Shown here in pieces: positions 1-64,000 of a DNA stretch of 64,000 bases. The notes under the pieces are model-generated. The model was given only the letters and a program-made list of their open reading frames with translations, was not told where the DNA came from and did not search any database. The stretch lies in NCBI GenBank assembly GCA_047495785.1, contig JBLDXI010000034.1, positions 124,001 through 188,000 of the forward strand. Reading direction: 5' to 3'. Origin of the DNA: Lepidodermella squamata. Lineage: Eukaryota > Animalia > Gastrotricha. How positions within the stretch are numbered: the stretch's first letter is position 1; the number at the start of each line of letters is the position of its first letter. The translations under genes and the position numbers were made by a program.

Positions 1-216
1 CCGTACTCAGACCACTGCCGCTAGGATTGATTTTATTTTTGAGTTATGATTCAAGTATGGCAATGTATCTTGAAGGGTCTCAGAATAAATAGAAACATCA
101 GATACTGAGCTTCAAGCTCGGGAAAATCAGATAGAGCGATCAAAATAAGAAGGTTCATTGACGTTTTTTGTATTCCAGTTTGAATCGTTAGGCTGATTTG
201 TAAAGTTTCATCAATT

Positions 217-3200
217 TCAAATACGTTCGCATATGCCAGCAGACAAGCTTCCGCAAGATCCTTGCACAAGTGTACCCGAATAAAGTGCTGTGCCTGCGTA
301 ATAATTAAAATGAACAATTAAAATCGCTTGAAATCCGATTCGCCTTACATTGCCCAGAGTTACCGCCGGCATCTATTGAGTAATCGAACGCTGAGTTGTT
401 GAAAGGCTGCCCCGTTATCCATGAAAAAGCGCTGCGGTTGCTGCGCTTAGCCCCGATAAAGGCATCGACACCAAGCTGGTCGACTATCGCTTTAGCTGCG
501 TCGAATGAGGCTTGGTCCTTGAGAAGGGCGAGTGTCTTATTGCGATCTTGGCAAAATTGGGCCATTTGATCTCTATCGCCAGTTGTATTTGAGATCTCCA
601 TGTCTGCCAATGTCTGAAGAAAATTTTCTTATACGATTGTCGTGAGAAGTCGTGAGCAAAAACTTACAGCGCCACTGCAAAGTCCATACTTCGCGGAATC
701 ACATGGCGCATCAATGTAACTGCCATTGGTTAAAACTATACCTGGAATGAACGAAAATACAGCTTAATCATTAAAAATACACGGCGAACCCCAATTTGAA
801 CAATAGACTGATTGTAATTTGATTCGATTCGATTCAAACAGTATATTCGCTGTGAAATTACTGATTGAGGTAAGCACATCCTCATTCGGAAAGTGGCACA
901 CCTGCGCGCTGCGCGCATTGGCGCATTTCAAAAAGTCGGATTCGCACGCATGCGCATTAGCGCACACAGGGCCATTGAGCTAACTCCGTCTGGCCAACCA
1001 TTCGATGGCCCTTTCATAGGTTAAGGAGCACGATTGTGTCATTTTGAGCTATTTTCAGCTGTTAAAGAGAGCAAATAACAAACATGTTTCCTAGCTGTAG
1101 GCAGTCTTTTTCAACAAACGCTTCTCTTTATTAATTACCAGGACCCCATATCCAATCGACGGATTTAATTTTAGCTTATAAACCGTGATACCCGTGACGT
1201 TTCGACAAATAAGAGTGCATCAGACATAGGCGGGCCTCCAAATGTTCTCAGGGCAACGCTTCTTTTGGATTGATTGATTTTATTTACCCTTTGGACAAAA
1301 ATAGGAAACGTCGCCAAAAAATTGTCCTAATCTCCTTACAATGCACGCTGCGATAATGGTGATTTGATGCAAATTTATAAAAAATCTATAGAATATTTCA
1401 GGGCTCAATACCGCCCTCCTTAGTTTCGTGCCGCCCACAATATTAATAAAGGTAAAATCGGACTTGTAAATTCGAAACGATGTGCGGGCTCTCAACGCAT
1501 GCGCAAATCTTTGTCACTTCACTTTTTTCGAGCGAGAACACGCGCGCAGCCCTGAAGTTTTAAAAAATTCCGACTTACCGCTCGCGCAAAGTCCATGTTT
1601 ACCCTCTGGTGGCGCAATTCATGTTGGGGTCAACTAATGGTAAAAGGATATTAATACTTTCCCTTCCCTCAAAAAATCACGCATAGATAGGAAATCATCG
1701 ATCTTACATTCGCCGTAACCGTATGGGCTATTGTTTTGCCATAGTGGCGTGTCGATCGGGATGATGCTGTGATCGTCATCCCACGTGAAATCAGCAACCA
1801 GCCCGATAAAGCCTAAAACCGTAACATTTGACGCGGCAGCCAACTCATCTGCCGTGAAAATAGTGGCCAAGCGGCCACCATCCTGCTTACAAGCTTCTAA
1901 TTGAGCACGGAATAAGCCTTGGCGGAGCGAGGATTTGAAATACGATTTGACAGGTTTGGTTGGGGCGAGGTCCTTTAAGCAGGCCGCGTAGTTATCAGCA
2001 AATGTTGTCGAGTTGGAATATATTTTCACCTAATTTGAAAAAAATTTGAAAAGAAGACAGATGTAATTATTTCAATTATCTGCTCACCGCTGTTGAACCA
2101 GTTGGGCAAATGTTGTAACAATTCTTGATTGTTGAATTATCACACCGGACGGCATTCTGAAAATGTTGGAAAATTTGAAGGAAATCTGCGAAAAAATCGA
2201 ATCACGTTCTTTCCGTTATTTTCTCTATGTTTATCCTATAAAGATTTAGTATAGCTTCAATTAGACTGGAATCCACGCCAATATATTTTATACAGTGTGT
2301 CCAAAAAATGTTCATACAACATTAAACAACATTATGAATTGCATATTTTGGCGAATTTTCCCAAGGTTGACCCAAGGTTGAACACGATTTTGAAAGCGCT
2401 AATCGCTAGGTTTATGTGGTTACAAGGATTTTAAAAACCAGGGCACGAAGTGGGATTCTCGAGCTAGGGGGTATTTTCGGGCCCAAATTTTATGACCAAA
2501 AGGGTCCCCTCTGTTGTTTGCCTCTGGCCTTGTGAACTGGGGGGTACGATACCCCTCATTCCCCCTCTCATTCCCCCCCTCCGTACTTCGCGCACTGTTG
2601 AAAATTACGTCTTCTCAAATCATCGTGCCCGTCTAAGCTAGTTCGAAACAACTAGAAAAATAATATTTGCCTAGATCAAAATATTTGTTACAATTATAAA
2701 AAAAATCATAGTTTTCATTTCAGATGTATATACTTCGGACCATGAAGAGGTCGGAAATCGTGAACTACGATTGGGATTTGGTGTTTATTCAGCCCGAATA
2801 CTCACCCAAGATAAGCAAGCGGCTTTGTTTCTGTAGACGCCAGTTGAAAATTGTGCGGTTTCATTGGCCAGGCATTTTGTGCTGGCCAGTCGGCATGCAG
2901 TGAACGCGTTAGTATTCGCATCGAAGCAGCGAATGTGGGGCTTCACGGAATCAGCTCCTGAATTAACAAAATGAGTAAATGAAGAATTCAGCAGGGCTGC
3001 AATAGTTGCGTCCCAGTCGGAAATCAGTAGACCGAGAAATAGCGGAATGATCGAATTAGGATCGAATAAAGATCTATCAACTATGATCGTAGAAATTAGG
3101 TCACAGCTAGACCGAGGCGACCATTCAAACAGCCCTAATCGTGTAAATTGCGTCTATACCCATAGATCGAGGCTCCTCGATCGCCGCTAGGTCAGATTTC

Positions 3201-6200
3201 GTTCAGCTCCAGACAATTCATTGGCAATAATCAGCACATTTAATTACTCAACGAAGATTTAGCCACTTGGAGTAGGCCAGGGTCGTTTTAATAGGATCTA
3301 ACCAGATCGATCTAGCCAGGGTCGACCCACAAGCAGCGATGCTCTGATTTAACCACTGACTGAGCCACGTTCTAGGTCATCAATTTCACACACATGGATC
3401 TAACGCGATAGATCTACAGCTGACCTACGTGGCAATATTCAGGTCATAAATTGTCTTGTTCGATTCAAAATTGGTTCGAGTCCAGCACGTGTTGTTATGA
3501 CGCAGCATTGTTACAGCATTGGATTTCTGAACTACTTTGAGAATGAAATAAATCTCTCATTCCGCCATTCTTTAACCTAATTCGCACTTGCCATTTTCAG
3601 TCATAATTTTTGTTCAATTTTGTTGAGGCTGACTTGCTCTTTGACTTTCTGTTGACTTGCTTTTTCTCTGCTATATGCTATGGCTATGCTGCTACCTCAA
3701 CGCTCTTAGTTGATAGTCTTAGTAAATTTATTAAGATTTTTAAGATCAGAGAAATTCCGAAAGCCTGTTTATTCGCCCACTAAATCTTACCTCTAAAATA
3801 CATGTAGATTCAAACCCCATTTTAACCGACTGGACTCAATGAAGTTTTTGACATTTTTAGAATTTTATTAATTTCCATCCCGATGACAGCCGTCGGCCGT
3901 AGTACAGGCTTGAAATGTCCGTCTATTTTTTCCTGAATTTTGTTATTAATTATTTTTACTTAGGATCATTAAACGCCAACCATTCTCGCCCGTCACCTTC
4001 ATTTTTTATGAAATTGCTTCAAGTTCAACATCGCGTACTTAGGCAGTCGTGATCTACTTGGTTTGTTATTTGTTTCGAAAATTCCACCTTAATTATTAAA
4101 GCTACCTCATTAGGTTCCTGTCGAACCTGCCTCGCAAGGCTGACTGTTCAACGGCCGAAGACATCGTCATTTCAATATGCCATCCAATGCCGAGTCTCAA
4201 TTTAACAAGATTGTGTGAAAACCAACAAACCCTGCGGTAAGAAATTTGAAATTTCCCTGCCTGTCAGATTTAGGTGAAAAAAAACTAAAAAAATTGATGA
4301 AATAGCATCAAACTTATTAGAAACCTGAAATAATTTGTCAAGTCAACCTTTAATGCTCTCGTAGAATTTTCTGAGACCTAGGACTGCTTACCATTGATGC
4401 GAAAGTTTTCGCTATTCAATTTAGATGAATTTCGCATTTTCGAATTTCGAAGCAAAAATCGAAATTTCCAATTTTAATTAATAAGTTTTTAATTAGTTTC
4501 CTAATTTTTAATTTTCGATGTGATCAGGACGAAAATTTGGAATGCAAAACGATTATCGAGCGATTGTGGCTAAAAGCTGCGGCTATCAGCTGGTAAGCAA
4601 GAAATATTTTCTGAAATTCTCATCTAATTATTTCTCCTGAAACTTCATCAATTTTCCCCGAATACTCGATGAATCGTTCGTCGAATTCAACCATCGTGAA
4701 ATCGTGTGGGTGAGAAAAATGAATTTTTAACAATATTTTGTCTTTTGGTCTCAGCAATAACAAACAAATTCAAGTTGTATTGAATTTTCCAGATGCAAAA
4801 GTTGGTTCACAATTTCGGGCGAATTTCAACTCGATCGATGTGAAAATGGCAAGTCAATTTTGCAGCTATTTTTTATTAATTTTTGAGAAAAATCTTTAGG
4901 TTCGCCGTGCCAAGATAACGTGGCTAGCTCAATTTCCTTGTTGCCGAGTCAATTCGAGCTCCCATTTCAGGTAAGACCCAGGGATTTTACCGAAAAATGC
5001 CAATCTCATCTTAAATTTATTTTCAGAGATAACAGTTTGAACATTTTCGCTGGACTGAAGCGACGACAAGGCGAGGCGGCTACGACTTGCTGAGCTGCTG
5101 GAAAATTGAATCGAAATTTCAAGCAGAGAGACATTATTTTAAATATTTATGTGATTTGTGATTTATTACTTAATCGTGATAAAATATGACGAATTGATTA
5201 TTGCGAAACTTTATTTTTGAAATAAATGAAGAAACGTTGGAATAATTGAGTTTTATGATGGTAAAAGAACCAAGTAGAGGAACAGCTGGGGCGAGCCGTG
5301 ATTCATGCCAGCCGATGGTTATTCGGACCTAGATCTACACACGATCTAATCGCGAAAATTTAGATCTACCAGCGGTCTATCCATCAGGATCTATCCGCCG
5401 TCTAGGTAGTCGCTAGCTAGATCTACCCCAGTGTCATTTTTCGCATCCTACACGATCTATCCAGATACACCCAATAATAGCGGTTAGGGTCTAGCTAGGA
5501 TCTATTTTTTTACGACTGGGGTATCATGGTATCCTGATACTGGAAGTTTCTGAGGATGGCAGAAAAATTAGGAAAAAATAAAAAGGGTATGTTTTTATCA
5601 ATTTTATCAATTCAGAATGACCTGAATGCGCGAGTGTGCAATAACATTTAATAGGTTCGAATTTCATATCTTAGCTTAAGAATCATAATCCGCATATCGT
5701 CCTAATTATGACGCTTATTCAGGTCCCACCAGACATTTCATCTTCGAATTTTATTGTTGTATAATTTTAAAACCCCTTCGAGAAATTGGCATCGGCTTTG
5801 CGGCCTCCCAACTCGTTAACTGACCGCAGGCAGGGTGCGAAGTACAGGGGTGCTGGGGTATCGCGACACCCCAGCTCCGGGAATCTAACCAGAGGAAGGC
5901 AGGAAATACCACAGGGGGGAACCCTTTGGTTTCTTCGGCTGGGTCCTAGAAAACAAGTAGAAAATACCTCAGCTCCCGGATCCTACTTCGCACACTGACT
6001 GCAGGTAACGCAAAATAAACGTAACATTAGGATCTATCTGCTGGGGTCATCTCAAAAATCGTTATAGTTCTTAATTCTCATTAGGGCATATCAACTTACT
6101 GCCGAAATTCTGCAGACAGGCTTCCAAGCTGGTAAATCCAGTTTGTGCTTTATTCTGAAAAAATTATTGGTAGAACGCAGCCAACTAGCCGGAGAGAAAT

Positions 6201-8933
6201 TACCGTAGTGTTGGAGCAGGGAAAATCGCTCGGAATGCAAGTGACGAATTGCTGAGCTGAATCGACGCAAGAATCGAACTTCTTTTTCTGTTGATCAAAT
6301 TCTCTTTGATTCATTGTAAACATGGTAGATAGTTATTACCGGAAATTGGTTCAAATCCGTAGTATAATTGTACATGTTAGTTTTTAGCGGGAAGAAGCCG
6401 TTGTACGAGCTGCCGACCTGGAATAACGTTGACATTGGGGTTATTTTTTAATTTTTTATTTAATAGTTCACAGAGTCGCAACACTGGTGCATCGGCCGAA
6501 TTTCAATCAACATCATTTCCACAAACGTGTTTATCATTCATTCAGTTTTCTATGGATTTCTTCCCATATTATACTAATTAGTCGTTGTCAACCTTTTCAT
6601 TCTAGATAATTGTAATTATTCCTAATTTTTATTATTATTATTTTGTTATTTTAATTGAGCAGCAATTTCATCTCAAAATAAGAGTTTCCTTTTTGATAAA
6701 TTGTTTCAACAACAACTACAAGATGAAATTGGTTGATTCAGCATTAGCCATCCAACTTGAATTTTCGGTGTTTTATTATAAGTTTTATTTGGGATAAGCC
6801 AGGACAATGCCAAACTACGAATGTGAACGACTGATATGTGGTTACCAAATTACAGGCTACCATACTACCGAAGGTCTCCTGGCCTCCTGGAACCTATTGA
6901 ATCCCCAGCTACAATCAGTTTGTGCACACTAAAGCCAAGCAAGTTGGAGGCGATAGAACGATTGAGAACCCTGAGACAGCAGGAGGGTGGATCATTCCGA
7001 GCACTGGCGGAGCGAGTCAGGGTTCTCGTTGCAGCGGCTCAGCCGTCACTTTCGCATGATCAACTCGAAGAAACAGCCCGCGACTTGTTTCAAACCGTTT
7101 TCAGCGATGAGCAAAGGAAAGTAGAAGTGCAACGATTCATTGTCGTATGAAACAGCCGGTGGCCACGCTAGCCGAGTTGGCTGAGGCCGGGATGGGGCCG
7201 CAACAATCAGAATTACCCGAAAGCGAACAGCAAACCCTATGGCAATGACCCATCAGGACCCCGGAAACCTTCAGGCTCGTGGCGCCTCAGGTTCGAGCGG
7301 CTCAAATGATCAACGACGATGAAAAGAACGAGCAGGAAGCGTTGATGTGGAATTGAAAGCATCGGCGCTGGGACCGAGATCAAAACAAAATAAAACTGTG
7401 AACAATAACTTGAATCGTGTAGAAGGAGTTCCGTTCCTGGTATGCGAAAATCTCACAGTTGCCGCACTGCTCGATGCGAATTTCTTCAACAAATATATAG
7501 GAGACTGGAAGGTCCATATTCCAGAGCTCAATCCCAAAAACAAGAGGCATTCGAAAGGTCCTTAGCAGTGAATCGAGTGTCGGTCACGAAACGAGATGAC
7601 GCTCAGGAAGCGGTGTATAAAGGTGAAGCGAGGGCATGATTATGTAAGTCACCTTCTAGGACCGTTCCGGTCTATGGTTGAAGCTCTCTTGCGAAAACAC
7701 GACGATCTGTTTTGCTGGGATGGAGTGGTTAAACCATTAAAGATTCCGGTTATGCACGGCACCGAGACTCACCCTAGAGCACCGCCGCGAACAGAAAAGA
7801 ACCGAAGATACAATCCTCACAAGCTGGCAGCAATTAGGGAGCTGGAGGCTCCTTTTACGACATCAGCAACACCCGTCGAAGCGCCAACCGGGATAAACAA
7901 ATGCCCTGCCCCTACTGAAGTACGGCATGTACGCTCATGTTTCCACGGCGGTGCTTGATCGGCTAGAGGCGGTCCAAGAACGTTTCTGCGGAGCGACCGC
8001 CGTCGATCATCAACCACTGAAGAACGTCGTTCTTGTTCATGACTTGTCTCTACAAGGTCATCGTGGCACGCCGTGGCGCACCCCAGTTGCAATCGAGGTT
8101 CAAAATCCAAGAATAGATGCGCGAACGCTTCGTCGATCGCTTGAATGGCACCAATGTGAGTTGCGGCAGTCAATGCTGTGGCAAAGCGCGGTTTAACGAC
8201 CACCAGGTACCGAGAGCTACCACAACGTCTAAATGATAGCCTCACTCCTCACAGCCTGGAACAACCAACTACCCGCTAGATGCTAGATGCTTTCCCGAAA
8301 ACACTGGCATAGAATTTTTCAAAATTCAGATGAGCTCTCTAGGCCTGAGCAATTCGCAATTCATTAATATTTGGTAGATAAAAACGGCTTGAAATCCCAT
8401 ACAACTTTGATAAAAAAATTTAGAAATTTTAATCAGAACGGTGCGTGAAAAGTGTACATTTGTCAACAAATCTTGGAGCGTCTAATCACCGATGACATAT
8501 CGATGTCCAATTAAGTAACCAAAAAATCAACTAACCATTATCTCGTCCGTTTTCGCACAACCAGGGCTTCCCGGTCGACATGTTGCCGCATAAGTCGTCA
8601 ATCGGTAGCACAATCTAGCAGTCTGTGCGGAAATAACACAATTCGATATACAAGTTAAGCCAGCACTCAATCAAAAAATCAAAGAAACTCACCGACTTCA
8701 TGCACTTTGATTGATCCGGCCAACCTTCGCCAGGCTGCCAAAATACGACAATTCATAAAACAATTAGGTAAGAATTTCGAGTTATTAACCTGATATTCGC
8801 TCAATTTGAAACAGCCGTTTGATAATTCGCGGCAACTCGTGAACGTATCGTCGAATTGGGAGAAGCAACGAGCCCAGTCGCCACACAGAACCGCATCGAT
8901 TGCGATGAAAAATACGAGGACAATTTGCTTCAT
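217..8933 (-). CDS. Secreted 5x Cys-repeat + double CTLD protein, paralog 1 (12 exons)
   Basis: ATG 8933 (MKQIVLVFFIAIDAVLC signal peptide, then GDWARCFSQFDD). GT-AG exons about 8790-8933, 8693-8734, 8536-8622, 6340-6417, 6205-6288, 6099-6154, 2806-2958, 2088-2156, 1709-2029 (CTLD1: C..DGGRLATI..FIGL..W), 668-741, 349-613 (CTLD2), 217-293 ending GICERI-TGA. Same exon series as the paralogs. Confidence 0.85.
2439..2597. mobile_element. hAT-like MITE
   Basis: TIRs CAGGGCACGAAGT / ACTTCGCGCACTG; imperfect 8-bp TSD ttaaaaac/ttgaaaat; related copies at 5831 and about 46080. Confidence 0.7.
3012..5520. mobile_element. Non-autonomous CMC/EnSpm(CACTA)-like DNA transposon in an intron of paralog 1
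   Basis: Ends CCCAGTCG...CGACTGGG, 2-bp GT direct repeat on both flanks, subterminal (TA)GATCTA motifs clustered at both ends. Confidence 0.65.
5831..5997. mobile_element. hAT-like MITE
   Basis: TIRs CAGGGTGCGAAGTA / TACTTCGCACACTG; 8-bp TSD accgcagg/actgcagg. Confidence 0.75.
6836..8280 (+). mobile_element. Degenerate, internally deleted Ty3/gypsy LTR-retrotransposon relic
   Basis: Frameshifted pieces resembling gag (LRQQEGGSFRALAERVRVL), pre-RT (LLRKHDDLF..H...T.P..P....RR), RT-RNaseH connection (PAPTEVRHVRS), RNase H (DHQPL) and integrase (TTTRY..PQ.LN). No LTRs seen. Confidence 0.65.
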
Positions 8934-9358
8934 TATCACAAACGAAAAGCGTCGAAATAACAGTGAATAAAGCTGTAAGGTTTAGAATAATGTTTAAGAA
9001 AATATGTTTTGATGTTTGAGAAGCACGCGCTTGTCCATATTTCCATGCACGTGGAACTGATCTCCATTGTACGTGACGATTTTGTGTCTAGTTGTAGTTT
9101 TTGTAAACAATTTTCATTCATGATCACAATCAGCAGCACAATATTGCAACAACTGGTGCACACTAATGAATATCCAGAAAAGTAGGAAAAATCAATTATC
9201 GCCAGGGCAAATTATTTGTAAATAAACATGTTAACTCTTCACAGATGACGATATCGAAATTTTGATTTGGCCAGCGCACAGTACTTTCGAATTTTGAATT
9301 TTCGATCGCCGTTTGGTGAAATACATAGACATAATATCAGTATAGACTGTCTATTTAA

Positions 9359-9637
9359 TTTTATCCACGATCAGAATTTTCTCTATCCGGCAAAATAAAA
9401 CTTGTCCAATAGATATTATTTACCAATTTTCCCATTTTTTCAACTTATAAAATTCTCATGTAGCTAGTTCTCCTTCAAATAACAAAAAATGACCAATCGG
9501 TCCAAAGTCCATTACAAAGGTCCAAATAAATTAAAGAAATTGAATACCAAGTTGAAAAAAATCGGAAAATAGGTAAAAAATATATATTGGACAAGTTCTA
9601 TATTGCCGGATAGAGAAAATTCTGATCGTGGATAAAA
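9359..9637. repeat. Inverted repeat / MITE-like foldback
   Basis: Arms about 9359-9445 and 9551-9637 (ttttatccacgatcagaattttctctatccggcaa and its reverse complement). Confidence 0.7.
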
Positions 9638-10194
9638 TGATTTTTCTGAAATGTTCACAAATTACCGCTCTGAAAGACGCTTAAAATGGCGATATTTCGT
9701 AGAAGTGACCAACTTCAAGAAAATTTTAAAAAAGTTAGAAAAAACCGTCTCGTGAGACGGGAGTCATTCGATAGAGAAGTGCTTCTAGTATTCCGGAGTA
9801 TTTTTTTGAAATTTGTGGGAAATCACAACTTGAGGGAAATAACAATGGGAAAGGAAAGATTTTCTCTGATAATTTTAGAAAATAATTGAAAATCGAAAAA
9901 TTACATTAGTGAATACAAATAAAGGTCGCGTGCCCACTTTTTCTTGTTTTGGGGTGAATTTATTTACTGTAGGAAGATCGCTAGTTTCCGATCTGTATAG
10001 AGTTGTCTATGCTGGCTGGATTTTAACGAAACGTTAGGATGCAATTTAAGAAACTCGACAGCAGTCATCGGAATTTCATTTCTGGTTAATGAAAATGGCT
10101 CAGTTTCGATCAAAGGTCGCATTTCGAATATCAAAACATCAACAGATAGATCTCTTCAAGAAGAATGCAGCAATTTATTTCCCATATTTTTAGT

Positions 10195-10530
10195 ACATTG
10201 TGTGACCACTTAAAAGTCCAATCCATTGCGCACGCTGATTGGTCAATCGATCGTTGCTATGACTCCCGGATGAAACGTTCTGTCGTGCGATCCATAAGAT
10301 TTTTTGCAACAAGTGTTTTTTGCCGCAGCAATTTACCACAATTAATATGGAGTTTACGCTCGTGGTCAATGGAAACCGGGCAGAGGGTGTGGCAAGGTCA
10401 TTTTTTTCATAAATATAAAATAATTTATTAGTGGATCGCACGACTGAAATGTTTCATTCCGGAGTCACTAGCAACGACAAATTGACCAATCAGCGTGCGC
10501 GCCAAGGTTCAACTTACCAGTGGTTCCATA
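10195..10530. repeat. Inverted repeat / MITE-like
   Basis: gcgcacgctgattggtcaa...gtcgtgcgatcca (10228-10294) inverted at 10432-10500. Confidence 0.65.
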
Positions 10531-11498
10531 ATGTAATGAAGAAATTAAAAAAAAATGGAAATAAGTTTTCGCATCAGGATATGAACCATGAAAACTGATA
10601 CAAAGAAAGTTAAATTGAGCGACCTTTTCATGAAAGCGAATTCCTCATACCACGAGCTACCTTTTGATTCCTGATTTCTTGGAATTTTGAATAATTTCTC
10701 CTTGAAAAAACAATTGAAAGGCAATGACTGGTTGGAGGCTTAAATTCTGAACCTTAGCTTAATAGCCAAGAAATCGATGGCTGAAATTTTGAATTTTTCT
10801 GTGTTTTTTTGGATGTAAACAAAAGCCTAAATCCGAGTTATTCAACGACGCTAACGATATATTATGGTTTTTCGAGTTTCATGTCTTAACCTGCTTAGCC
10901 GATATAGATTTTCAAATTACGTACTTTGCGCCATCAGGCGACATCGATTTGAAATCAGTGATTTTTCCGATTTAGCCGTCTTTGAACCCTACATCGATAG
11001 TTTTTCTACTTACCTATTTCGATAATTAAAAAAAATTGATGAACACTTTGCAAACGAATTCTGGAAATTTAAATACTGGCGTAAAATGTCCAGAATGGCG
11101 AATCCATAACAACTGGACTGCCAAGGAAGGCAAATTGATGACCTGCGGCAGAACAACATAAAACTGGCCTGGCATTAGGCATTAATAGCGCCAGGCTTGG
11201 TCAAATTTCCTCACCGATTATAATAACAAACTGTGTGGGGACGGTTTCGTCGTATCTATCTTTATTGAAAACTGAGTTCCTCGACATTGTTGATACAATG
11301 TGAAGTTTCATAGTAGTACAATTTCATTAGTTACTATGACCACGATAAGCCTTCAGATTTAAATCAAATAAATAATGCCTTCATTTCGAGAAAATAAAAG
11401 GTTTCGCTTCACGAAACTTCAACACAAAATGGAATTAAAGTCATCAGCGTTCAGCTTTGTTCCAGTGTAGAGATGCTAGCCGAAAGCCAGCATCATTA

Positions 11499-12420
11499 TC
11501 ATAGACGTTCGCATAAGGCGGGTTTATACGCACTACAATCTCCCAACACCAGTCCAGTCAAATGCGCAAACATACCTGTATTATGAAAAGGTTACAATTT
11601 AAAACGAAGCTTAACTCCTATCAATCCCCATCCTTACAGTGCAAATTGAAGTTAGGCGGTCCAGGAATGTTGAGAAACGTGGCGTTGGCCGGCTCGCCGG
11701 TAATCCAGGAGTAAGTGGTCGGGTCAACTCGTTTCCCACCGATGTACGCTGGTTCAATATTTGAGGAAATCGCTTTAGCAGCGTCGAACATGGCCTGATC
11801 CTTGAGTATCGCCAGTGGCTTTGCAAGGGCCTGGCAAGCACTCACCGCATCAGTTCGATTGCCCCTAGTTGAAGTGCGTTGCAAGTTCGCTGGTGTCTGG
11901 AAACAATTCCATCTCGTTAACAGCATCAGCGCATATTTCCCTACTAGAACTTACGTCACCGCAAATGGCATGGTATGAATCCGAGCAACTTGAATCACCG
12001 AGGCCCTCTATCCTCATGGTCATACCTGTGAAAAAAAAAGTAAAACCAGTATCAGCTATGATCGAGCGCATATTTCGCAGCTCTCAAAAAAGACACTTTT
12101 GTGCCAGAGGCATGCGCGCGAACCCGAGATGGAAAATTCGTTGTTTCATATGAAATCTTACATTCGCCCAAGTTTGCTGGTGATAATCTCGCCCAAAATG
12201 GCGAATCCATAACAACATTGCTGCCATCGTCCCATTTGAAATCGGCCAAAATGCCAACGAAAGCAAATTGATAACGTGCAATTTTCAAGGCCAAATACAA
12301 GTCGGCCGGACTGGAGAACGTTGCTAGGCGCCCGCCCGCATTTTTACAGGCAAGTCTCTGGCTATAAAAGCTTTGAGCGTTGAATAAATAATACTTGAGG
12401 GGTGGCAAGTCACCCAGGCA
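11499..12420 (-). pseudogene. 5'-truncated double-CTLD paralog 2
   Basis: Last four exons intact (about 12161-12420, 11954-12024, 11638-11896, 11499-11575 ending ALCERL-TGA). Homology stops mid-exon at CLGDLPP. No upstream Cys-repeat exons found for this copy. Confidence 0.75.
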
Positions 12421-12887
12421 ATAAAGTTTGCAGCTGTTGATTTGTTGTTGTAGCCGTAGGTAGCGCGTTTATGGCGACCCAGTTTAATGACCGGACACGA
12501 TCCGTAGCTCTTCACGCAGCTAGTAGCTAGACCGGCGAGTAAACACTCGTATACAGATAATCCCTTGATCGAGGACTGTAAAACACGGCAAACTGTCTCA
12601 GACGCCGCGCGGGGTGCGTGTCGAGGTGCGCAGCCGGTGCGTATGTGCTTGAGGACTGGGGCCTCAAGCGTATGCGTGCGTATGTTGTATGAAGATTAGA
12701 TGGATTGGCTGGATTGCGCGTGATTGGAGCAATAAATGCTCCGAGAAAGGCGATTTCTCATATTTTTTCTCGCCAAAGACATCGATTCGTCGCTATCATG
12801 GGGTCTATGTATGGCGGCGGGACGAAACCCATCTGGGTTTAGTTGTAGCTTTCAAGCGCAACAAGCTCGGGCGTCCACCGAGATGCA

Positions 12888-12919
12888 AGAGAGAGAGAGA
12901 GAGCGAGAGAGAGAGAGAG
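12888..12919. repeat. (GA)n microsatellite
   Basis: agagagagagagagagcgagagagagagagag. Confidence 0.9.
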
Positions 12920-14318
12920 CAAAATTGCGCCGAGTCGAAGCCAGGATTTTTGATGACACGCCTGGCTTCGTCGAAATACGGTCTGCAATTCAACCAACGT
13001 CTGCTGCACCTTCGCAATCACGGTGCGGTTGTTCTAACGTCTATAAAACTGGCGGCCAAGGCCGTAAATGCTCTTGTCGAATTCTAAATGCGGCTCGGGT
13101 TCTAATGTTCTAATTGTTGGAACAAATAGATTTGACCTATTTTGGGACATTTTTGTTTTCGCATCTTTTTTAAATACTTATTTGTGAACATTGCTGATGA
13201 AATTTCGACAAAATTGGGTTTGCTACGTTCTGTTTTAGCTCTGCGACAAATTTATTTTATTGCGCGGCGTTGTGATTACAAATGCGCGACTTTTGAAGTG
13301 ATGTGCGCACGGATTACATTTTTCTGCGCGACACCTTAAATTATGTTGCGCGCGTTATTGTTTACTTTGTGCGCTTACTGAATTAAATTGCGCGACGTTT
13401 GGGGTTTCTCTCATTAAAATTTATTGAATTAAAGGTTTTTTAATAATCTGACTGCGCTTTTATAAATTCAATGTTTGCACATATGCATGTTTTTTAGTTG
13501 ATTTGATATTCGTAAAAGTGAAACAGCTCGCCATTGAAAAATGAAAAAAAGATCAAAAAAGCCTTCTGTGTTCGGACACGTTAAGACGTTTTAATCGTAA
13601 AAACAATAAACATGTTATTGCTCTCGTTGTAGACGGCCTCGTCGATAACGGACTAGGAAAAAACGCCGACTTGGTCCGTAGACAAAGCCTTCTTTTTTGA
13701 AGTTAAAAATCAGCTTCTGCTTGAATTAGTCTGAAATTCTCGAGCTATAGTAGATGGGGTAATTGGTTATTCTCCTTAAATGCTTGTATTTTTATCTGAT
13801 TTTTGTCACTTTTGCCAAGCTTTAAATTGTTCGAGATCAGTTTGAGCACTAATTTGCTTATGCTAATACAGGGTTTCAAGAAATTTTAGAATTTTATTCG
13901 AAAAGTTCTGATCATTGTCTAGAGATATTGGAAGGTCCCAAAGCAACATTCCAAGTCACATATAGCACTAGCAATTCATATACTGCCACTTGTTACCGAA
14001 GCCATTAAAATTTCACAATAGAGCCCCCAATTTGAAGAAATTCACGCTGCCTTATTTTCTGGTTAAAATTTAAAACTAATGGCCACATGTATGTGTAAAT
14101 AGCCTTGGTTTTCGTATTTATCCACAACTATAGTTTTTTCGGAATTTATCCTTAAAAATAGCTTACAATTACGAACGATTCTGCTAGGCACTAGGCGTCA
14201 TGATTTCCATACTTTGAAATCATGAATGTTCATGGTTCTTTCATATATAGGTTATCTTATAGATTAATGGTTATTAACTGAGTTTACTACGTTTCCGGTA
14301 TTCCCACCTTGCAATATC

Positions 14319-16534
14319 ATGAAATTACTAGTAACAATGGTGGCTGTGTTAATCGCTGCCAGCAACGTGGTGCGAGGCGGTGATTGGGCGCGTTGTTTCT
14401 CGCAGTTCGATGACTCATTCACCGATTGCCGCGAAGTAACTAACGGCTGCTTTCGTTTGCGTGAATACCAAGTATGAGAGTCAACGCCCCAATTTGCTTT
14501 CAATTTTTACAATTAAATTCTACAGTTTGGAACCGCAGCAGATCAAGCGTCTTGTTTGAAAGCGGTTCGTTATCTTAAATTAAATATCATTTTCTGTAAA
14601 TCCTCATCATCAAAACAGACAGCAAGATTGTGTTACAAATTTGCCACTTACGCAGCGACATGCCGGCCTGGAAATCCTGGTTGCGGAAAAACAACAGAAA
14701 TAATGGTTAATAATCTCATAAGACAAAACAAACCGAATTCAGAATCATTATTCCTGAAGTATTTTTTCTATTTTTTAAGGTCGGAGGCTCTTATAACGGA
14801 GTATATCCATTCCGAGGAAATCTAGCGTCCTGTGCTACTGACTACAACGCTTTCCCAGTAATCATTCCGATTCCTTAAATATGGCGGTAACAATTTTATT
14901 TCTCACAGAGTCGAAACTTCAACGCCTGTGTTGATGGAGCTCAAAAGTTGATCACCTGCGTGCCGAAGGAATTCTCGTGTCCAAGTGGGGTAATATTTTT
15001 GTTTATTTTTCATTTTCATTCTGCTATAAAAAGTCAAATGGCTTGAATTCAGGTAAAATACGCGGAATACTCGGGCTTGGAGACGTGTCTGCGAAGTTTC
15101 GACAGTGAGTTTTTATAAAGCCAGTTTACTCCAATTATAAAGCAATTTTTCCGAATTGTTTTAGGCGACGCTGCTGATTCTATCAAGCCGCACATTCGGT
15201 GTTTCAATGCTGTCACGCGTGAATTCACTGCGTGCCGACTGAGCAGCCGCGGCTGTGGCGCCAATGAAACGAGTGAATTTTCGACGGGTGTCTACAGAAA
15301 CAAAGCCAACTGCTTATCATGGGTAAGTTAAAGGAAACCTATTTGGTTTTAGATATTTTAAACTATTTTTCATTTCTCAAGAATGCTGTTCAGTGCGATG
15401 ATTCGGTCAGCAAGAAATGTTACAATAACTGCCCAGCAGGTGCCACAGTGGTGAGCAGTTGATGAACTAAAATCTACAATTAGCTTCATTCACTTTGAAA
15501 TTAGGTGAAAATATATTCAAACTCGACGAAATTCGCTGATAACCACGCGGCCTGCTTGAAGGACCTGGCGCCAGCGGAATCAGCAAAATCATATTTCCTA
15601 TCCTCCCTCGAAGACGGCAACTTCCGTCAGCAGTTCAAGGCCTGTAAGACTGACGGCGGCCGTCTGGCGACTATTTTTACAGCAGCTGATTTGGCTGCGG
15701 CGATACAGGTTGCGAATTCAACAGCGTTCATCGGGTTGGTGGCGAGTTTCAGGTGGAATGATGATAACAGCGTCATGCAAATGGACTCGCCGTTTTGGGG
15801 ATTTGATACTCCGAATTCCTTTGGCGCATGTGAGTTTGATGACCTATAAAGGAATCTTGTTTATAATTAGTTTCTCCGCATCTGAATATTCCTCAAATTA
15901 ATAAGCTGGATAAAAGTTGAGTAATGAAAAACTCACCAAGTAAAAGTGAAAGGCGGGTTGAGTGTCTATCTATAACAAAATTATGTTTGAGATATAGTTT
16001 ATGTGCCTATGTTTATGTGCAGGTATGGCCATGTCATCCGGTTTCGTAGATACGTATTGTTCGTCATTTCCAAAGTATGGCCTGTGTACTGGTGATGTAA
16101 GCTTTGCCTAACGAACATTAGCAGTCTCAAAATATTTCATTGTTTTCAGACATTAGTGGAGATGGAAATTTCAAATTCAACTGGCTCTTGGGATGAAATG
16201 GCGAAGTATTGCCAAGATCGCGGAAAATCGCTTGCCATAATCAGAGATCAAGCAACATTCGATGCTGCCAAAACGAAACTGGACGGAAGTGCTACCTTCA
16301 TCGGGGCTAAAAAACACAATCTGACTGATTATTCTTGGATTACTGGAGAACCATTCAACAACTCGCAATTCGATTTAGCCGGCGATCCATACGATTCCGT
16401 CCACTGTGAGGCTATAACTGGTTCTTTTATTTATGCTATCTTTTATTTGTTATGTAGGCGTGTCACTTGACTCCGGTATTCTTAAATTAAGAGGCTGCAT
16501 TTCTCCTTCCCATGGCCTATGCGAACGCATTTAA
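14319..16534 (+). CDS. Secreted 5x Cys-repeat + double CTLD protein, paralog 3 (compact, 12 exons, inverted relative to the others)
   Basis: ATG 14319 MKLLVTMVAVLIAASNVVRG-GDWARCFSQFDD; exons about 14319-14471, 14526-14564, 14619-14705, 14780-14857, 14909-14989, 15053-15104, 15165-15322, 15382-15450, 15505-15829, 16023-16096, 16150-16405, 16458-16534 ending GLCERI-TAA. Confidence 0.9.
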
Positions 16535-16939
16535 CGACGTATTGCTGAATCGTTAAACGATTACATGAACAAAGTCATATAACTGAAATTATGAACCTAG
16601 TTATTTGCTATCGATTCATTTACTTTTCTTGAGCTCAATAACAACTCTAATATCTACCTGATACCCACATCTTGCAATAATCCTTCTTATAAATCTTTAT
16701 CATGGAATAAACTTCGTTCATTCTGGGCCAATCAAATGACGCTATTTTACAGTTTTGCATGTTTCCAAATTCGGTTGAAATCAGCCATAATTGAAAACAA
16801 TTCTACATGAGGGTAAGTCGCTAAAATGAAGACAACTATCACTTGATACTCGTCACATTTATTGCGGTAAAACTCGAAAGTAAACTATTTTCTATTTTCA
16901 TCATCGATAATTTTCCGTTTTTTTTAACGCAATATATTA

Positions 16940-18557
16940 TCACACCTGAGAAGGTAACTGCATTTGTGAAACAGATTCAATGAGGTCATAGGTCAAATTT
17001 TCCTGCGAAATCGATTTTTTGCCGAAAATTTGCTCCGGTGATGAGGCGTCATCAAATTCTTCAAACGTCACTCGCTTCGAAATTTCGTCCTTGTTTCGCG
17101 CTTCAACAAGGCTCGACGTAGATTTCGAAATATTTCGAACCAAAATCGCGGCTGATTTTTGCCGATTATCAGCTATTGCCTGCCGTAGTTCGTTGATGAA
17201 CGGCGTCGAGGCGTGGAATGATTTGACGACTTTTCGCCTCGGTTTTCGCGCCGATTGGCGCCGTTTCAATGCCGCGTCGATTTTTTCGATTTCAGACCGT
17301 GATTTTTGGCGTAGTTCCAAATTTTTTGGGAGTAAAACAACGATCCGCTTTATGCCGCAATGAATTAGCAGATTGGCACAGGTTTCACAGGGGCAACATG
17401 TCGAATAATATCTATTATTTAAAATTTCAATTATTTGAAAAAATTCGAGAGTAATTTGAAAATTCAAAATTTCGCATTGAACGGGGAAGATTCGATTTTT
17501 GAATATTTCGAGAAGCATGTTTTGAGGATTATTTTGGATATTCGAAATTTTTGTCTCGAAGTTTCTAAAATTATAAAAAATCAAAATTTTAAATTTTAAA
17601 TTTTCAAATTTTCAAAATAAAGAACGAAATTCGAATTTTATAAAATTTTAACAATTGTTCAAAAATGTTGTTTAATTGTTAAATTTTTTTAAATTTAGGG
17701 AATTCTGAAGATTTAAAAACAGAAAACATTACTTCAATGCAAATTGACATTGAAATATGATTTTCAAAAAATTCAAACATTTTTCAAAATTTTCAAAATT
17801 TGAAAATATTGTGAATTTCACACCTGCATCGTCGCTTGTAGAGTTCAGAGGTGCGAAAAAGCAGGGCTCGTTCCGCTGCTCGGCAACAAGCCGCCTTATT
17901 AAAATTCTCAACCCCAGCATCGCCTCCAACAGCCCGCTCACTCGTACTCGCTGGCTCGCTCCAACCCACTGCGATAATTTTACCATCTCGGCTAACAATG
18001 CAAGATCCGGCCTCATTTTCACCGCCTTTTCTCGCCGAAATAACCGCAATAGCCATGAAATATTCTTTCCAAGAAATGGGTGGAGTCGAACTGGAATCGA
18101 TAGCTCGAGACAAAAAGCAACCCGGTCGGTTTTTTCGGTAATTTTTCACCGCGATTTCCGGATCGTTGTCCTCGAATAAATCCAGGGTAACATCGTCGCT
18201 AATCGGCTGGTAAGTCACGATTTTTGATAATTTCAAATCACACGCCATTTTAGCGCATTCGACCCCTAGCGAAGCCGTGCTGAACAAGGTCAAGCGTGAC
18301 GGGTTTGAAGACGATGACGTCACGGTCGAGTTAATTGCTTGTTTTGAGGAGATATCAGCGATGCCGCGGTATAATAAAGCGATTTGACCTGCTTCTAAAT
18401 TGCCGTCTTCAGGGTCATTGAAGCCGATGCCGATGATGGTTTGAGATGATTCATCGACCAGGCACGCTCCGCTGCGTTTCGACGCGTCGCATCGACTTCG
18501 ACGAGATGCGGCGAAAGCGATTGCCATGAAATAATCGTCCCATGATAAATTAGCCAT
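16940..18557 (-). CDS. Tandem double-domain dCMP deaminase-like protein (DCTD/CDADC1-like), catalytic motifs degenerate
   Basis: Exons 17824-18557 and 16940-17411 join in frame (KRRCR-YYSTCCPCETC). Two DCTD-type starts SWDDYFMAIA and SWKEYFMAIA, each followed by GAC/GSC-[LI]V and IG/VG; PCxxC only in domain 2; charged C-terminal tail. Confidence 0.8.
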
Positions 18558-20006
18558 AAAATATTAGAAAAAATTCTAGAAGCAAAAAAATAATATGAAA
18601 TATTTTAGAAGATCTGTAAATTTTTGGAATTTTGGGACAATATTTGCAAAATATCGGAAAATTTGGTACCATGACCTATAAATTTAAAGTTTAGTGGGTC
18701 AGATATTTAGTCTCAAGGGTTCACGGTCTCAATTCAAACAATTCAAGGAAAAAAAATTAGAAATAATTTCAAGAAAATAACTAACAAATTTTCTGAATAA
18801 ATCCTTGAAGAACAGGATGCAATCATGATTTTTTTGAATTATTAGAAAAATCGAAATCTATTCGAAAATTGTCGGAAATTTTAACAACATCCGGTCACTT
18901 TGTTAGGGACTGAATAATAAGGTGGCTCCAGGTACAAAATATTCGATTTTTTAATATTTTCAAATAATTTTCAGCGGGTGTTACAAGTTACAAGGCAACT
19001 AAGGTTATTACCACCTTAATAATATTTATTTTTAATTTTATATTTGATTCGGAAATATTTTATCAGGAATAAAAACTTTGTTAATAAATTTGAAAAATTA
19101 TTGTTGATGCCTATTACCTATAGCTAGGTGTGTGAAAGATATCTCACAGCACGTAGCTATATTGAGGCGGATCAAGTAGGTATCAAGTATGGCTAATTAC
19201 ACACGCTCGAGTGGACGGAGCGTGTCTGCGCGAAAGCCGCCGGCGGGGCCAAGAGACCGGCCGATATGTGCCCAGAAAAACAAGACAAGTAAATATTATT
19301 ATTGCGGCTTTGTTCATCTGTCGCTGCTGCATTATTCACATTTATTCAATGCCCACCTATCTATGACTATACCTATATATTACTGCGCGCGCTTAGATTC
19401 GATGATGCGCGTCGATAAATTTTTGCGCGGTCATCATGATGCGCGCCTAAAGTGCGTGCACGTGCGCACACAATAAAAAAGCACACACACACACGCAATA
19501 AAAATTGAGGCTCAATAATTATTCGCAATTTTATGAGCGCGGCTTTGAAAAAATTGCGCGATTTTAAAACCTCAAAATGCACACAAAAATACTATAAAAT
19601 TCCAAAAGTGTGAGATAAAAATTAAAAAAAATTAAAATTGAAATTGAAATTTTTTATTAAGACAAGAGTAATAAATTAAAAAATAGATTTACAGGATTTT
19701 TGGTCATGGCCCCTGATTTTTAGAGTATTTCAATTTTTCAACTAAGAATTCACTTTAATCAATTTTTTGGCCCAATCACGATGAACTTATATCTTATCTA
19801 GAATTATTATCAATTTGTGGTTATCAAAGAGCCACAATTTCTGTAATCAAAACAAGCGATAATAGCGAGATAAAAGAGAGACGCGGAAAAGGCCTTGACT
19901 ATTTGTAAGCTAAGTTATTTAATATTATATCAGGAAGTGGAATAAACCACAAAAATAGCTCACAAAGGCTCATGCCTAAAGCCCCTGAAATAACACTTAC
20001 GCTATT

Positions 20007-21362
20007 ATGAAGAATATTTTTTTAACACGTTTGCTGCTCTCAGGTAGATAATTTTTTTTAATTAGAATAATTATAATTCAATTTTGGCATTTAATAATCT
20101 CCACAAGTTTAGGGTCATAATTTCCACCAAAATTTCCAAAATTTAAGAAAATTTGGTTCTACGAAAAATTGTAAAGGTGTGCAGCTGATAAATTCCAGGC
20201 TAAACGCTAGCCTTGGTCACTGTTGGATTTTCCCAAAAAACCTTTTTCGCTTTTGAATTTCAATTTTTCGAATTCTTCCAAAAATTGAAATAAGTAAAAG
20301 CAAAAAGTTTCGAATAATTTTTACAAATGTCCCAAATAGTTGAATTAAGGCGTTTTGATTGGTTATTTTATATTTTCAATAATTTAATTTTTTAAATCAT
20401 GAAAAATATGAGCTTTTCGTTTTAAAATAAATTCGGCATAACCTTTTGATCTATCGATCACTTTTCTAATTTAATTTTTTAAATCATGAAAAATATGAGC
20501 TTTTCGTTTTAAAATAAATTCGGCATAACCTTTTGATCTATCGATCACTTTTCTAATTTTAGCCATCGGCCTCAATTTTCTTGAAGCAGCTAAATGGCCT
20601 CGGCCCGATGCCTTACTCGCCTTTGTGCCTCTCGACTCATTCTCCGAACTCACCGATATCGCCTACAACATCAAACCAAGCGCTGAATACTCGCCAAAAC
20701 TCGTCTCATCCTTCACGGGGCCATTCGACCTGCCCCTGAGCAGCTACTCAGTCAGCCAAAACTGGTCAGCAATAAGCCAGTACCACTTCGAAACCGCGCC
20801 GAAAAGCTTCACAATTGCCTACTACGCCTTTGTGCCTAATCGCGGCAGTGGCGCGTTTTTATCAATGACAATCGGCCAAAAATCGCTGGAAATATTCCAC
20901 GAATGGCCGCGAACTTTGAACGTTTACGGCTCGTTGCGGCTGTTCGAACAAATTTTCAGCGTTGTCGCGTCGAATCAAAATTCTTGGAATTTCATCACTA
21001 TGACTTATGACGATTCGAATCGAAATCTAGCGTTGTACCTTGATTCGCGTTTGCTGGTTTCGCGAAAGCTGGAAGCTGCAATTTTTGAGCTGCGTTCGGA
21101 TGGAGTTTTTCTTGAATTTGGAATGGCGATGCGGAGGCAGGATGAAGTTATTTTCATGCAATCAACGCAAGCTCTGGCTTGTGTCATGTTTTATAACGTG
21201 ACCTTGACCGAACGCGAAATTAGCCTGTTGCCTATGGTTTGCCAGTCGAAAGGCCAGAAGGACCTGCCGAATAGCGGCGCTGGAAAATGGACGGGCAGAC
21301 GTTTGCAATTTATCGAAATTTCACTTTTCACAATTTATTTGCTATTTTCGCGCTCAATTTAA
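20007..21362 (+). CDS. LamG/pentraxin-like (concanavalin A fold) single-domain protein, probably GPI-anchored
   Basis: Exon 1 20007-20043 splices in frame to 20563-21362: MKNIFLTRLLLSAIGLNFLEA signal peptide; SFTIAYY..P, WNFITMTYD, LYLD, C...YNVTLTEREI motifs; C-terminal NSGAG followed by a hydrophobic tail. Confidence 0.75.
20381..20554. repeat. 87-bp tandem duplication in intron
   Basis: aatttaattttttaaatcatgaaaaatatgagc...cgatcacttttct occurs twice, starting 20381 and 20468. Confidence 0.85.
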
Positions 21363-21899
21363 CAAATTTAAGAGTACGATAAAATGTTACATAATTTGGC
21401 GAATAAAACCTTGGTTTGTTTTTTCCAGCTCAATTTTAGTGGATTTTACTTCGGTTATTTATCGGTTTCAGGTTTCAGGCTCATGAAAGAATGATACGTC
21501 CAATACAGACGGCAAGTACCCGGTGTTTCATGTGCGACTAACGCAATCCTTCATCCGGTAGTTTTTAGAAAACAAAACCCGACAAAGAGAGACGCTTTGT
21601 TGGGAAAACGTATATTGAGCCGGTTTGAAAACATCGGTCGAAGTGTGCTGAAACATGTTCTATACATCTTTTATTTATAATCTCCAATTATTCTCCCACT
21701 TTGGGGCGCTTGTTTAGTCTAGTTAAATTAAAGGAGTCTGAGACACGCAATTTGAGAAAAGAAGCTGTGCATAAAAACGTTCACACATATTTTCGGTTGA
21801 ATTGAAGTCGTCATAATGCGGCATCACAGATGTTAGATGATAGAACTGTTACTTAGAACTGTTTTGGAGCGAATAACCAAGAGCAGGGAGCAGACGTGA

Positions 21900-24800
21900 T
21901 TAAGGCCGTTCGCATATGGCTGTTTTGAACAAATAGCACCACGTCGACTTGAGCCCGCTCATATTAACGAGCATACCTGTATTAGGAAACGTGCAGAATA
22001 GTTACATGTCAAGCCTAATAGCCCCATACTCACAGTGTTGCTCGTTGTCAGGAGGCTGGGGAATGCCTAGAAACGTGGCATTAGCCGGTTCGCCTGAAAT
22101 CCAGGAATACGTCACGGGGCTCGCTCGTTTTGCGCCGATGAACAGCAACAAGTCTATGGATGGGACAAGCGCTTTAGCGACGTCAAACATCGCCTGATCC
22201 TTGATAATCGCCAGCGATTTCCCCATGCTAATGCACGCGTTCACCGCGTCATCTCTCGTGCCTTTTGCTGCTGTGCGTACCAAGTTTGATGTCGTCTGAA
22301 AACCAACAATTGTATATCTCGCATCAGACATCAGAAGAATCAACACATATTGTCTTCTACTTACATTTCCGCAAAGACCATAGCGGGCCCTTGTACAAGT
22401 AGAATCACCAATGCCAAACTGCGACAAGGCCATACCTAAGCCGTAGCAAGTGTATAGAAAACCTCAAACAGTAATTTATCACGGTTTCGCTACTTCAACG
22501 CTGTAGGCTAATATTACCTAAATTTGCCTAAAAAAGTTCCACTATTTTCAAACCCTTGTCACTCCATAACCATGGGATTTTCCGGGCTCAAATTTTGACC
22601 CTAAACAGTCAGAACTCATTTCAGTAAGCTCACATAACTCATAGCCAATTCCTCACCGTTAGCGAGCTATTGTTGCTCAAAGTCAAGAAGGGCAAAAATT
22701 GAAAATCTCCCGACGAATTTGCATAAAAGCTTCACTTCTGAACCTCAACATGTGTCTACCTAACGATTTTTCTCTTTTGACCACGTTCTTCAGCGTGCTT
22801 TACAAGTACAATTCCCGAAATTGGTAGCCCGAATCGCCCAAATTGAGCGATTATGCAGTTTAGGTTCAGAAGTGAAGCTTTTTAAAAAATTTAGGGCACC
22901 GTCGAGAGATGTTCTATTTTTGCCTTTTTTGACTTTGAGCAACAATAGCTCGCTAACGGTGAGGAATTGGCTATGAGTTATGTAAGCTTACTGAAATGGG
23001 TTCTGACTGTTTATGGTCAAAATGTGAGCCCGGAAAACCCCATGGATTTGGAATGACAAGGATTTGAAAATAGTGGAAATATTTTAAGCATATTTAGGTA
23101 ACCTTACCCTAGTGGTAAAATGATTCACTATGTTACTCCGGAGACTTCGAAAACTTACATTCACCCGTACTTGTTGGTTGGTTAGGTCCCCACAGCGGCG
23201 AATCGATTATTACAGGACTGCCATCGTCCCATTTGAAATCAGCCACAATCCCAACGTATGATTCTTGCAAGGACAAAAGTTAAGATGTGAAACTCTCGAT
23301 CCTTTTATTACGTTGTCAAAATCTCGAGGTGCAAAGGTCGCGTTCTGCTACGGGTAAACACATCTCTGATTCATTAATTGCAACGTGTGTCTAGAGCAAT
23401 GCATTGACAAGAGTGTCCCTTTTTACTTGTTTTAAGCTTAATAGCAGGCCCTCATCCGATAAGCTTTAGTTGGCGTTAAATTACTGCTTTTTAATTTACT
23501 GCTCCTGTAGCCTGTTGTTCAAATACTGGCGTTAAGTTACCGCCAGTACGTGAACATTTGGATATGGATCGGACACTTATTTTTCGACCGCATTGACTTT
23601 GAACGCCTGACGTCTTATAAACAAGCCTATAGGTTCCTTCTGCCGCGCTGCCAACGATATTCAATCGATAGAGAATCGTCTGACCTTCATCGAGAAGAAA
23701 TTTCAAAATTACAAAATTTATCCCGGGTAAGGACCGCCGCTATCCCTGGCTGGATAACCCAGGTTTCACCAAAATTTGGGCAACTCCTGGACCATTTTTC
23801 ACTCCAACTAACGTAAAAATACCGCCAGCTAAGCTCGCTTCGCTCGATATATTGGGTATATTCAATGAAATATGGTCCGCTAATCGAAAAATCGACTGAA
23901 ACTAAGAATGCAAAAACAAGCGAGCGCTAAAATCACTATCCCCCTCTCAGCGAAAGGTCCATCTTCGACACTGTAAAGGCATTACCTAGCAAACAGCAAA
24001 CAGCTTCTCGTTTTGTTCTTGGTCGTTACATTTACCCGGTTAAAATTTCTGATAAGGTGGACAGCTCACTTTCACCGTGCCACCGCTCACTTTGTATCTC
24101 TAAGTAGGATACTTCATGATACAAAAATGTCGGCATGGTGGGATTTTTGGAAACGATAGAGCGAGAAAAGCTCTCTGTGACGCATATAATGAGAAAGAAA
24201 TAAAGAATGACCGATTTCAAGATATCGCCTTCAAAAATATGCAAATTTACATGTAAACGTGCTATCCAAGGTCGTGGGAAAAGTCGGCATTTAGAATTAA
24301 GGAGGGGTTTTTCACTTATTTTTTGTTACAATTTCGCATTTCGCATTGCGAGTGCGCACTCTGATCACTACGCTCTCTATGCTCTCTATTAGAGTATCGA
24401 GAACTTTACATCCTTAACTTTTTCCGTACCATCTTGGGAGCCAGCCATCTGCGAGACCACAGCAAAGTCTTCTGGCGTGGAGAATGTTGCCAGGCGCCCA
24501 CCCGCATTTTTACAAGAAAGTCTTTGGTCATAAAATGCTGCTGCTCCAACCGGAGAAATGAAGTACTTGGGGGGTTTCATCGCATCAGCCAAGCAGCTTG
24601 CGTAGTTATCAGCAAATAATGTCGAGTTTGAGTATATTTTCATCTTATAATTTAGAAGCAGCACAGTAAAGATGCCGTTCAATTCATGTTTGTTACCTGG
24701 GTGGAACCATTCGGGCAGATATTGTAACACTTCTTTCCATTAGGCGTGTTGCACTGAACAGCATTCTAGAGAAAAATTACATTGATTCCAAAGCGCAATT

Positions 24801-27800
24801 TTAATATAGCATTCCGAATATCATAGGAACTCCAATCCGACATCAAGAATAATATCGCGTGATAGTATAATATATAAGGCGATCGCAGAAAGCATATCGA
24901 AGCATATTGAAAAGCGAGCGAAGCGAGAAACTTTTGAAGATTTTCCAGTAAAGCACGCTCCAAAACCTCTCAAAATTAACGAAACAGTGGGATAAATGAA
25001 TTGAAATGAAAAATAACGATGAAAAAGAGGGAAAACGTTAAGATTGAGCACGCGATTTCACGTTCATCCAGGAATTTTCCTATCTAAAAAAACTCGAAGG
25101 GGGTCGCGACCTACCGTTTGAGATGCGCTGATTTAATGCATTAATTTTAATATATCGCCTCGGGTTTTGATTTCGATTGTAGTACTAAATTTAAGGCCCA
25201 CCCCGGTATAGAAGCCCATGGGCTTGTGTTTGAGACCGGGCTTATTTTCAGGCAAATACGGTAATTCTCAAGGAAAACTAAGTTAGCTAAGTAAGTTAAC
25301 TAAGTAAGAACAGCTTAGAAACGTTAGCTATGCTTGACGTTCAACGTAAATAAATACTCATCACCCTTGATAAGCAGGAGGCTTTGTTCTTGAAGACGCC
25401 AGTTGAAAATTGCGCGGTTTCATTTGCCAGGCATTTGGTGCTGTTCAATCGGCATGCTATGAACGCGCTAGTTGTGGCATCGAAGCAGCGAATGTGGGGC
25501 TTCACGGAGTCAGCTACCGCGCCTGTATTAAAATTTAGTGTTGTAATAATCCAAGATGAAACATGGTATAGTTTAAAAAAGTGAGGTTAACGCTCCAGGC
25601 GTTCGAAATTCGAAATTTTGCTTATTCTCCCCTAGAAAAGTGACAACGAAAAACGACGAAAAATTTTTGGGGGCCTGGAAATAAGCCAACATTTTACATT
25701 CAATTACTATTTACCATTAATAATTTCTTTCTAGATCCATTCTGCGATACCCCATGGCCCTGGGAACCAATTGAGACTACACTACTACTGTTTTCAAAAT
25801 AATATAATATCAAACTCACTGCCGAAATTTTGAAGACACGCATCCAAGCTGGGGAAGCCTGTTCTTCCTTTCATCTATAGTAACAGAAGCGGTCATAAGG
25901 AGCTCATTAGCAAGGAGAAATTACCGTTGTGTTGGGGCAGGTAAAACCGCTTGGGATGCAGTTGGCGAATTGCTGGGCCGAGTCGACACAGGAATCAAAC
26001 TTCTGTTTCTGTTCATCCGAGATTTAATGTTTAGTTCGCAAAAGCTTAATATTACCTATTTACCTGAAATTGGTTCAAATCCGTTGTACAATTGTACATG
26101 TTAGCTTTCAGCGGAAGGAAGCCGTTGTAAGTGTTGCCGATCTAAGAATTAAAAGTGTTAGGCGTAGCGACGCAATAAAAAGTAAGCAATGAAAGCATTA
26201 GTGATCATAAGCGCGATTTGTTCTACATTTAAGTTTTTATTCAAAAGACCCCGAGTTGGATGAAATTGATTCTTCGAAAAAAGGCACAGCTCGGTTTATT
26301 GAAGAATGTTGAACTCAATTGGGAAGGGTTTTCTCTCGAATCTACGAACTTATCGGTTTTAACTGGGTAGCCGTGGAACTATAACTACCTAAGCAAACAT
26401 TGACACTTTTTAAGGAATGGCAATTACCCAAACAGCTACTTATTGAAATTGCAAAATCTATTTCAACCACAAAAAAACTCGGTGGTTGCGGATTAAAATA
26501 TTGTTGTCTCGAATTTTGCAAATTACTTTTGAATCGTGCATGATATTTTCACGCGGTTTTCAGCAAAAGAGCGAGTTTGATTCTGCTCTGGTTAAATGCA
26601 ATCGGCTCGCTAATGATTATAAAATGGCCGTTGAAAAATTTAAGTTTGAAAATGTATCAAGTATGATTAAATCCAAAAATCTTTCTAGAACTATAACTCT
26701 TGAAAAGGTCCAAGCTTACTTTACCCGCCGTGCTCTTGGGTTCTCCACCTATGATTTAAACAGGCCGAGCTACAAACAGCGTCTAGAAACTCTTCGCATT
26801 AAATCGCTCGAGGAGCGTCGCCTAGCCTATGACTTATGTTACCCTTATAAAATCATTAATGGCTCGGCGAAAACCTCTATAGTGAAAAATATTGTAACCC
26901 TAAATAACAATAATCGCGGTAATAAATATCGTTTCCGTGTTATGAATCCGAATCTAAATTTCAAAAATCCCACTAAGCCCATATACAAAAATTATTTTCT
27001 AAACCGTATTGTAGATGTGTGGAACAGGTTACCAGAACATGTCTTCAATTTTAATGATAGTCTGTCCGTAAATGTTAAAAATGAAATCTTCAAAAATATA
27101 ATTTTTCGCGTGAACTTACAACAGTATTGTAAAGGCAATCTTATTGTGAATGCTGCTCGCAATGCCGATTATTAATTGGGTTATAATGTTAGAGGCCTGC
27201 GTGCCCTTCTAATCCGGTAAATGTGAAATTTACGAAATAAAATTATTATTATTATATTATTGTAATTGTTTAAAATAACCAGACCTCTCTATCTATCATA
27301 GTTTTATTTTGGCATCAAAATTCAAAATCTTGCGACAAAAGACAACCATTTTAAATGTTGAAAAAGTAATTTTTTGCGCAAGGCGCATGCGCGTTTGAAC
27401 TTTAGAGTATACCATTTAGAGTTTAGAGCGACGCACAGGTAAACATGAACATGTTCACAGATAAAATTCGAAATATTCTTGTCATACAATTTGAGAACTG
27501 AGGAAAATGGATACATTATTTTCGAAAATCATAAAAAATTCTCAAAACAATTGAAAAGTACTCCAAGATTCATATTCGAAATATATCAGAATTCATGCTC
27601 AAAAATCCTACTAATTTTCTACCGACACCCTAAAGCATCTACTATGATCAAGTACCATCTTGCATCTTAATTTCCACATTGACTGCTTCATTTCGAGTTG
27701 GATAGTGCGTAAGACATTGTCGAGCTCAAGCAAGCTAACTTCGCGAAATTTTACCCATTCAGTCACTGAAATTCTATAAGTTTGGCCTCGATAAAACTAA

Positions 27801-30144
27801 AAAATTCACAAATTTTATCGAGTTCTCGCTTTAGCTCGTGATTTCGATTTTTGATAAGAAGCCTGCTAGTTTGGTGGTTTGAATCGAGCATAAGGCAACA
27901 CTCTAACAGATAAGAAACTAACGATCTTTCCATAGTGAACTTATTCGAGCTGAATTTGCAAACAGTGCGGCACGCAACCACTTTTCTATGCCACCCAACG
28001 CCAATCAGCCCATTGTAATTTTAATTAATTTCGAAATTAATTAATTTTCAAAATGTTTTGATTTCTGCTCATAAATACTAGAAGCGGCCATCTATCTAAT
28101 GATACCAGGTTCGCCAGTGTTTCCTAACGGATAATATTCTGAAATTCGCAAAAAGGGCTATAATTGGGAATTTCAGGCAAAATTGCAATTTTTCTGCCGC
28201 GGTTAGCTCTTCTGGAAATCGTTTGAAAGATTTGACAAAATCACTTTGCCCATGTTGAGCATTTTCTCTACCTGATATAAACATTTTCTGGTAAATAATT
28301 AATTTCGATTTTCCAATTTTTTCAGAGCTCAATAAATTGTTATTTGCTAGAATATCTCTGAATGAAGCAACGCGATGAGAGAATGCAAAGTCCAAGTTTC
28401 ACGGCCCAAAATAGTCGGGAAAATATTTGCCGGAAATTTTTTATATATTCGGATAGAGAAAATTCTCAAAATGGGTAATGTGATTGTTTAAACAATTCCC
28501 AGAATAGCCAACCGCGGCAGAAGAAGTTCAATTTTGGTGGCCGCGTGCCGCACTCTTTCCAAATTCAGCTCGAATAAATCCAATCAGTGTTGTCTATGGA
28601 AGCAAGTCAAACTAATAGATTATCATGCTCCAAAGCCAATTGAAAGTAGTATATAAATGCACCTCAACCGAACTAACGCTGAAGAAAATCTCAGAATTTT
28701 CTTATTTTTAATAAAAGGAAAGTGTGGAGTTCATACTGCATCCGTCTGGTGTTCAAATTCAAACCCTTCATACTGCTAAAAACACTGCTGCTATTTCAGG
28801 AAATTCTGCCTGTTTCAAGTACTACTTGAGATTGGTTAATTGAGTGATTTAATTATCGGTGTGGCTATTGGCACATAATTATGTGCCTCTTATTGGCTAT
28901 TGGCACATACATTATGTGCCCCTTAATGGCTATTGGCACATAAAATTTTGCATTCAACTGCTTTTTTCGGGAGTTCAATTCCTAGATACCTGCATTTCAA
29001 CTTTGGATTAGCAATCTAGGGGTGGCGAATTCACTGGAATCGTCGGATTTTACGTAGCTGTGCGACAGACCTCAGATACTCTACATTTTTTTTAAACAAT
29101 TTCTAAGCGTACTTGGATAAATTCAAAAGAATGAATGATACCGTTACGAATGATATCTTATAATTAAAGGGTGTTGCTATTGGCACATAATTATGTGCCT
29201 CTTATTGGCTATTGGCACATAAATTATGTGCCCCTTAATGGCTATTGGCACATGACGCTAATTTAAAATTTCGATGTTTTAGAAAATCACGCATCGAATT
29301 GTTCCAAGAGTATTGATACCAGGGTTTTCGTCAACGGGGAATCGAATGGCGATGTCGAAATTGCAGTTAAGGGCCCGCAAATTGGGGTATCCGTCATCTA
29401 ATGGGTAGCCCAAGTAGAGTATCTGAGGTCTGTCGCACAGCTACGTAAAATCCGACGATTCCAGTGAATTCGCCACCCCTAGATTGCTAATCCAAAGTTG
29501 AAATGCAGGTATCTAGGAATTGAACTCCCGAAAAAAGCAGTTGAATGCAAAATTTTATGTGCCAATAGCCATTAAGGGGCACATAATTTATGTGCCAATA
29601 GCCAATAAGAGGCACATAATTATGTGCCAATAGCAACACCCTTTAATTATAAGATATCATTCGTAACGGTATCATTCATTCTTTTGAATTTATCCAAGTA
29701 CGCTTAGAAATTGTTTAAAAAAAATGTTTCAACTTTCAAGTTACCATGATCTCATCCGTTTTCGCACAGCCAGGGCTGCCCGGCCGACATGTCGCTGAGT
29801 TGGTTGTTAATCGGTAGCACAATCTAGCAGTCTATTTAGGATAAAACACAATAGATTCAAGCGTCAGGCTCGCTGAAGTAAACCTACTTACCGCCCGCAA
29901 GCACTTGGATTCGTCCGACAATCTTTCCCCGAGCTGGAGGAATAGCGAAATTTCAGATATTACATGCGCAGATTGATGACACATTTGATACCTGGTATTC
30001 GCTTAATTTATAACAGCCGTTGGGTAACTCGCGGCAACTGGCGAAGCTGTCATCGAATTGCGAAAAGCAACGGGCCCAGTCGCCACACACAACCGCGTCA
30101 ATACCGAGAAATAGGACGATTAAATTCGAATTTAATAGATGCAT
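21900..30144 (-). CDS. Secreted 5x Cys-repeat + double CTLD protein, paralog 4 (13 exons if the gained intron is spliced)
   Basis: ATG 30144; exons about 29992-30144, 29892-29933, 29745-29831, 26064-26141, 25925-26008, 25819-25875, 25364-25523, 24697-24765, 24430-24643, 23159-23263, 22364-22434, 22034-22296, 21900-21975 ending AICERP-TAA. Confidence 0.8.
22515..23100. mobile_element. Foldback MITE with ~240-bp TIRs
   Basis: 22515-22750 is the reverse complement of about 22858-23100 (e.g. cataactcatagccaattcctcaccgttagcgagctattgttgctcaaagtcaa); TA at both ends. Confidence 0.85.
23266..24431 (-). mobile_element. TIR element inserted in the CTLD1 exon, Introner-like
   Basis: Imperfect ~35-bp TIRs (TGGTACGGAAAAAGTTAAGGATGTAAAGTTCTCGAT vs TGCAAGGACAAAAGTTAAGATGTGAAACTCTCGAT), AGA direct repeat on the minus strand; splits an exon that is continuous in all other paralogs. 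Confidence 0.75.
26486..27262 (+). mobile_element. 5'-truncated non-LTR retrotransposon (CR1/L2-like) 3' end
   Basis: LEKVQ..FTRR, SY.QRL..L...SLEERR...DL...YKIING, F.NRIVDVWNRLP: typical post-RT region; followed by AATAAA and an (ATT)n tail. Confidence 0.85.
27938..28580. mobile_element. MITE-like element with terminal inverted arms
   Basis: ttattcgagctgaatttgcaaacagtgcggcacgc (27941) inverted at 28545-28579; internal ggatagagaaaattct shared with the 9359-9637 element. Confidence 0.6.
28863..29727. repeat. Near-perfect complex direct and inverted duplication with palindromic minisatellite
   Basis: ggctattggcacataattatgtgcc triplets at 28863, 29176 and inverted about 29555-29635; 29414-29727 is the reverse complement of sequence in 28863-29253. 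Confidence 0.9.
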
Positions 30145-30779
30145 AATTTGTTCTTCTTAAAATAAAATAATATTAAATATGAGGCTTTTAATATTGTCCT
30201 GGTTCAAGGCGGTTGCTTTTTTTTATTGACGACGCGTGGATAAAATAACAATAGTCGCACGTGTTTCACGATTGAAAACGCCTATTGTGGTCGGACGCAG
30301 ATGGCCGTATTATCGTGTTATTAAAAATATAAAAACATGTTGTTGCTGCTATTTTGCTGGAATCGCGTGACATTACAACGGACTTGGCTCCGCGCATCGG
30401 GCGCGCGTCATTTCACTCCTATTTTGAACCAATTTGTTAAAGACTTACGCTTATACTTAAGATCGGAAATAAGATCGACGCCATGACAAGTATGATTTTC
30501 GAACACAAGCCAACTTTATTTCACTAAAGTCGGCTTTACCTCGCAAACATAAATGTACTACGGCCGATAAAGCCGACCGGCCTCGATTATCGCCCTAAAG
30601 TCGACTTTAACGGCCGATTGTTGTCAAAAATCGAGCGTTTTGACCTCAAAAACCCTTGTTGACCTAATTCTATATGAATAATGGAATAAACAATAAAAGA
30701 AGCTGGTAAAAATAAGTAGGTCGCGACTAATGATGAGCCATTTGAAACTGGCGCCTAGATCGTAAAATATTGCATGAGC

Positions 30780-31676
30780 ACGGGTACTAACGGAAAATAT
30801 TTTTTTTAACATCAAATTTACTTTTTTCAACATCAAATCACTTTTTCTATCATCAAACTCTTTTTTCAACAGCAAAATTCAGAAATTATTATTTGATAGG
30901 GTAGAATATACTTTCATGATGAAGTTGTGGATTTTAAGTGCCTATCACCTCAGGTAATGATAGCGGGGCCCAGACTCGTGCCAGACCAATAAACAAAACT
31001 TCTGAGTAGCACGCCTCAGAAAGGAAGCTATTATCAACAATCAGGGGGTCTGCGCTAATATCGATTATTGGATTTTTTGGCGATTCATAGTGGTTGAAAG
31101 ACATTTTGAATTATAAAGAGACCTTGCAAACGGTGACGACATCACCTATTGTTATTGTCGCTATTGTCGGACAAGCGAAAGTCCGGCTACGAACGATGTC
31201 AGTGCCAGGCAAAGTTGCGTCTCGACGGCGAGACATGGCTGCTAATGGCATCCGGGGCGAAGCAGCGTCACAAGACGGCGTAAAACGTTCCGGCGGCTTG
31301 ACCTTGAAGGGCCCTGACTAATTTCACTCATTTGAATCATTGTCTTCGCAAAAATAAGAATCGTAAAATTATTTAGACAAATTTTAAAAATTCAATAAAT
31401 TTTCGGCCAAAAATCAAATATTTGTCCGTAACTTTGCAAAATTGCAGCTAACTCAATTTTCTATAATTTCTTGAACGGGTTCGACAGCAACAAACTACAT
31501 TGTTTGTCCGAATTTTCTGTTATTTTTCCGGACCGGTCATCATCAAGGGCTTTAATGAGTGTGGATCGCGAAAATTAACATATCGAAATTTGCTGTTGAA
31601 AAAAGAGTTTGATGATAGAAAAAGTAATTTGATGTTGAAAAAAGTAAATTTGATGTTAAAAAAAATGTGACCCGTA
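30780..31676. mobile_element. TIR element with ~20-bp subterminal tandem repeats
   Basis: acgggt...ttttaacatcaaatttacttttttcaacatcaaa (30780-30880) inverted at 31585-31676. Confidence 0.7.
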
Positions 31677-31704
31677 CTAACACTATATTTTTTGAGCGAA
31701 TGCT

Positions 31705-31775
31705 ATATGAGTGAGCCGACTAAGTAGCTGATACTGCCTGGGAGTACGTTGGTTCGATTCCAGCCGGGCCCGTTA
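31705..31775 (+). other. tRNA-derived (SINE head or pseudo-tRNA) B-box sequence
   Basis: GTTGGTTCGATTCCAGC T-arm/B-box followed by a T-run; no convincing cloverleaf. Confidence 0.4.
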
Positions 31776-33624
31776 TTTTTTTGTGCCGAGTTAGCATTGG
31801 CTTTTCAAAACTAATCCACGTCATCTACAAATGACGAATAAAAACTTCAAAAATATGAGACCCTGGTTGGAATCGAACCACTAATGCTAATGCCCTAAAG
31901 AAAGAACTGATTGTGCGCGCGCGAATATTTTGCGTGAAACGGAATGTTTGGCTGAAGGACTGAAGAGATAAATTGCTCTTGTATTCAATTTCTACCTAGA
32001 CCAAAGACAACTTTCGAAAATGACCTGCAATTCTTCTTTCACAGCTTTTTATTGACGCGATCAGATCAGCTTCACAGTGAATTTATCAATCTTGTTTACT
32101 GCCGGTCACAATAAATGCAGTAATAACATCGTCCAGTCGATCTCATCAAATCTAGTGCCTGCCTAACCATGGCTTGCTTCAGCGTTAAAGAGCCTTGCAT
32201 ACCATGGTGTTATTCCGGCCTGGTACGTATCTACCTGTTTTACCATTTTCGGTTTTACAGGCCAATCTATCACCGCGTGACTCTTCTTCCGCCCGAACTT
32301 CTTCGCGCGGAAGCCATGCAACGCAGCGCACTGTGTTACCAACTCGCTGCATTGAGCCTCGCTGATTATTGTTCGTTAAGCACAATTCGCCGCCTTTTCC
32401 GACGGCGAACGCAACAACAGCAAAAACAGCCTGTTAAGAAGCAAAACATCATCAACAAAAGACGCGAAATTGCTACTCGATCTTACCAAAAGAGCGATAA
32501 CCAAAAGAAGCCTTGCCATGATTACTCGAACAATTGAACGGATAATTTCTTTGTCTTAATGAAGTTTGAAACGAAGAGAATGAATTGAGCTTAAGCAAGA
32601 AAATCGAAAAACATTTTTCAACGTCAGTTGCGGCTTCTGATCAAACACTGGGATGTTATTGTGTTTTTCATAATACATCCTTGACAGCTGGAATGTCATT
32701 ATTAATCGATTTCTACGATGCACTGACATTATTCATCGATGCACTGACGGTAGCAGAAACATTTCTCTTTGTTATCAGCTTTGTTTTGGGTAAGGTTTAT
32801 CGCTTGCCATTTTACCAATCCGTAAAATTCTTTCACTAGCTGACACCTTTTGGCTTTTGGATTTAGGACTCTCGCCTGTTTCTTCGAGCCATGTTGTGCG
32901 ATGAGCGGGTGGGATCCGATTACATCCTGATGGTTTAGCCGCTTGGAAACTCGCTTAAAATGATCGACTTCTTTCCTAATAGTTGACAAAAGCGCAGAAT
33001 GCGAGTTCCATTAAAAACGAAAGCTTGCCGAGTAGCTGCTGTAAACGTGATAAGGAAACTTACTAACTATAACTAACGAATTCTCGTCTAGCGTCGATCA
33101 ACGTGACCATTTTGAGTGTTGATTTATTGTTCGACTGAGTTCGATTTGAGTTTCAAGAAGCATCTACGACAACAGCCGCTCGAAGTAAACAAGTTTGCGA
33201 CGGGCATTAAACTTAGCGTGATCATATTTATCTAACTGGCGGTAAGTTTCCCGGAGCTTGAGTTTTCTCTGATCCGCGATGTTCCTTTTCTCCATTCACC
33301 TGTTTTCACGAATGCCCAGCTACCGATGTAGCACCATCCGGGGTTCGTTCTAGCCAACAGTTATTCTGCGATACTTATACTCTTCATTAATAAAGATTTT
33401 ATTTCTATTATCCAAAAATTCTTGCAACCACTTGCGTGCGCTTGCATCAAAGACAAGCTAAATTAAATTAGTCGCACATTCAATTCGAAGTCAAAAAGAA
33501 AAGAAGCCTTCAGAAATGTCAACACCAGAGTTCCGCTTGAAATGAAAGTCATCATCAAAATACTTCACAGATTATAGAATTATTCTAACCAGGAGAATAG
33601 TCGAAAACCAGGCAGCATTTGTGC

Positions 33625-36512
33625 TTAAAGCCGTTCGCATACGGCGGGTGTATATGTTTCGCAAGTTGCCAACTGGAGTTCGTTTTCTCTCGCATACATA
33701 CCTGGATTAGAAAACGTGGAGTTACAGATGGCGCCGAATTGCCCAACCCCCCCCACCCTCCTTACAGTGCTGCGAGGCTTGTGCAGGCTGTGGAATGCCG
33801 AGAAACGTGGCATTGGCCGGCTCGCCTGTAATCCACGAGTAAGTTGTTGGATCCGTTCGTCTCGCTGCGACGAAAGGCCAGTCGACGGATGTGGCGAGCG
33901 CTTTCGCGGCGTCGAGCATCGCCATATCCTTGATAATCGCCAGCGGTTTGTTGATGCTATTGCAGGCGTTAACCGCATCATCCCGCGTGCCTTTTGCCGC
34001 AGTGAGCACCAAGTTTGTTGTACTCTGAAACCAAAAGTTGCATCACAATCATCAAAAGTTATTCCCTCTACTTACATTTCCGCAAATGCCATAGAAAGGG
34101 CCTGCGCATACTCCGTCTATAAGGCCAAGAGGCGACACGCGCATACCTAATCAGCAATTTTTATAAAATCAGTAAAAATATTACATCAGAACCATGTAAT
34201 GGTAGAAAAATCGCTGTTTCTAAGGATTTTCAAAACCTTACATCCATCCCCTACTGATGGTGCGTTAGACGCCCATAATGACGAATCGGCTGGAATAGGA
34301 GTGCCATCGTCCCATTTGAAATCAGCCATAATGCCCACGAATGCAAAAACTATTGAGCCTGCCAGCTGTAAGACAGCAGCCTTGTCCTCCGGCGTATGGA
34401 TTGTTGCCAGGCGCCCACCCGCATCCTTACAAGCGACTCGTTGGCGATAAAATGGCCTGTAATCCATCAAAAGGAAGTATTTCGGGGGCTTCGACACTTC
34501 AGCCAAACAGCTTGCGTAGTTATCAGCAAACAACGTCGTGTTTGAGTATATTTTCACCTAAAAATTCAGTAACAGCAAAGTGACTCTACTATCGGCTATT
34601 TACCTGGGTGGAACCAGCCGGGCAGATGTTGTAACACTTCTTTCCATTTGGCGTATCGCACTGAACAGCATTCTAGAGAAAAATCACATAGTTTAAAAAG
34701 TAAAATGTCATAGTTCAATTGAGCTAAGAGTGAGTATATCGCATACATGGGAAATGCGTTTGCTGAAAAGATAATTTGGAAACCTTAAGCCTTAACAAGT
34801 TAGCTAGAAGTGCCATAGGAGAGTCTTACAAGTTCTACTACCAACTTCGATTGGAAACATGACTAACGTCCACCAAAATTCAATTGATTTCGAATCAACC
34901 AGAATAAGAAATTGTAACTCAGACGAAGATCAGACCTAAGATCAGAGAATCCGAAATAAAATGAAAAAACTGTAGAAATAACATTTTTGAATCTTTAAGT
35001 CCGAAGTAAAATTCTTGAAACCGTTTAGCGTTTGATAAGTTACAACCAATATACTCACCCATGATAAGCAAGTGGCTTTGTTTCTGTAGACGCCAGATGA
35101 GAATTGCGCGGTTTCATTTGCCAGGCATTTGGTGCTGTTAAGTCGGCATGCGTTGAACACGTTAGTAGTTGCATCGAAGCAGCGAATGTGGGGCTTCACG
35201 GAATCGGCTACCCCGCCTGAATACAAAATTAATCATCCAAAATGAATTCTGATGATTTTTTGGAAAAATAAGATGACCATCACGGAGTTTCACCGTAAAA
35301 GTGTTGGTTACGGCCTAAAATTGTCTCGATAAAGCATAATCGCAAAAAATTTGCAGATAAAAACATTATTAAACTAGTTTAGATCTCTAAAACGAAAATC
35401 AAACACCATTAGGTTCAGACAGATCCATTATTTACGTAATATCAAACTTACTGCCGAATGTTTGAAGACAGGCATCCAAGCTGGCGAAGCCCGTATTTCC
35501 TTTAGCCTGCAGAGTAGTAAGGCTAAGAAGGGAAATTTGCCAAAGAAGATAAATCACCGTTGTGTTGGGGCAGGAAAAAGTGCTCGGAATGCAGGTGACG
35601 AATTGCTGAGCCGAATCGACACATGAGTCAAATTTCTGTTTCTGTTCAATCCAAGATGTGATGTTTAGGTCTCAAAACAGGTTTATTACCAGAAGTTCGT
35701 TCAAATCCGTGGTGCAATTGTACATGTTGGTTCTCAGTGGGAAGAAGCCGTTGTAGGAGCTGCCGATCTGGAATATAAAGTTTAAAGCTTAGCAGTGGAA
35801 TGGTACCAATAAAATCATTAATCTTTTAATTTGTGTCCAAAAGTTGGCAGAATTCAAATCGCCTCTTCGCGAAATGTCAAAGACTGTTTTTTGTTTATTT
35901 TTGAAAATCAACTTTTGGAAGATCATGCGATTTGCGTGTGAAAATAAATTGAACACAATTCCTTTCACAAAAAATTAAAAAAAATTCTCACCGAATTACT
36001 TTATTCATTTTGTGTTCTAAAATCGAATTATAACTGAATTCCAGTTAAATTTATAAACATCGGTGACTAAATTCTTAATAATTTTGGAATTTTTACAAAA
36101 ATATGGATTCGTACTGACCATAATCTCGTCTGATTTTGCACAGCCAGGGCTGCCCGGTCGACATGTCGCCGCATTTGTCGTCAGCCGATAGCACAATCTA
36201 GCAGTCTGTATAGACGTATCACTATGAAGGTAAGTCGGCAATTTCTCTAAATAATACAACTCACTGCCCTCGTGCAGCTTGATTGATCCGACAAACTTCC
36301 ACCGAGCTGAAATGAAATTTTTTTGAAACTACGGCGCAATAGTTTCGAATAATTAATACCTGGTATCCGCTTAATTTATTACAGCCGTTGGGCAATGCGC
36401 GGCAACTAGTGAATGTGTCGTCGAATTGCGAGAAGCAACGAGCCCACTTGCCACACACAACCGCATCAATGGCGAAGAAGAACGCGATAAATAGCGTTGA
36501 AATTGGCTGCAT
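33625..36512 (-). CDS. Secreted 5x Cys-repeat + double CTLD protein, paralog 5
   Basis: ATG 36512 MQPISTLFIAFFFAIDAVVC-GKWARCFSQFDD; same 12-exon series; CTLD1 about 34241-34557, CTLD2 about 33766-34024; ends AVCERL-TAA. Confidence 0.88.
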
Positions 36513-37255
36513 TCTTTTCAAGTAATAATAATAATAATAATAATTAAATCATCGATTTAAAATAAAAGTGAACTCAACGGCTTTATTGAAATAACAACTT
36601 TTTGCGTTTTAAAAACAATCGCGTGATTGTCCTTTCGAGCGCGTGGTGCTATTTCCATCGTAAATAGCAATAGCAGACAGGGCTTTTGTCATCTAACCAT
36701 AATTTTGTCCTGAAATTACCACTTAAAATCATGTCTAAATCAGAGATGAAAAAGATGTTAAACCCAGGATAGATAAAAAAGATCAACTCGCAAGCCGAAT
36801 ATAAACTATCCACGAGTAAAGCCGAGGCATTCTTATCGTTGTCGAAGCCATCTAATTTCAGACAATTCAACACGAAACATAGAAATGGCACGGTTTTGCT
36901 CGAAATGACATGATAGCTGGATGTTTACGAATTTGAACTTGCAATGTGCAAGGGTGGCCAAGTCAACGCCGGCTAATTCATCCATGGCAGCCTAATTGTT
37001 GAATTTACAGAAACATTCTTGAAGTTTAGAATTTAAAAAAACATTCTTCAAAATTTAGGCGGACAACTCTCACAGTGCTTTCTGTGAAGCTATTAAGATT
37101 AATTCATCTTCATGCCAAATGAAGCCATTTTTATTCAAGATTGTTCATTTAACACAAGATAGCATGCATTTATATCTTAACGCTTAACGTTATTCGATGT
37201 TGTTCCATAATGATGTTATCATAACTGGCGCAGCTTTCAGTGATCTCGATTAGTC

Positions 37256-40200
37256 TTATGTTCGCTCGCATATGTAACGAAACGCCTCGCCGCAAGGTGC
37301 TCTCACCAAAGAACCAGAATTCAGACACGCACCTAGATAACACAAATGTTAAACATCACGTCATTGAACACGTTTCTGGCTTACAATTATCGCCATCGTA
37401 ATTTCTTGCAGGATCATTATGGAAATCGAATAGTGAGCTATTGAACAGCACATCCGTTATCCAAGAATAGGTGATGGGTTGCACTAGTTTCGCCCCTATG
37501 TAATTTCCGAAAATGGCAGTCTCATTCAGAAGAGCTTGGACGGCGTCCATAGTTGCCTGATCCTTGATCATGACCAATGTTTTGTTTCGGCTCGCGCAAT
37601 CAGCTGCCACTTGATCTCTATTACCAGTGATTGTCGTGAGTTCGACGTCCGCCAATGCCTGAAAATTATTAGCAATTATCAACAAATCAAGAGATAAGAC
37701 TAAATTATTACATTGCCGCCACAAATACCGTGCACATTATTCCGGCATACATCGTCATAAAAGCCGTTACCGTAGCGTATGGCCACACCTGCACATCGTT
37801 AAATGAAAGAATGATCAACTATTATCCCAATTTCGACAAAAGCAAGCAATTTAACAAAAGGAAAGATGTTCTGTACAGAAACGCTTTTCTGAGGTGGATT
37901 GAAGACATTATCTAACTTCAACAACAGTACAACTTTCCAGACGAATTCGCAATCGTAAAATACGAATAAGATGCTGCATTGAATAATAAAACCTCACAAT
38001 CTCCGGGGCCGCCAAATGGAGCGTATTTATGCCAATATGGCGATTTTACGCCGACGAAAGCGCCATCCTCCCACTTGTAAGCAGCCGTCAACCCAACTAA
38101 GGCGAACCTATCTGAAAGGTTTGCAGCCGCATCGAAATCAGCTTGCGAAAAGATGGTCGCCAGGCGGCCGCCTTTCTCCTTGCAGTTATCCATAGCATCA
38201 CGATAGTTGTGTCTATCTGTCACTAGAAAATACTTTGATGGGGTTTGTTCTTTCATGCAAGCCGCGTAGTTTTCAGCAAATTTCGTCGAGTTTGAATAGA
38301 CCTTCACCTATATTTAGCAAGCAGTAAATCGTGATGAGGTAAACCTTTTTCTCTAGCCTTTACCTTGGTTGAATTGTCCGGGCAGATGTTGTAACACGTC
38401 TTGCCGCCTGGCGTTTCGCACTGAACAGCAAACTTTGACGCCGAACAGAAAATTCATAGTTTTGACGGAATTTGTAAACAATTCAATAAAATTTACCCAT
38501 GATAAGCAGTTTGCTTTGTTTTTGTAGACACCGGTAGAAAATTCGGCGGTTTCGTTGGCACCGCATTTCAATCGGCAACCGGTGAACTCGCGATTGACAG
38601 CGTTGAAGCAGCGGATATGCGGCTTTACAGCATCAGCAGCTTCGCCTAGGAAACAGAAAAGACCGTAATAATTTCTCAGTAAATCCCGAGGCCTTGCGAA
38701 TAAAACTCACTGCTGATGCTTTGCAGGCAAGCGTCCAAGCTCGGTGAATTCGTTAACGATTTCGTCTAAATTCATAAGACAAACCATCTCAAAAGGTATT
38801 TATCTGGCATTTTGAATGATTTTACTGAATTTGCTGGGCAAGAAAAATTGCTCGGAGTGCAAGTTACTGGCCGCTGAGTTGAATCAACACACGTGTCGAA
38901 TTTCTTATACTGTTCGTGAAGAAAACATTCCATTTTATTATACAAATTATGAAAAATTGATTCTTACAGGAAAGGCGTTGTAATCGTTAGCACAGGCCGC
39001 TAAATTTGACCTGAAAGGATAGACGCCATTGTAGGAACCACCAACCTAGAAAGCGAAGAATCAGAGGTATAGTGTTCATTGATTTTACATTTAGCCTTAA
39101 AAATATACTCGAAACTCAAAATCGCACTCGGGCTGCCGGGTTCGGCCCTCTGGAATCGAGCCGTCGGGCTTGGGTCGATAAATATATCAAGTCCCGGCCC
39201 GAGTGCGGCGCTGAACAATAGCGCTCGTTCCAATTGTTCGCCGCCGTGCTCGGGCTAACACTTATTTGGCCGGCCCGTGTGTAGTGAAGCGTGATTCTTT
39301 GATTTTGATAATTGATGAATTTGATTGATGAATTTGATAAATTTACAGAAAACGTCGCACACGGCACGTTTTACAGCGGCCCGTGCGTGGAGTGGTTACC
39401 CGGTCGCATACGGGCCGGCCCGAACGCGTACGGGCAGAATTCGGACTCGGGCCCCAGCATGGACAATTATAATTGAGTTACAACTATACCAAAAACCACA
39501 CCTATATATGCTCGACTTTTCTCACTTGGCTGTATGTGGAAATAATTCGAAATAATTGTTGGCTATTGTCTTGCTAGCTGAATAATGAATTTCAAACATT
39601 TTGAATCATTTCAACTCAAATCAACTTCCAAGATTAAAGTATTTTTATTATGCATATGCGGAATTTCCAATTGGGCTATCTCATCTGTCAACTGAATTTT
39701 TAACCAAATTTTGGCCGCGCGCGCTGATATCAAAGGGGCCTATAATTATACCAAAATATAATGTACAATTAAAACAATTCTCTATCGAATAAATATGGGG
39801 TTCTAAAATAATTACGCGCACTCAAAATCCCACGCGTTAGGAGCGCGCACATAATATGCCCGCATGGAAAGTGAGAGTTTGCGTAATTTTTTTTTTCGCT
39901 CGAGAACCCCCAGAATTGTCTGAATTATGTTTTGATATAAAAACCTACGCGAAATTGGAAAGTATCCCTTTCTTGCATGCGGTATTAAAAGTATTTGCCA
40001 ATGAACATTTTAAAATTCAGGAAATTGCATTTTGATCAAATGCCAATGATAATAGGTTTCACTGAATCTTGCCTATAAAGTCGTTTGGTGTCGTTTGCAC
40101 GACCCGGCCAAGTTTTAACCGAAATTTTCACTAGGAGTGGTCTTTTTTGTAAACGATGATACCCATAATTTGAACTTTCTGAGCCCGCTAATCGGCTCAA

Positions 40201-40629
40201 ATCGGCTATATAGATATGACTAACCATTATTTCGTTTGTTTTGCCACAACCAGGGCTGCCAGGTCGGCATGTAGCTGCGTAGCTGGTGAATCTGTAACAC
40301 AGTCTGGCAGTCTGTGGATTACAAAACAAAAAACAAGACATTCGGAAAGTGGTATAATGGAAGAAGAAACATACCGCTTTCAAACACGTGGCTTTATCCG
40401 GCTGGTTGTCTCCAAGCTGCCGAAAAATTAAAGATTTATTGAAAAGTATGCTTAGCATCTGCTATCAACTCACTTGATATTCGCGTAGTTGCCAGCAGCC
40501 GTTCGGTATTTCACGGCATTCGGTAAAGGCATCATCGAATTGCGAGAAGCAACGAGCCCACTCGCCGCTTTGCGCCACACTGATAGTGGAGATAAACACG
40601 GCCAAAATCGGGATGAGCAAAAGTTGCAT
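37256..40629 (-). CDS. Secreted 5x Cys-repeat + double CTLD protein, paralog 6
   Basis: ATG 40629 MQLLLIPILAVFISTISVAQS-GEWARCFSQFDD; same exon series; CTLD1 about 37998-38307, CTLD2 about 37385-37658; ends YICERT-TAA. Confidence 0.85.
39123..39460. repeat. GC-rich CGGGC/GCCCG motif-rich insertion (probable MITE)
   Basis: Many cgggc/gcccg motifs in both orientations inside an otherwise AT-rich intron. Confidence 0.45.
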
Positions 40630-41578
40630 GACCTATTATTATTATTGATCAAAGCATAAAATACGTGGATAAATTTCAGGATAAAATTATGTGAAATGTT
40701 TTTTAAATAACTGGATAGCCTGGATCTCATCAAGCCACGTGAGGTTTTCTTTTCTGTGTATAAGGACAACAAATAACTCATTTATTGGCAATAACAGCAT
40801 CAAATCGCGTGTGTCATTTTAAAGGCAGAAAATGAGGCGGCCAGCAATAAAAGCAATAACATGTTTTTTTCACTCTTTGTCCCAAAATGATTGATTCTCA
40901 AACTTGATTTTGATTGAGTTTGATTTTTGACAGAGCAACTTTGGTCACTTTATGCTCTGAGCTTCCGTATCCTTCAAATTGGCATTAGCACATCAACAAC
41001 TGAGGCATTTCAAGATTTACCGGAATCGAGGCATTTGCGATGCTCCGATCGAGAAATACCATGGATTGGCTGGGTTAGGTGTTACTAATTCAAGCGTTTC
41101 TCATGAGCAACAAACTAGCGATCGTTTTCCTTCTGTTTTGTTGCGCGCATAAACCTCAAAGGTCGGAGGATTAGGAATCTCAGGAACCTTTTGTAGAATC
41201 TCCATTTATTGCATCAACTCAGACATTTCACGGCCGGCTATAACTGTAAACATGTGCTTTGGTCGGCTGTTCAGAATTCAAGCCATCTTGATGAGTCACT
41301 GATGCAATAAACCAGCAAGAGTTTGTGGCTTTTCTGCTTTCTCGCGCAAAGAATTCGAAGAATTCCTGGAAATTTGTTTACAACTTCGACTTAACTCATC
41401 ATTTTTCACATTTTTATAGCTGAATGGCTCAATTGTTTTTTCACCGCCACAGGAATACTGATTTTATTTTGATTACTTTTTCTCTTCTTATCATACAATT
41501 TTCTCACATTCGTTACACTCAGTGAAAATTTAACCACGTTCTTGATCGACGATAAATCCGAAATGAGTTAGCAGAAAA

Positions 41579-44500
41579 TCATAAACCTGAAAATCATAAA
41601 GAACCTCCTATTTTAATTCGATGATGCATTTTTGACCAATTCTTACCAGAATAGGCAGCACAGTTGATTTCAAGGATTCCAAGGTGCTCCTCCGGTAACA
41701 TGCGATTAACGACACTCAGACATGCGATGGAGCCGTGCATATCAGCAGCGGCGACACTGATTTCAAAAGAAATGTCGATTCATACTCATATTCCGGCCTT
41801 TAACTCAGTAATCCTACCTTCCAAGCCGGAACGATGCAGCAGACGTAGCCGACGAGAGTTGGCCACTTGGTACGTTCACCGACTTGTAATTGCCATCGCA
41901 ACCGACTTGCAAAGCCTGGCTATTCGAATCGAGCGACAACGTGTAAAAATGCACGGGAGTCGGTGAACCGACTTGCTGATAACACGTCGTAGTTAATGAA
42001 AAGCCTGATGCCGTTGCGAAGCTAAATGTGGTCGCATTGCTAAGCTGGAGGCTTATTTCGCCGGTTGTTTGCGCTGGGTTCGAGTATTCAAGAAACGGAG
42101 CCGGTAAGCTTTCAGGCTTCGCGAAGAAGCTCAGCGTGAAAGATTGGGCGCCGAAATTCAACTTAGCAGCCGTCATTCTGACCTGGTTTCCGCCATTCAA
42201 ATAAACGCCTTTATTGCTGACCCCAAACACGCTTGTCCCAGGTAGAAAAGCCGATTGACTGGTAACCGCAGTTCGAGGAGCAATCAAATCTTCGAAGTCG
42301 GCAGCTAGAGGGAAATAAGCGACGTGCCCGTTGACTATCTTATCAATATCGCCTGGAATAATTGGCTGCCCGGCGTGAAGTTGGTAGCACTTTCTGCGAA
42401 GCGTTCGAACATTTTGGAGAGACAGAGCTGTTCTGTGAATTGAAAAGCAAGACACAGTGATAGAGGTGAAAGGCGTGCTGCCCAGTCTTCCCAGCTTCAT
42501 AGATGAGATGGTTGTTGTCGGCGCGATGGTGTTGGAACCGTCAAGTGGAAGGCTGCTCATATCATCGCAAAACACCATTTGTGTTGTAGTAGATAGTTTG
42601 TAGGTCACGCCAATGTGGTGCCACTTGTTGGTGCTTGACGAGCATTTTACGCTCACTTCGGTACCTGAAAGGTGGAATCATTAGGGTCATTTAACAGTTT
42701 AGAGACGAGGCAACACCAACAATCAGTGAAGAGGGATGCCCCCTTTGGAGTTCGGAAAGCTTCGAATTCTCCGATAAAAGGTAAGGGTCCCCCTTTCATT
42801 CTGGGTCCAAACTAGCTCGATTTACCCCTTGAGAGCTGGACTGAGTCGGACTACTACCATCAATTCATTCTCCGTTAAAAAATTTAGATTAATTGCAAAT
42901 TTCTTCGATTTATCGATTCTTTGCATAGCTTGGCAAATTTCAAGACCAATTTTTTTACAACAAAATTGAGAATCCAAGTCTATAAAGTAAAAATTGAAGA
43001 TTCGAAAGGTGCGATTTGACTCACCATCATGTCTGGTAACGATGACGATCTTGGCGGTAGGGTTGAATGCAACTGTGAGAATCGTGGATCCATTTGCGGC
43101 CACCATCTCAATCATAGGCGTGTAAGTGGAATCGCCATACTCAGCCTTGGCGTAGACAGCGAGGGTGTAATCGGTTGATAAGGATGAGAAAGCCGTGGCT
43201 GGAATCGTTACATAGCCAAGGCCCGTTAGTAAGGTTGCCGTTTTCTCGAAACCAAATGGTCCTGTGACGTAGCCGTAGGGTCCAGTCATTTGAGCGGTAA
43301 CAGACATGGGCCCGATGTCCGACAGGTCAGCGTTCAGCGGCCAGTACGCAGTTTCGCGAGGAAGGCCATTAACGGCATCTGTTCATTTTATAGTCATAAA
43401 AAATGAATTATCTCACTTATTGCGATTGAATGCTAATAGGTTAATGGAAAGTTTTCCAAATTTCCAATTTTTTTTTAATTTCAACTTGGGCTATCAGAAT
43501 TTCCAAGCTAAAAAGTTGTGGAGAAACACCAAGGAATAAAATGAGTTGAAACATACTTGTTTCGCATTGCAAAGAAGTTTTGAAAAGCTTTATTGGCTGA
43601 AAACGAGAAAGAGACGACTCTAATTCGAGAATCAATGTGTCTCACTTACCTGCCAAGGCGAAGCACATGGATCGTCTTTAGCGACGCATTTGTAATTCCA
43701 ATCAGAGCTGGAATAGCACAGATTCCGCTGCAAAATACCATTTTTACGCAATTAGTTAATTGGTAAACAAAATAGCAGCAAACCGGCTGAATCGCCACTA
43801 GACATTCTGCGTAATTGTCAGCGAACAAAGCTGCTGAGGTGTAATTACCGGACTATTCAATGACAATCATCATTATGGCAGAAAATAGACGATTTCCCTT
43901 GCAAATCTACCGGTGTAGTTCCAGTGGGGCAAGAGCCGTAGCAAGTCGTAGAATAAGTACCACTCGGCATACAATCAACTGCAGCCTATTGAGAATTGAA
44001 AGAACGTGATTGTGATAAAACTTGAACCTAACCCCAGATAGGCAGGAGGCTGCAGACGTGAATTCTCCGCCATCGCCCAACTTCATATGGGAAAAAATGA
44101 TTAAGGAAACTGTTTTTTTGAGTGCGATGTAAACTGAACAAACACTGATCGAAGAATTAATGCAGGATGTGTAGCAACCCACGAACTGGTTGGCTCCTGA
44201 AACGCATCGCAGGAAAGGAACTGTTTCGCGATTATGTTAACGCAATTTGCTTTTCCTATCGATTTTCTAGCTTACCTTTACAAAGCGCGAAGGAATCAAA
44301 TACGACATTGCCAGGCTTTGGGGTCTAGTAAAATTCAATTATTAAATACGACAATTTTATTCTTAAAATTCACCGTATTCAGCGGGCAAGCTTTTGAATC
44401 TGGAACGCAAATGGCTGACGAGTTTGCTGAGCTGACGCATTTTTTGTGCTTCCCCTGTTTTGAAAAGGTTGAACAAATGCTTGGGTCTTGCTATAGCTTA

Positions 44501-46982
44501 TGCGTTATACCTGAGTGAGATTGAGGCAAAGCTGAAGATTGCTGCTCAGCAAGCTCGAGGCAGATCCAACAATTCCGAGCTACATATTGAAATAGATGGC
44601 AAAAAAGTGAGAAGATAATTAGGGCTTATTTCAGTTTTTTGTTTAAATTGCCGAAATAGGCCAATATTAAATTTTACGTACTAAGTGAAACCCAAGTATT
44701 TGTTGATAAGGCTTACGTCAAATTTTCCGCTGCCGGATGGGCAATTTTCCAAGCAGGTGCCACCGTTTACGTCGTAGCAGAGTTGAACAGACTGCAAACG
44801 CATTTTAAGGGTTATAAGACTCATAAAATCCAAGTTACGAAAACGCACCCCGACTTCGCAGACGGCCTTAGTTGTGTAAACTGTCGGACTCAACGTCTAT
44901 TTCCATAGAATAAGGCAACAAATTAAACGCATTCAATTTGTTAATGTGCGACTCACATCACTCCCAGTGCAATTCAACGGAGCTTTCACACAGCCAGAAA
45001 AGGACGGCTTGGTCCAATCGAAGCATCGCCGATGAGGGTACATAGCAGGTAGAGCTAGAAGCAATCGAACTGAAAAGATTTTTCCCTATAGAATAAGTGC
45101 GAACTTGTCTTGCATTCCGGCAGAGAATTAAACGTTGCCCCAGCTACACTGCCACTCGGGCAAGAAGCGCCATCCGAAGCCAGTTTACATTTGACGAAGG
45201 CGTAAGTCGTAGCGTCGACACAAAGCGTGTGAGGTTGCTAAGTAATTAGGAAATGACAATGGCTTTTCAACATTTCGATTTCTTAGCATTACAAACCAGA
45301 GCGATCCGACATTCAGCGTAGTTGCTAGCAAAATCGGAAGCGTTGTTGAATATCGAAACCTGTAGAAAATCGTAACATCTTTAATCTGTCTCGAAACATG
45401 ACAAACTGAATGCTGAACTGGTAGAATCTTCAGTTGGATATTTATTTTTCAGAAATTTGAAATTTGTCTTCATAACTAAGTAATTTTGGCCCGAAATTCG
45501 ATTTTCATTGAGAAAAAAAAAACTTTTTTTCAACTCACAAGCGTAAAACTCGATGAGGGACAACTGTTTCGGCAAACAAGACCCCCAGATGAGGAACACA
45601 GCGCTGCCGGCTAAAGAGAAATTAGAGAAAGAGAAAGCATCGGAGGGCATTTCATAGTTTTTCAAAGCTTACTCCCTCAACGCAATGGGCTCTGTCGATG
45701 TAGGAACCTGTGCTAAAGGCCTGAAAAATGACAAGCTTAGACATAAATAAATCCACGACGTAGTTGTATCACATTGGTCAAAAAAGTGGAATTGCAAGAT
45801 GTTGATTGGCAGCCCTTGAATGAGAGATCGCTCAGCAAAAAACAGCGGTAATGAGTCTTGAAGTTATCGGCATTTCGAACAACTAGAAAGCAAGCATATA
45901 AACACAAAATAACTTAACAAAAACAAGTTGCTCACTGTATAGCTCCGAAAAGCATAGCTCCAAGGTGGCCACAGTCCGAACATATGCCTGTGTTAGGAAA
46001 ATAATATGAGCGCAAGTTAAAATTCAAAAATCAAGCTTGAAATGTTTGATTGAAATCTGAGCTAAAACCCCGAAAAACCACAGGACCCTTTGGTCATAAA
46101 ATTAGGGCCCGAAAATACCCCCTAGTTCGAGGATCCTACTTCGCGCACTGCACCGAACCTTAGGAATTTCGAATTCGATCGATCGGAAAAATCACTAAAA
46201 TCGATATCCCGATTGATCACCGTTGTGGCTGTGAGAACTCGAAGCCGCCCATTAGCCTCCGAGATACCACGGGTTAACTTAAGTGGTATTCGATAAGGCT
46301 ACGCTACAAAAGAAGAAGAAATGAAGCTGGACTCACATGATAAGCCGGACAGGTACCATTGAAAGCTATACAGACTCGTTGACCGCCTTTGTCGCACAGA
46401 TAGGCCGGGCGGGTCTGCGTTTTTCAAGACGTAAAATTTGTTTGCAGCTATCGCAAAAAAACAAACCAGGAATTTTTTGATATCGCTCCGGCATTCGTCG
46501 TATTTAGTCGAGAAGACATCGCCGATAAATTCGAAGGTCTATAAATCAAATCGATCACCGGAATCAAAAAAGAATATGAATCATTTTAAACTCACAAGAA
46601 CTTCGTCCGAAGAGCAACCAGCGTTTCTAGGGATGCATCGCATGCTGAGCTGCCTGTAGTTGTAACAGCTTCTAGCCGACTGCGTAGAGCATAGGACAAA
46701 TTCGCAATAAATTCTGGGAAAATGCGTAAATTACCCCTGCTGTACATGACCCATAACTATTCAAAAGAGTTCCAAGCTGAATATAATTCAACATGAGCGT
46801 TAATATCGAAAAAGATGACAAAATTATTGATTAATTACCCAAACTTCATCGAGGTATGAGCAGTCGCTTTTACAGCCAGTAAATGAATCGTTAAGGCGAG
46901 AGAAGCAGCGTTTGAATGATCCTTGGGCGTCGCAAATCGTGAAAATCGGCAACGCAAGTAGAGGGAGAAGCCACTTCGTCAT
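41579..46982 (-). CDS. Secreted Cys-repeat protein with two C-terminal LamG/pentraxin-like domains
   Basis: ATG 46982 MTKWLLPLLALPIFTICDA-QGSFKRCFSRLNDSFTGC (homologous to the CTLD genes' N-terminus); many small Cys-repeat exons 43650-46840; LamG1 starts AYWPLN (about 43340) with KWHHIGVTY; LamG2 AYFPL..SFTLSFFAKP; stop about 41579. Confidence 0.8.
46080..46150. mobile_element. Partial copy of the hAT-like MITE
   Basis: ggtcataaaattagggcccgaaaatacccccta...tacttcgcgcactg, reverse complement of the 2439-2510 part of the first copy. Confidence 0.65.
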
Positions 46983-47524
46983 TTTTATAGCTATACGAAA
47001 TACGAAATACGAATCAATGATTTTTCAGAACAAAAATTGAATGAATGGCCAGTCTTTTCAGGTTAGTCCGGTTTCTATTTTACTATATATGGAGAGAAGC
47101 GTTGCTTTTTTTTATAAATATGGCATGATTGCTGTCTTATGACCTTGATTTTCGTTGGGAGAACGCGTAGCATAGCATGGCATTTTCTTTTTATTTAGAG
47201 GACGCGTGTGACCTTGATTTTTAAAGCCGCGATGAAAATAGAACACCCAGTAAAATAGGACAGTTTTTGAACTCATTCTCCGGAACCCAGGGTGCCTCAT
47301 TTTCAGGAAAATTGAAGACGAACCTATTTCCGTGAGGTTTAATTGAACTTTTCCTGAAAAGTACCTTATCCGACCAGGAATTTCGCCAGAAAAAAGCGCC
47401 TGGTTTTGACCCCAGATCGGATCGGATCGGGTCCGGGTTTAAGATTCCGAAGTCAGTTCCATTTATTTTACTGTTTTATTTTAAGAGTCAAGTTTAACTT
47501 TAGGGCCGAACCAGTAAGTATTAT

Positions 47525-50018
47525 TCAGATATCAGAGTGAACAGTTTGATTCTGATGTTCATCGAATTCATTTTCAGTTGAGGCTTTCGACTTCTTAGCC
47601 ATTGGAATAAAAACAGCCGAACCAACAAAGGATGAGTAGACTAAACATATCATCGAGATGAACACTGTAACAGCATTACCATGGTGACTGCTGTCTTGAA
47701 GAATGAACACGATAGCAACGCCGCCGATGTAGAGCGACACAGCGAATAAGTTTGCAAGAAACATCGGCTTTATCTGATCCACGTTATGAATTCGATTCGA
47801 TTTAACCAAGTGAGCGGTTGAAAATGTGGCGAGTAGACCGGTAAGTAAAATGGTCATATCCACGGCAATCAAAATCGTGACGAATATAGACGAATTAGTT
47901 GAAGCACAGTTGATGTTTCTAGCTCCGAAATAAGCATCAATCTTGAAGTCATATACCAATGCTACGCGATCAACGTCTTGCGTTATTTCAGACACGGTTT
48001 GAGTGAGAAACCAAGTAAGGATTACGATGAAATTTAAAGCCATCGAGATAACAACTACGAGACATACAAACTTGTTGCTTATGTCAGCTTTCATTTTGGC
48101 TTTCGCTTCGCGATATCTTCGTTCGTGATTGCTGCTTGTCACTCCATAGACATCCCTTAGGATATGGATTGAAGACTGAATGTTGATTAATGAGTGTCTC
48201 CTGATAGTTAACAAAGATCGCCTCGTGCTGAGAATGAAACCAGCAAGGGTTCCATGGGCTAGGGCAAGGCCAGTCGTGAGGAAGAAGACTCGGCCGTAAC
48301 AAATCGATGAGCTGCCTTGAGACACAAAGAAAGCTGCTGCTATGTCGATCAGAACCAAGGACACGCACATGAGAATACAGCTTAGCTTCTTGTTATAACA
48401 GTTGACTCTTATTGCCAAAGTGACCTTAGTTAAAAAATAACAAACTAAAGTGGGAAAGGGTTAAAGTATGTCTCATACTTTCGTGAGGGCAAGAACAAAA
48501 GCTAGAACTGAGATCGTAGCCGTTGCTGAGATTGAAATGCGATCTAGCTGAATGATTACATCAGCCGAGTCGCTAGGCAACGGATAGGGTAGGGGAAGAT
48601 GCGAAACGGCTGAATATGATGAAATGTTTGTGATGTTATCGCTGTTGCATGTCACATGATGCGTTACAAGTAATTTTGAGGCGTTAGCGGACCAATGCGC
48701 CACCGATTGGGGTTCAAAGTCGTACTCTACCCTTGCCGAGTACTTGAACTTTCCATAGCGTAGATTGCCGAAATCTAATCGCCTTGCACTATCGTTGGCT
48801 ACCATCATCACTTCATAAGGCTTGGTTTTATAATCTCGCAGGGACATGTTTCTACTCCTTAGAATCGTCTCAGTCTCATTTAGGATCATAATAGCCGTCA
48901 GGATACGGTCGTAGCAAAGATGGCGAAAGTCCGAGTCCGGGGTTACTAAACCACCAGTGTAATTGCTGAAAAGAGCCTCAAATTCGGGCAAAGTGTGGCC
49001 AAGGGCCGTTCGCCCAGTCATGGGTCTCAGAGCATCTAAAGGTGAGCCGATGAAGTAGGTCATCTTGAACTGTTCGAGAATCATTGAGCGGTTGCATTCA
49101 GCAGAAATGTTGAAAGGTAAGGTTGTGACGTCGATGAAGCTCAAAAACTGGAAAATGAATAGGTATCTCGGCCCGGTCATCCTGAACTTGTAGGCTTGGC
49201 AGAGAAATTTCAACCCAGCTGCTGCTTCAGCAGTTTCCATTGCAAACACCCGAATGTCTCTTGCTTTCAATGGCGCCATGAACTCATCGCTGAAATCTAA
49301 ACTACCTTCGAACGCCTGAACCTCAAACCCATTTGCCAGGGCAATTTTATAGAAAAGATTTGCAGTCTCATAGTTGTAAGAATTGCCATTGTTGAAAATG
49401 ATGCCGAGCTTCCTGATTCTAGTCTGAGTTTTCAGGAAATACAGCCTGGCAAATATCGGGAGCTCCGCTGGCGATCGGATTCGATACATGTTGGGGTACA
49501 GGCCACGGCGAGCTGTTTGGACTGGAGAAGTGCAGGACCCAGCAATCATGAGCATGTTCATGTAGCCAGCTGTTCCGCCCCAGGCCTTGCAAGCCGGTGA
49601 CAGGAAAGGTCCCATTGTTACCGGAGACGTATAGACATCAGTCATTGCTTCTGTTCGACGAGCGAAATCGATTGCTTGTCGGACGGCTTGGGCTCCACCG
49701 GGTCCTTCAAGATAAGCTGAAACTATGCTGAAGAATGAAGGAGAAATGCCTACCTTCGTTGACGAAATCTAGTTCGATTTGGTAGTCTGGCAATATGTCG
49801 CTTCTCCTGTTCACAATATCAGCCACCATTTGCTGAGCAGCCTGGCACATTTTGTTGTCTCGCGGCTCGTAGCCTGTCATCATGAGTATAGACAGCATCG
49901 ACAGGCGATGCCGCTTTACTTGATAATTGTCTCTTTCAAAAAGGTCCATTTGAGATTCAACCCGCGTAATGAATGCCATTATGAAGACCATTGCAGCTTT
50001 GAAATGCATATCCCACAT
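47525..50018 (-). CDS. Class C GPCR, GABA-B-receptor-like (Venus flytrap + 7TM), divergent
   Basis: Exons 49754-50018, 48479-49704, 47525-48424 join in frame; VNRRSDILPDYQIEL, YPNMYRI, LCQAYKFRMTGPRYLFIF motifs of the ANF-receptor domain; no Cys-rich domain; seven hydrophobic segments. Confidence 0.85.
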
Positions 50019-51074
50019 TTCTCGCTGTCTCAGAATCGACAAGAGATGTTTGGCAAGTTTTGTTAAAATGTTGAAATATTCAATTATGTTTAACTTTTCT
50101 CAACAAATGCCGTGCAATAGGAAGTCGTGCTCGTGTGTATTATTCTGCACGCCGCCCTAAATTGTCCGCAACTATGTGCAAATCAACATTATGGGAATAT
50201 TCAAATTTCAGGCTTTTGTGTCAGGCGTGGGAATGCTTCATGGGAAGCGGAAAATAGTGCTTTTCAGACTCTGGAAATGATAGGTGTTTAATTTCACTCT
50301 AATATACAGTTCTCCGCCCGCGATTCTATCTTGTCAATCAGCCTACAACGATTCGAAATATGCACTCCGTTTCAGCCCTGCAAGCAGAGGTGGCTTTCTT
50401 TGGAACAGTATTCACTTCCGCCGGACCCTTTTTGTCTAAAACCATCGGTATACGGCGTGACATTTTTCATCAGACATAATATGTCTTCTTTTTTCTTTCA
50501 CCTTTTATCAGACAACGAATATCTTATTTCATCAGAAATATCGTTAGCGTCGTTGAATACCTAACTCGGATTTTGGCTTGCTTACGAATGCTTCTTTTTT
50601 ATTTTACCGCAGACATAAATGACCTTTGTGTGACCTACTTTTTTACCGCCAGCAGTGCAATACTTGTTACTGGAAACCAAGTTTCACTGAAATTTAGCAA
50701 ATCAGGTAACTGCTCGAATAACATCAGATTCGATTGATGTTGCGATAGAGGCCTCGACGCGTTGTTTGGACTGGTGAAGTGCACGACCTAGCAATCATGA
50801 GCTTGTTCATCAGCAATCATGAGCATGCGAAGCTTTCCAGAAAGAAAAAGACAAGCTCATCCAACGCGTGGAAAAGGCTTGCTAGGAGTTGCATTTTTGT
50901 ATTTTGAATGAATATATAGATTTTGGAGTTCGTGTTTTTCCTAATTCGGAAAATAATTTTGTAATGCTTTTTTGGGTCCTCTTTTTAGCGGAACCAAATT
51001 TACCGTGTATCGGAAAAAAACATTCTAGCAGAGGCATTCATGAACTTGCGAAACGAAGCAGTTAAAAATAACCT

Positions 51075-51455
51075 GTCAGATACTCCTGATGTTGTTGCTG
51101 GTGAGAAGACCCGATGCATTCACTGGGTGGTGAGCCAGGATGAAAATAAAATCCACGATACGAAAAACGAAGTAGCCCTTGGATCTGCTGGTCAGGTATT
51201 TTAGCTAAGCATTTGCTTTACTCGCCATTTTTATACTCTTCATTGCAGCCCTGGTTTGGGCGTAAAGTGGTTGCCAGCAACTACGGACCGGAATCGTGTG
51301 GCTCGCCAGTATTCAACGAGAAAGATGAGCTCATTGGGGTCCATCTCACTGTCGACAGCAATACGAATGTAGCTTGGGCTGTGAAATTCTCGCTGGTTGG
51401 TCGATTTTTGGACGCAATACGTCTGTCAATCGCCGAATTGTTAGAAACCCGTTAG
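51075..51455 (+). pseudogene. Trypsin-fold protease C-terminal fragment (gene or pseudogene)
   Basis: GPESCGSPVFNEKDELIGVH motif; apparent intron 51196-51248; no intact N-terminal half found. Confidence 0.45.
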
Positions 51456-52517
51456 AAACCCCGAAGCTTTCCAGACAGAAAAAGACGGGCTCATCCAGCG
51501 TGTGGAAGACGCTTGCAGGGAGTTGAAAGTTGATGTCACGTTCTGAGAGAATCAAAGCATTGGTGATGATCTGATTTGACGAGATAAGAAGAGTTATTGA
51601 AGCCATTTCTGGTGATGATGAATGCATGCGATAGCAAGTTGCTCTATTATTACCATTGGATATGAATAAAAATGCTTTTGGCTTCTCAATTTTTGTTTTT
51701 CAATGAGAAAAGTTCAGAGCTCGTGTTTTTCCTATTTCGTAAAATAATTTTGTGAGTGGAACCTAATTTGCGGAACCTGATTTCGAGTAATTTTTGGAAT
51801 TTTCTTCTGGCCAGAAATAACTTTTCGGATGTTTCTTGCGGGTCAAGATTGGCCTTAATAATTCTGAAATAATCCCCAAAAAATTGAGCGTAAAATGCTC
51901 AATAGGACAGAGTGTTCAATTCAGAACTCATTCTTCGCTTAAAATTGTTAAAATTGTTAAAACATGACTCTTCGCACATTTCAACTTTGGTTCCGCAAAA
52001 TGCAAATATGGTTCCGCTGCCCGTGAATTTGGATCCCCTTTACTCGGTTTTTTTATCGCCAAAATTAATAATTTAAGACTCTTGAAAATACTGTAAAATA
52101 GCCCTATTCCTTACTAGCAAGCATTTACACTTCGGAAAAAAATTTGTAAAAAGAAAAATATGATTCAACGTTGAAAATTGAAAGGAGGTTTAATAAAAAT
52201 GCCCTTTATTTTCAGTTAAACTTGACTTTGAAAAATGCTTGAAATAATCCTGACAAAAAGGGAGAACGGGGAACTTCAAGCTGGTTTGGATGTGAGGATT
52301 TTCATTCTTTGATCATATCTTTTCGCCGACTTCTCAAATTTTGGGACATGATCGCGTGTAAAAAATCAGGACACCGGAGAAAATTTCAAAAAACTACTTG
52401 ATTAAATTAGAAAATATTAGCAACTCCATATACAACCGTATCAAAATTTTATTTACTCATAATGTATCAAAAAAATTAACAAAAATCAGAAAAATCAATT
52501 CACAATCAATTATGAAA

Positions 52518-54768
52518 TTAGTCCCAATCGTCTCCAATTAGTTCGTAAGCCGTCGATAACGATTGACGAGAGGGCGAGCTCGACGACGACGAAATAGCAA
52601 CCGATTCTAGATCAATATTCTCCTTAACACCCTGCTGCTGCTGCTGCTGCGGTTTCGCCGCAAAAGCCGCCGAAACACTCGGGCCCGGGTCGTTATTCTC
52701 AACGCCCGTAATTTCGATAATCGACTCAACCGAAGACGATGATGACGATGAGATAGCAATTGAACTCCGCGGCGACGTTCCGCCAATGCGGAAAAGCGCT
52801 AGACTTTTGCTTAAACTCGGCTGCTTTCGGCTCTTCTTTCGATTCAACTTCGGTTTCTTCTCCGCACTGGCTAGGCTGGCATTTGTTGCCGAACTGAACA
52901 GCTGCACGGGCTTTTTCGAGCGGCGAGGCCGCGACGAGGCGATCGAGCTGGGTACGCTTTGAAGAGCGTTGTCGCTGAATAGGTCGAGATTAGGCCGGCG
53001 GTGCGTTGATCGATTGCGGCGGGAGGTTGACGGCTGATTGTCCCGATCTAGGTCACTTTTACTCGCATTGCGGCTTGACGCCTAGATAATAATAATAAAA
53101 AAGAAGCGAATATTATAATCTTGAGCAATGAGGTCAACTATTTTAAGAATATTTAAAATTAAATTAAAAATTATAATTGTTTATAGAATTTTGCGATAAT
53201 TGATGAAAATTGTTTTTACAGCGTGTCCCTCGCGTCGCTGTTTGAATTTATTTTTGAAATTTCAAAATTCAATTTTTGGAATTTTTTCGAAAAATTAAAA
53301 ATATAAAGAGAATAATAATCAAGAATGTCACTTGTTAATGGGATCAAGACGTCCGGATAAATTTTTTCCAACCGGGTAACATTACCGAAAATTACCGAAC
53401 CAGTTACCGTCGGGGTTTTCCGGGTTTTCTCAGCTAATTTTATCATTTCCTCGGTTAAATCGCGGAGAACAGATTGGAGGATTTTTTAAGGATTGTTAGC
53501 GTCGATTTTCGATTATTCGACATTTTACCATTATTTTTTCGAAAATAGTGCACCCGCGGGGGTTAATCGATTTAGCTACTTGTCACATCGCTGGAGAAAA
53601 ATTCATGTTGACTGTTGAAATTGGAAAAATCACCGATTTTTAAAATCGATAATTAATGATAAATCAATAACTGACTATCGATAGCTCGAAAAATGCGTAA
53701 TAAGGAGACCATGAGTTGAGCCCGAATATCGAATCCAAATTCGAAAAATCCACGTTCCCTTGCTGGAATGCTAATTCGTAAAATGATGGTAGAAAACGAG
53801 AAAACTTGAAATTTGACAGACACTACAAAAATAGGACTGAAATAGTTTCAAATTATCTCTCGTTATATGCGAGAAAATTTGGAAATATTTCCGACTTCGA
53901 ATATTTACATTTTACAAATCGACTAAAAGTGAAATCGAGAATTTGGGTTCAATCTCTTTGCATTTTTTCTGGTCATTTTTCAACGGTGCATTTTGAAAAT
54001 TAAATTTTTCTCTGGTAATTACCGTTCTCTCGACGGAAATATTCGAGTTTTGACGATGAGTCCGCATTGAATAGTGAAGACCACGGCCGCGGCTCAATTT
54101 CCACTCCTTGCGTCCAACATCACTCTCGCTCTTCTGAAAACGAGAAAAAGTTAAAAAATTGAAAAATTAAAAATTAAAAATCGGGAAATTTACCGCAGGC
54201 GTCGACATATTCGAGTGCTCACGCGACGACAGCTTTCGCACCAATTTGAACGTAACAGCTATCTAAAATAAAATCGAGAAATTTAGAAAAAAATGCAGGC
54301 AAATTCTTTGAAATATTTTCACCTTGGATTTTTGTTCCTTAGCCCGGCTGGAAAAAAAGATTAAAAAAATAGTCCAGCAAATGGGCCAAAAAATTAAGGC
54401 GGAAAACTCACTCGATGCGCTCTTTTTCCTTAAGGCTGGATAAGTTATAGAAAAAATTAACAATTAAGCAACAATTCAGGAAAAAATGCGAACTCACTCG
54501 AAAATGCGTTTAACAACGAGTTCAAGGTCGTGATCGATGCCGCCCTCCTCGACGATGTGCTTGCAAGTTTCCTGCAGTAGATCGGCCCGCGTTGAAAGCG
54601 CAAATTTGTTCTTGTCCTGGTGGAAGTAATCGCACAGCAGCGACATCAAATCACTGCGCCGCATTTCGGCCAACAAATGCTGAGATTGAAAAAAAACATA
54701 AATAATAGTAATTAATAATTAGTAATTAAGCCCTCTACCTTGACATGGGAGATGTTCAAAGAATCCAT
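52518..54768 (-). CDS. Multi-exon hypothetical protein, helical N-terminus and Ser/Arg-rich disordered C-terminus
   Basis: ATG 54768 (MDSLNISHVK), GT-AG exons about 54498-54680, 54412-54435, 54194-54262, 54023-54132, last exon 52518-53082 with basic KKPKLNRKKSRK and hydrophobic-acidic motifs. Confidence 0.6.
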
Positions 54769-55956
54769 TCCACGAGAATTACTTCAAATATTGAAGAAGA
54801 GAAATACTAGAAATTAAAAGGAATGCAAAATTACTGGCTTTCGCACTGTTCAGGCTATAATAAACTTCACCGAACCGTAAATAAGGGTCATTAAAAGTGC
54901 GCGAGGTCAAGTCAATCAGGAAGTGCGCAGGTTGCGCGCACGCCATAAAAGCGCGCACCCACGCAGTTGAATTAATGGTCTTCGGTCGAACTCGAAAAAA
55001 TAGTGAAAGAAAATCGGGCAATTATTTGAGGGATGCAATAATTAACCCCGAGCGGTCACATTATCAATTTAATTTTGGGTGTTATTAAATCTGATATTCG
55101 GCGATTTCGCAAAGATTTCCTTCCATAATTTTACGGCTCCAGCGATAGATTTTCTCAAGATAATATGGTTTTTCGAGTTTCACTTTCCCATAAAATCTAA
55201 CTGCTTTGATTATCAAAGCAAATTTTGATTTAATTTCAACATTGCGCGTGTTTTTCGCTATCGGCGGTCAGTTTACGAGCTATAATTGCGTCGATATCGA
55301 TTTCTAGCATCGATTTTGCAAATCAGTGATTTTTCCGATTATCAGCAGTCTACGAAACAGGAAACCAATATTAATCATTCCGAGGGTGTATCGCTATCAG
55401 TCCGGGATTAAACCGAGAAAAACAGGTAAGTTATTTCAGAGATGGGGACGGGAACAAATCAATGACACAAATCAATCGAAAGGAAACCAATGATTCAGCG
55501 TGTCCCATAATTATGCCACTTGTCCATGGGATTCAAAAAAACCCGGGGAAATATAACGTCCAACCGGGTAAAATACCACACATTACCGAAAATCGGGATT
55601 TTCCGGGAAATTTTTCGGTAAATTTCAAATTTCTTCAAATTCACGGATAAAAAATGGAAGATTTTCAAAGTAGTTTCAACTTCGTAAAATTAAAATGCAC
55701 AAAATTTCCTAAAAAATCCAAAATTTAAAAATTATGATACGTCCAAAAAACGCCGCTAAATTTGAAATGTAGCAATAAATTGTTTTATTTTCTCCCGTAG
55801 GAAAATAATCAGCTCAAAGATCAATGTCATGAATTTAAATAAAGATTTGAAGCGATATAAATCACAAGTGATCATTCAGCAAAAGCGAAAAAAAGTATTG
55901 AGAGAAATTATCCAGTTCGTTGTTTCTCAGACACGGCATCTCAATTAGCCCACCAA

Positions 55957-58900
55957 TCAAGAGCTCAAACAGGTGTTCCAGTTCGATGAGAAATCTTCAG
56001 GATTAGGCGGGTCAACTTTGAATACACGATCCTGGTTAAATTACAAGAATGACAAATCGAAATTTTGAAATAAATTTTCAGAAAATAATTACTAACCGGG
56101 TAATAGGCGGGCGGGCAGGTAGGCTGGCCGCTATCGTTACTCGCTACGCATTCGGGTGCACCACCAGGTGTAACGCAACGCAGGGCTCGCTAAATACAAG
56201 TAAAAAATCGAAATTTCATCATTTTCCAGATTTGTTGAAATTTAATTTTGAATATTAAAATTAAAATGGAAAAAATCTATCAAATTACATTTACCTACAC
56301 TGAAATATTTTCAATTTTTTCCAATTTTTCAAAATTAAGAAATTTGAAATTTCAAGATTTTGTAGAGTAAAATTCCAAAATTCTAAAAAATGCAGCGCAA
56401 CGCAGGACTCCCTACAAATCATAGTAAATTTTTTTGTAAATTGGTTCAAAATTAAATGTTTAATTTTTAATTTCAACATTTTAAATTTATTTTTCAAATG
56501 TTGAAACAATTTCGATCTGAAATTTCATGATCCTATAAAATTTTAAAAAGTTTCGGAAACACCTTTGCAAAAAAACTGACCCCCAAATTGCATTTCGCCT
56601 CGCTTTCATAGACGTGAGGGTCGCCCCAGATTGTCGCAAAAGGTGAGCTGCACGGCTGGATGGCCGGTTGGCAGCCGCTGAATGTCTTGTCCGCGTTGAA
56701 GCACCGGCGATAGGGTACTAATAATAAAACGCGATAATAATCGTGAATTTTCGCGGAAAAAAATTGAATTATTTACCCGACTCGCATTCGCGGCGATTAT
56801 TCCAGCGAGGCAAGTCCGAAGTGAGCTAAAAATATTTGATGACAAATTAAAAAAATTTAATATTTTCGAAAATTGAAATTATATTTTTTTGAAATTTTTT
56901 TGAAATGAAATTTTACCATGTTACCCGGGCAATCGACTATTGTTGGGACGCATTTAGCTTCTTGATAGGTCGGCGAAGTTGGCGTGTAGTCGAAACACAG
57001 TTGGTGAGGAATCTGAGCAGGAAATAAAATGAATTTTTTTTTGAAAAGTCTCTCATAAATTTTGGTAATAAATCTTACCGGAAGTGGAGGATCTTGCGAA
57101 ATACAACTTTGCCAGTTACCATAGATATCGGACGATGGTAACGAGTAGATCTATTTTTTAGGGCGAAAATTGAATTTTTCTCGAAAATATTTATTTTTCA
57201 ATTACAAACCGAGAGAGAGCCGGGCGGGCACGGCGGAACAGTGCCGACATCTTCAACACAGAACCCATCGCCAGATTTTGACAGGCAGTAAGCTACAGAC
57301 TAACATTGGAAAACGAAAAAAATGTGTAAGAATTTGTCAAATTTCGAAAAAAATCAACTTACGCCAGCATAGCAGGCGTCCCAAATGAAAATATTTGTTG
57401 ATTTCTGAATAAAAACGATTAAATAAAAAATCAATTTCTAATAGGTATTTCTTACCGGTCTCGCAGTAGTCCAAGTTGCCGCGACTGGAATACAGTCGAC
57501 GAAATTTCCAGCGGCGTCAAATCGGTGTTGTAGCGGTTGAGTTTCGCATTCAATTTTCGTAGCAAATGGGGCGAGAGGCGTTTTATCCTGAGTAGAAAAA
57601 GTTGGATTAAAAAAAAAAGTGGGACATTTCTTCAATGTCTTACATCAGCGTTGGGACATTTCACGTCTACAGAAACACATGTACCCAATCCATCAGTTTT
57701 AACGCACAGCTTGTGTGGCTTCTGCAAGAAAAAAATGTATTTTTTCATGGAATTCAAAAATTTCAAAATATTTCATAATTTTGAAAATATTTAAAAAATT
57801 GAAAAACAAATTTCACCATTTTTGAAAATTTATTTAATTTCAATTTTATACCATGTCGGCTCGACAAGCCAGGTAATTATCACGCAGCAAAGTTGACGCT
57901 TTGTATTCAAACTGAAAATGATTACAAAAAAGTAGAAACAAATATTTTCTTTTATATTTTGAAATTTATTTACAATGCGAATGCACCCCGGGCAGTCGTC
58001 CGCTTCGCCGGCCTGGCACGCATCAACCGATTTATCACCAGTAAAGCAAAAGACAGCAGCCTATTTGTCAACTAATTTTACACACAAAAAAATCGGAAAT
58101 TATTGCATTTTCTTACCGAATTAACACAGTCAAGTCGTTTCGGGTAATATTGCCGGCGGCCCTGGAATAAAATATTCCGTTTAAATTTACGAATTTCAGA
58201 AAATGTGTCGAATTTACAGTAGCCATTCCAGAGCCTGGTTCACGCCCTATCGCGCATCCCGCAAACTCACCGCTCGGCGAAAGTATAACAGGAACGTGAT
58301 TTTGATCTATAGCGAAGATTTCATCGTCATTTTTTCCTATAAAATTTCACGAAAAATTCGAACCTGCGAGACAGCTAGCCAGATTGTCAAAGGCCTGCGT
58401 TGTGTCGGGTAGCTTCAAAAAAAATTAAAAAAAATCAAATAAACATTCCAGCGCAAAATTCATAAAAATAAATTAATCGAAATAATTAAAATATATAAAA
58501 ATAACTTGGGACAAATTATTTGAATCATCAAAACACGTATGGTTTTGTCCAAAATTCCAAAATTTTCAATTGTAAAATTTCAAATTTAGCTTTACAATTC
58601 AGAATTCTTCAACAAAATTACAGTATTTTTTGAATATTTAAGATTTAAAATTTCAATTATAATATTTTGGTTTAATTTACCGCGTCGAGTGGACATTCCT
58701 TGCCATCAGGAGCACAAGCCACCACGTCGCCGTTCACGTTTACGCAAGGGTAGTGCTTGAACTGATACGGAAAAAATTCAGTAAAATCAACACTTGGTGG
58801 GTGAAACGAAGAGATTATTTTTACCGCAAGTTCTAAGGTTTCGCAAGTTCGCATGCTTGCCGAAAACAACTCGCCAGGGAACTGGTCTCCCACCTTAAAA

Positions 58901-61900
58901 AATTGTCGTATTTCTATGTCATTTTACGAGATATTCATTAAAATCGCACTCGTTGGGCCTGTGGGCATTGCTCAGCCGAGACACACTTAGTTAGACCGGT
59001 TTCTGGGTAGTAGCACTGGTGGACATACTGCGAAAAAAATTGTTTAAGAACAATTTCGAAATAATGAAGTTTTAATTACGCCGTGATCACATTCGCTGGA
59101 ATTTCCGTAGATAGCCACGTTTGCCGAACTGATCTCGAAACGGCAAGGCTTAATAGCCGGCTGGCAGCCTTCGAAATGACCGCTTCCGTCAAAGCAACGG
59201 CGCAGGAAAGCTGAAAATATTCGAAACTTATCGATTATTTTTTCAAATAACGAACAAATTCCGAACCCCCGAAACCCGGAAAAATCCCGATAGTTCGGTA
59301 ATTATCGGTTATTTTACCCGATTGGACCAAATTTATCTTGATTATTTATTCCGATTTTCCCCGATTTTAGTTGTAGTCACCTTACATACTATTTTTTAAG
59401 CTAGAATTTTCGGATCTCCCAGCAATGCGAAAAATACCGAAATTTCGGGTATTACCAGGGTTTCCCTTGCACCCTCACACATTTTTGCAGGTAATTGACA
59501 AATTGAACCTACGAAGGGCATTTGTGATTTTACCGAGGAAATTGCAAGTTTCCCGAAAAAACCCGGAAAATACCGAAATTTCGGGTATTACCGGGTTTTC
59601 TCTAAAATTGTCAATTTTCAGCGCTTACAACAACAATTAGGTGAAAAAATGTGTCGGAAAACTTACTCGTCTCACAGTACGTCTGGTAATCGGCCTTGAA
59701 GCTCGTCGCCACCATGCCGCTAGGGCAGAGCGGACTGCCCGGGACAATTTCAGGCGCGCAAACCGCAGTCTGCGCCGAGGTCGAATCAACGCACAACCGG
59801 TGCGGGATCTAATCACGAAATAAATTGAATTTTTTCCAGGCAGCTCGTTATATCATACCAATGCTCGCTTATTCGTGCAGCTTTTATACGCGCCTGAGAA
59901 ACTGCCATTCGAAAGTAGATAATCCGCGATCTGTCCCAAATTTAGCGTCAATAAATCGGTAATTTTTGAAAATTAAATTACCTTAGTACTACCCGCTGGG
60001 CATTCTCCGCCAACTAATACGTAGTCAAGGCAATGGCCGTTAACATGACTGAGACAATCTTGAGGGTTCTGATAAATAATTGAGAGAAAATTATAAAAAT
60101 TAATTTTTTTTCGATTTTCTTAAAAAAAATAACCAACCTTTGCCGATCGACAGAATTCGCTCGCGTCACGGACATAGCAGAAAATCAGGCCCTGAAATTG
60201 AATTCAATTTTTTTCAATTTCAACCAAAATTCAAATCAATTCACCTGTGATGCCTGGCAGCGTTCAACTGAAGGATAAATTGTCGCATCGTTCCACTGAA
60301 AATTAATTGAGAATTATTTTTATATTTGAATAAAATTTCGCGACCTACCACGTGATTCGGCTCGAAAATTCCGGTATTAACCGCCGGAAAGCAGCCGATG
60401 AATGTGCCACTTTTAGAATCAAAAACACGCCGCTGAGCACCTGTAAAATTTTGATTTTAATACCCAAACAATTGAAAATTTCACAGTAATTTGTTTCAAT
60501 TTTCGACCATAATTTTTATTATTTTTTTCATATTAAGATTAGTACCTTTCTGGCAGGCTGGCAGGCTTTCGAATCTGATATCCGGGACCTCAGTGCCAAT
60601 AGCACAGTCAGCATTTGCCGGAATGCAATTAGCTTGGTAATAAGTGGCCGAAGATTCACTCGCGTCGAAGCAAACTTTGTGCTCGAGCTGAAAACAATTG
60701 ATACAATTTTTCAATAATTTTTCTTGGTAATTAGTACCAAAGTTGCAGGATCCATGCATGTTGAATAGGCGGTTCGGAAATCATTTTCGTCGCTTTCAAA
60801 TCGCCAAACCTGATTTATCGAAAATTTATTGAAAAAAATCGATTTTTCGAATTTTCGTTAACAAAATTACCGGATTTGAGCCCTTGGGACAATTTTCGCC
60901 TTCGGTAACGCAAACTCGTTCACCAGTCGAAGACAAACACAAAACAGCCGCCTTAGAATGACGGAAAATTAGAAATTAAATTGTAATAGCGAAAAATAAA
61001 TACCCCAATGCTGCAGGATTCAGCTCCATCAAAAATTATCGGTTCGCCACTCTGGAAAATAGAAATCATTCATTTCTTCAAAAATTCTGAAAAAAATCAA
61101 ATTACAATAAGTCGCATTTCTTGCCAATAATCACACGGCACGACAGAACTTTGACAGCCCAAAAAGTCGCCAGTTTTGCGGTTAAAGCAACGAATGAAAG
61201 TTCCTTAAAAATCGGAAAAAAATGTAAAAATATTAGCGAAAAAAATTAATTCTACCAGTCTCGCATTCAGCTCGTCCGTTATAAGGTACAAGATTCGGCT
61301 AAGGAAGAAAATTAACAAAAAATGCAATTTTAAATTGAAAAAATTTGAAAATCTCGAAAATTGCATACCAAGGCCTCGGCATCTCGATCAGCTGGTACGC
61401 ATCGGATCGTAGCAGCCGGTGGGCAAAAATGGCCGGGTGGGCATGTCGAGGGGATGTAAACCGGGCAATTTTGGCCGACCGGGCAAATTAGCGGCGTGTT
61501 TGAAGGTTCCGGGCAGTTTTGGCCGACTGGGCATCGAATTACGAATGGCTGGGCCGGGCAGTAGTAGCCAGCAGGGCAGACAACACGCCGATATGGACCC
61601 TACAAAATTAGTAATCATTTAAAAATCCGATAAACCATTCGAAATCATGAAATTTTAAAAATTTTAATGAAATTTTAAAAATTTTAAAATTTTAAATTAA
61701 TCAAAAATTTAATTCAAAATTTTCAAAATTTTAAATTTTTTAAAACTTACAACTTGGCCTCTGCATTCAGCAAAATTCTCGCTGTACAAGTTTCCGCCAT
61801 CGAACGTAATCTGATATGAAAACAAATTTTAACTTCAATTTCAAATTTCAAAAATTTAGAAAAAATGAATTACCGCTGTTGTATCATTAACAGGGCAATC

Positions 61901-64000
61901 GGTTGCAACTCCAGATAAGCATTGCCTGGCTAGAGATTGCGGGTCGCTGAGCGATAGCCCAGTCAACGTCACATCCGGCGAGTAGCAACGAACAACAGGC
62001 TGATTTTTCGATGGAAAATTAAAATAAAAAAAATTATAATATCCGAAATACCCCAGTTTCACAATCCAGCTTGCCCGAGTACACCTTGCTGTCAACGTAC
62101 TGAGAGAAAATGAATATTTTTCGAAAAATTAAGGTGGAATTGTTGAATTCAACTCACGTTAGAAGAGCCAGTTGGACAAGAATTGAAGCAGCCGATGAAA
62201 TCGCCCTGCATGTCGTGGCATCGAACATGCGAGACACCTGCAATTAAAATTTCATAAATTTCAAAAAATTCAAAATTATTAAAAATAAATTAATTTCGAA
62301 ATTAAAATTTTAAATAATATCTGCGAAATTTGAGAACATTTTTATGAAATTACCTTGAAGACATTCAGCCAAAGTGTCCCTTTGCCCATCTTCACTAGTA
62401 ATCTGAAATTATTTTAAAAAAATTATTCCCGATTCGACAGAAATGGCGAATTCAAAATTGTCTCACCTGGCCGAGAGGGCACGATTTACCAGCGGGATGG
62501 CAGCCAATAGGCAAATTCGACTGCGAGTCAATACAGAATTGATGTCGCGCCTGAATTTAATAGAAAATTCAGTCTTCAGATTTGACCCCCGAATGATTAA
62601 TTTTACCAGGTCACGTCCAGAGAGGCATAAATCGTAATTTTCCTTGAACGTTCCCAAAAACATCGGCAAGGCAACTTTCTCCAACGAGGAAGGGCAAGTG
62701 TCCCCGGCGTAGCACGAATGGGCGCCGGTTACGTAGCTGTCGTAGCAGTGAACAACGCCCATTTCCTGCGGAATCGCCGCGGTCATGCAGTCGTCAGGAG
62801 TCAAGAAAATTCGAGGAGTAATAGCCTAGAAATTTTTCATTATTTTCGATTTTAAATTCTTTTCAATCGATGGTTATACCGTTTGCACCAGTTCCCATTT
62901 GCAAGGATAAATGGCTTTTTGACAGCCTTCAAACGCGCCACTCGAGTCGAAGCAACGACGGAACGACCCTAGAAAATATCGACAATTGTTGAAAAAATTG
63001 TAAAAAATTATTAAAAAATTTTAAGGCTCCAAATACATCAATGTAAAAGGAATTTCCAGGGTGATTCAAATATTTAGAAATTTCAAAGTTTATTAGTTGT
63101 TTATCTCTCCTAAAGAATTTCGAAATTTTTCGCAAAATTTTGAAATTTTAATTTGAGCCCTGAAAGGGTAATATCGGAGAATCAAATTTATAAACTCGAA
63201 ATAATCACCATTTTCACACGCTCCTCTCGATGGGAAAAACGAGCCATCTTTCTGAAGAATGACCTAATTTTAAAATAAAAAAATCAATAATAATTTCAAA
63301 TATTTCCACGCAGAATTTTACGATGTTATTCTCTGGGCAATTGATATTTTCCGGCACACAGAAAGCTTGCATTGAAGTCGCAACATTGTATCGATTATCG
63401 AAGCACATTTTGTAGTTGATCTATCAGTTTGAAATTTTCAGAATTTAGGTGGATTTCATTAAATCGAATTTCTTACTGCAGCGGTCGGGTCGATGCATCT
63501 AGCGTAATTCTCAGCAAATGTATCCGCATACGTATAGTTCACGATCTGGTAGAAAAAGTTGAAAACAAAATTTCAAATAATTTCTCATCAAATATAACTT
63601 ACAGATAGCGAGCCGTCGGAGCACGACTTAATGTCAGTCACGCATGACCAAGTTCCGGTAGGAGAAACACAGAACGTGACACCCTGTTGTAAACGAAACA
63701 AAAATTATTCTCAAATTAAAAGGAGAATTCACAGAAGCAAATAATAAAAATGTCAAATTTCCGATTGAAAATTCAAAAATTCGATTCTCAATAATCTTTG
63801 AAGAAAGCATTGAAATACGGTCAATTCCAGCTGTTGAAAGTTACAAATAAAAATTAACAGAATTAACTTGGATTTCAATTTTTGAAATTTTCTAGAAATT
63901 CGAACTAAAATTGGATAATTCCAGCAGAAAAATCTAACAAAAAAATAGAAAATTGCGCGAGACTTGCCCCAGAATTGCACGTTTCCTTGCTCCTCGAATA
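55957..64000 (-). CDS. 3' part of a very large Cys-repeat protein encoded by dozens of micro-exons (5' end outside the window)
   Basis: Many 30-130 bp GT-AG exons encoding [RLV]C[FY]D...C...CP and F...Y..C half-repeats (e.g. KVCFDASESSATYYQANC, YADTFAENYARC); last exon ends WNTCLSS-TGA at 55957. Confidence 0.8.

Follow-up and report, generated by a model that had tools for sequence, protein, structure and literature searches.

The window, by which we mean the whole 64,000-nucleotide stretch of Lepidodermella squamata DNA analysed here, is eukaryotic DNA of about 40% GC with a modal intron length of 50 to 65 nt. It holds 62 copies of an approximately 45-amino-acid repeat with four cysteines, spread over seven genes (A to G) and one remnant (T).

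The genes of the cluster and their presumed expression

All seven genes gave open models with canonical splicing (GT-AG throughout, apart from one GC-AG). The product of each of genes A to E is 482 to 485 amino acids long and comprises a signal peptide, five repeats and two CTLDs; the five genes have 12 exons in common. Gene A (8933-217, minus strand; 12 exons, 482 amino acids), with its repeats in the order a-b-c-a-b, is a mosaic whose stalk resembles those of genes C and D and whose 3' part resembles that of gene B. The same architecture is found in gene B (14319-16534, plus strand; 482 amino acids), gene D (36512-33625, minus strand; 482 amino acids), gene E (40629-37256, minus strand; 485 amino acids), and gene C (30144-21900, minus strand; 484 amino acids), the last of which carries an extra, intron-like insertion of 1,166 nt in CTLD1 (24429-23264). 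A sequence-only reading of this DNA had counted five intact CTLD genes; all five were modelled open here, with gene C intact only if its insertion is removed by splicing. Remnant T (about 12545-11500, minus strand) is decayed and frameshifted and consists of a b repeat and two CTLDs of the C/D type, with neither a signal peptide nor an upstream stalk.

The two remaining genes carry the repeats in other settings. Gene F (46982-41579, minus strand; 27 exons, 1,007 amino acids) encodes a signal peptide, 12 repeats arranged as four complete a-b-c triplets, and two LamG/ConA-like domains; one exon pair (45773..45987, minus strand), found with the class-a HMM, gives the a-b-c order and the phase-1 intron. 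Gene G (64000-55957, minus strand) has 45 exons encoding 25 complete repeats in triplet order plus the end of one more, and since its 5' end lies outside the window, both the repeat count (25+) and the length (1285+ amino acids) are lower bounds. Its stop follows directly after the last repeat and is followed by AATAAA, no CTLD or LamG exon was found downstream, and the protein has no TM segment. The spliced models agree with the architecture initially read from the sequence (five double-CTLD genes, one double-LamG gene and one headless gene), save that the pentraxin label attached to the heads of F had to be replaced: these heads match only Laminin_G_3 (PF13385, E 1.5e-8, the two halves aligning at 23% over 214 amino acids), and no pentraxin was among the PDB sequence matches. 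The models of A to E and F begin with a signal peptide and have no TM segment, indicating that these proteins are secreted. The CTLD proteins carry 7 to 12 N-glycosylation sequons each; Ser plus Thr amounts to only 14 to 21%, and no mucin or low-complexity glue tract was present.

Contigs from a presumed RNA sequencing run cover the exons of D and E, the two genes compared, at about 97 to 100% identity. In D, whose exons these contigs match near-identically, they have zero depth in bins that are wholly intronic, and one joint skips 351 nt at a modelled 351-nt intron. In a DNA run, 13 to 18 different related contigs pile up on single stalk exons, indicating that the family is much larger than the cluster in the window.

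The four-cysteine repeat and its triplet unit

Exactly four cysteines are present in 56 of the 62 repeats, at spacings of 7 to 21, 3 to 10 and 14 to 26 residues (medians 9, 6 and 18). The pattern proposed beforehand, C-x(8-11)-C-x(3-7)-C-x(12-25)-C, therefore had the number of cysteines right but was too narrow, being fitted by 39 repeats. Its example motifs (FADNYAACL, FADNYAECL, FASNYAEC and FAENYARC) all occur where they had been reported, and repeats starting with RC[FY]D and repeats ending in F..NY..C both exist, but the two features do not fall on one repeat: they belong to sub-types a and b, respectively.

The repeats of the three gene classes were compared with HMMs built from one class at a time. 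Alignments that took in C-terminal half-exons came out misaligned and were set aside. An HMM from F alone scored 43 to 66 bits on the CTLD genes and 44 bits on G; F in turn scored 48 bits with an HMM from G alone and 51 bits with one from the CTLD genes. Controls shuffled with every cysteine kept in place reached maxima of 6 to 13 bits across the HMM tests, so the cross-class scores of 43 to 66 bits compare with 12 to 13 bits at most for the shuffles. The direct link between the CTLD genes and G is weak (-4.5 bits one way, 4.5 to 27 bits the other), and it is F that bridges them. Together, these scores show that the repeats of the CTLD, LamG and headless genes make up one homologous family, as the sequence-only reading had supposed; the supposition thereby survives its own refuting condition, a failure of the three classes to align significantly.

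Within this family there are three sub-types that follow one another in the fixed order a-b-c: sub-type a (R-C-F-D...F-x-G-C...Y-x-S/N-x-x-x-C), sub-type b (...C-P...F-x-x-N-Y-x-x-C) and sub-type c (H-x-x-C-V-D...C-x-P...C-P...F-x-S-x-x-x-C). In gene G, repeats that lie 3, 6, 9 or 12 apart had a mean score of 41.6 compared to 25.5 for all others, a difference reached in 0 of 5,000 permutations. When class HMMs were built only on G, 9 of the 10 F repeats then labelled received the label predicted by the order, and the best cross-gene match carried the same label for 54 of the 62 repeats. A repeat tree, built on only 52 columns and with many forks unresolved, needed 5 label changes versus 29 with shuffled labels, the repeats clustering by class and not by gene. 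All introns at the c|a boundary are in phase 1, and all remaining stalk introns are in phase 0. These results demonstrate that the real unit of the stalk is the triplet, with its a-b-c order bounded by phase-1 introns. HHalign linked sub-types a and c at a probability of 90% and b and c at 83%, indicating that a single module was triplicated to give the triplet. In addition, repeats 1, 2, 4 and 5 of F find their best matches in repeats 1, 2, 4 and 5 of the CTLD genes (repeat 1 clade, 99/98), which points to a single ancestor of the LamG and CTLD genes that already had a signal peptide and stalk.

Losses of cysteines indicate how the remaining ones are likely to be paired. The second repeat of gene A has lost Cys4, and all four of the two-Cys repeats retain C2 and C4; that C1 and C3 were lost together suggests C1-C3 and C2-C4 disulfides. 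Structure models were made for a single-exon a-type repeat (56581..56715, minus strand; pLDDT 86.5) and for an exon with the end of an a repeat and a whole b repeat (62607..62825, minus strand), and the second had the topology of the first. The predicted fold is a beta-hairpin followed by a short strand and a helix, probably stapled by the two disulfides; neither model is a beta-sandwich.

The repeat had been put forward as an unrecognised domain, and the searches bear this out. It had no match in Pfam (30 exons, E up to 1), in NCBIfam, among 1.84 billion representative proteins, or among metagenome contigs, ESM Atlas features and viral folds; among PDB sequences it found only carboxypeptidase Y at E 0.07. 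Searches of a word-indexed protein collection, for which a CTLD exon and the repeat alignment served as queries, also returned nothing, although they are length limited and so weak evidence. On these grounds the repeat appears to be an undescribed, lineage-specific extracellular domain, and we regard it as quite probable that the domain is new. Invertebrates often have lineage-specific cysteine-rich modules joined to CTLDs, and the stalk-plus-head design, which is already known, is therefore not in itself surprising.

It is unlikely, in our estimation, that the repeat instead belongs, as a distant relative missed by the searches, to an animal domain already described (FN2, Kunitz, WSC or a nematode Cys module), leaving only the architecture new. 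Like the Kunitz/BPTI and FN2 domains, the repeat is a small disulfide-rich extracellular module. FN2 has four cysteines paired 1-3 and 2-4, the pairing proposed here, and its size is equal; however, the repeat had no Pfam match to FN2, and FN2 was absent among the structural matches. The Kunitz fold has a hairpin and a C-terminal helix and ends in F-x-S/T-x-x-x-C, similar to the end of the repeat; identification with Kunitz/BPTI was rejected because the six-Cys pattern and the reactive-site (canonical binding) loop are absent. The searches were run exon by exon with a profile of 43 positions whose estimated detection limit of about 41 bits lies near the cross-class scores within the window, so that relatives more distant than the window's three classes could escape.

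The structural comparison also brought up the MbtH-like proteins (PF03621), at 8 to 15% identity and up to 22% for the second model. We tested for homology using both enterobacterial and diverse MbtH profiles. The MbtH HMM gave at most 6.5 bits on the repeats; HHalign placed MbtH best against class c, in the right register and with 0 of 100 column shuffles as good, at E 0.027 and a probability of 1.8%; and one pair out of 806 had p=0.0005, with 0.4 expected by chance. The MbtH motifs S-x-W-P, P-x-G-W and W-x-D were not found in the repeats, whose sequences lack the conserved Trp residues, and MbtH-like proteins, unlike the repeat, work in the bacterial cytoplasm as partners of NRPSs, have three conserved Trp and lack disulfides of this kind. 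With links this marginal and HHalign probabilities of 1.8% or less, the repeat was not accepted as an MbtH homologue, and MbtH ancestry is improbable. Still less probable is the combination in which the a-b-c triplet would be a new, approximately 135-amino-acid extracellular domain composed of three MbtH-type mini-folds stapled by disulfides, perhaps descended from a bacterial MbtH-like gene gained by horizontal transfer, and a universal gastrotrich scaffold for a germline-recombining recognition repertoire, as an independent, Ig-free counterpart of the FREPs and VCBPs.

Heads and their recombination with the stalk

Searched as partial exons, the CTLD heads match PF00059 with E values of 7e-6 to 0.03, and the ten of them, when aligned, keep the core four cysteines and the WIGL-like and W-x-DG-like motifs. 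EPN or QPD is present in none of the ten, and the canonical site-2 WND is absent; the single WND, in head B1, sits at the W-x-DG position and not in the site-2 strand. By the established rule, Ca2+-dependent sugar binding by these heads is therefore unlikely. The two kinds of head are joined to the stalk in different ways. The LamG head follows a c repeat at a phase-1 intron, the intron type that ends every triplet, consistent with the assembly by exon shuffling that had been suggested for the whole cluster. The same cannot be said of the CTLD head: the last part of repeat 5b lies in one exon with it, and the exchange that was observed took place one repeat earlier, at a phase-0 intron.

Among genes A to E, amino acid identity is 68% in the stalk and 41 to 44% in the heads. 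For C and D, the closest pair, dS was of similar size in the stalk (0.49) and the heads (0.64), while dN/dS was 0.19 in the stalk versus 0.51 in the heads. These results show that the stalk is under strong purifying selection and that the heads diverge faster; dN/dS stays below 1 and gives no demonstration of positive selection.

Gene A shows that stalks and heads can change partners. Compared to C and D, it is 75 to 86% identical over exons 3 to 7 but 47 to 60% identical over the head exons, over which C and D are 58 to 75% alike. Identity is 84 to 86% in exon 7, 65 to 71% in exon 8 and 47 to 60% thereafter, and dS between A and C/D goes from values of 0.6 to 0.8 in the stalk to saturation in the heads. 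Upstream of intron 7, the informative sites that group A with D outnumber those that group it with B by 168:49, whereas downstream the ratio is 80:181 (Fisher P 6e-25, for a breakpoint chosen from the exon identity table). The introns follow the same division, intron 6 of gene A being D-like (z=5.3) and intron 8 B-like (z=4.4), and intron 7 (2157..2805, minus strand; phase 0, between repeats 4a and 5b) is the most likely recombination interval. In AU tests, the head topology was rejected for the stalk (p about 5e-7), and the stalk topology gave p=0.077 for the heads; the latter is not significant, so the claim of recombination rests on the site patterns, dS and introns. An amplification chimera was rejected, as each half of gene A reaches no more than 86% nucleotide identity with its neighbours and so falls short of near-identity. 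Taken together, these results are direct evidence that recombination or conversion joined a C/D-type stalk to a different block of last repeat plus heads, and the proposed sharing of one stalk by swappable heads is thus upheld. The recombinant may be A itself, or else the C/D ancestor with T-type heads.

Known counterparts and proposed function

In Biomphalaria, the VIgL proteins (FREP, CREP and GREP) join a shared N-terminal module to different C-terminal lectin-type heads (PMC5433772). The gastrotrich proteins are like them in being secreted, in having a shared N-terminal module and differing C-terminal lectin-type heads (PF00059 in A to E, PF13385 in F), and in belonging to an expanded gene family. 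VIgLs, however, are defined by IgSF domains, for which we found no Pfam match in the cluster: the entire N-terminal region consists of four-cysteine repeats, with models that are not beta-sandwiches. The gastrotrich heads also differ in being paired and without canonical sugar motifs. The VCBPs of amphioxus and Ciona are likewise secreted, with a repeated N-terminal module and a C-terminal domain of carbohydrate-binding type, a two-part design that the gastrotrich proteins share; unlike VCBPs, which have V-type Ig and chitin-binding domains and vary in their V domains, the cluster genes gave no match to either domain and vary most in their C-terminal heads. Nematode clec genes, in which CTLDs occur with CUB, vWA or CW domains, form tandem clusters whose products are secreted, carry two CTLDs of non-canonical type and include a partner domain specific to the lineage. 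The gastrotrich cluster resembles them in each of these respects, but its partner domain is unrelated, and its stalk is also found with LamG heads or with none. The likeness to FREP, CREP, GREP and VCBP proteins, raised at the outset, thus extends to design and not to membership. By analogy, we propose that the stalk/head proteins may work like snail VIgLs or like collectins and ficolins, in which a shared N-terminal module carries a variable head, but they belong to none of these families.

Our main reading, to which we give a probability of about one half, is that the proteins of the cluster form a lineage-specific, fast-turnover family, are secreted to bind ligands, and combine a constant stalk with a head that varies. 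The three repeats of a triplet would pack as one unit of about 135 amino acids, and such units would form a protease-resistant spacer or scaffold on which the lectin-fold heads would be displayed in pairs, whether within secreted mucus, on the surface of the body or inside the gut. There, the heads would bind diverse microbial or particle surfaces without a canonical Ca2+ site, and tandem duplication together with recombination within the many short introns would generate new stalk/head combinations in the germ line. A conserved stalk, faster-evolving exchangeable heads, turnover through pseudogenes and many gene copies are what families recognising variable ligands usually show, and we therefore rank recognition first. 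The lack of EPN/QPD and canonical WND in the CTLDs, a dN/dS below 1 and headless gene G count against the main reading, and we put it at slightly short of an even chance that the family is a recognition repertoire.

As gene G shows, the stalk functions in its own right, and this gene also favors the main rival, a structural or adhesive secretion (glue, mucus, cuticle or egg shell), in which the repeats would polymerise or cross-link, the heads would bind matrix glycoproteins or the substrate, and G, a headless repeat protein of 1285+ amino acids, would be a filament or scaffold. We consider this possible but clearly less likely. Points in its favor are that matrix and adhesive proteins often contain non-canonical CTLDs and LamG domains, that the CTLD proteins carry N-glycosylation sequons, and that gastrotrichs use temporary adhesion (PMC4016567). 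Conversely, the faster divergence and the exchange of the heads, the turnover through pseudogenes and the large copy number suit recognition of variable ligands better than they suit a fixed glue, and the low Ser plus Thr content and lack of mucin or low-complexity tracts also speak against a glue. That the repeats are themselves binding or effector modules, with an MbtH-like interaction surface or Kunitz-like inhibitor loops and with the heads as targeting accessories, is unlikely, given that the MbtH binding-surface Trp residues and the Kunitz reactive-site loop and six-Cys pattern are missing and the sequence links are marginal.

To our knowledge, almost nothing is known of gastrotrich secreted proteins, and we found no description of this stalk/head family in the published literature. 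The cluster provides an extracellular domain that appears to be undescribed and for which fold and disulfide pattern are predicted, as well as a measurable case of stalk/head recombination. It also offers a candidate family for either adhesion or innate recognition where the phylum has so far had no molecular candidates, and its importance would grow if MbtH ancestry or a role in defence proved true.

Other genes in the window

A lone LamG-like coding exon was located at 20566-21360 on the forward strand (PF13385, E = 0.002), and no Cys stalk was found upstream of it. On the reverse strand, a dCMP-deaminase-like gene composed of two deaminase-type halves (PF00383) occupies 16940-18557, and a GABA-B-like class C GPCR gene (ANF_receptor plus 7tm_3) occupies 47525-50042, with fragments resembling the latter recurring at about 50700-51700.

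Introns and a lost cysteine in the stalk genes

Retroelement-like ORF fragments, as judged by eye, were observed in intron 3 of both gene A (6836-8245) and gene C (26486-27175), two of the CTLD-headed genes; the gene C fragment had no Pfam support. One interspersed repeat was common to intron 7 of gene A (2410-2640), the most likely recombination interval of that gene, and intron 5 of the LamG-headed gene F (46050-46195). The first CTLD of gene C, and of this gene alone, is interrupted by a putative intron of 1166 nt (23264-24429), which has a short CAAG(A) repeat on both sides and looks like an insertion turned spliceable. In the second stalk repeat (type b) of gene A (6340-6417, reverse strand), Tyr occupies the Cys4 position, which would leave Cys2 without a partner.

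Unusual repeats and possible block duplication in gene G

Two irregularities were found in the headless gene G (reverse strand). In one c repeat, a Cys/Pro-rich micro-repeat, C-P-x-G-x-x-C (61420-61599), stands in place of the first half, and an additional exon of 18 codons with two Cys (60138-60191), probably a partial duplication of a repeat, lies ahead of a b repeat. Repeat-to-repeat similarity across 55957-64000 was highest at lags of 9 and 12, which suggests duplicated blocks of three to four a-b-c triplets.

Follow-up and report, generated by a model that had tools for sequence, protein, structure and literature searches.

Single introns derived from transposons are known from maize, rice, and Oikopleura, and to our knowledge clear single-event gains of this kind have rarely been documented in animals. 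Another such case is Doc1053 in the Drosophila sechellia gene GM26034, a single transposon-derived intron (PMC3296678). Introners, by the working definition, are at least four similar introns that are alike to both boundaries and lie in non-paralogous genes (PMC12130899). In the family IE1 of Micromonas pusilla, the target site duplication (TSD) is 3 nt long, the donor comes from the element, and the acceptor comes from the TSD (PMC11282704). Codon-adding Introner families also exist, e.g., in Aureococcus sp. (10.1101/2022.06.06.494994), and the animal groups known to contain Introners are very few (10.1101/2022.06.06.494994; PMC12130899). The assembly of the gastrotrich Lepidodermella squamata postdates the genome set used in PMC12130899 (August 2023), and a literature search joining Introner and gastrotrich returned no paper.

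The DNA analyzed here, hereafter the window, is a stretch of 64,000 nt of this genome (assembly GCA_047495785.1, contig JBLDXI010000034.1, positions 124,001 to 188,000 of the forward strand), and all coordinates are counted from its first nucleotide. The window contains a tandem family of secreted proteins sharing one layout, namely a signal peptide, small four-cysteine modules, and two atypical C-type lectin domains. Full gene models were obtained for the paralogs p1, p3, p4, p5, and p6 and a partial one for p2; all are stop-free and their intron positions match. The p5 lectin exon matched the Pfam family Lectin_C at E = 5e-4. The protein searches were performed exon by exon: p4 exon 9 found no close relative, and the best match of the p5 exon was 43% identical and belonged to generic lectin repeats. 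Hence, the protein collection searched holds neither a spliced nor an empty p4 product.

The paralog p2 (11500-12520) has intact lectin exons, but the first of them opens with an upstream sequence that differs, and four-cysteine exons were not detected beside p2; a domain swap or truncation is possible. Elsewhere in the window, long open frames at 47528-49768, 20529-21359, 17796-18563, and 41817-43382 (431, 311, 277, 256, 287, and 186 aa) belong to other genes, among which one dCMP deaminase-like start and one LamG-like frame were recognized by eye. A perfect 87-nt tandem duplication (2.1 copies) lies at 20380-20559.

The gene p4 (21900..30144, minus strand) consists of 13 exons and encodes 484 aa without a stop or frameshift, in agreement with the preliminary description, which had noted stop-free downstream exons. 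Its CDS of 1,455 nt carries zero lesions, and every splice dinucleotide and 29 of the 29 cysteines are retained. Five paralogs carry the exon of the first lectin domain unbroken; in p4, as had been claimed and as the paralog comparison bore out, it is split by an insert into exon 9 (24430..24643, minus strand) and exon 10 (23159..23263, minus strand; 105 nt long, both of its ends being in phase 1 in the gene model). Exon 10 carries the lectin-fold core (VGIVA, FKW, W), which is conserved and intact in p4. The paralog tree places p4 as sister to p5 (support 98/98), which makes a single gain on the terminal branch of p4 the simplest history. An old intron later filled by a transposable element was rejected: this position is free of introns in every paralog, and the terminal inverted repeat (TIR) reaches the boundary.

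The insert is a TIR element of 1,166 nt (23266..24431, minus strand) with TG..CA ends. On the minus strand, its left junction reads CAAGA/TG GTACGG (T = 24431, GT = 24429-24428) and its right junction reads GTCCTTGCA/AGA ATCATAC (AGA = 23265-23263). These letters, given in the preliminary description, were confirmed in the window, and contigs of a DNA run with 0 differences from the window bridge both junctions; an assembly artefact was therefore rejected. The element size of about 1.17 kb, the AGA duplication, and the imperfect TIRs of about 35 bp proposed earlier also hold. The TIR arms 23271-23308 and 24388-24425 are 71% complementary without gaps, and the gapped alignment of the left (24396..24431, minus strand) and right (23266..23301, minus strand) TIRs, an imperfect match of about 36 nt, reaches the terminal TG..CA; its score was attained by 5 of 20,000 random pairs of the same spacing drawn from the window. 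The left copy of the AGA duplication lies at 24432..24434 and the right copy at 23263..23265 (both minus strand). A 5-bp duplication CAAGA (left copy 24436-24432, element end 23268) fits the letters as well and restores an identical empty site, but TG..CA ends result from the 3-bp reading alone, which is therefore preferred.

The largest open reading frame of the element is at most 88 aa, and the element is non-coding. The Pfam search with the insert's open reading frames found no transposase or other transposable element domain, and the Rfam search gave no match. Academ-type DNA transposons have YR..YR ends and TSDs of 3-4 bp. The TG..CA ends and the 3-bp duplication would fit this type, an assignment that we offer as a lead only. 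The element is probably composite, because its interior parts match repeats of differing depth in the DNA run. In particular, a segment at approximately 23461..23762, which contains a 41-nt hairpin (23516-23556) and is probably a nested MITE-like piece, has a depth of 670-1790 vs. 30-45 for single-copy sequence.

Other repeats were observed in and near the p4 introns. A high-copy repeat in intron 7 (24908-24997) is connected with the insert's interior (24034-24067 and 24150 onward) through a deep DNA contig; the two have no local similarity to each other in the window. The intron following exon 10 contains a fold-back MITE (22503-23112) with arms of about 213 nt that are about 80% alike end to end. 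According to the DNA run, this MITE is present in very many copies. Nested fold-back arms are also found at 27941-28577, and intron 3 holds a young composite element (28858-29727) with 99-100% identical inverted and direct blocks made of 33-nt tandem units.

The proposed GT-AG intron (23264..24429, minus strand; phase 1, 1,166 nt) is shifted by two bases relative to the element. As the preliminary description had it and the junction letters confirmed, the donor GT lies two bases inside the left TIR (element bases 3-4), and the AG (23265-23264) comes from the duplicated target. On the gene strand, the right TIR contains a candidate branch site, CTTAAC (23284-23279), with a pyrimidine tract behind it; the next AG downstream is the one supplied by the duplicated target. 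The removal of 24429..23264 would give AGSQDESYVGIVADFKW in frame, with the predicted junction of 24430 to 23263 reading CAAGATG-AATCATAC, whereas an unspliced transcript would meet a stop 11 codons into the insert. The restored frame and the gain of one codon claimed earlier were upheld, with the reconstructed empty site as the reference for the gain: the spliced product would keep the TSD, TG, and A, i.e., net +3 nt and one Asp. The spliced p4 loop has the same length as that of p5, the nearest paralog in the window. Among the paralogs, the loop at the insertion site has a variable length of 5-9 codons, counted from G to VG, so one additional codon should be tolerated. In-frame exonisation via the internal acceptors 23365 or 23390 was also considered and rejected, as by eye both lead into a stop.

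To place this geometry against chance, insertion of the element was simulated at each position in the CDSs of four paralogs. An in-frame fit with both splice sites within 3 nt of the ends occurred in 1.2% of the insertions overall, i.e., in 2.4% in the present orientation and 0% in the opposite one; under looser limits, the share rose to 3% (12 nt) and 18% (25 nt). The geometry works only for a target starting with AG and for the present orientation of the element. Neat splicing would follow from just about 1-2% of random insertions into exons, so the element could not generate introns self-sufficiently, except by targeting AGN sites.

The same numbers bear on a different reading, in which a recent jump broke the gene without any useful splicing, so that p4 is a young pseudogene or a weak allele in a redundant family. 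Its in-frame geometry would then be a chance pick among about 2,000 windows, and the looser limits, under which 3-18% of random insertions seem spliceable, favor this view. In a genome rich in transposable elements and with large redundant gene families, a chance rate of 1-3% would be expected to yield several insertions of this kind. The splice sites, scored with a matrix from 55 local introns, are weak, which points in the same direction: the proposed donor and acceptor each lie at the 9th percentile of these introns, and donor position +4 is C, whereas it is A in 50 of the 55. Moreover, the proposed donor G/GTACGG at 24429 scores 3.9 and a rival donor T/GTAAAG at 24409, 20 nt further into the left TIR, scores 5.1 and would cause a frameshift. 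Meanwhile, the fit of p4 falls into the tightest class (1.2%), the TIRs are imperfect, and the gene is intact, all of which argue against a broken gene. It should be noted that the donor-like motif GAT/GTRAAR is present about 20 nt inside both TIRs, so that a donor is available whichever way round the element inserts. In the predicted fold of the pre-mRNA, the two TIRs pair with each other across both splice regions, a further point against splicing.

The preliminary description had called for the dN/dS of the downstream exons, and the values speak for a functional gene. Between p4 and p5, dN/dS was 0.28 upstream and 0.51 downstream of the insert. The downstream changes on the p4 branch were 25 synonymous and 25 nonsynonymous (P = 4e-4 against neutrality), and with 16:36 on the p5 branch, p4 is no worse than p5. 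The p4 branch is thus under purifying selection, a branch-wide measure that cannot date the insertion. The age bears directly on the broken-gene reading, as a dead gene would still be lesion-free in 14-34% of cases at 1% divergence, and with a probability of only 0.001-0.04 at 3%. Contigs of the DNA run that are identical to the window and have single-copy depth extend 395, 370, and 146 nt through the element; according to our computation, such contigs would hardly ever stay unbroken in the presence of a relative 5% diverged. A young sister copy is therefore probably absent, and the contig breaks suggest that the nearest relative of the element is probably at least 8% diverged, although an old element moving by cut-and-paste also leaves no young sister copy. 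No exact empty allele branching off was seen in the DNA run either. We infer that the insertion is old, and with neither a near-identical sister copy nor an empty allele in the DNA run, we regard a recent gene-breaking insertion as unlikely.

The expression of p4 was followed in the contigs of an RNA-like run, which comes from another sample with another organism label, may lack the insert, and shows presence, not absence. One contig is identical to p4 exon 9 at 24487-24589 (depth 19), and p4-identical exons 12-13 are found in spliced form with the last intron removed (depth 15). The inner ends of the insert (23310-23460 and 24065-24366) have a depth of zero in this run. On the broken-gene reading, the expressed exons would stem from an insert-free strain. 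A contig joining 24430 to 23263 was not found among the contig matches listed at a threshold of 85% likeness. Thus, the earlier claim that a transposon has become an intron is backed indirectly by the intact gene, the selection on it, and the expression of the flanking exons; we infer that the insert is spliced out, with an efficiency that is probably not full.

Two RNA contigs that cross the insertion site with other letters were rejected as p4 transcripts: they belong to paralogs with different loops (GYLYLLVG and GPQSVDTDTYVG). Judging by the RNA contigs, two or more closer paralogs exist whose loops differ at this site. In addition, contig breaks at 23216-23256 imply a 41-nt exact match to a locus or haplotype outside the window.

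The transcripts might also be processed by another route, in which exon 10 is skipped and the TIR donor splices to exon 11, or in which the useful product is a truncated, stalk-only protein. Since exon 10 has phase 1 at both ends, its skipping would also preserve the frame, and its acceptor is a weak AAG. The share of sampled words in the RNA-like run was 0.13, slightly nearer to the 0.133 expected for exons 8+9 than to the 0.178 expected for exons 8+9+10 (P = 0.08), a test that is not decisive. As already mentioned, exon 10 carries the conserved and intact core of the lectin fold, and we consider such a route highly improbable.

The p4 insert resembles the Micromonas IE1 and other TIR/TSD Introners in being a non-autonomous TIR element with a 3-nt TSD, a 5' splice site from the element, and a 3' AG co-opted from the TSD. 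Its derivation from a transposon is indicated by the TIRs and the TSD, and its position is new, as the five paralogs are continuous. As judged from the letters, both splice sites come from the element or the TSD and keep the frame, and both are weak. Introners, however, form multi-copy families whose similar introns lie in unrelated genes and are for the most part short and recent, whereas the p4 insert is one 1.17-kb, composite, and diverged copy; its 1,166 nt exceed the family median lengths of 30-654 nt (10.1101/2022.06.06.494994). No second copy was found in the window, nor by TIR pattern scans of metagenomes and viral contigs. The geometry class and the related sequence present along the whole element at several-fold depth in the DNA run would fit a true Introner family, one producing repeated introns in unrelated genes through the donor and branch signals of its TIRs and AG-containing targets. 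The contig breaks suggest, however, that these relatives are diverged rather than recently active, highly similar copies, and neat splicing of just 2.4% of random insertions in the present orientation and of 0% in the opposite one does not suit such a family, which we find very unlikely. The earlier proposal of a previously unreported Introner family was thus not sustained, as only diverged relatives are suggested by the DNA run and neither the window nor the scans yielded another exonic copy. The broader idea that this genome repeatedly gains introns from TIR transposons, either through the family of the p4 insert (which would be the first gastrotrich Introner) or through many transposon families with splice signals in their TIRs, appears quite doubtful.

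By analogy, the closest known kind is the single transposon-derived intron such as Doc1053. Both are exonic, TSD-flanked insertions that can be removed in frame and are absent from relatives, with five amino acids added by Doc1053 and one predicted for p4. Doc1053 is a LINE compared across orthologs, whereas the p4 insert is an apparently older, unclassified, non-autonomous TIR DNA element compared across paralogs. At p4, the TSD is found at the boundaries, the empty state in the relatives, and the host gene is intact and expressed, the latter in an RNA sample that may lack the insert.

Taken together, a single transposon-derived intron in p4, kept by selection, is in our view the rather probable explanation. 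It is supported indirectly, because the gene is intact and under purifying selection, the insertion is apparently old, the flanking exons are expressed, and the insert ends are without RNA. After the split of p4 and p5, a non-autonomous cut-and-paste DNA transposon would have entered an AGA site in the length-variable loop of the first lectin domain. Its 5' TIR would have happened to hold a GT two bases in and its 3' TIR a branch-site-like motif and a pyrimidine tract, with the AG given by the duplicated target. The major spliceosome would then remove 24429..23264 and leave one extra Asp, so that p4 could keep its function and selection could preserve the allele, a one-off intron that passed through a selective sieve. 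The p4 case confirms a known mechanism and adds no new one, and it would matter more if a family or a genome-wide pattern were real. The p4 locus is a clean, paralog-controlled case in which each splice signal can be assigned to the TIR or the TSD.
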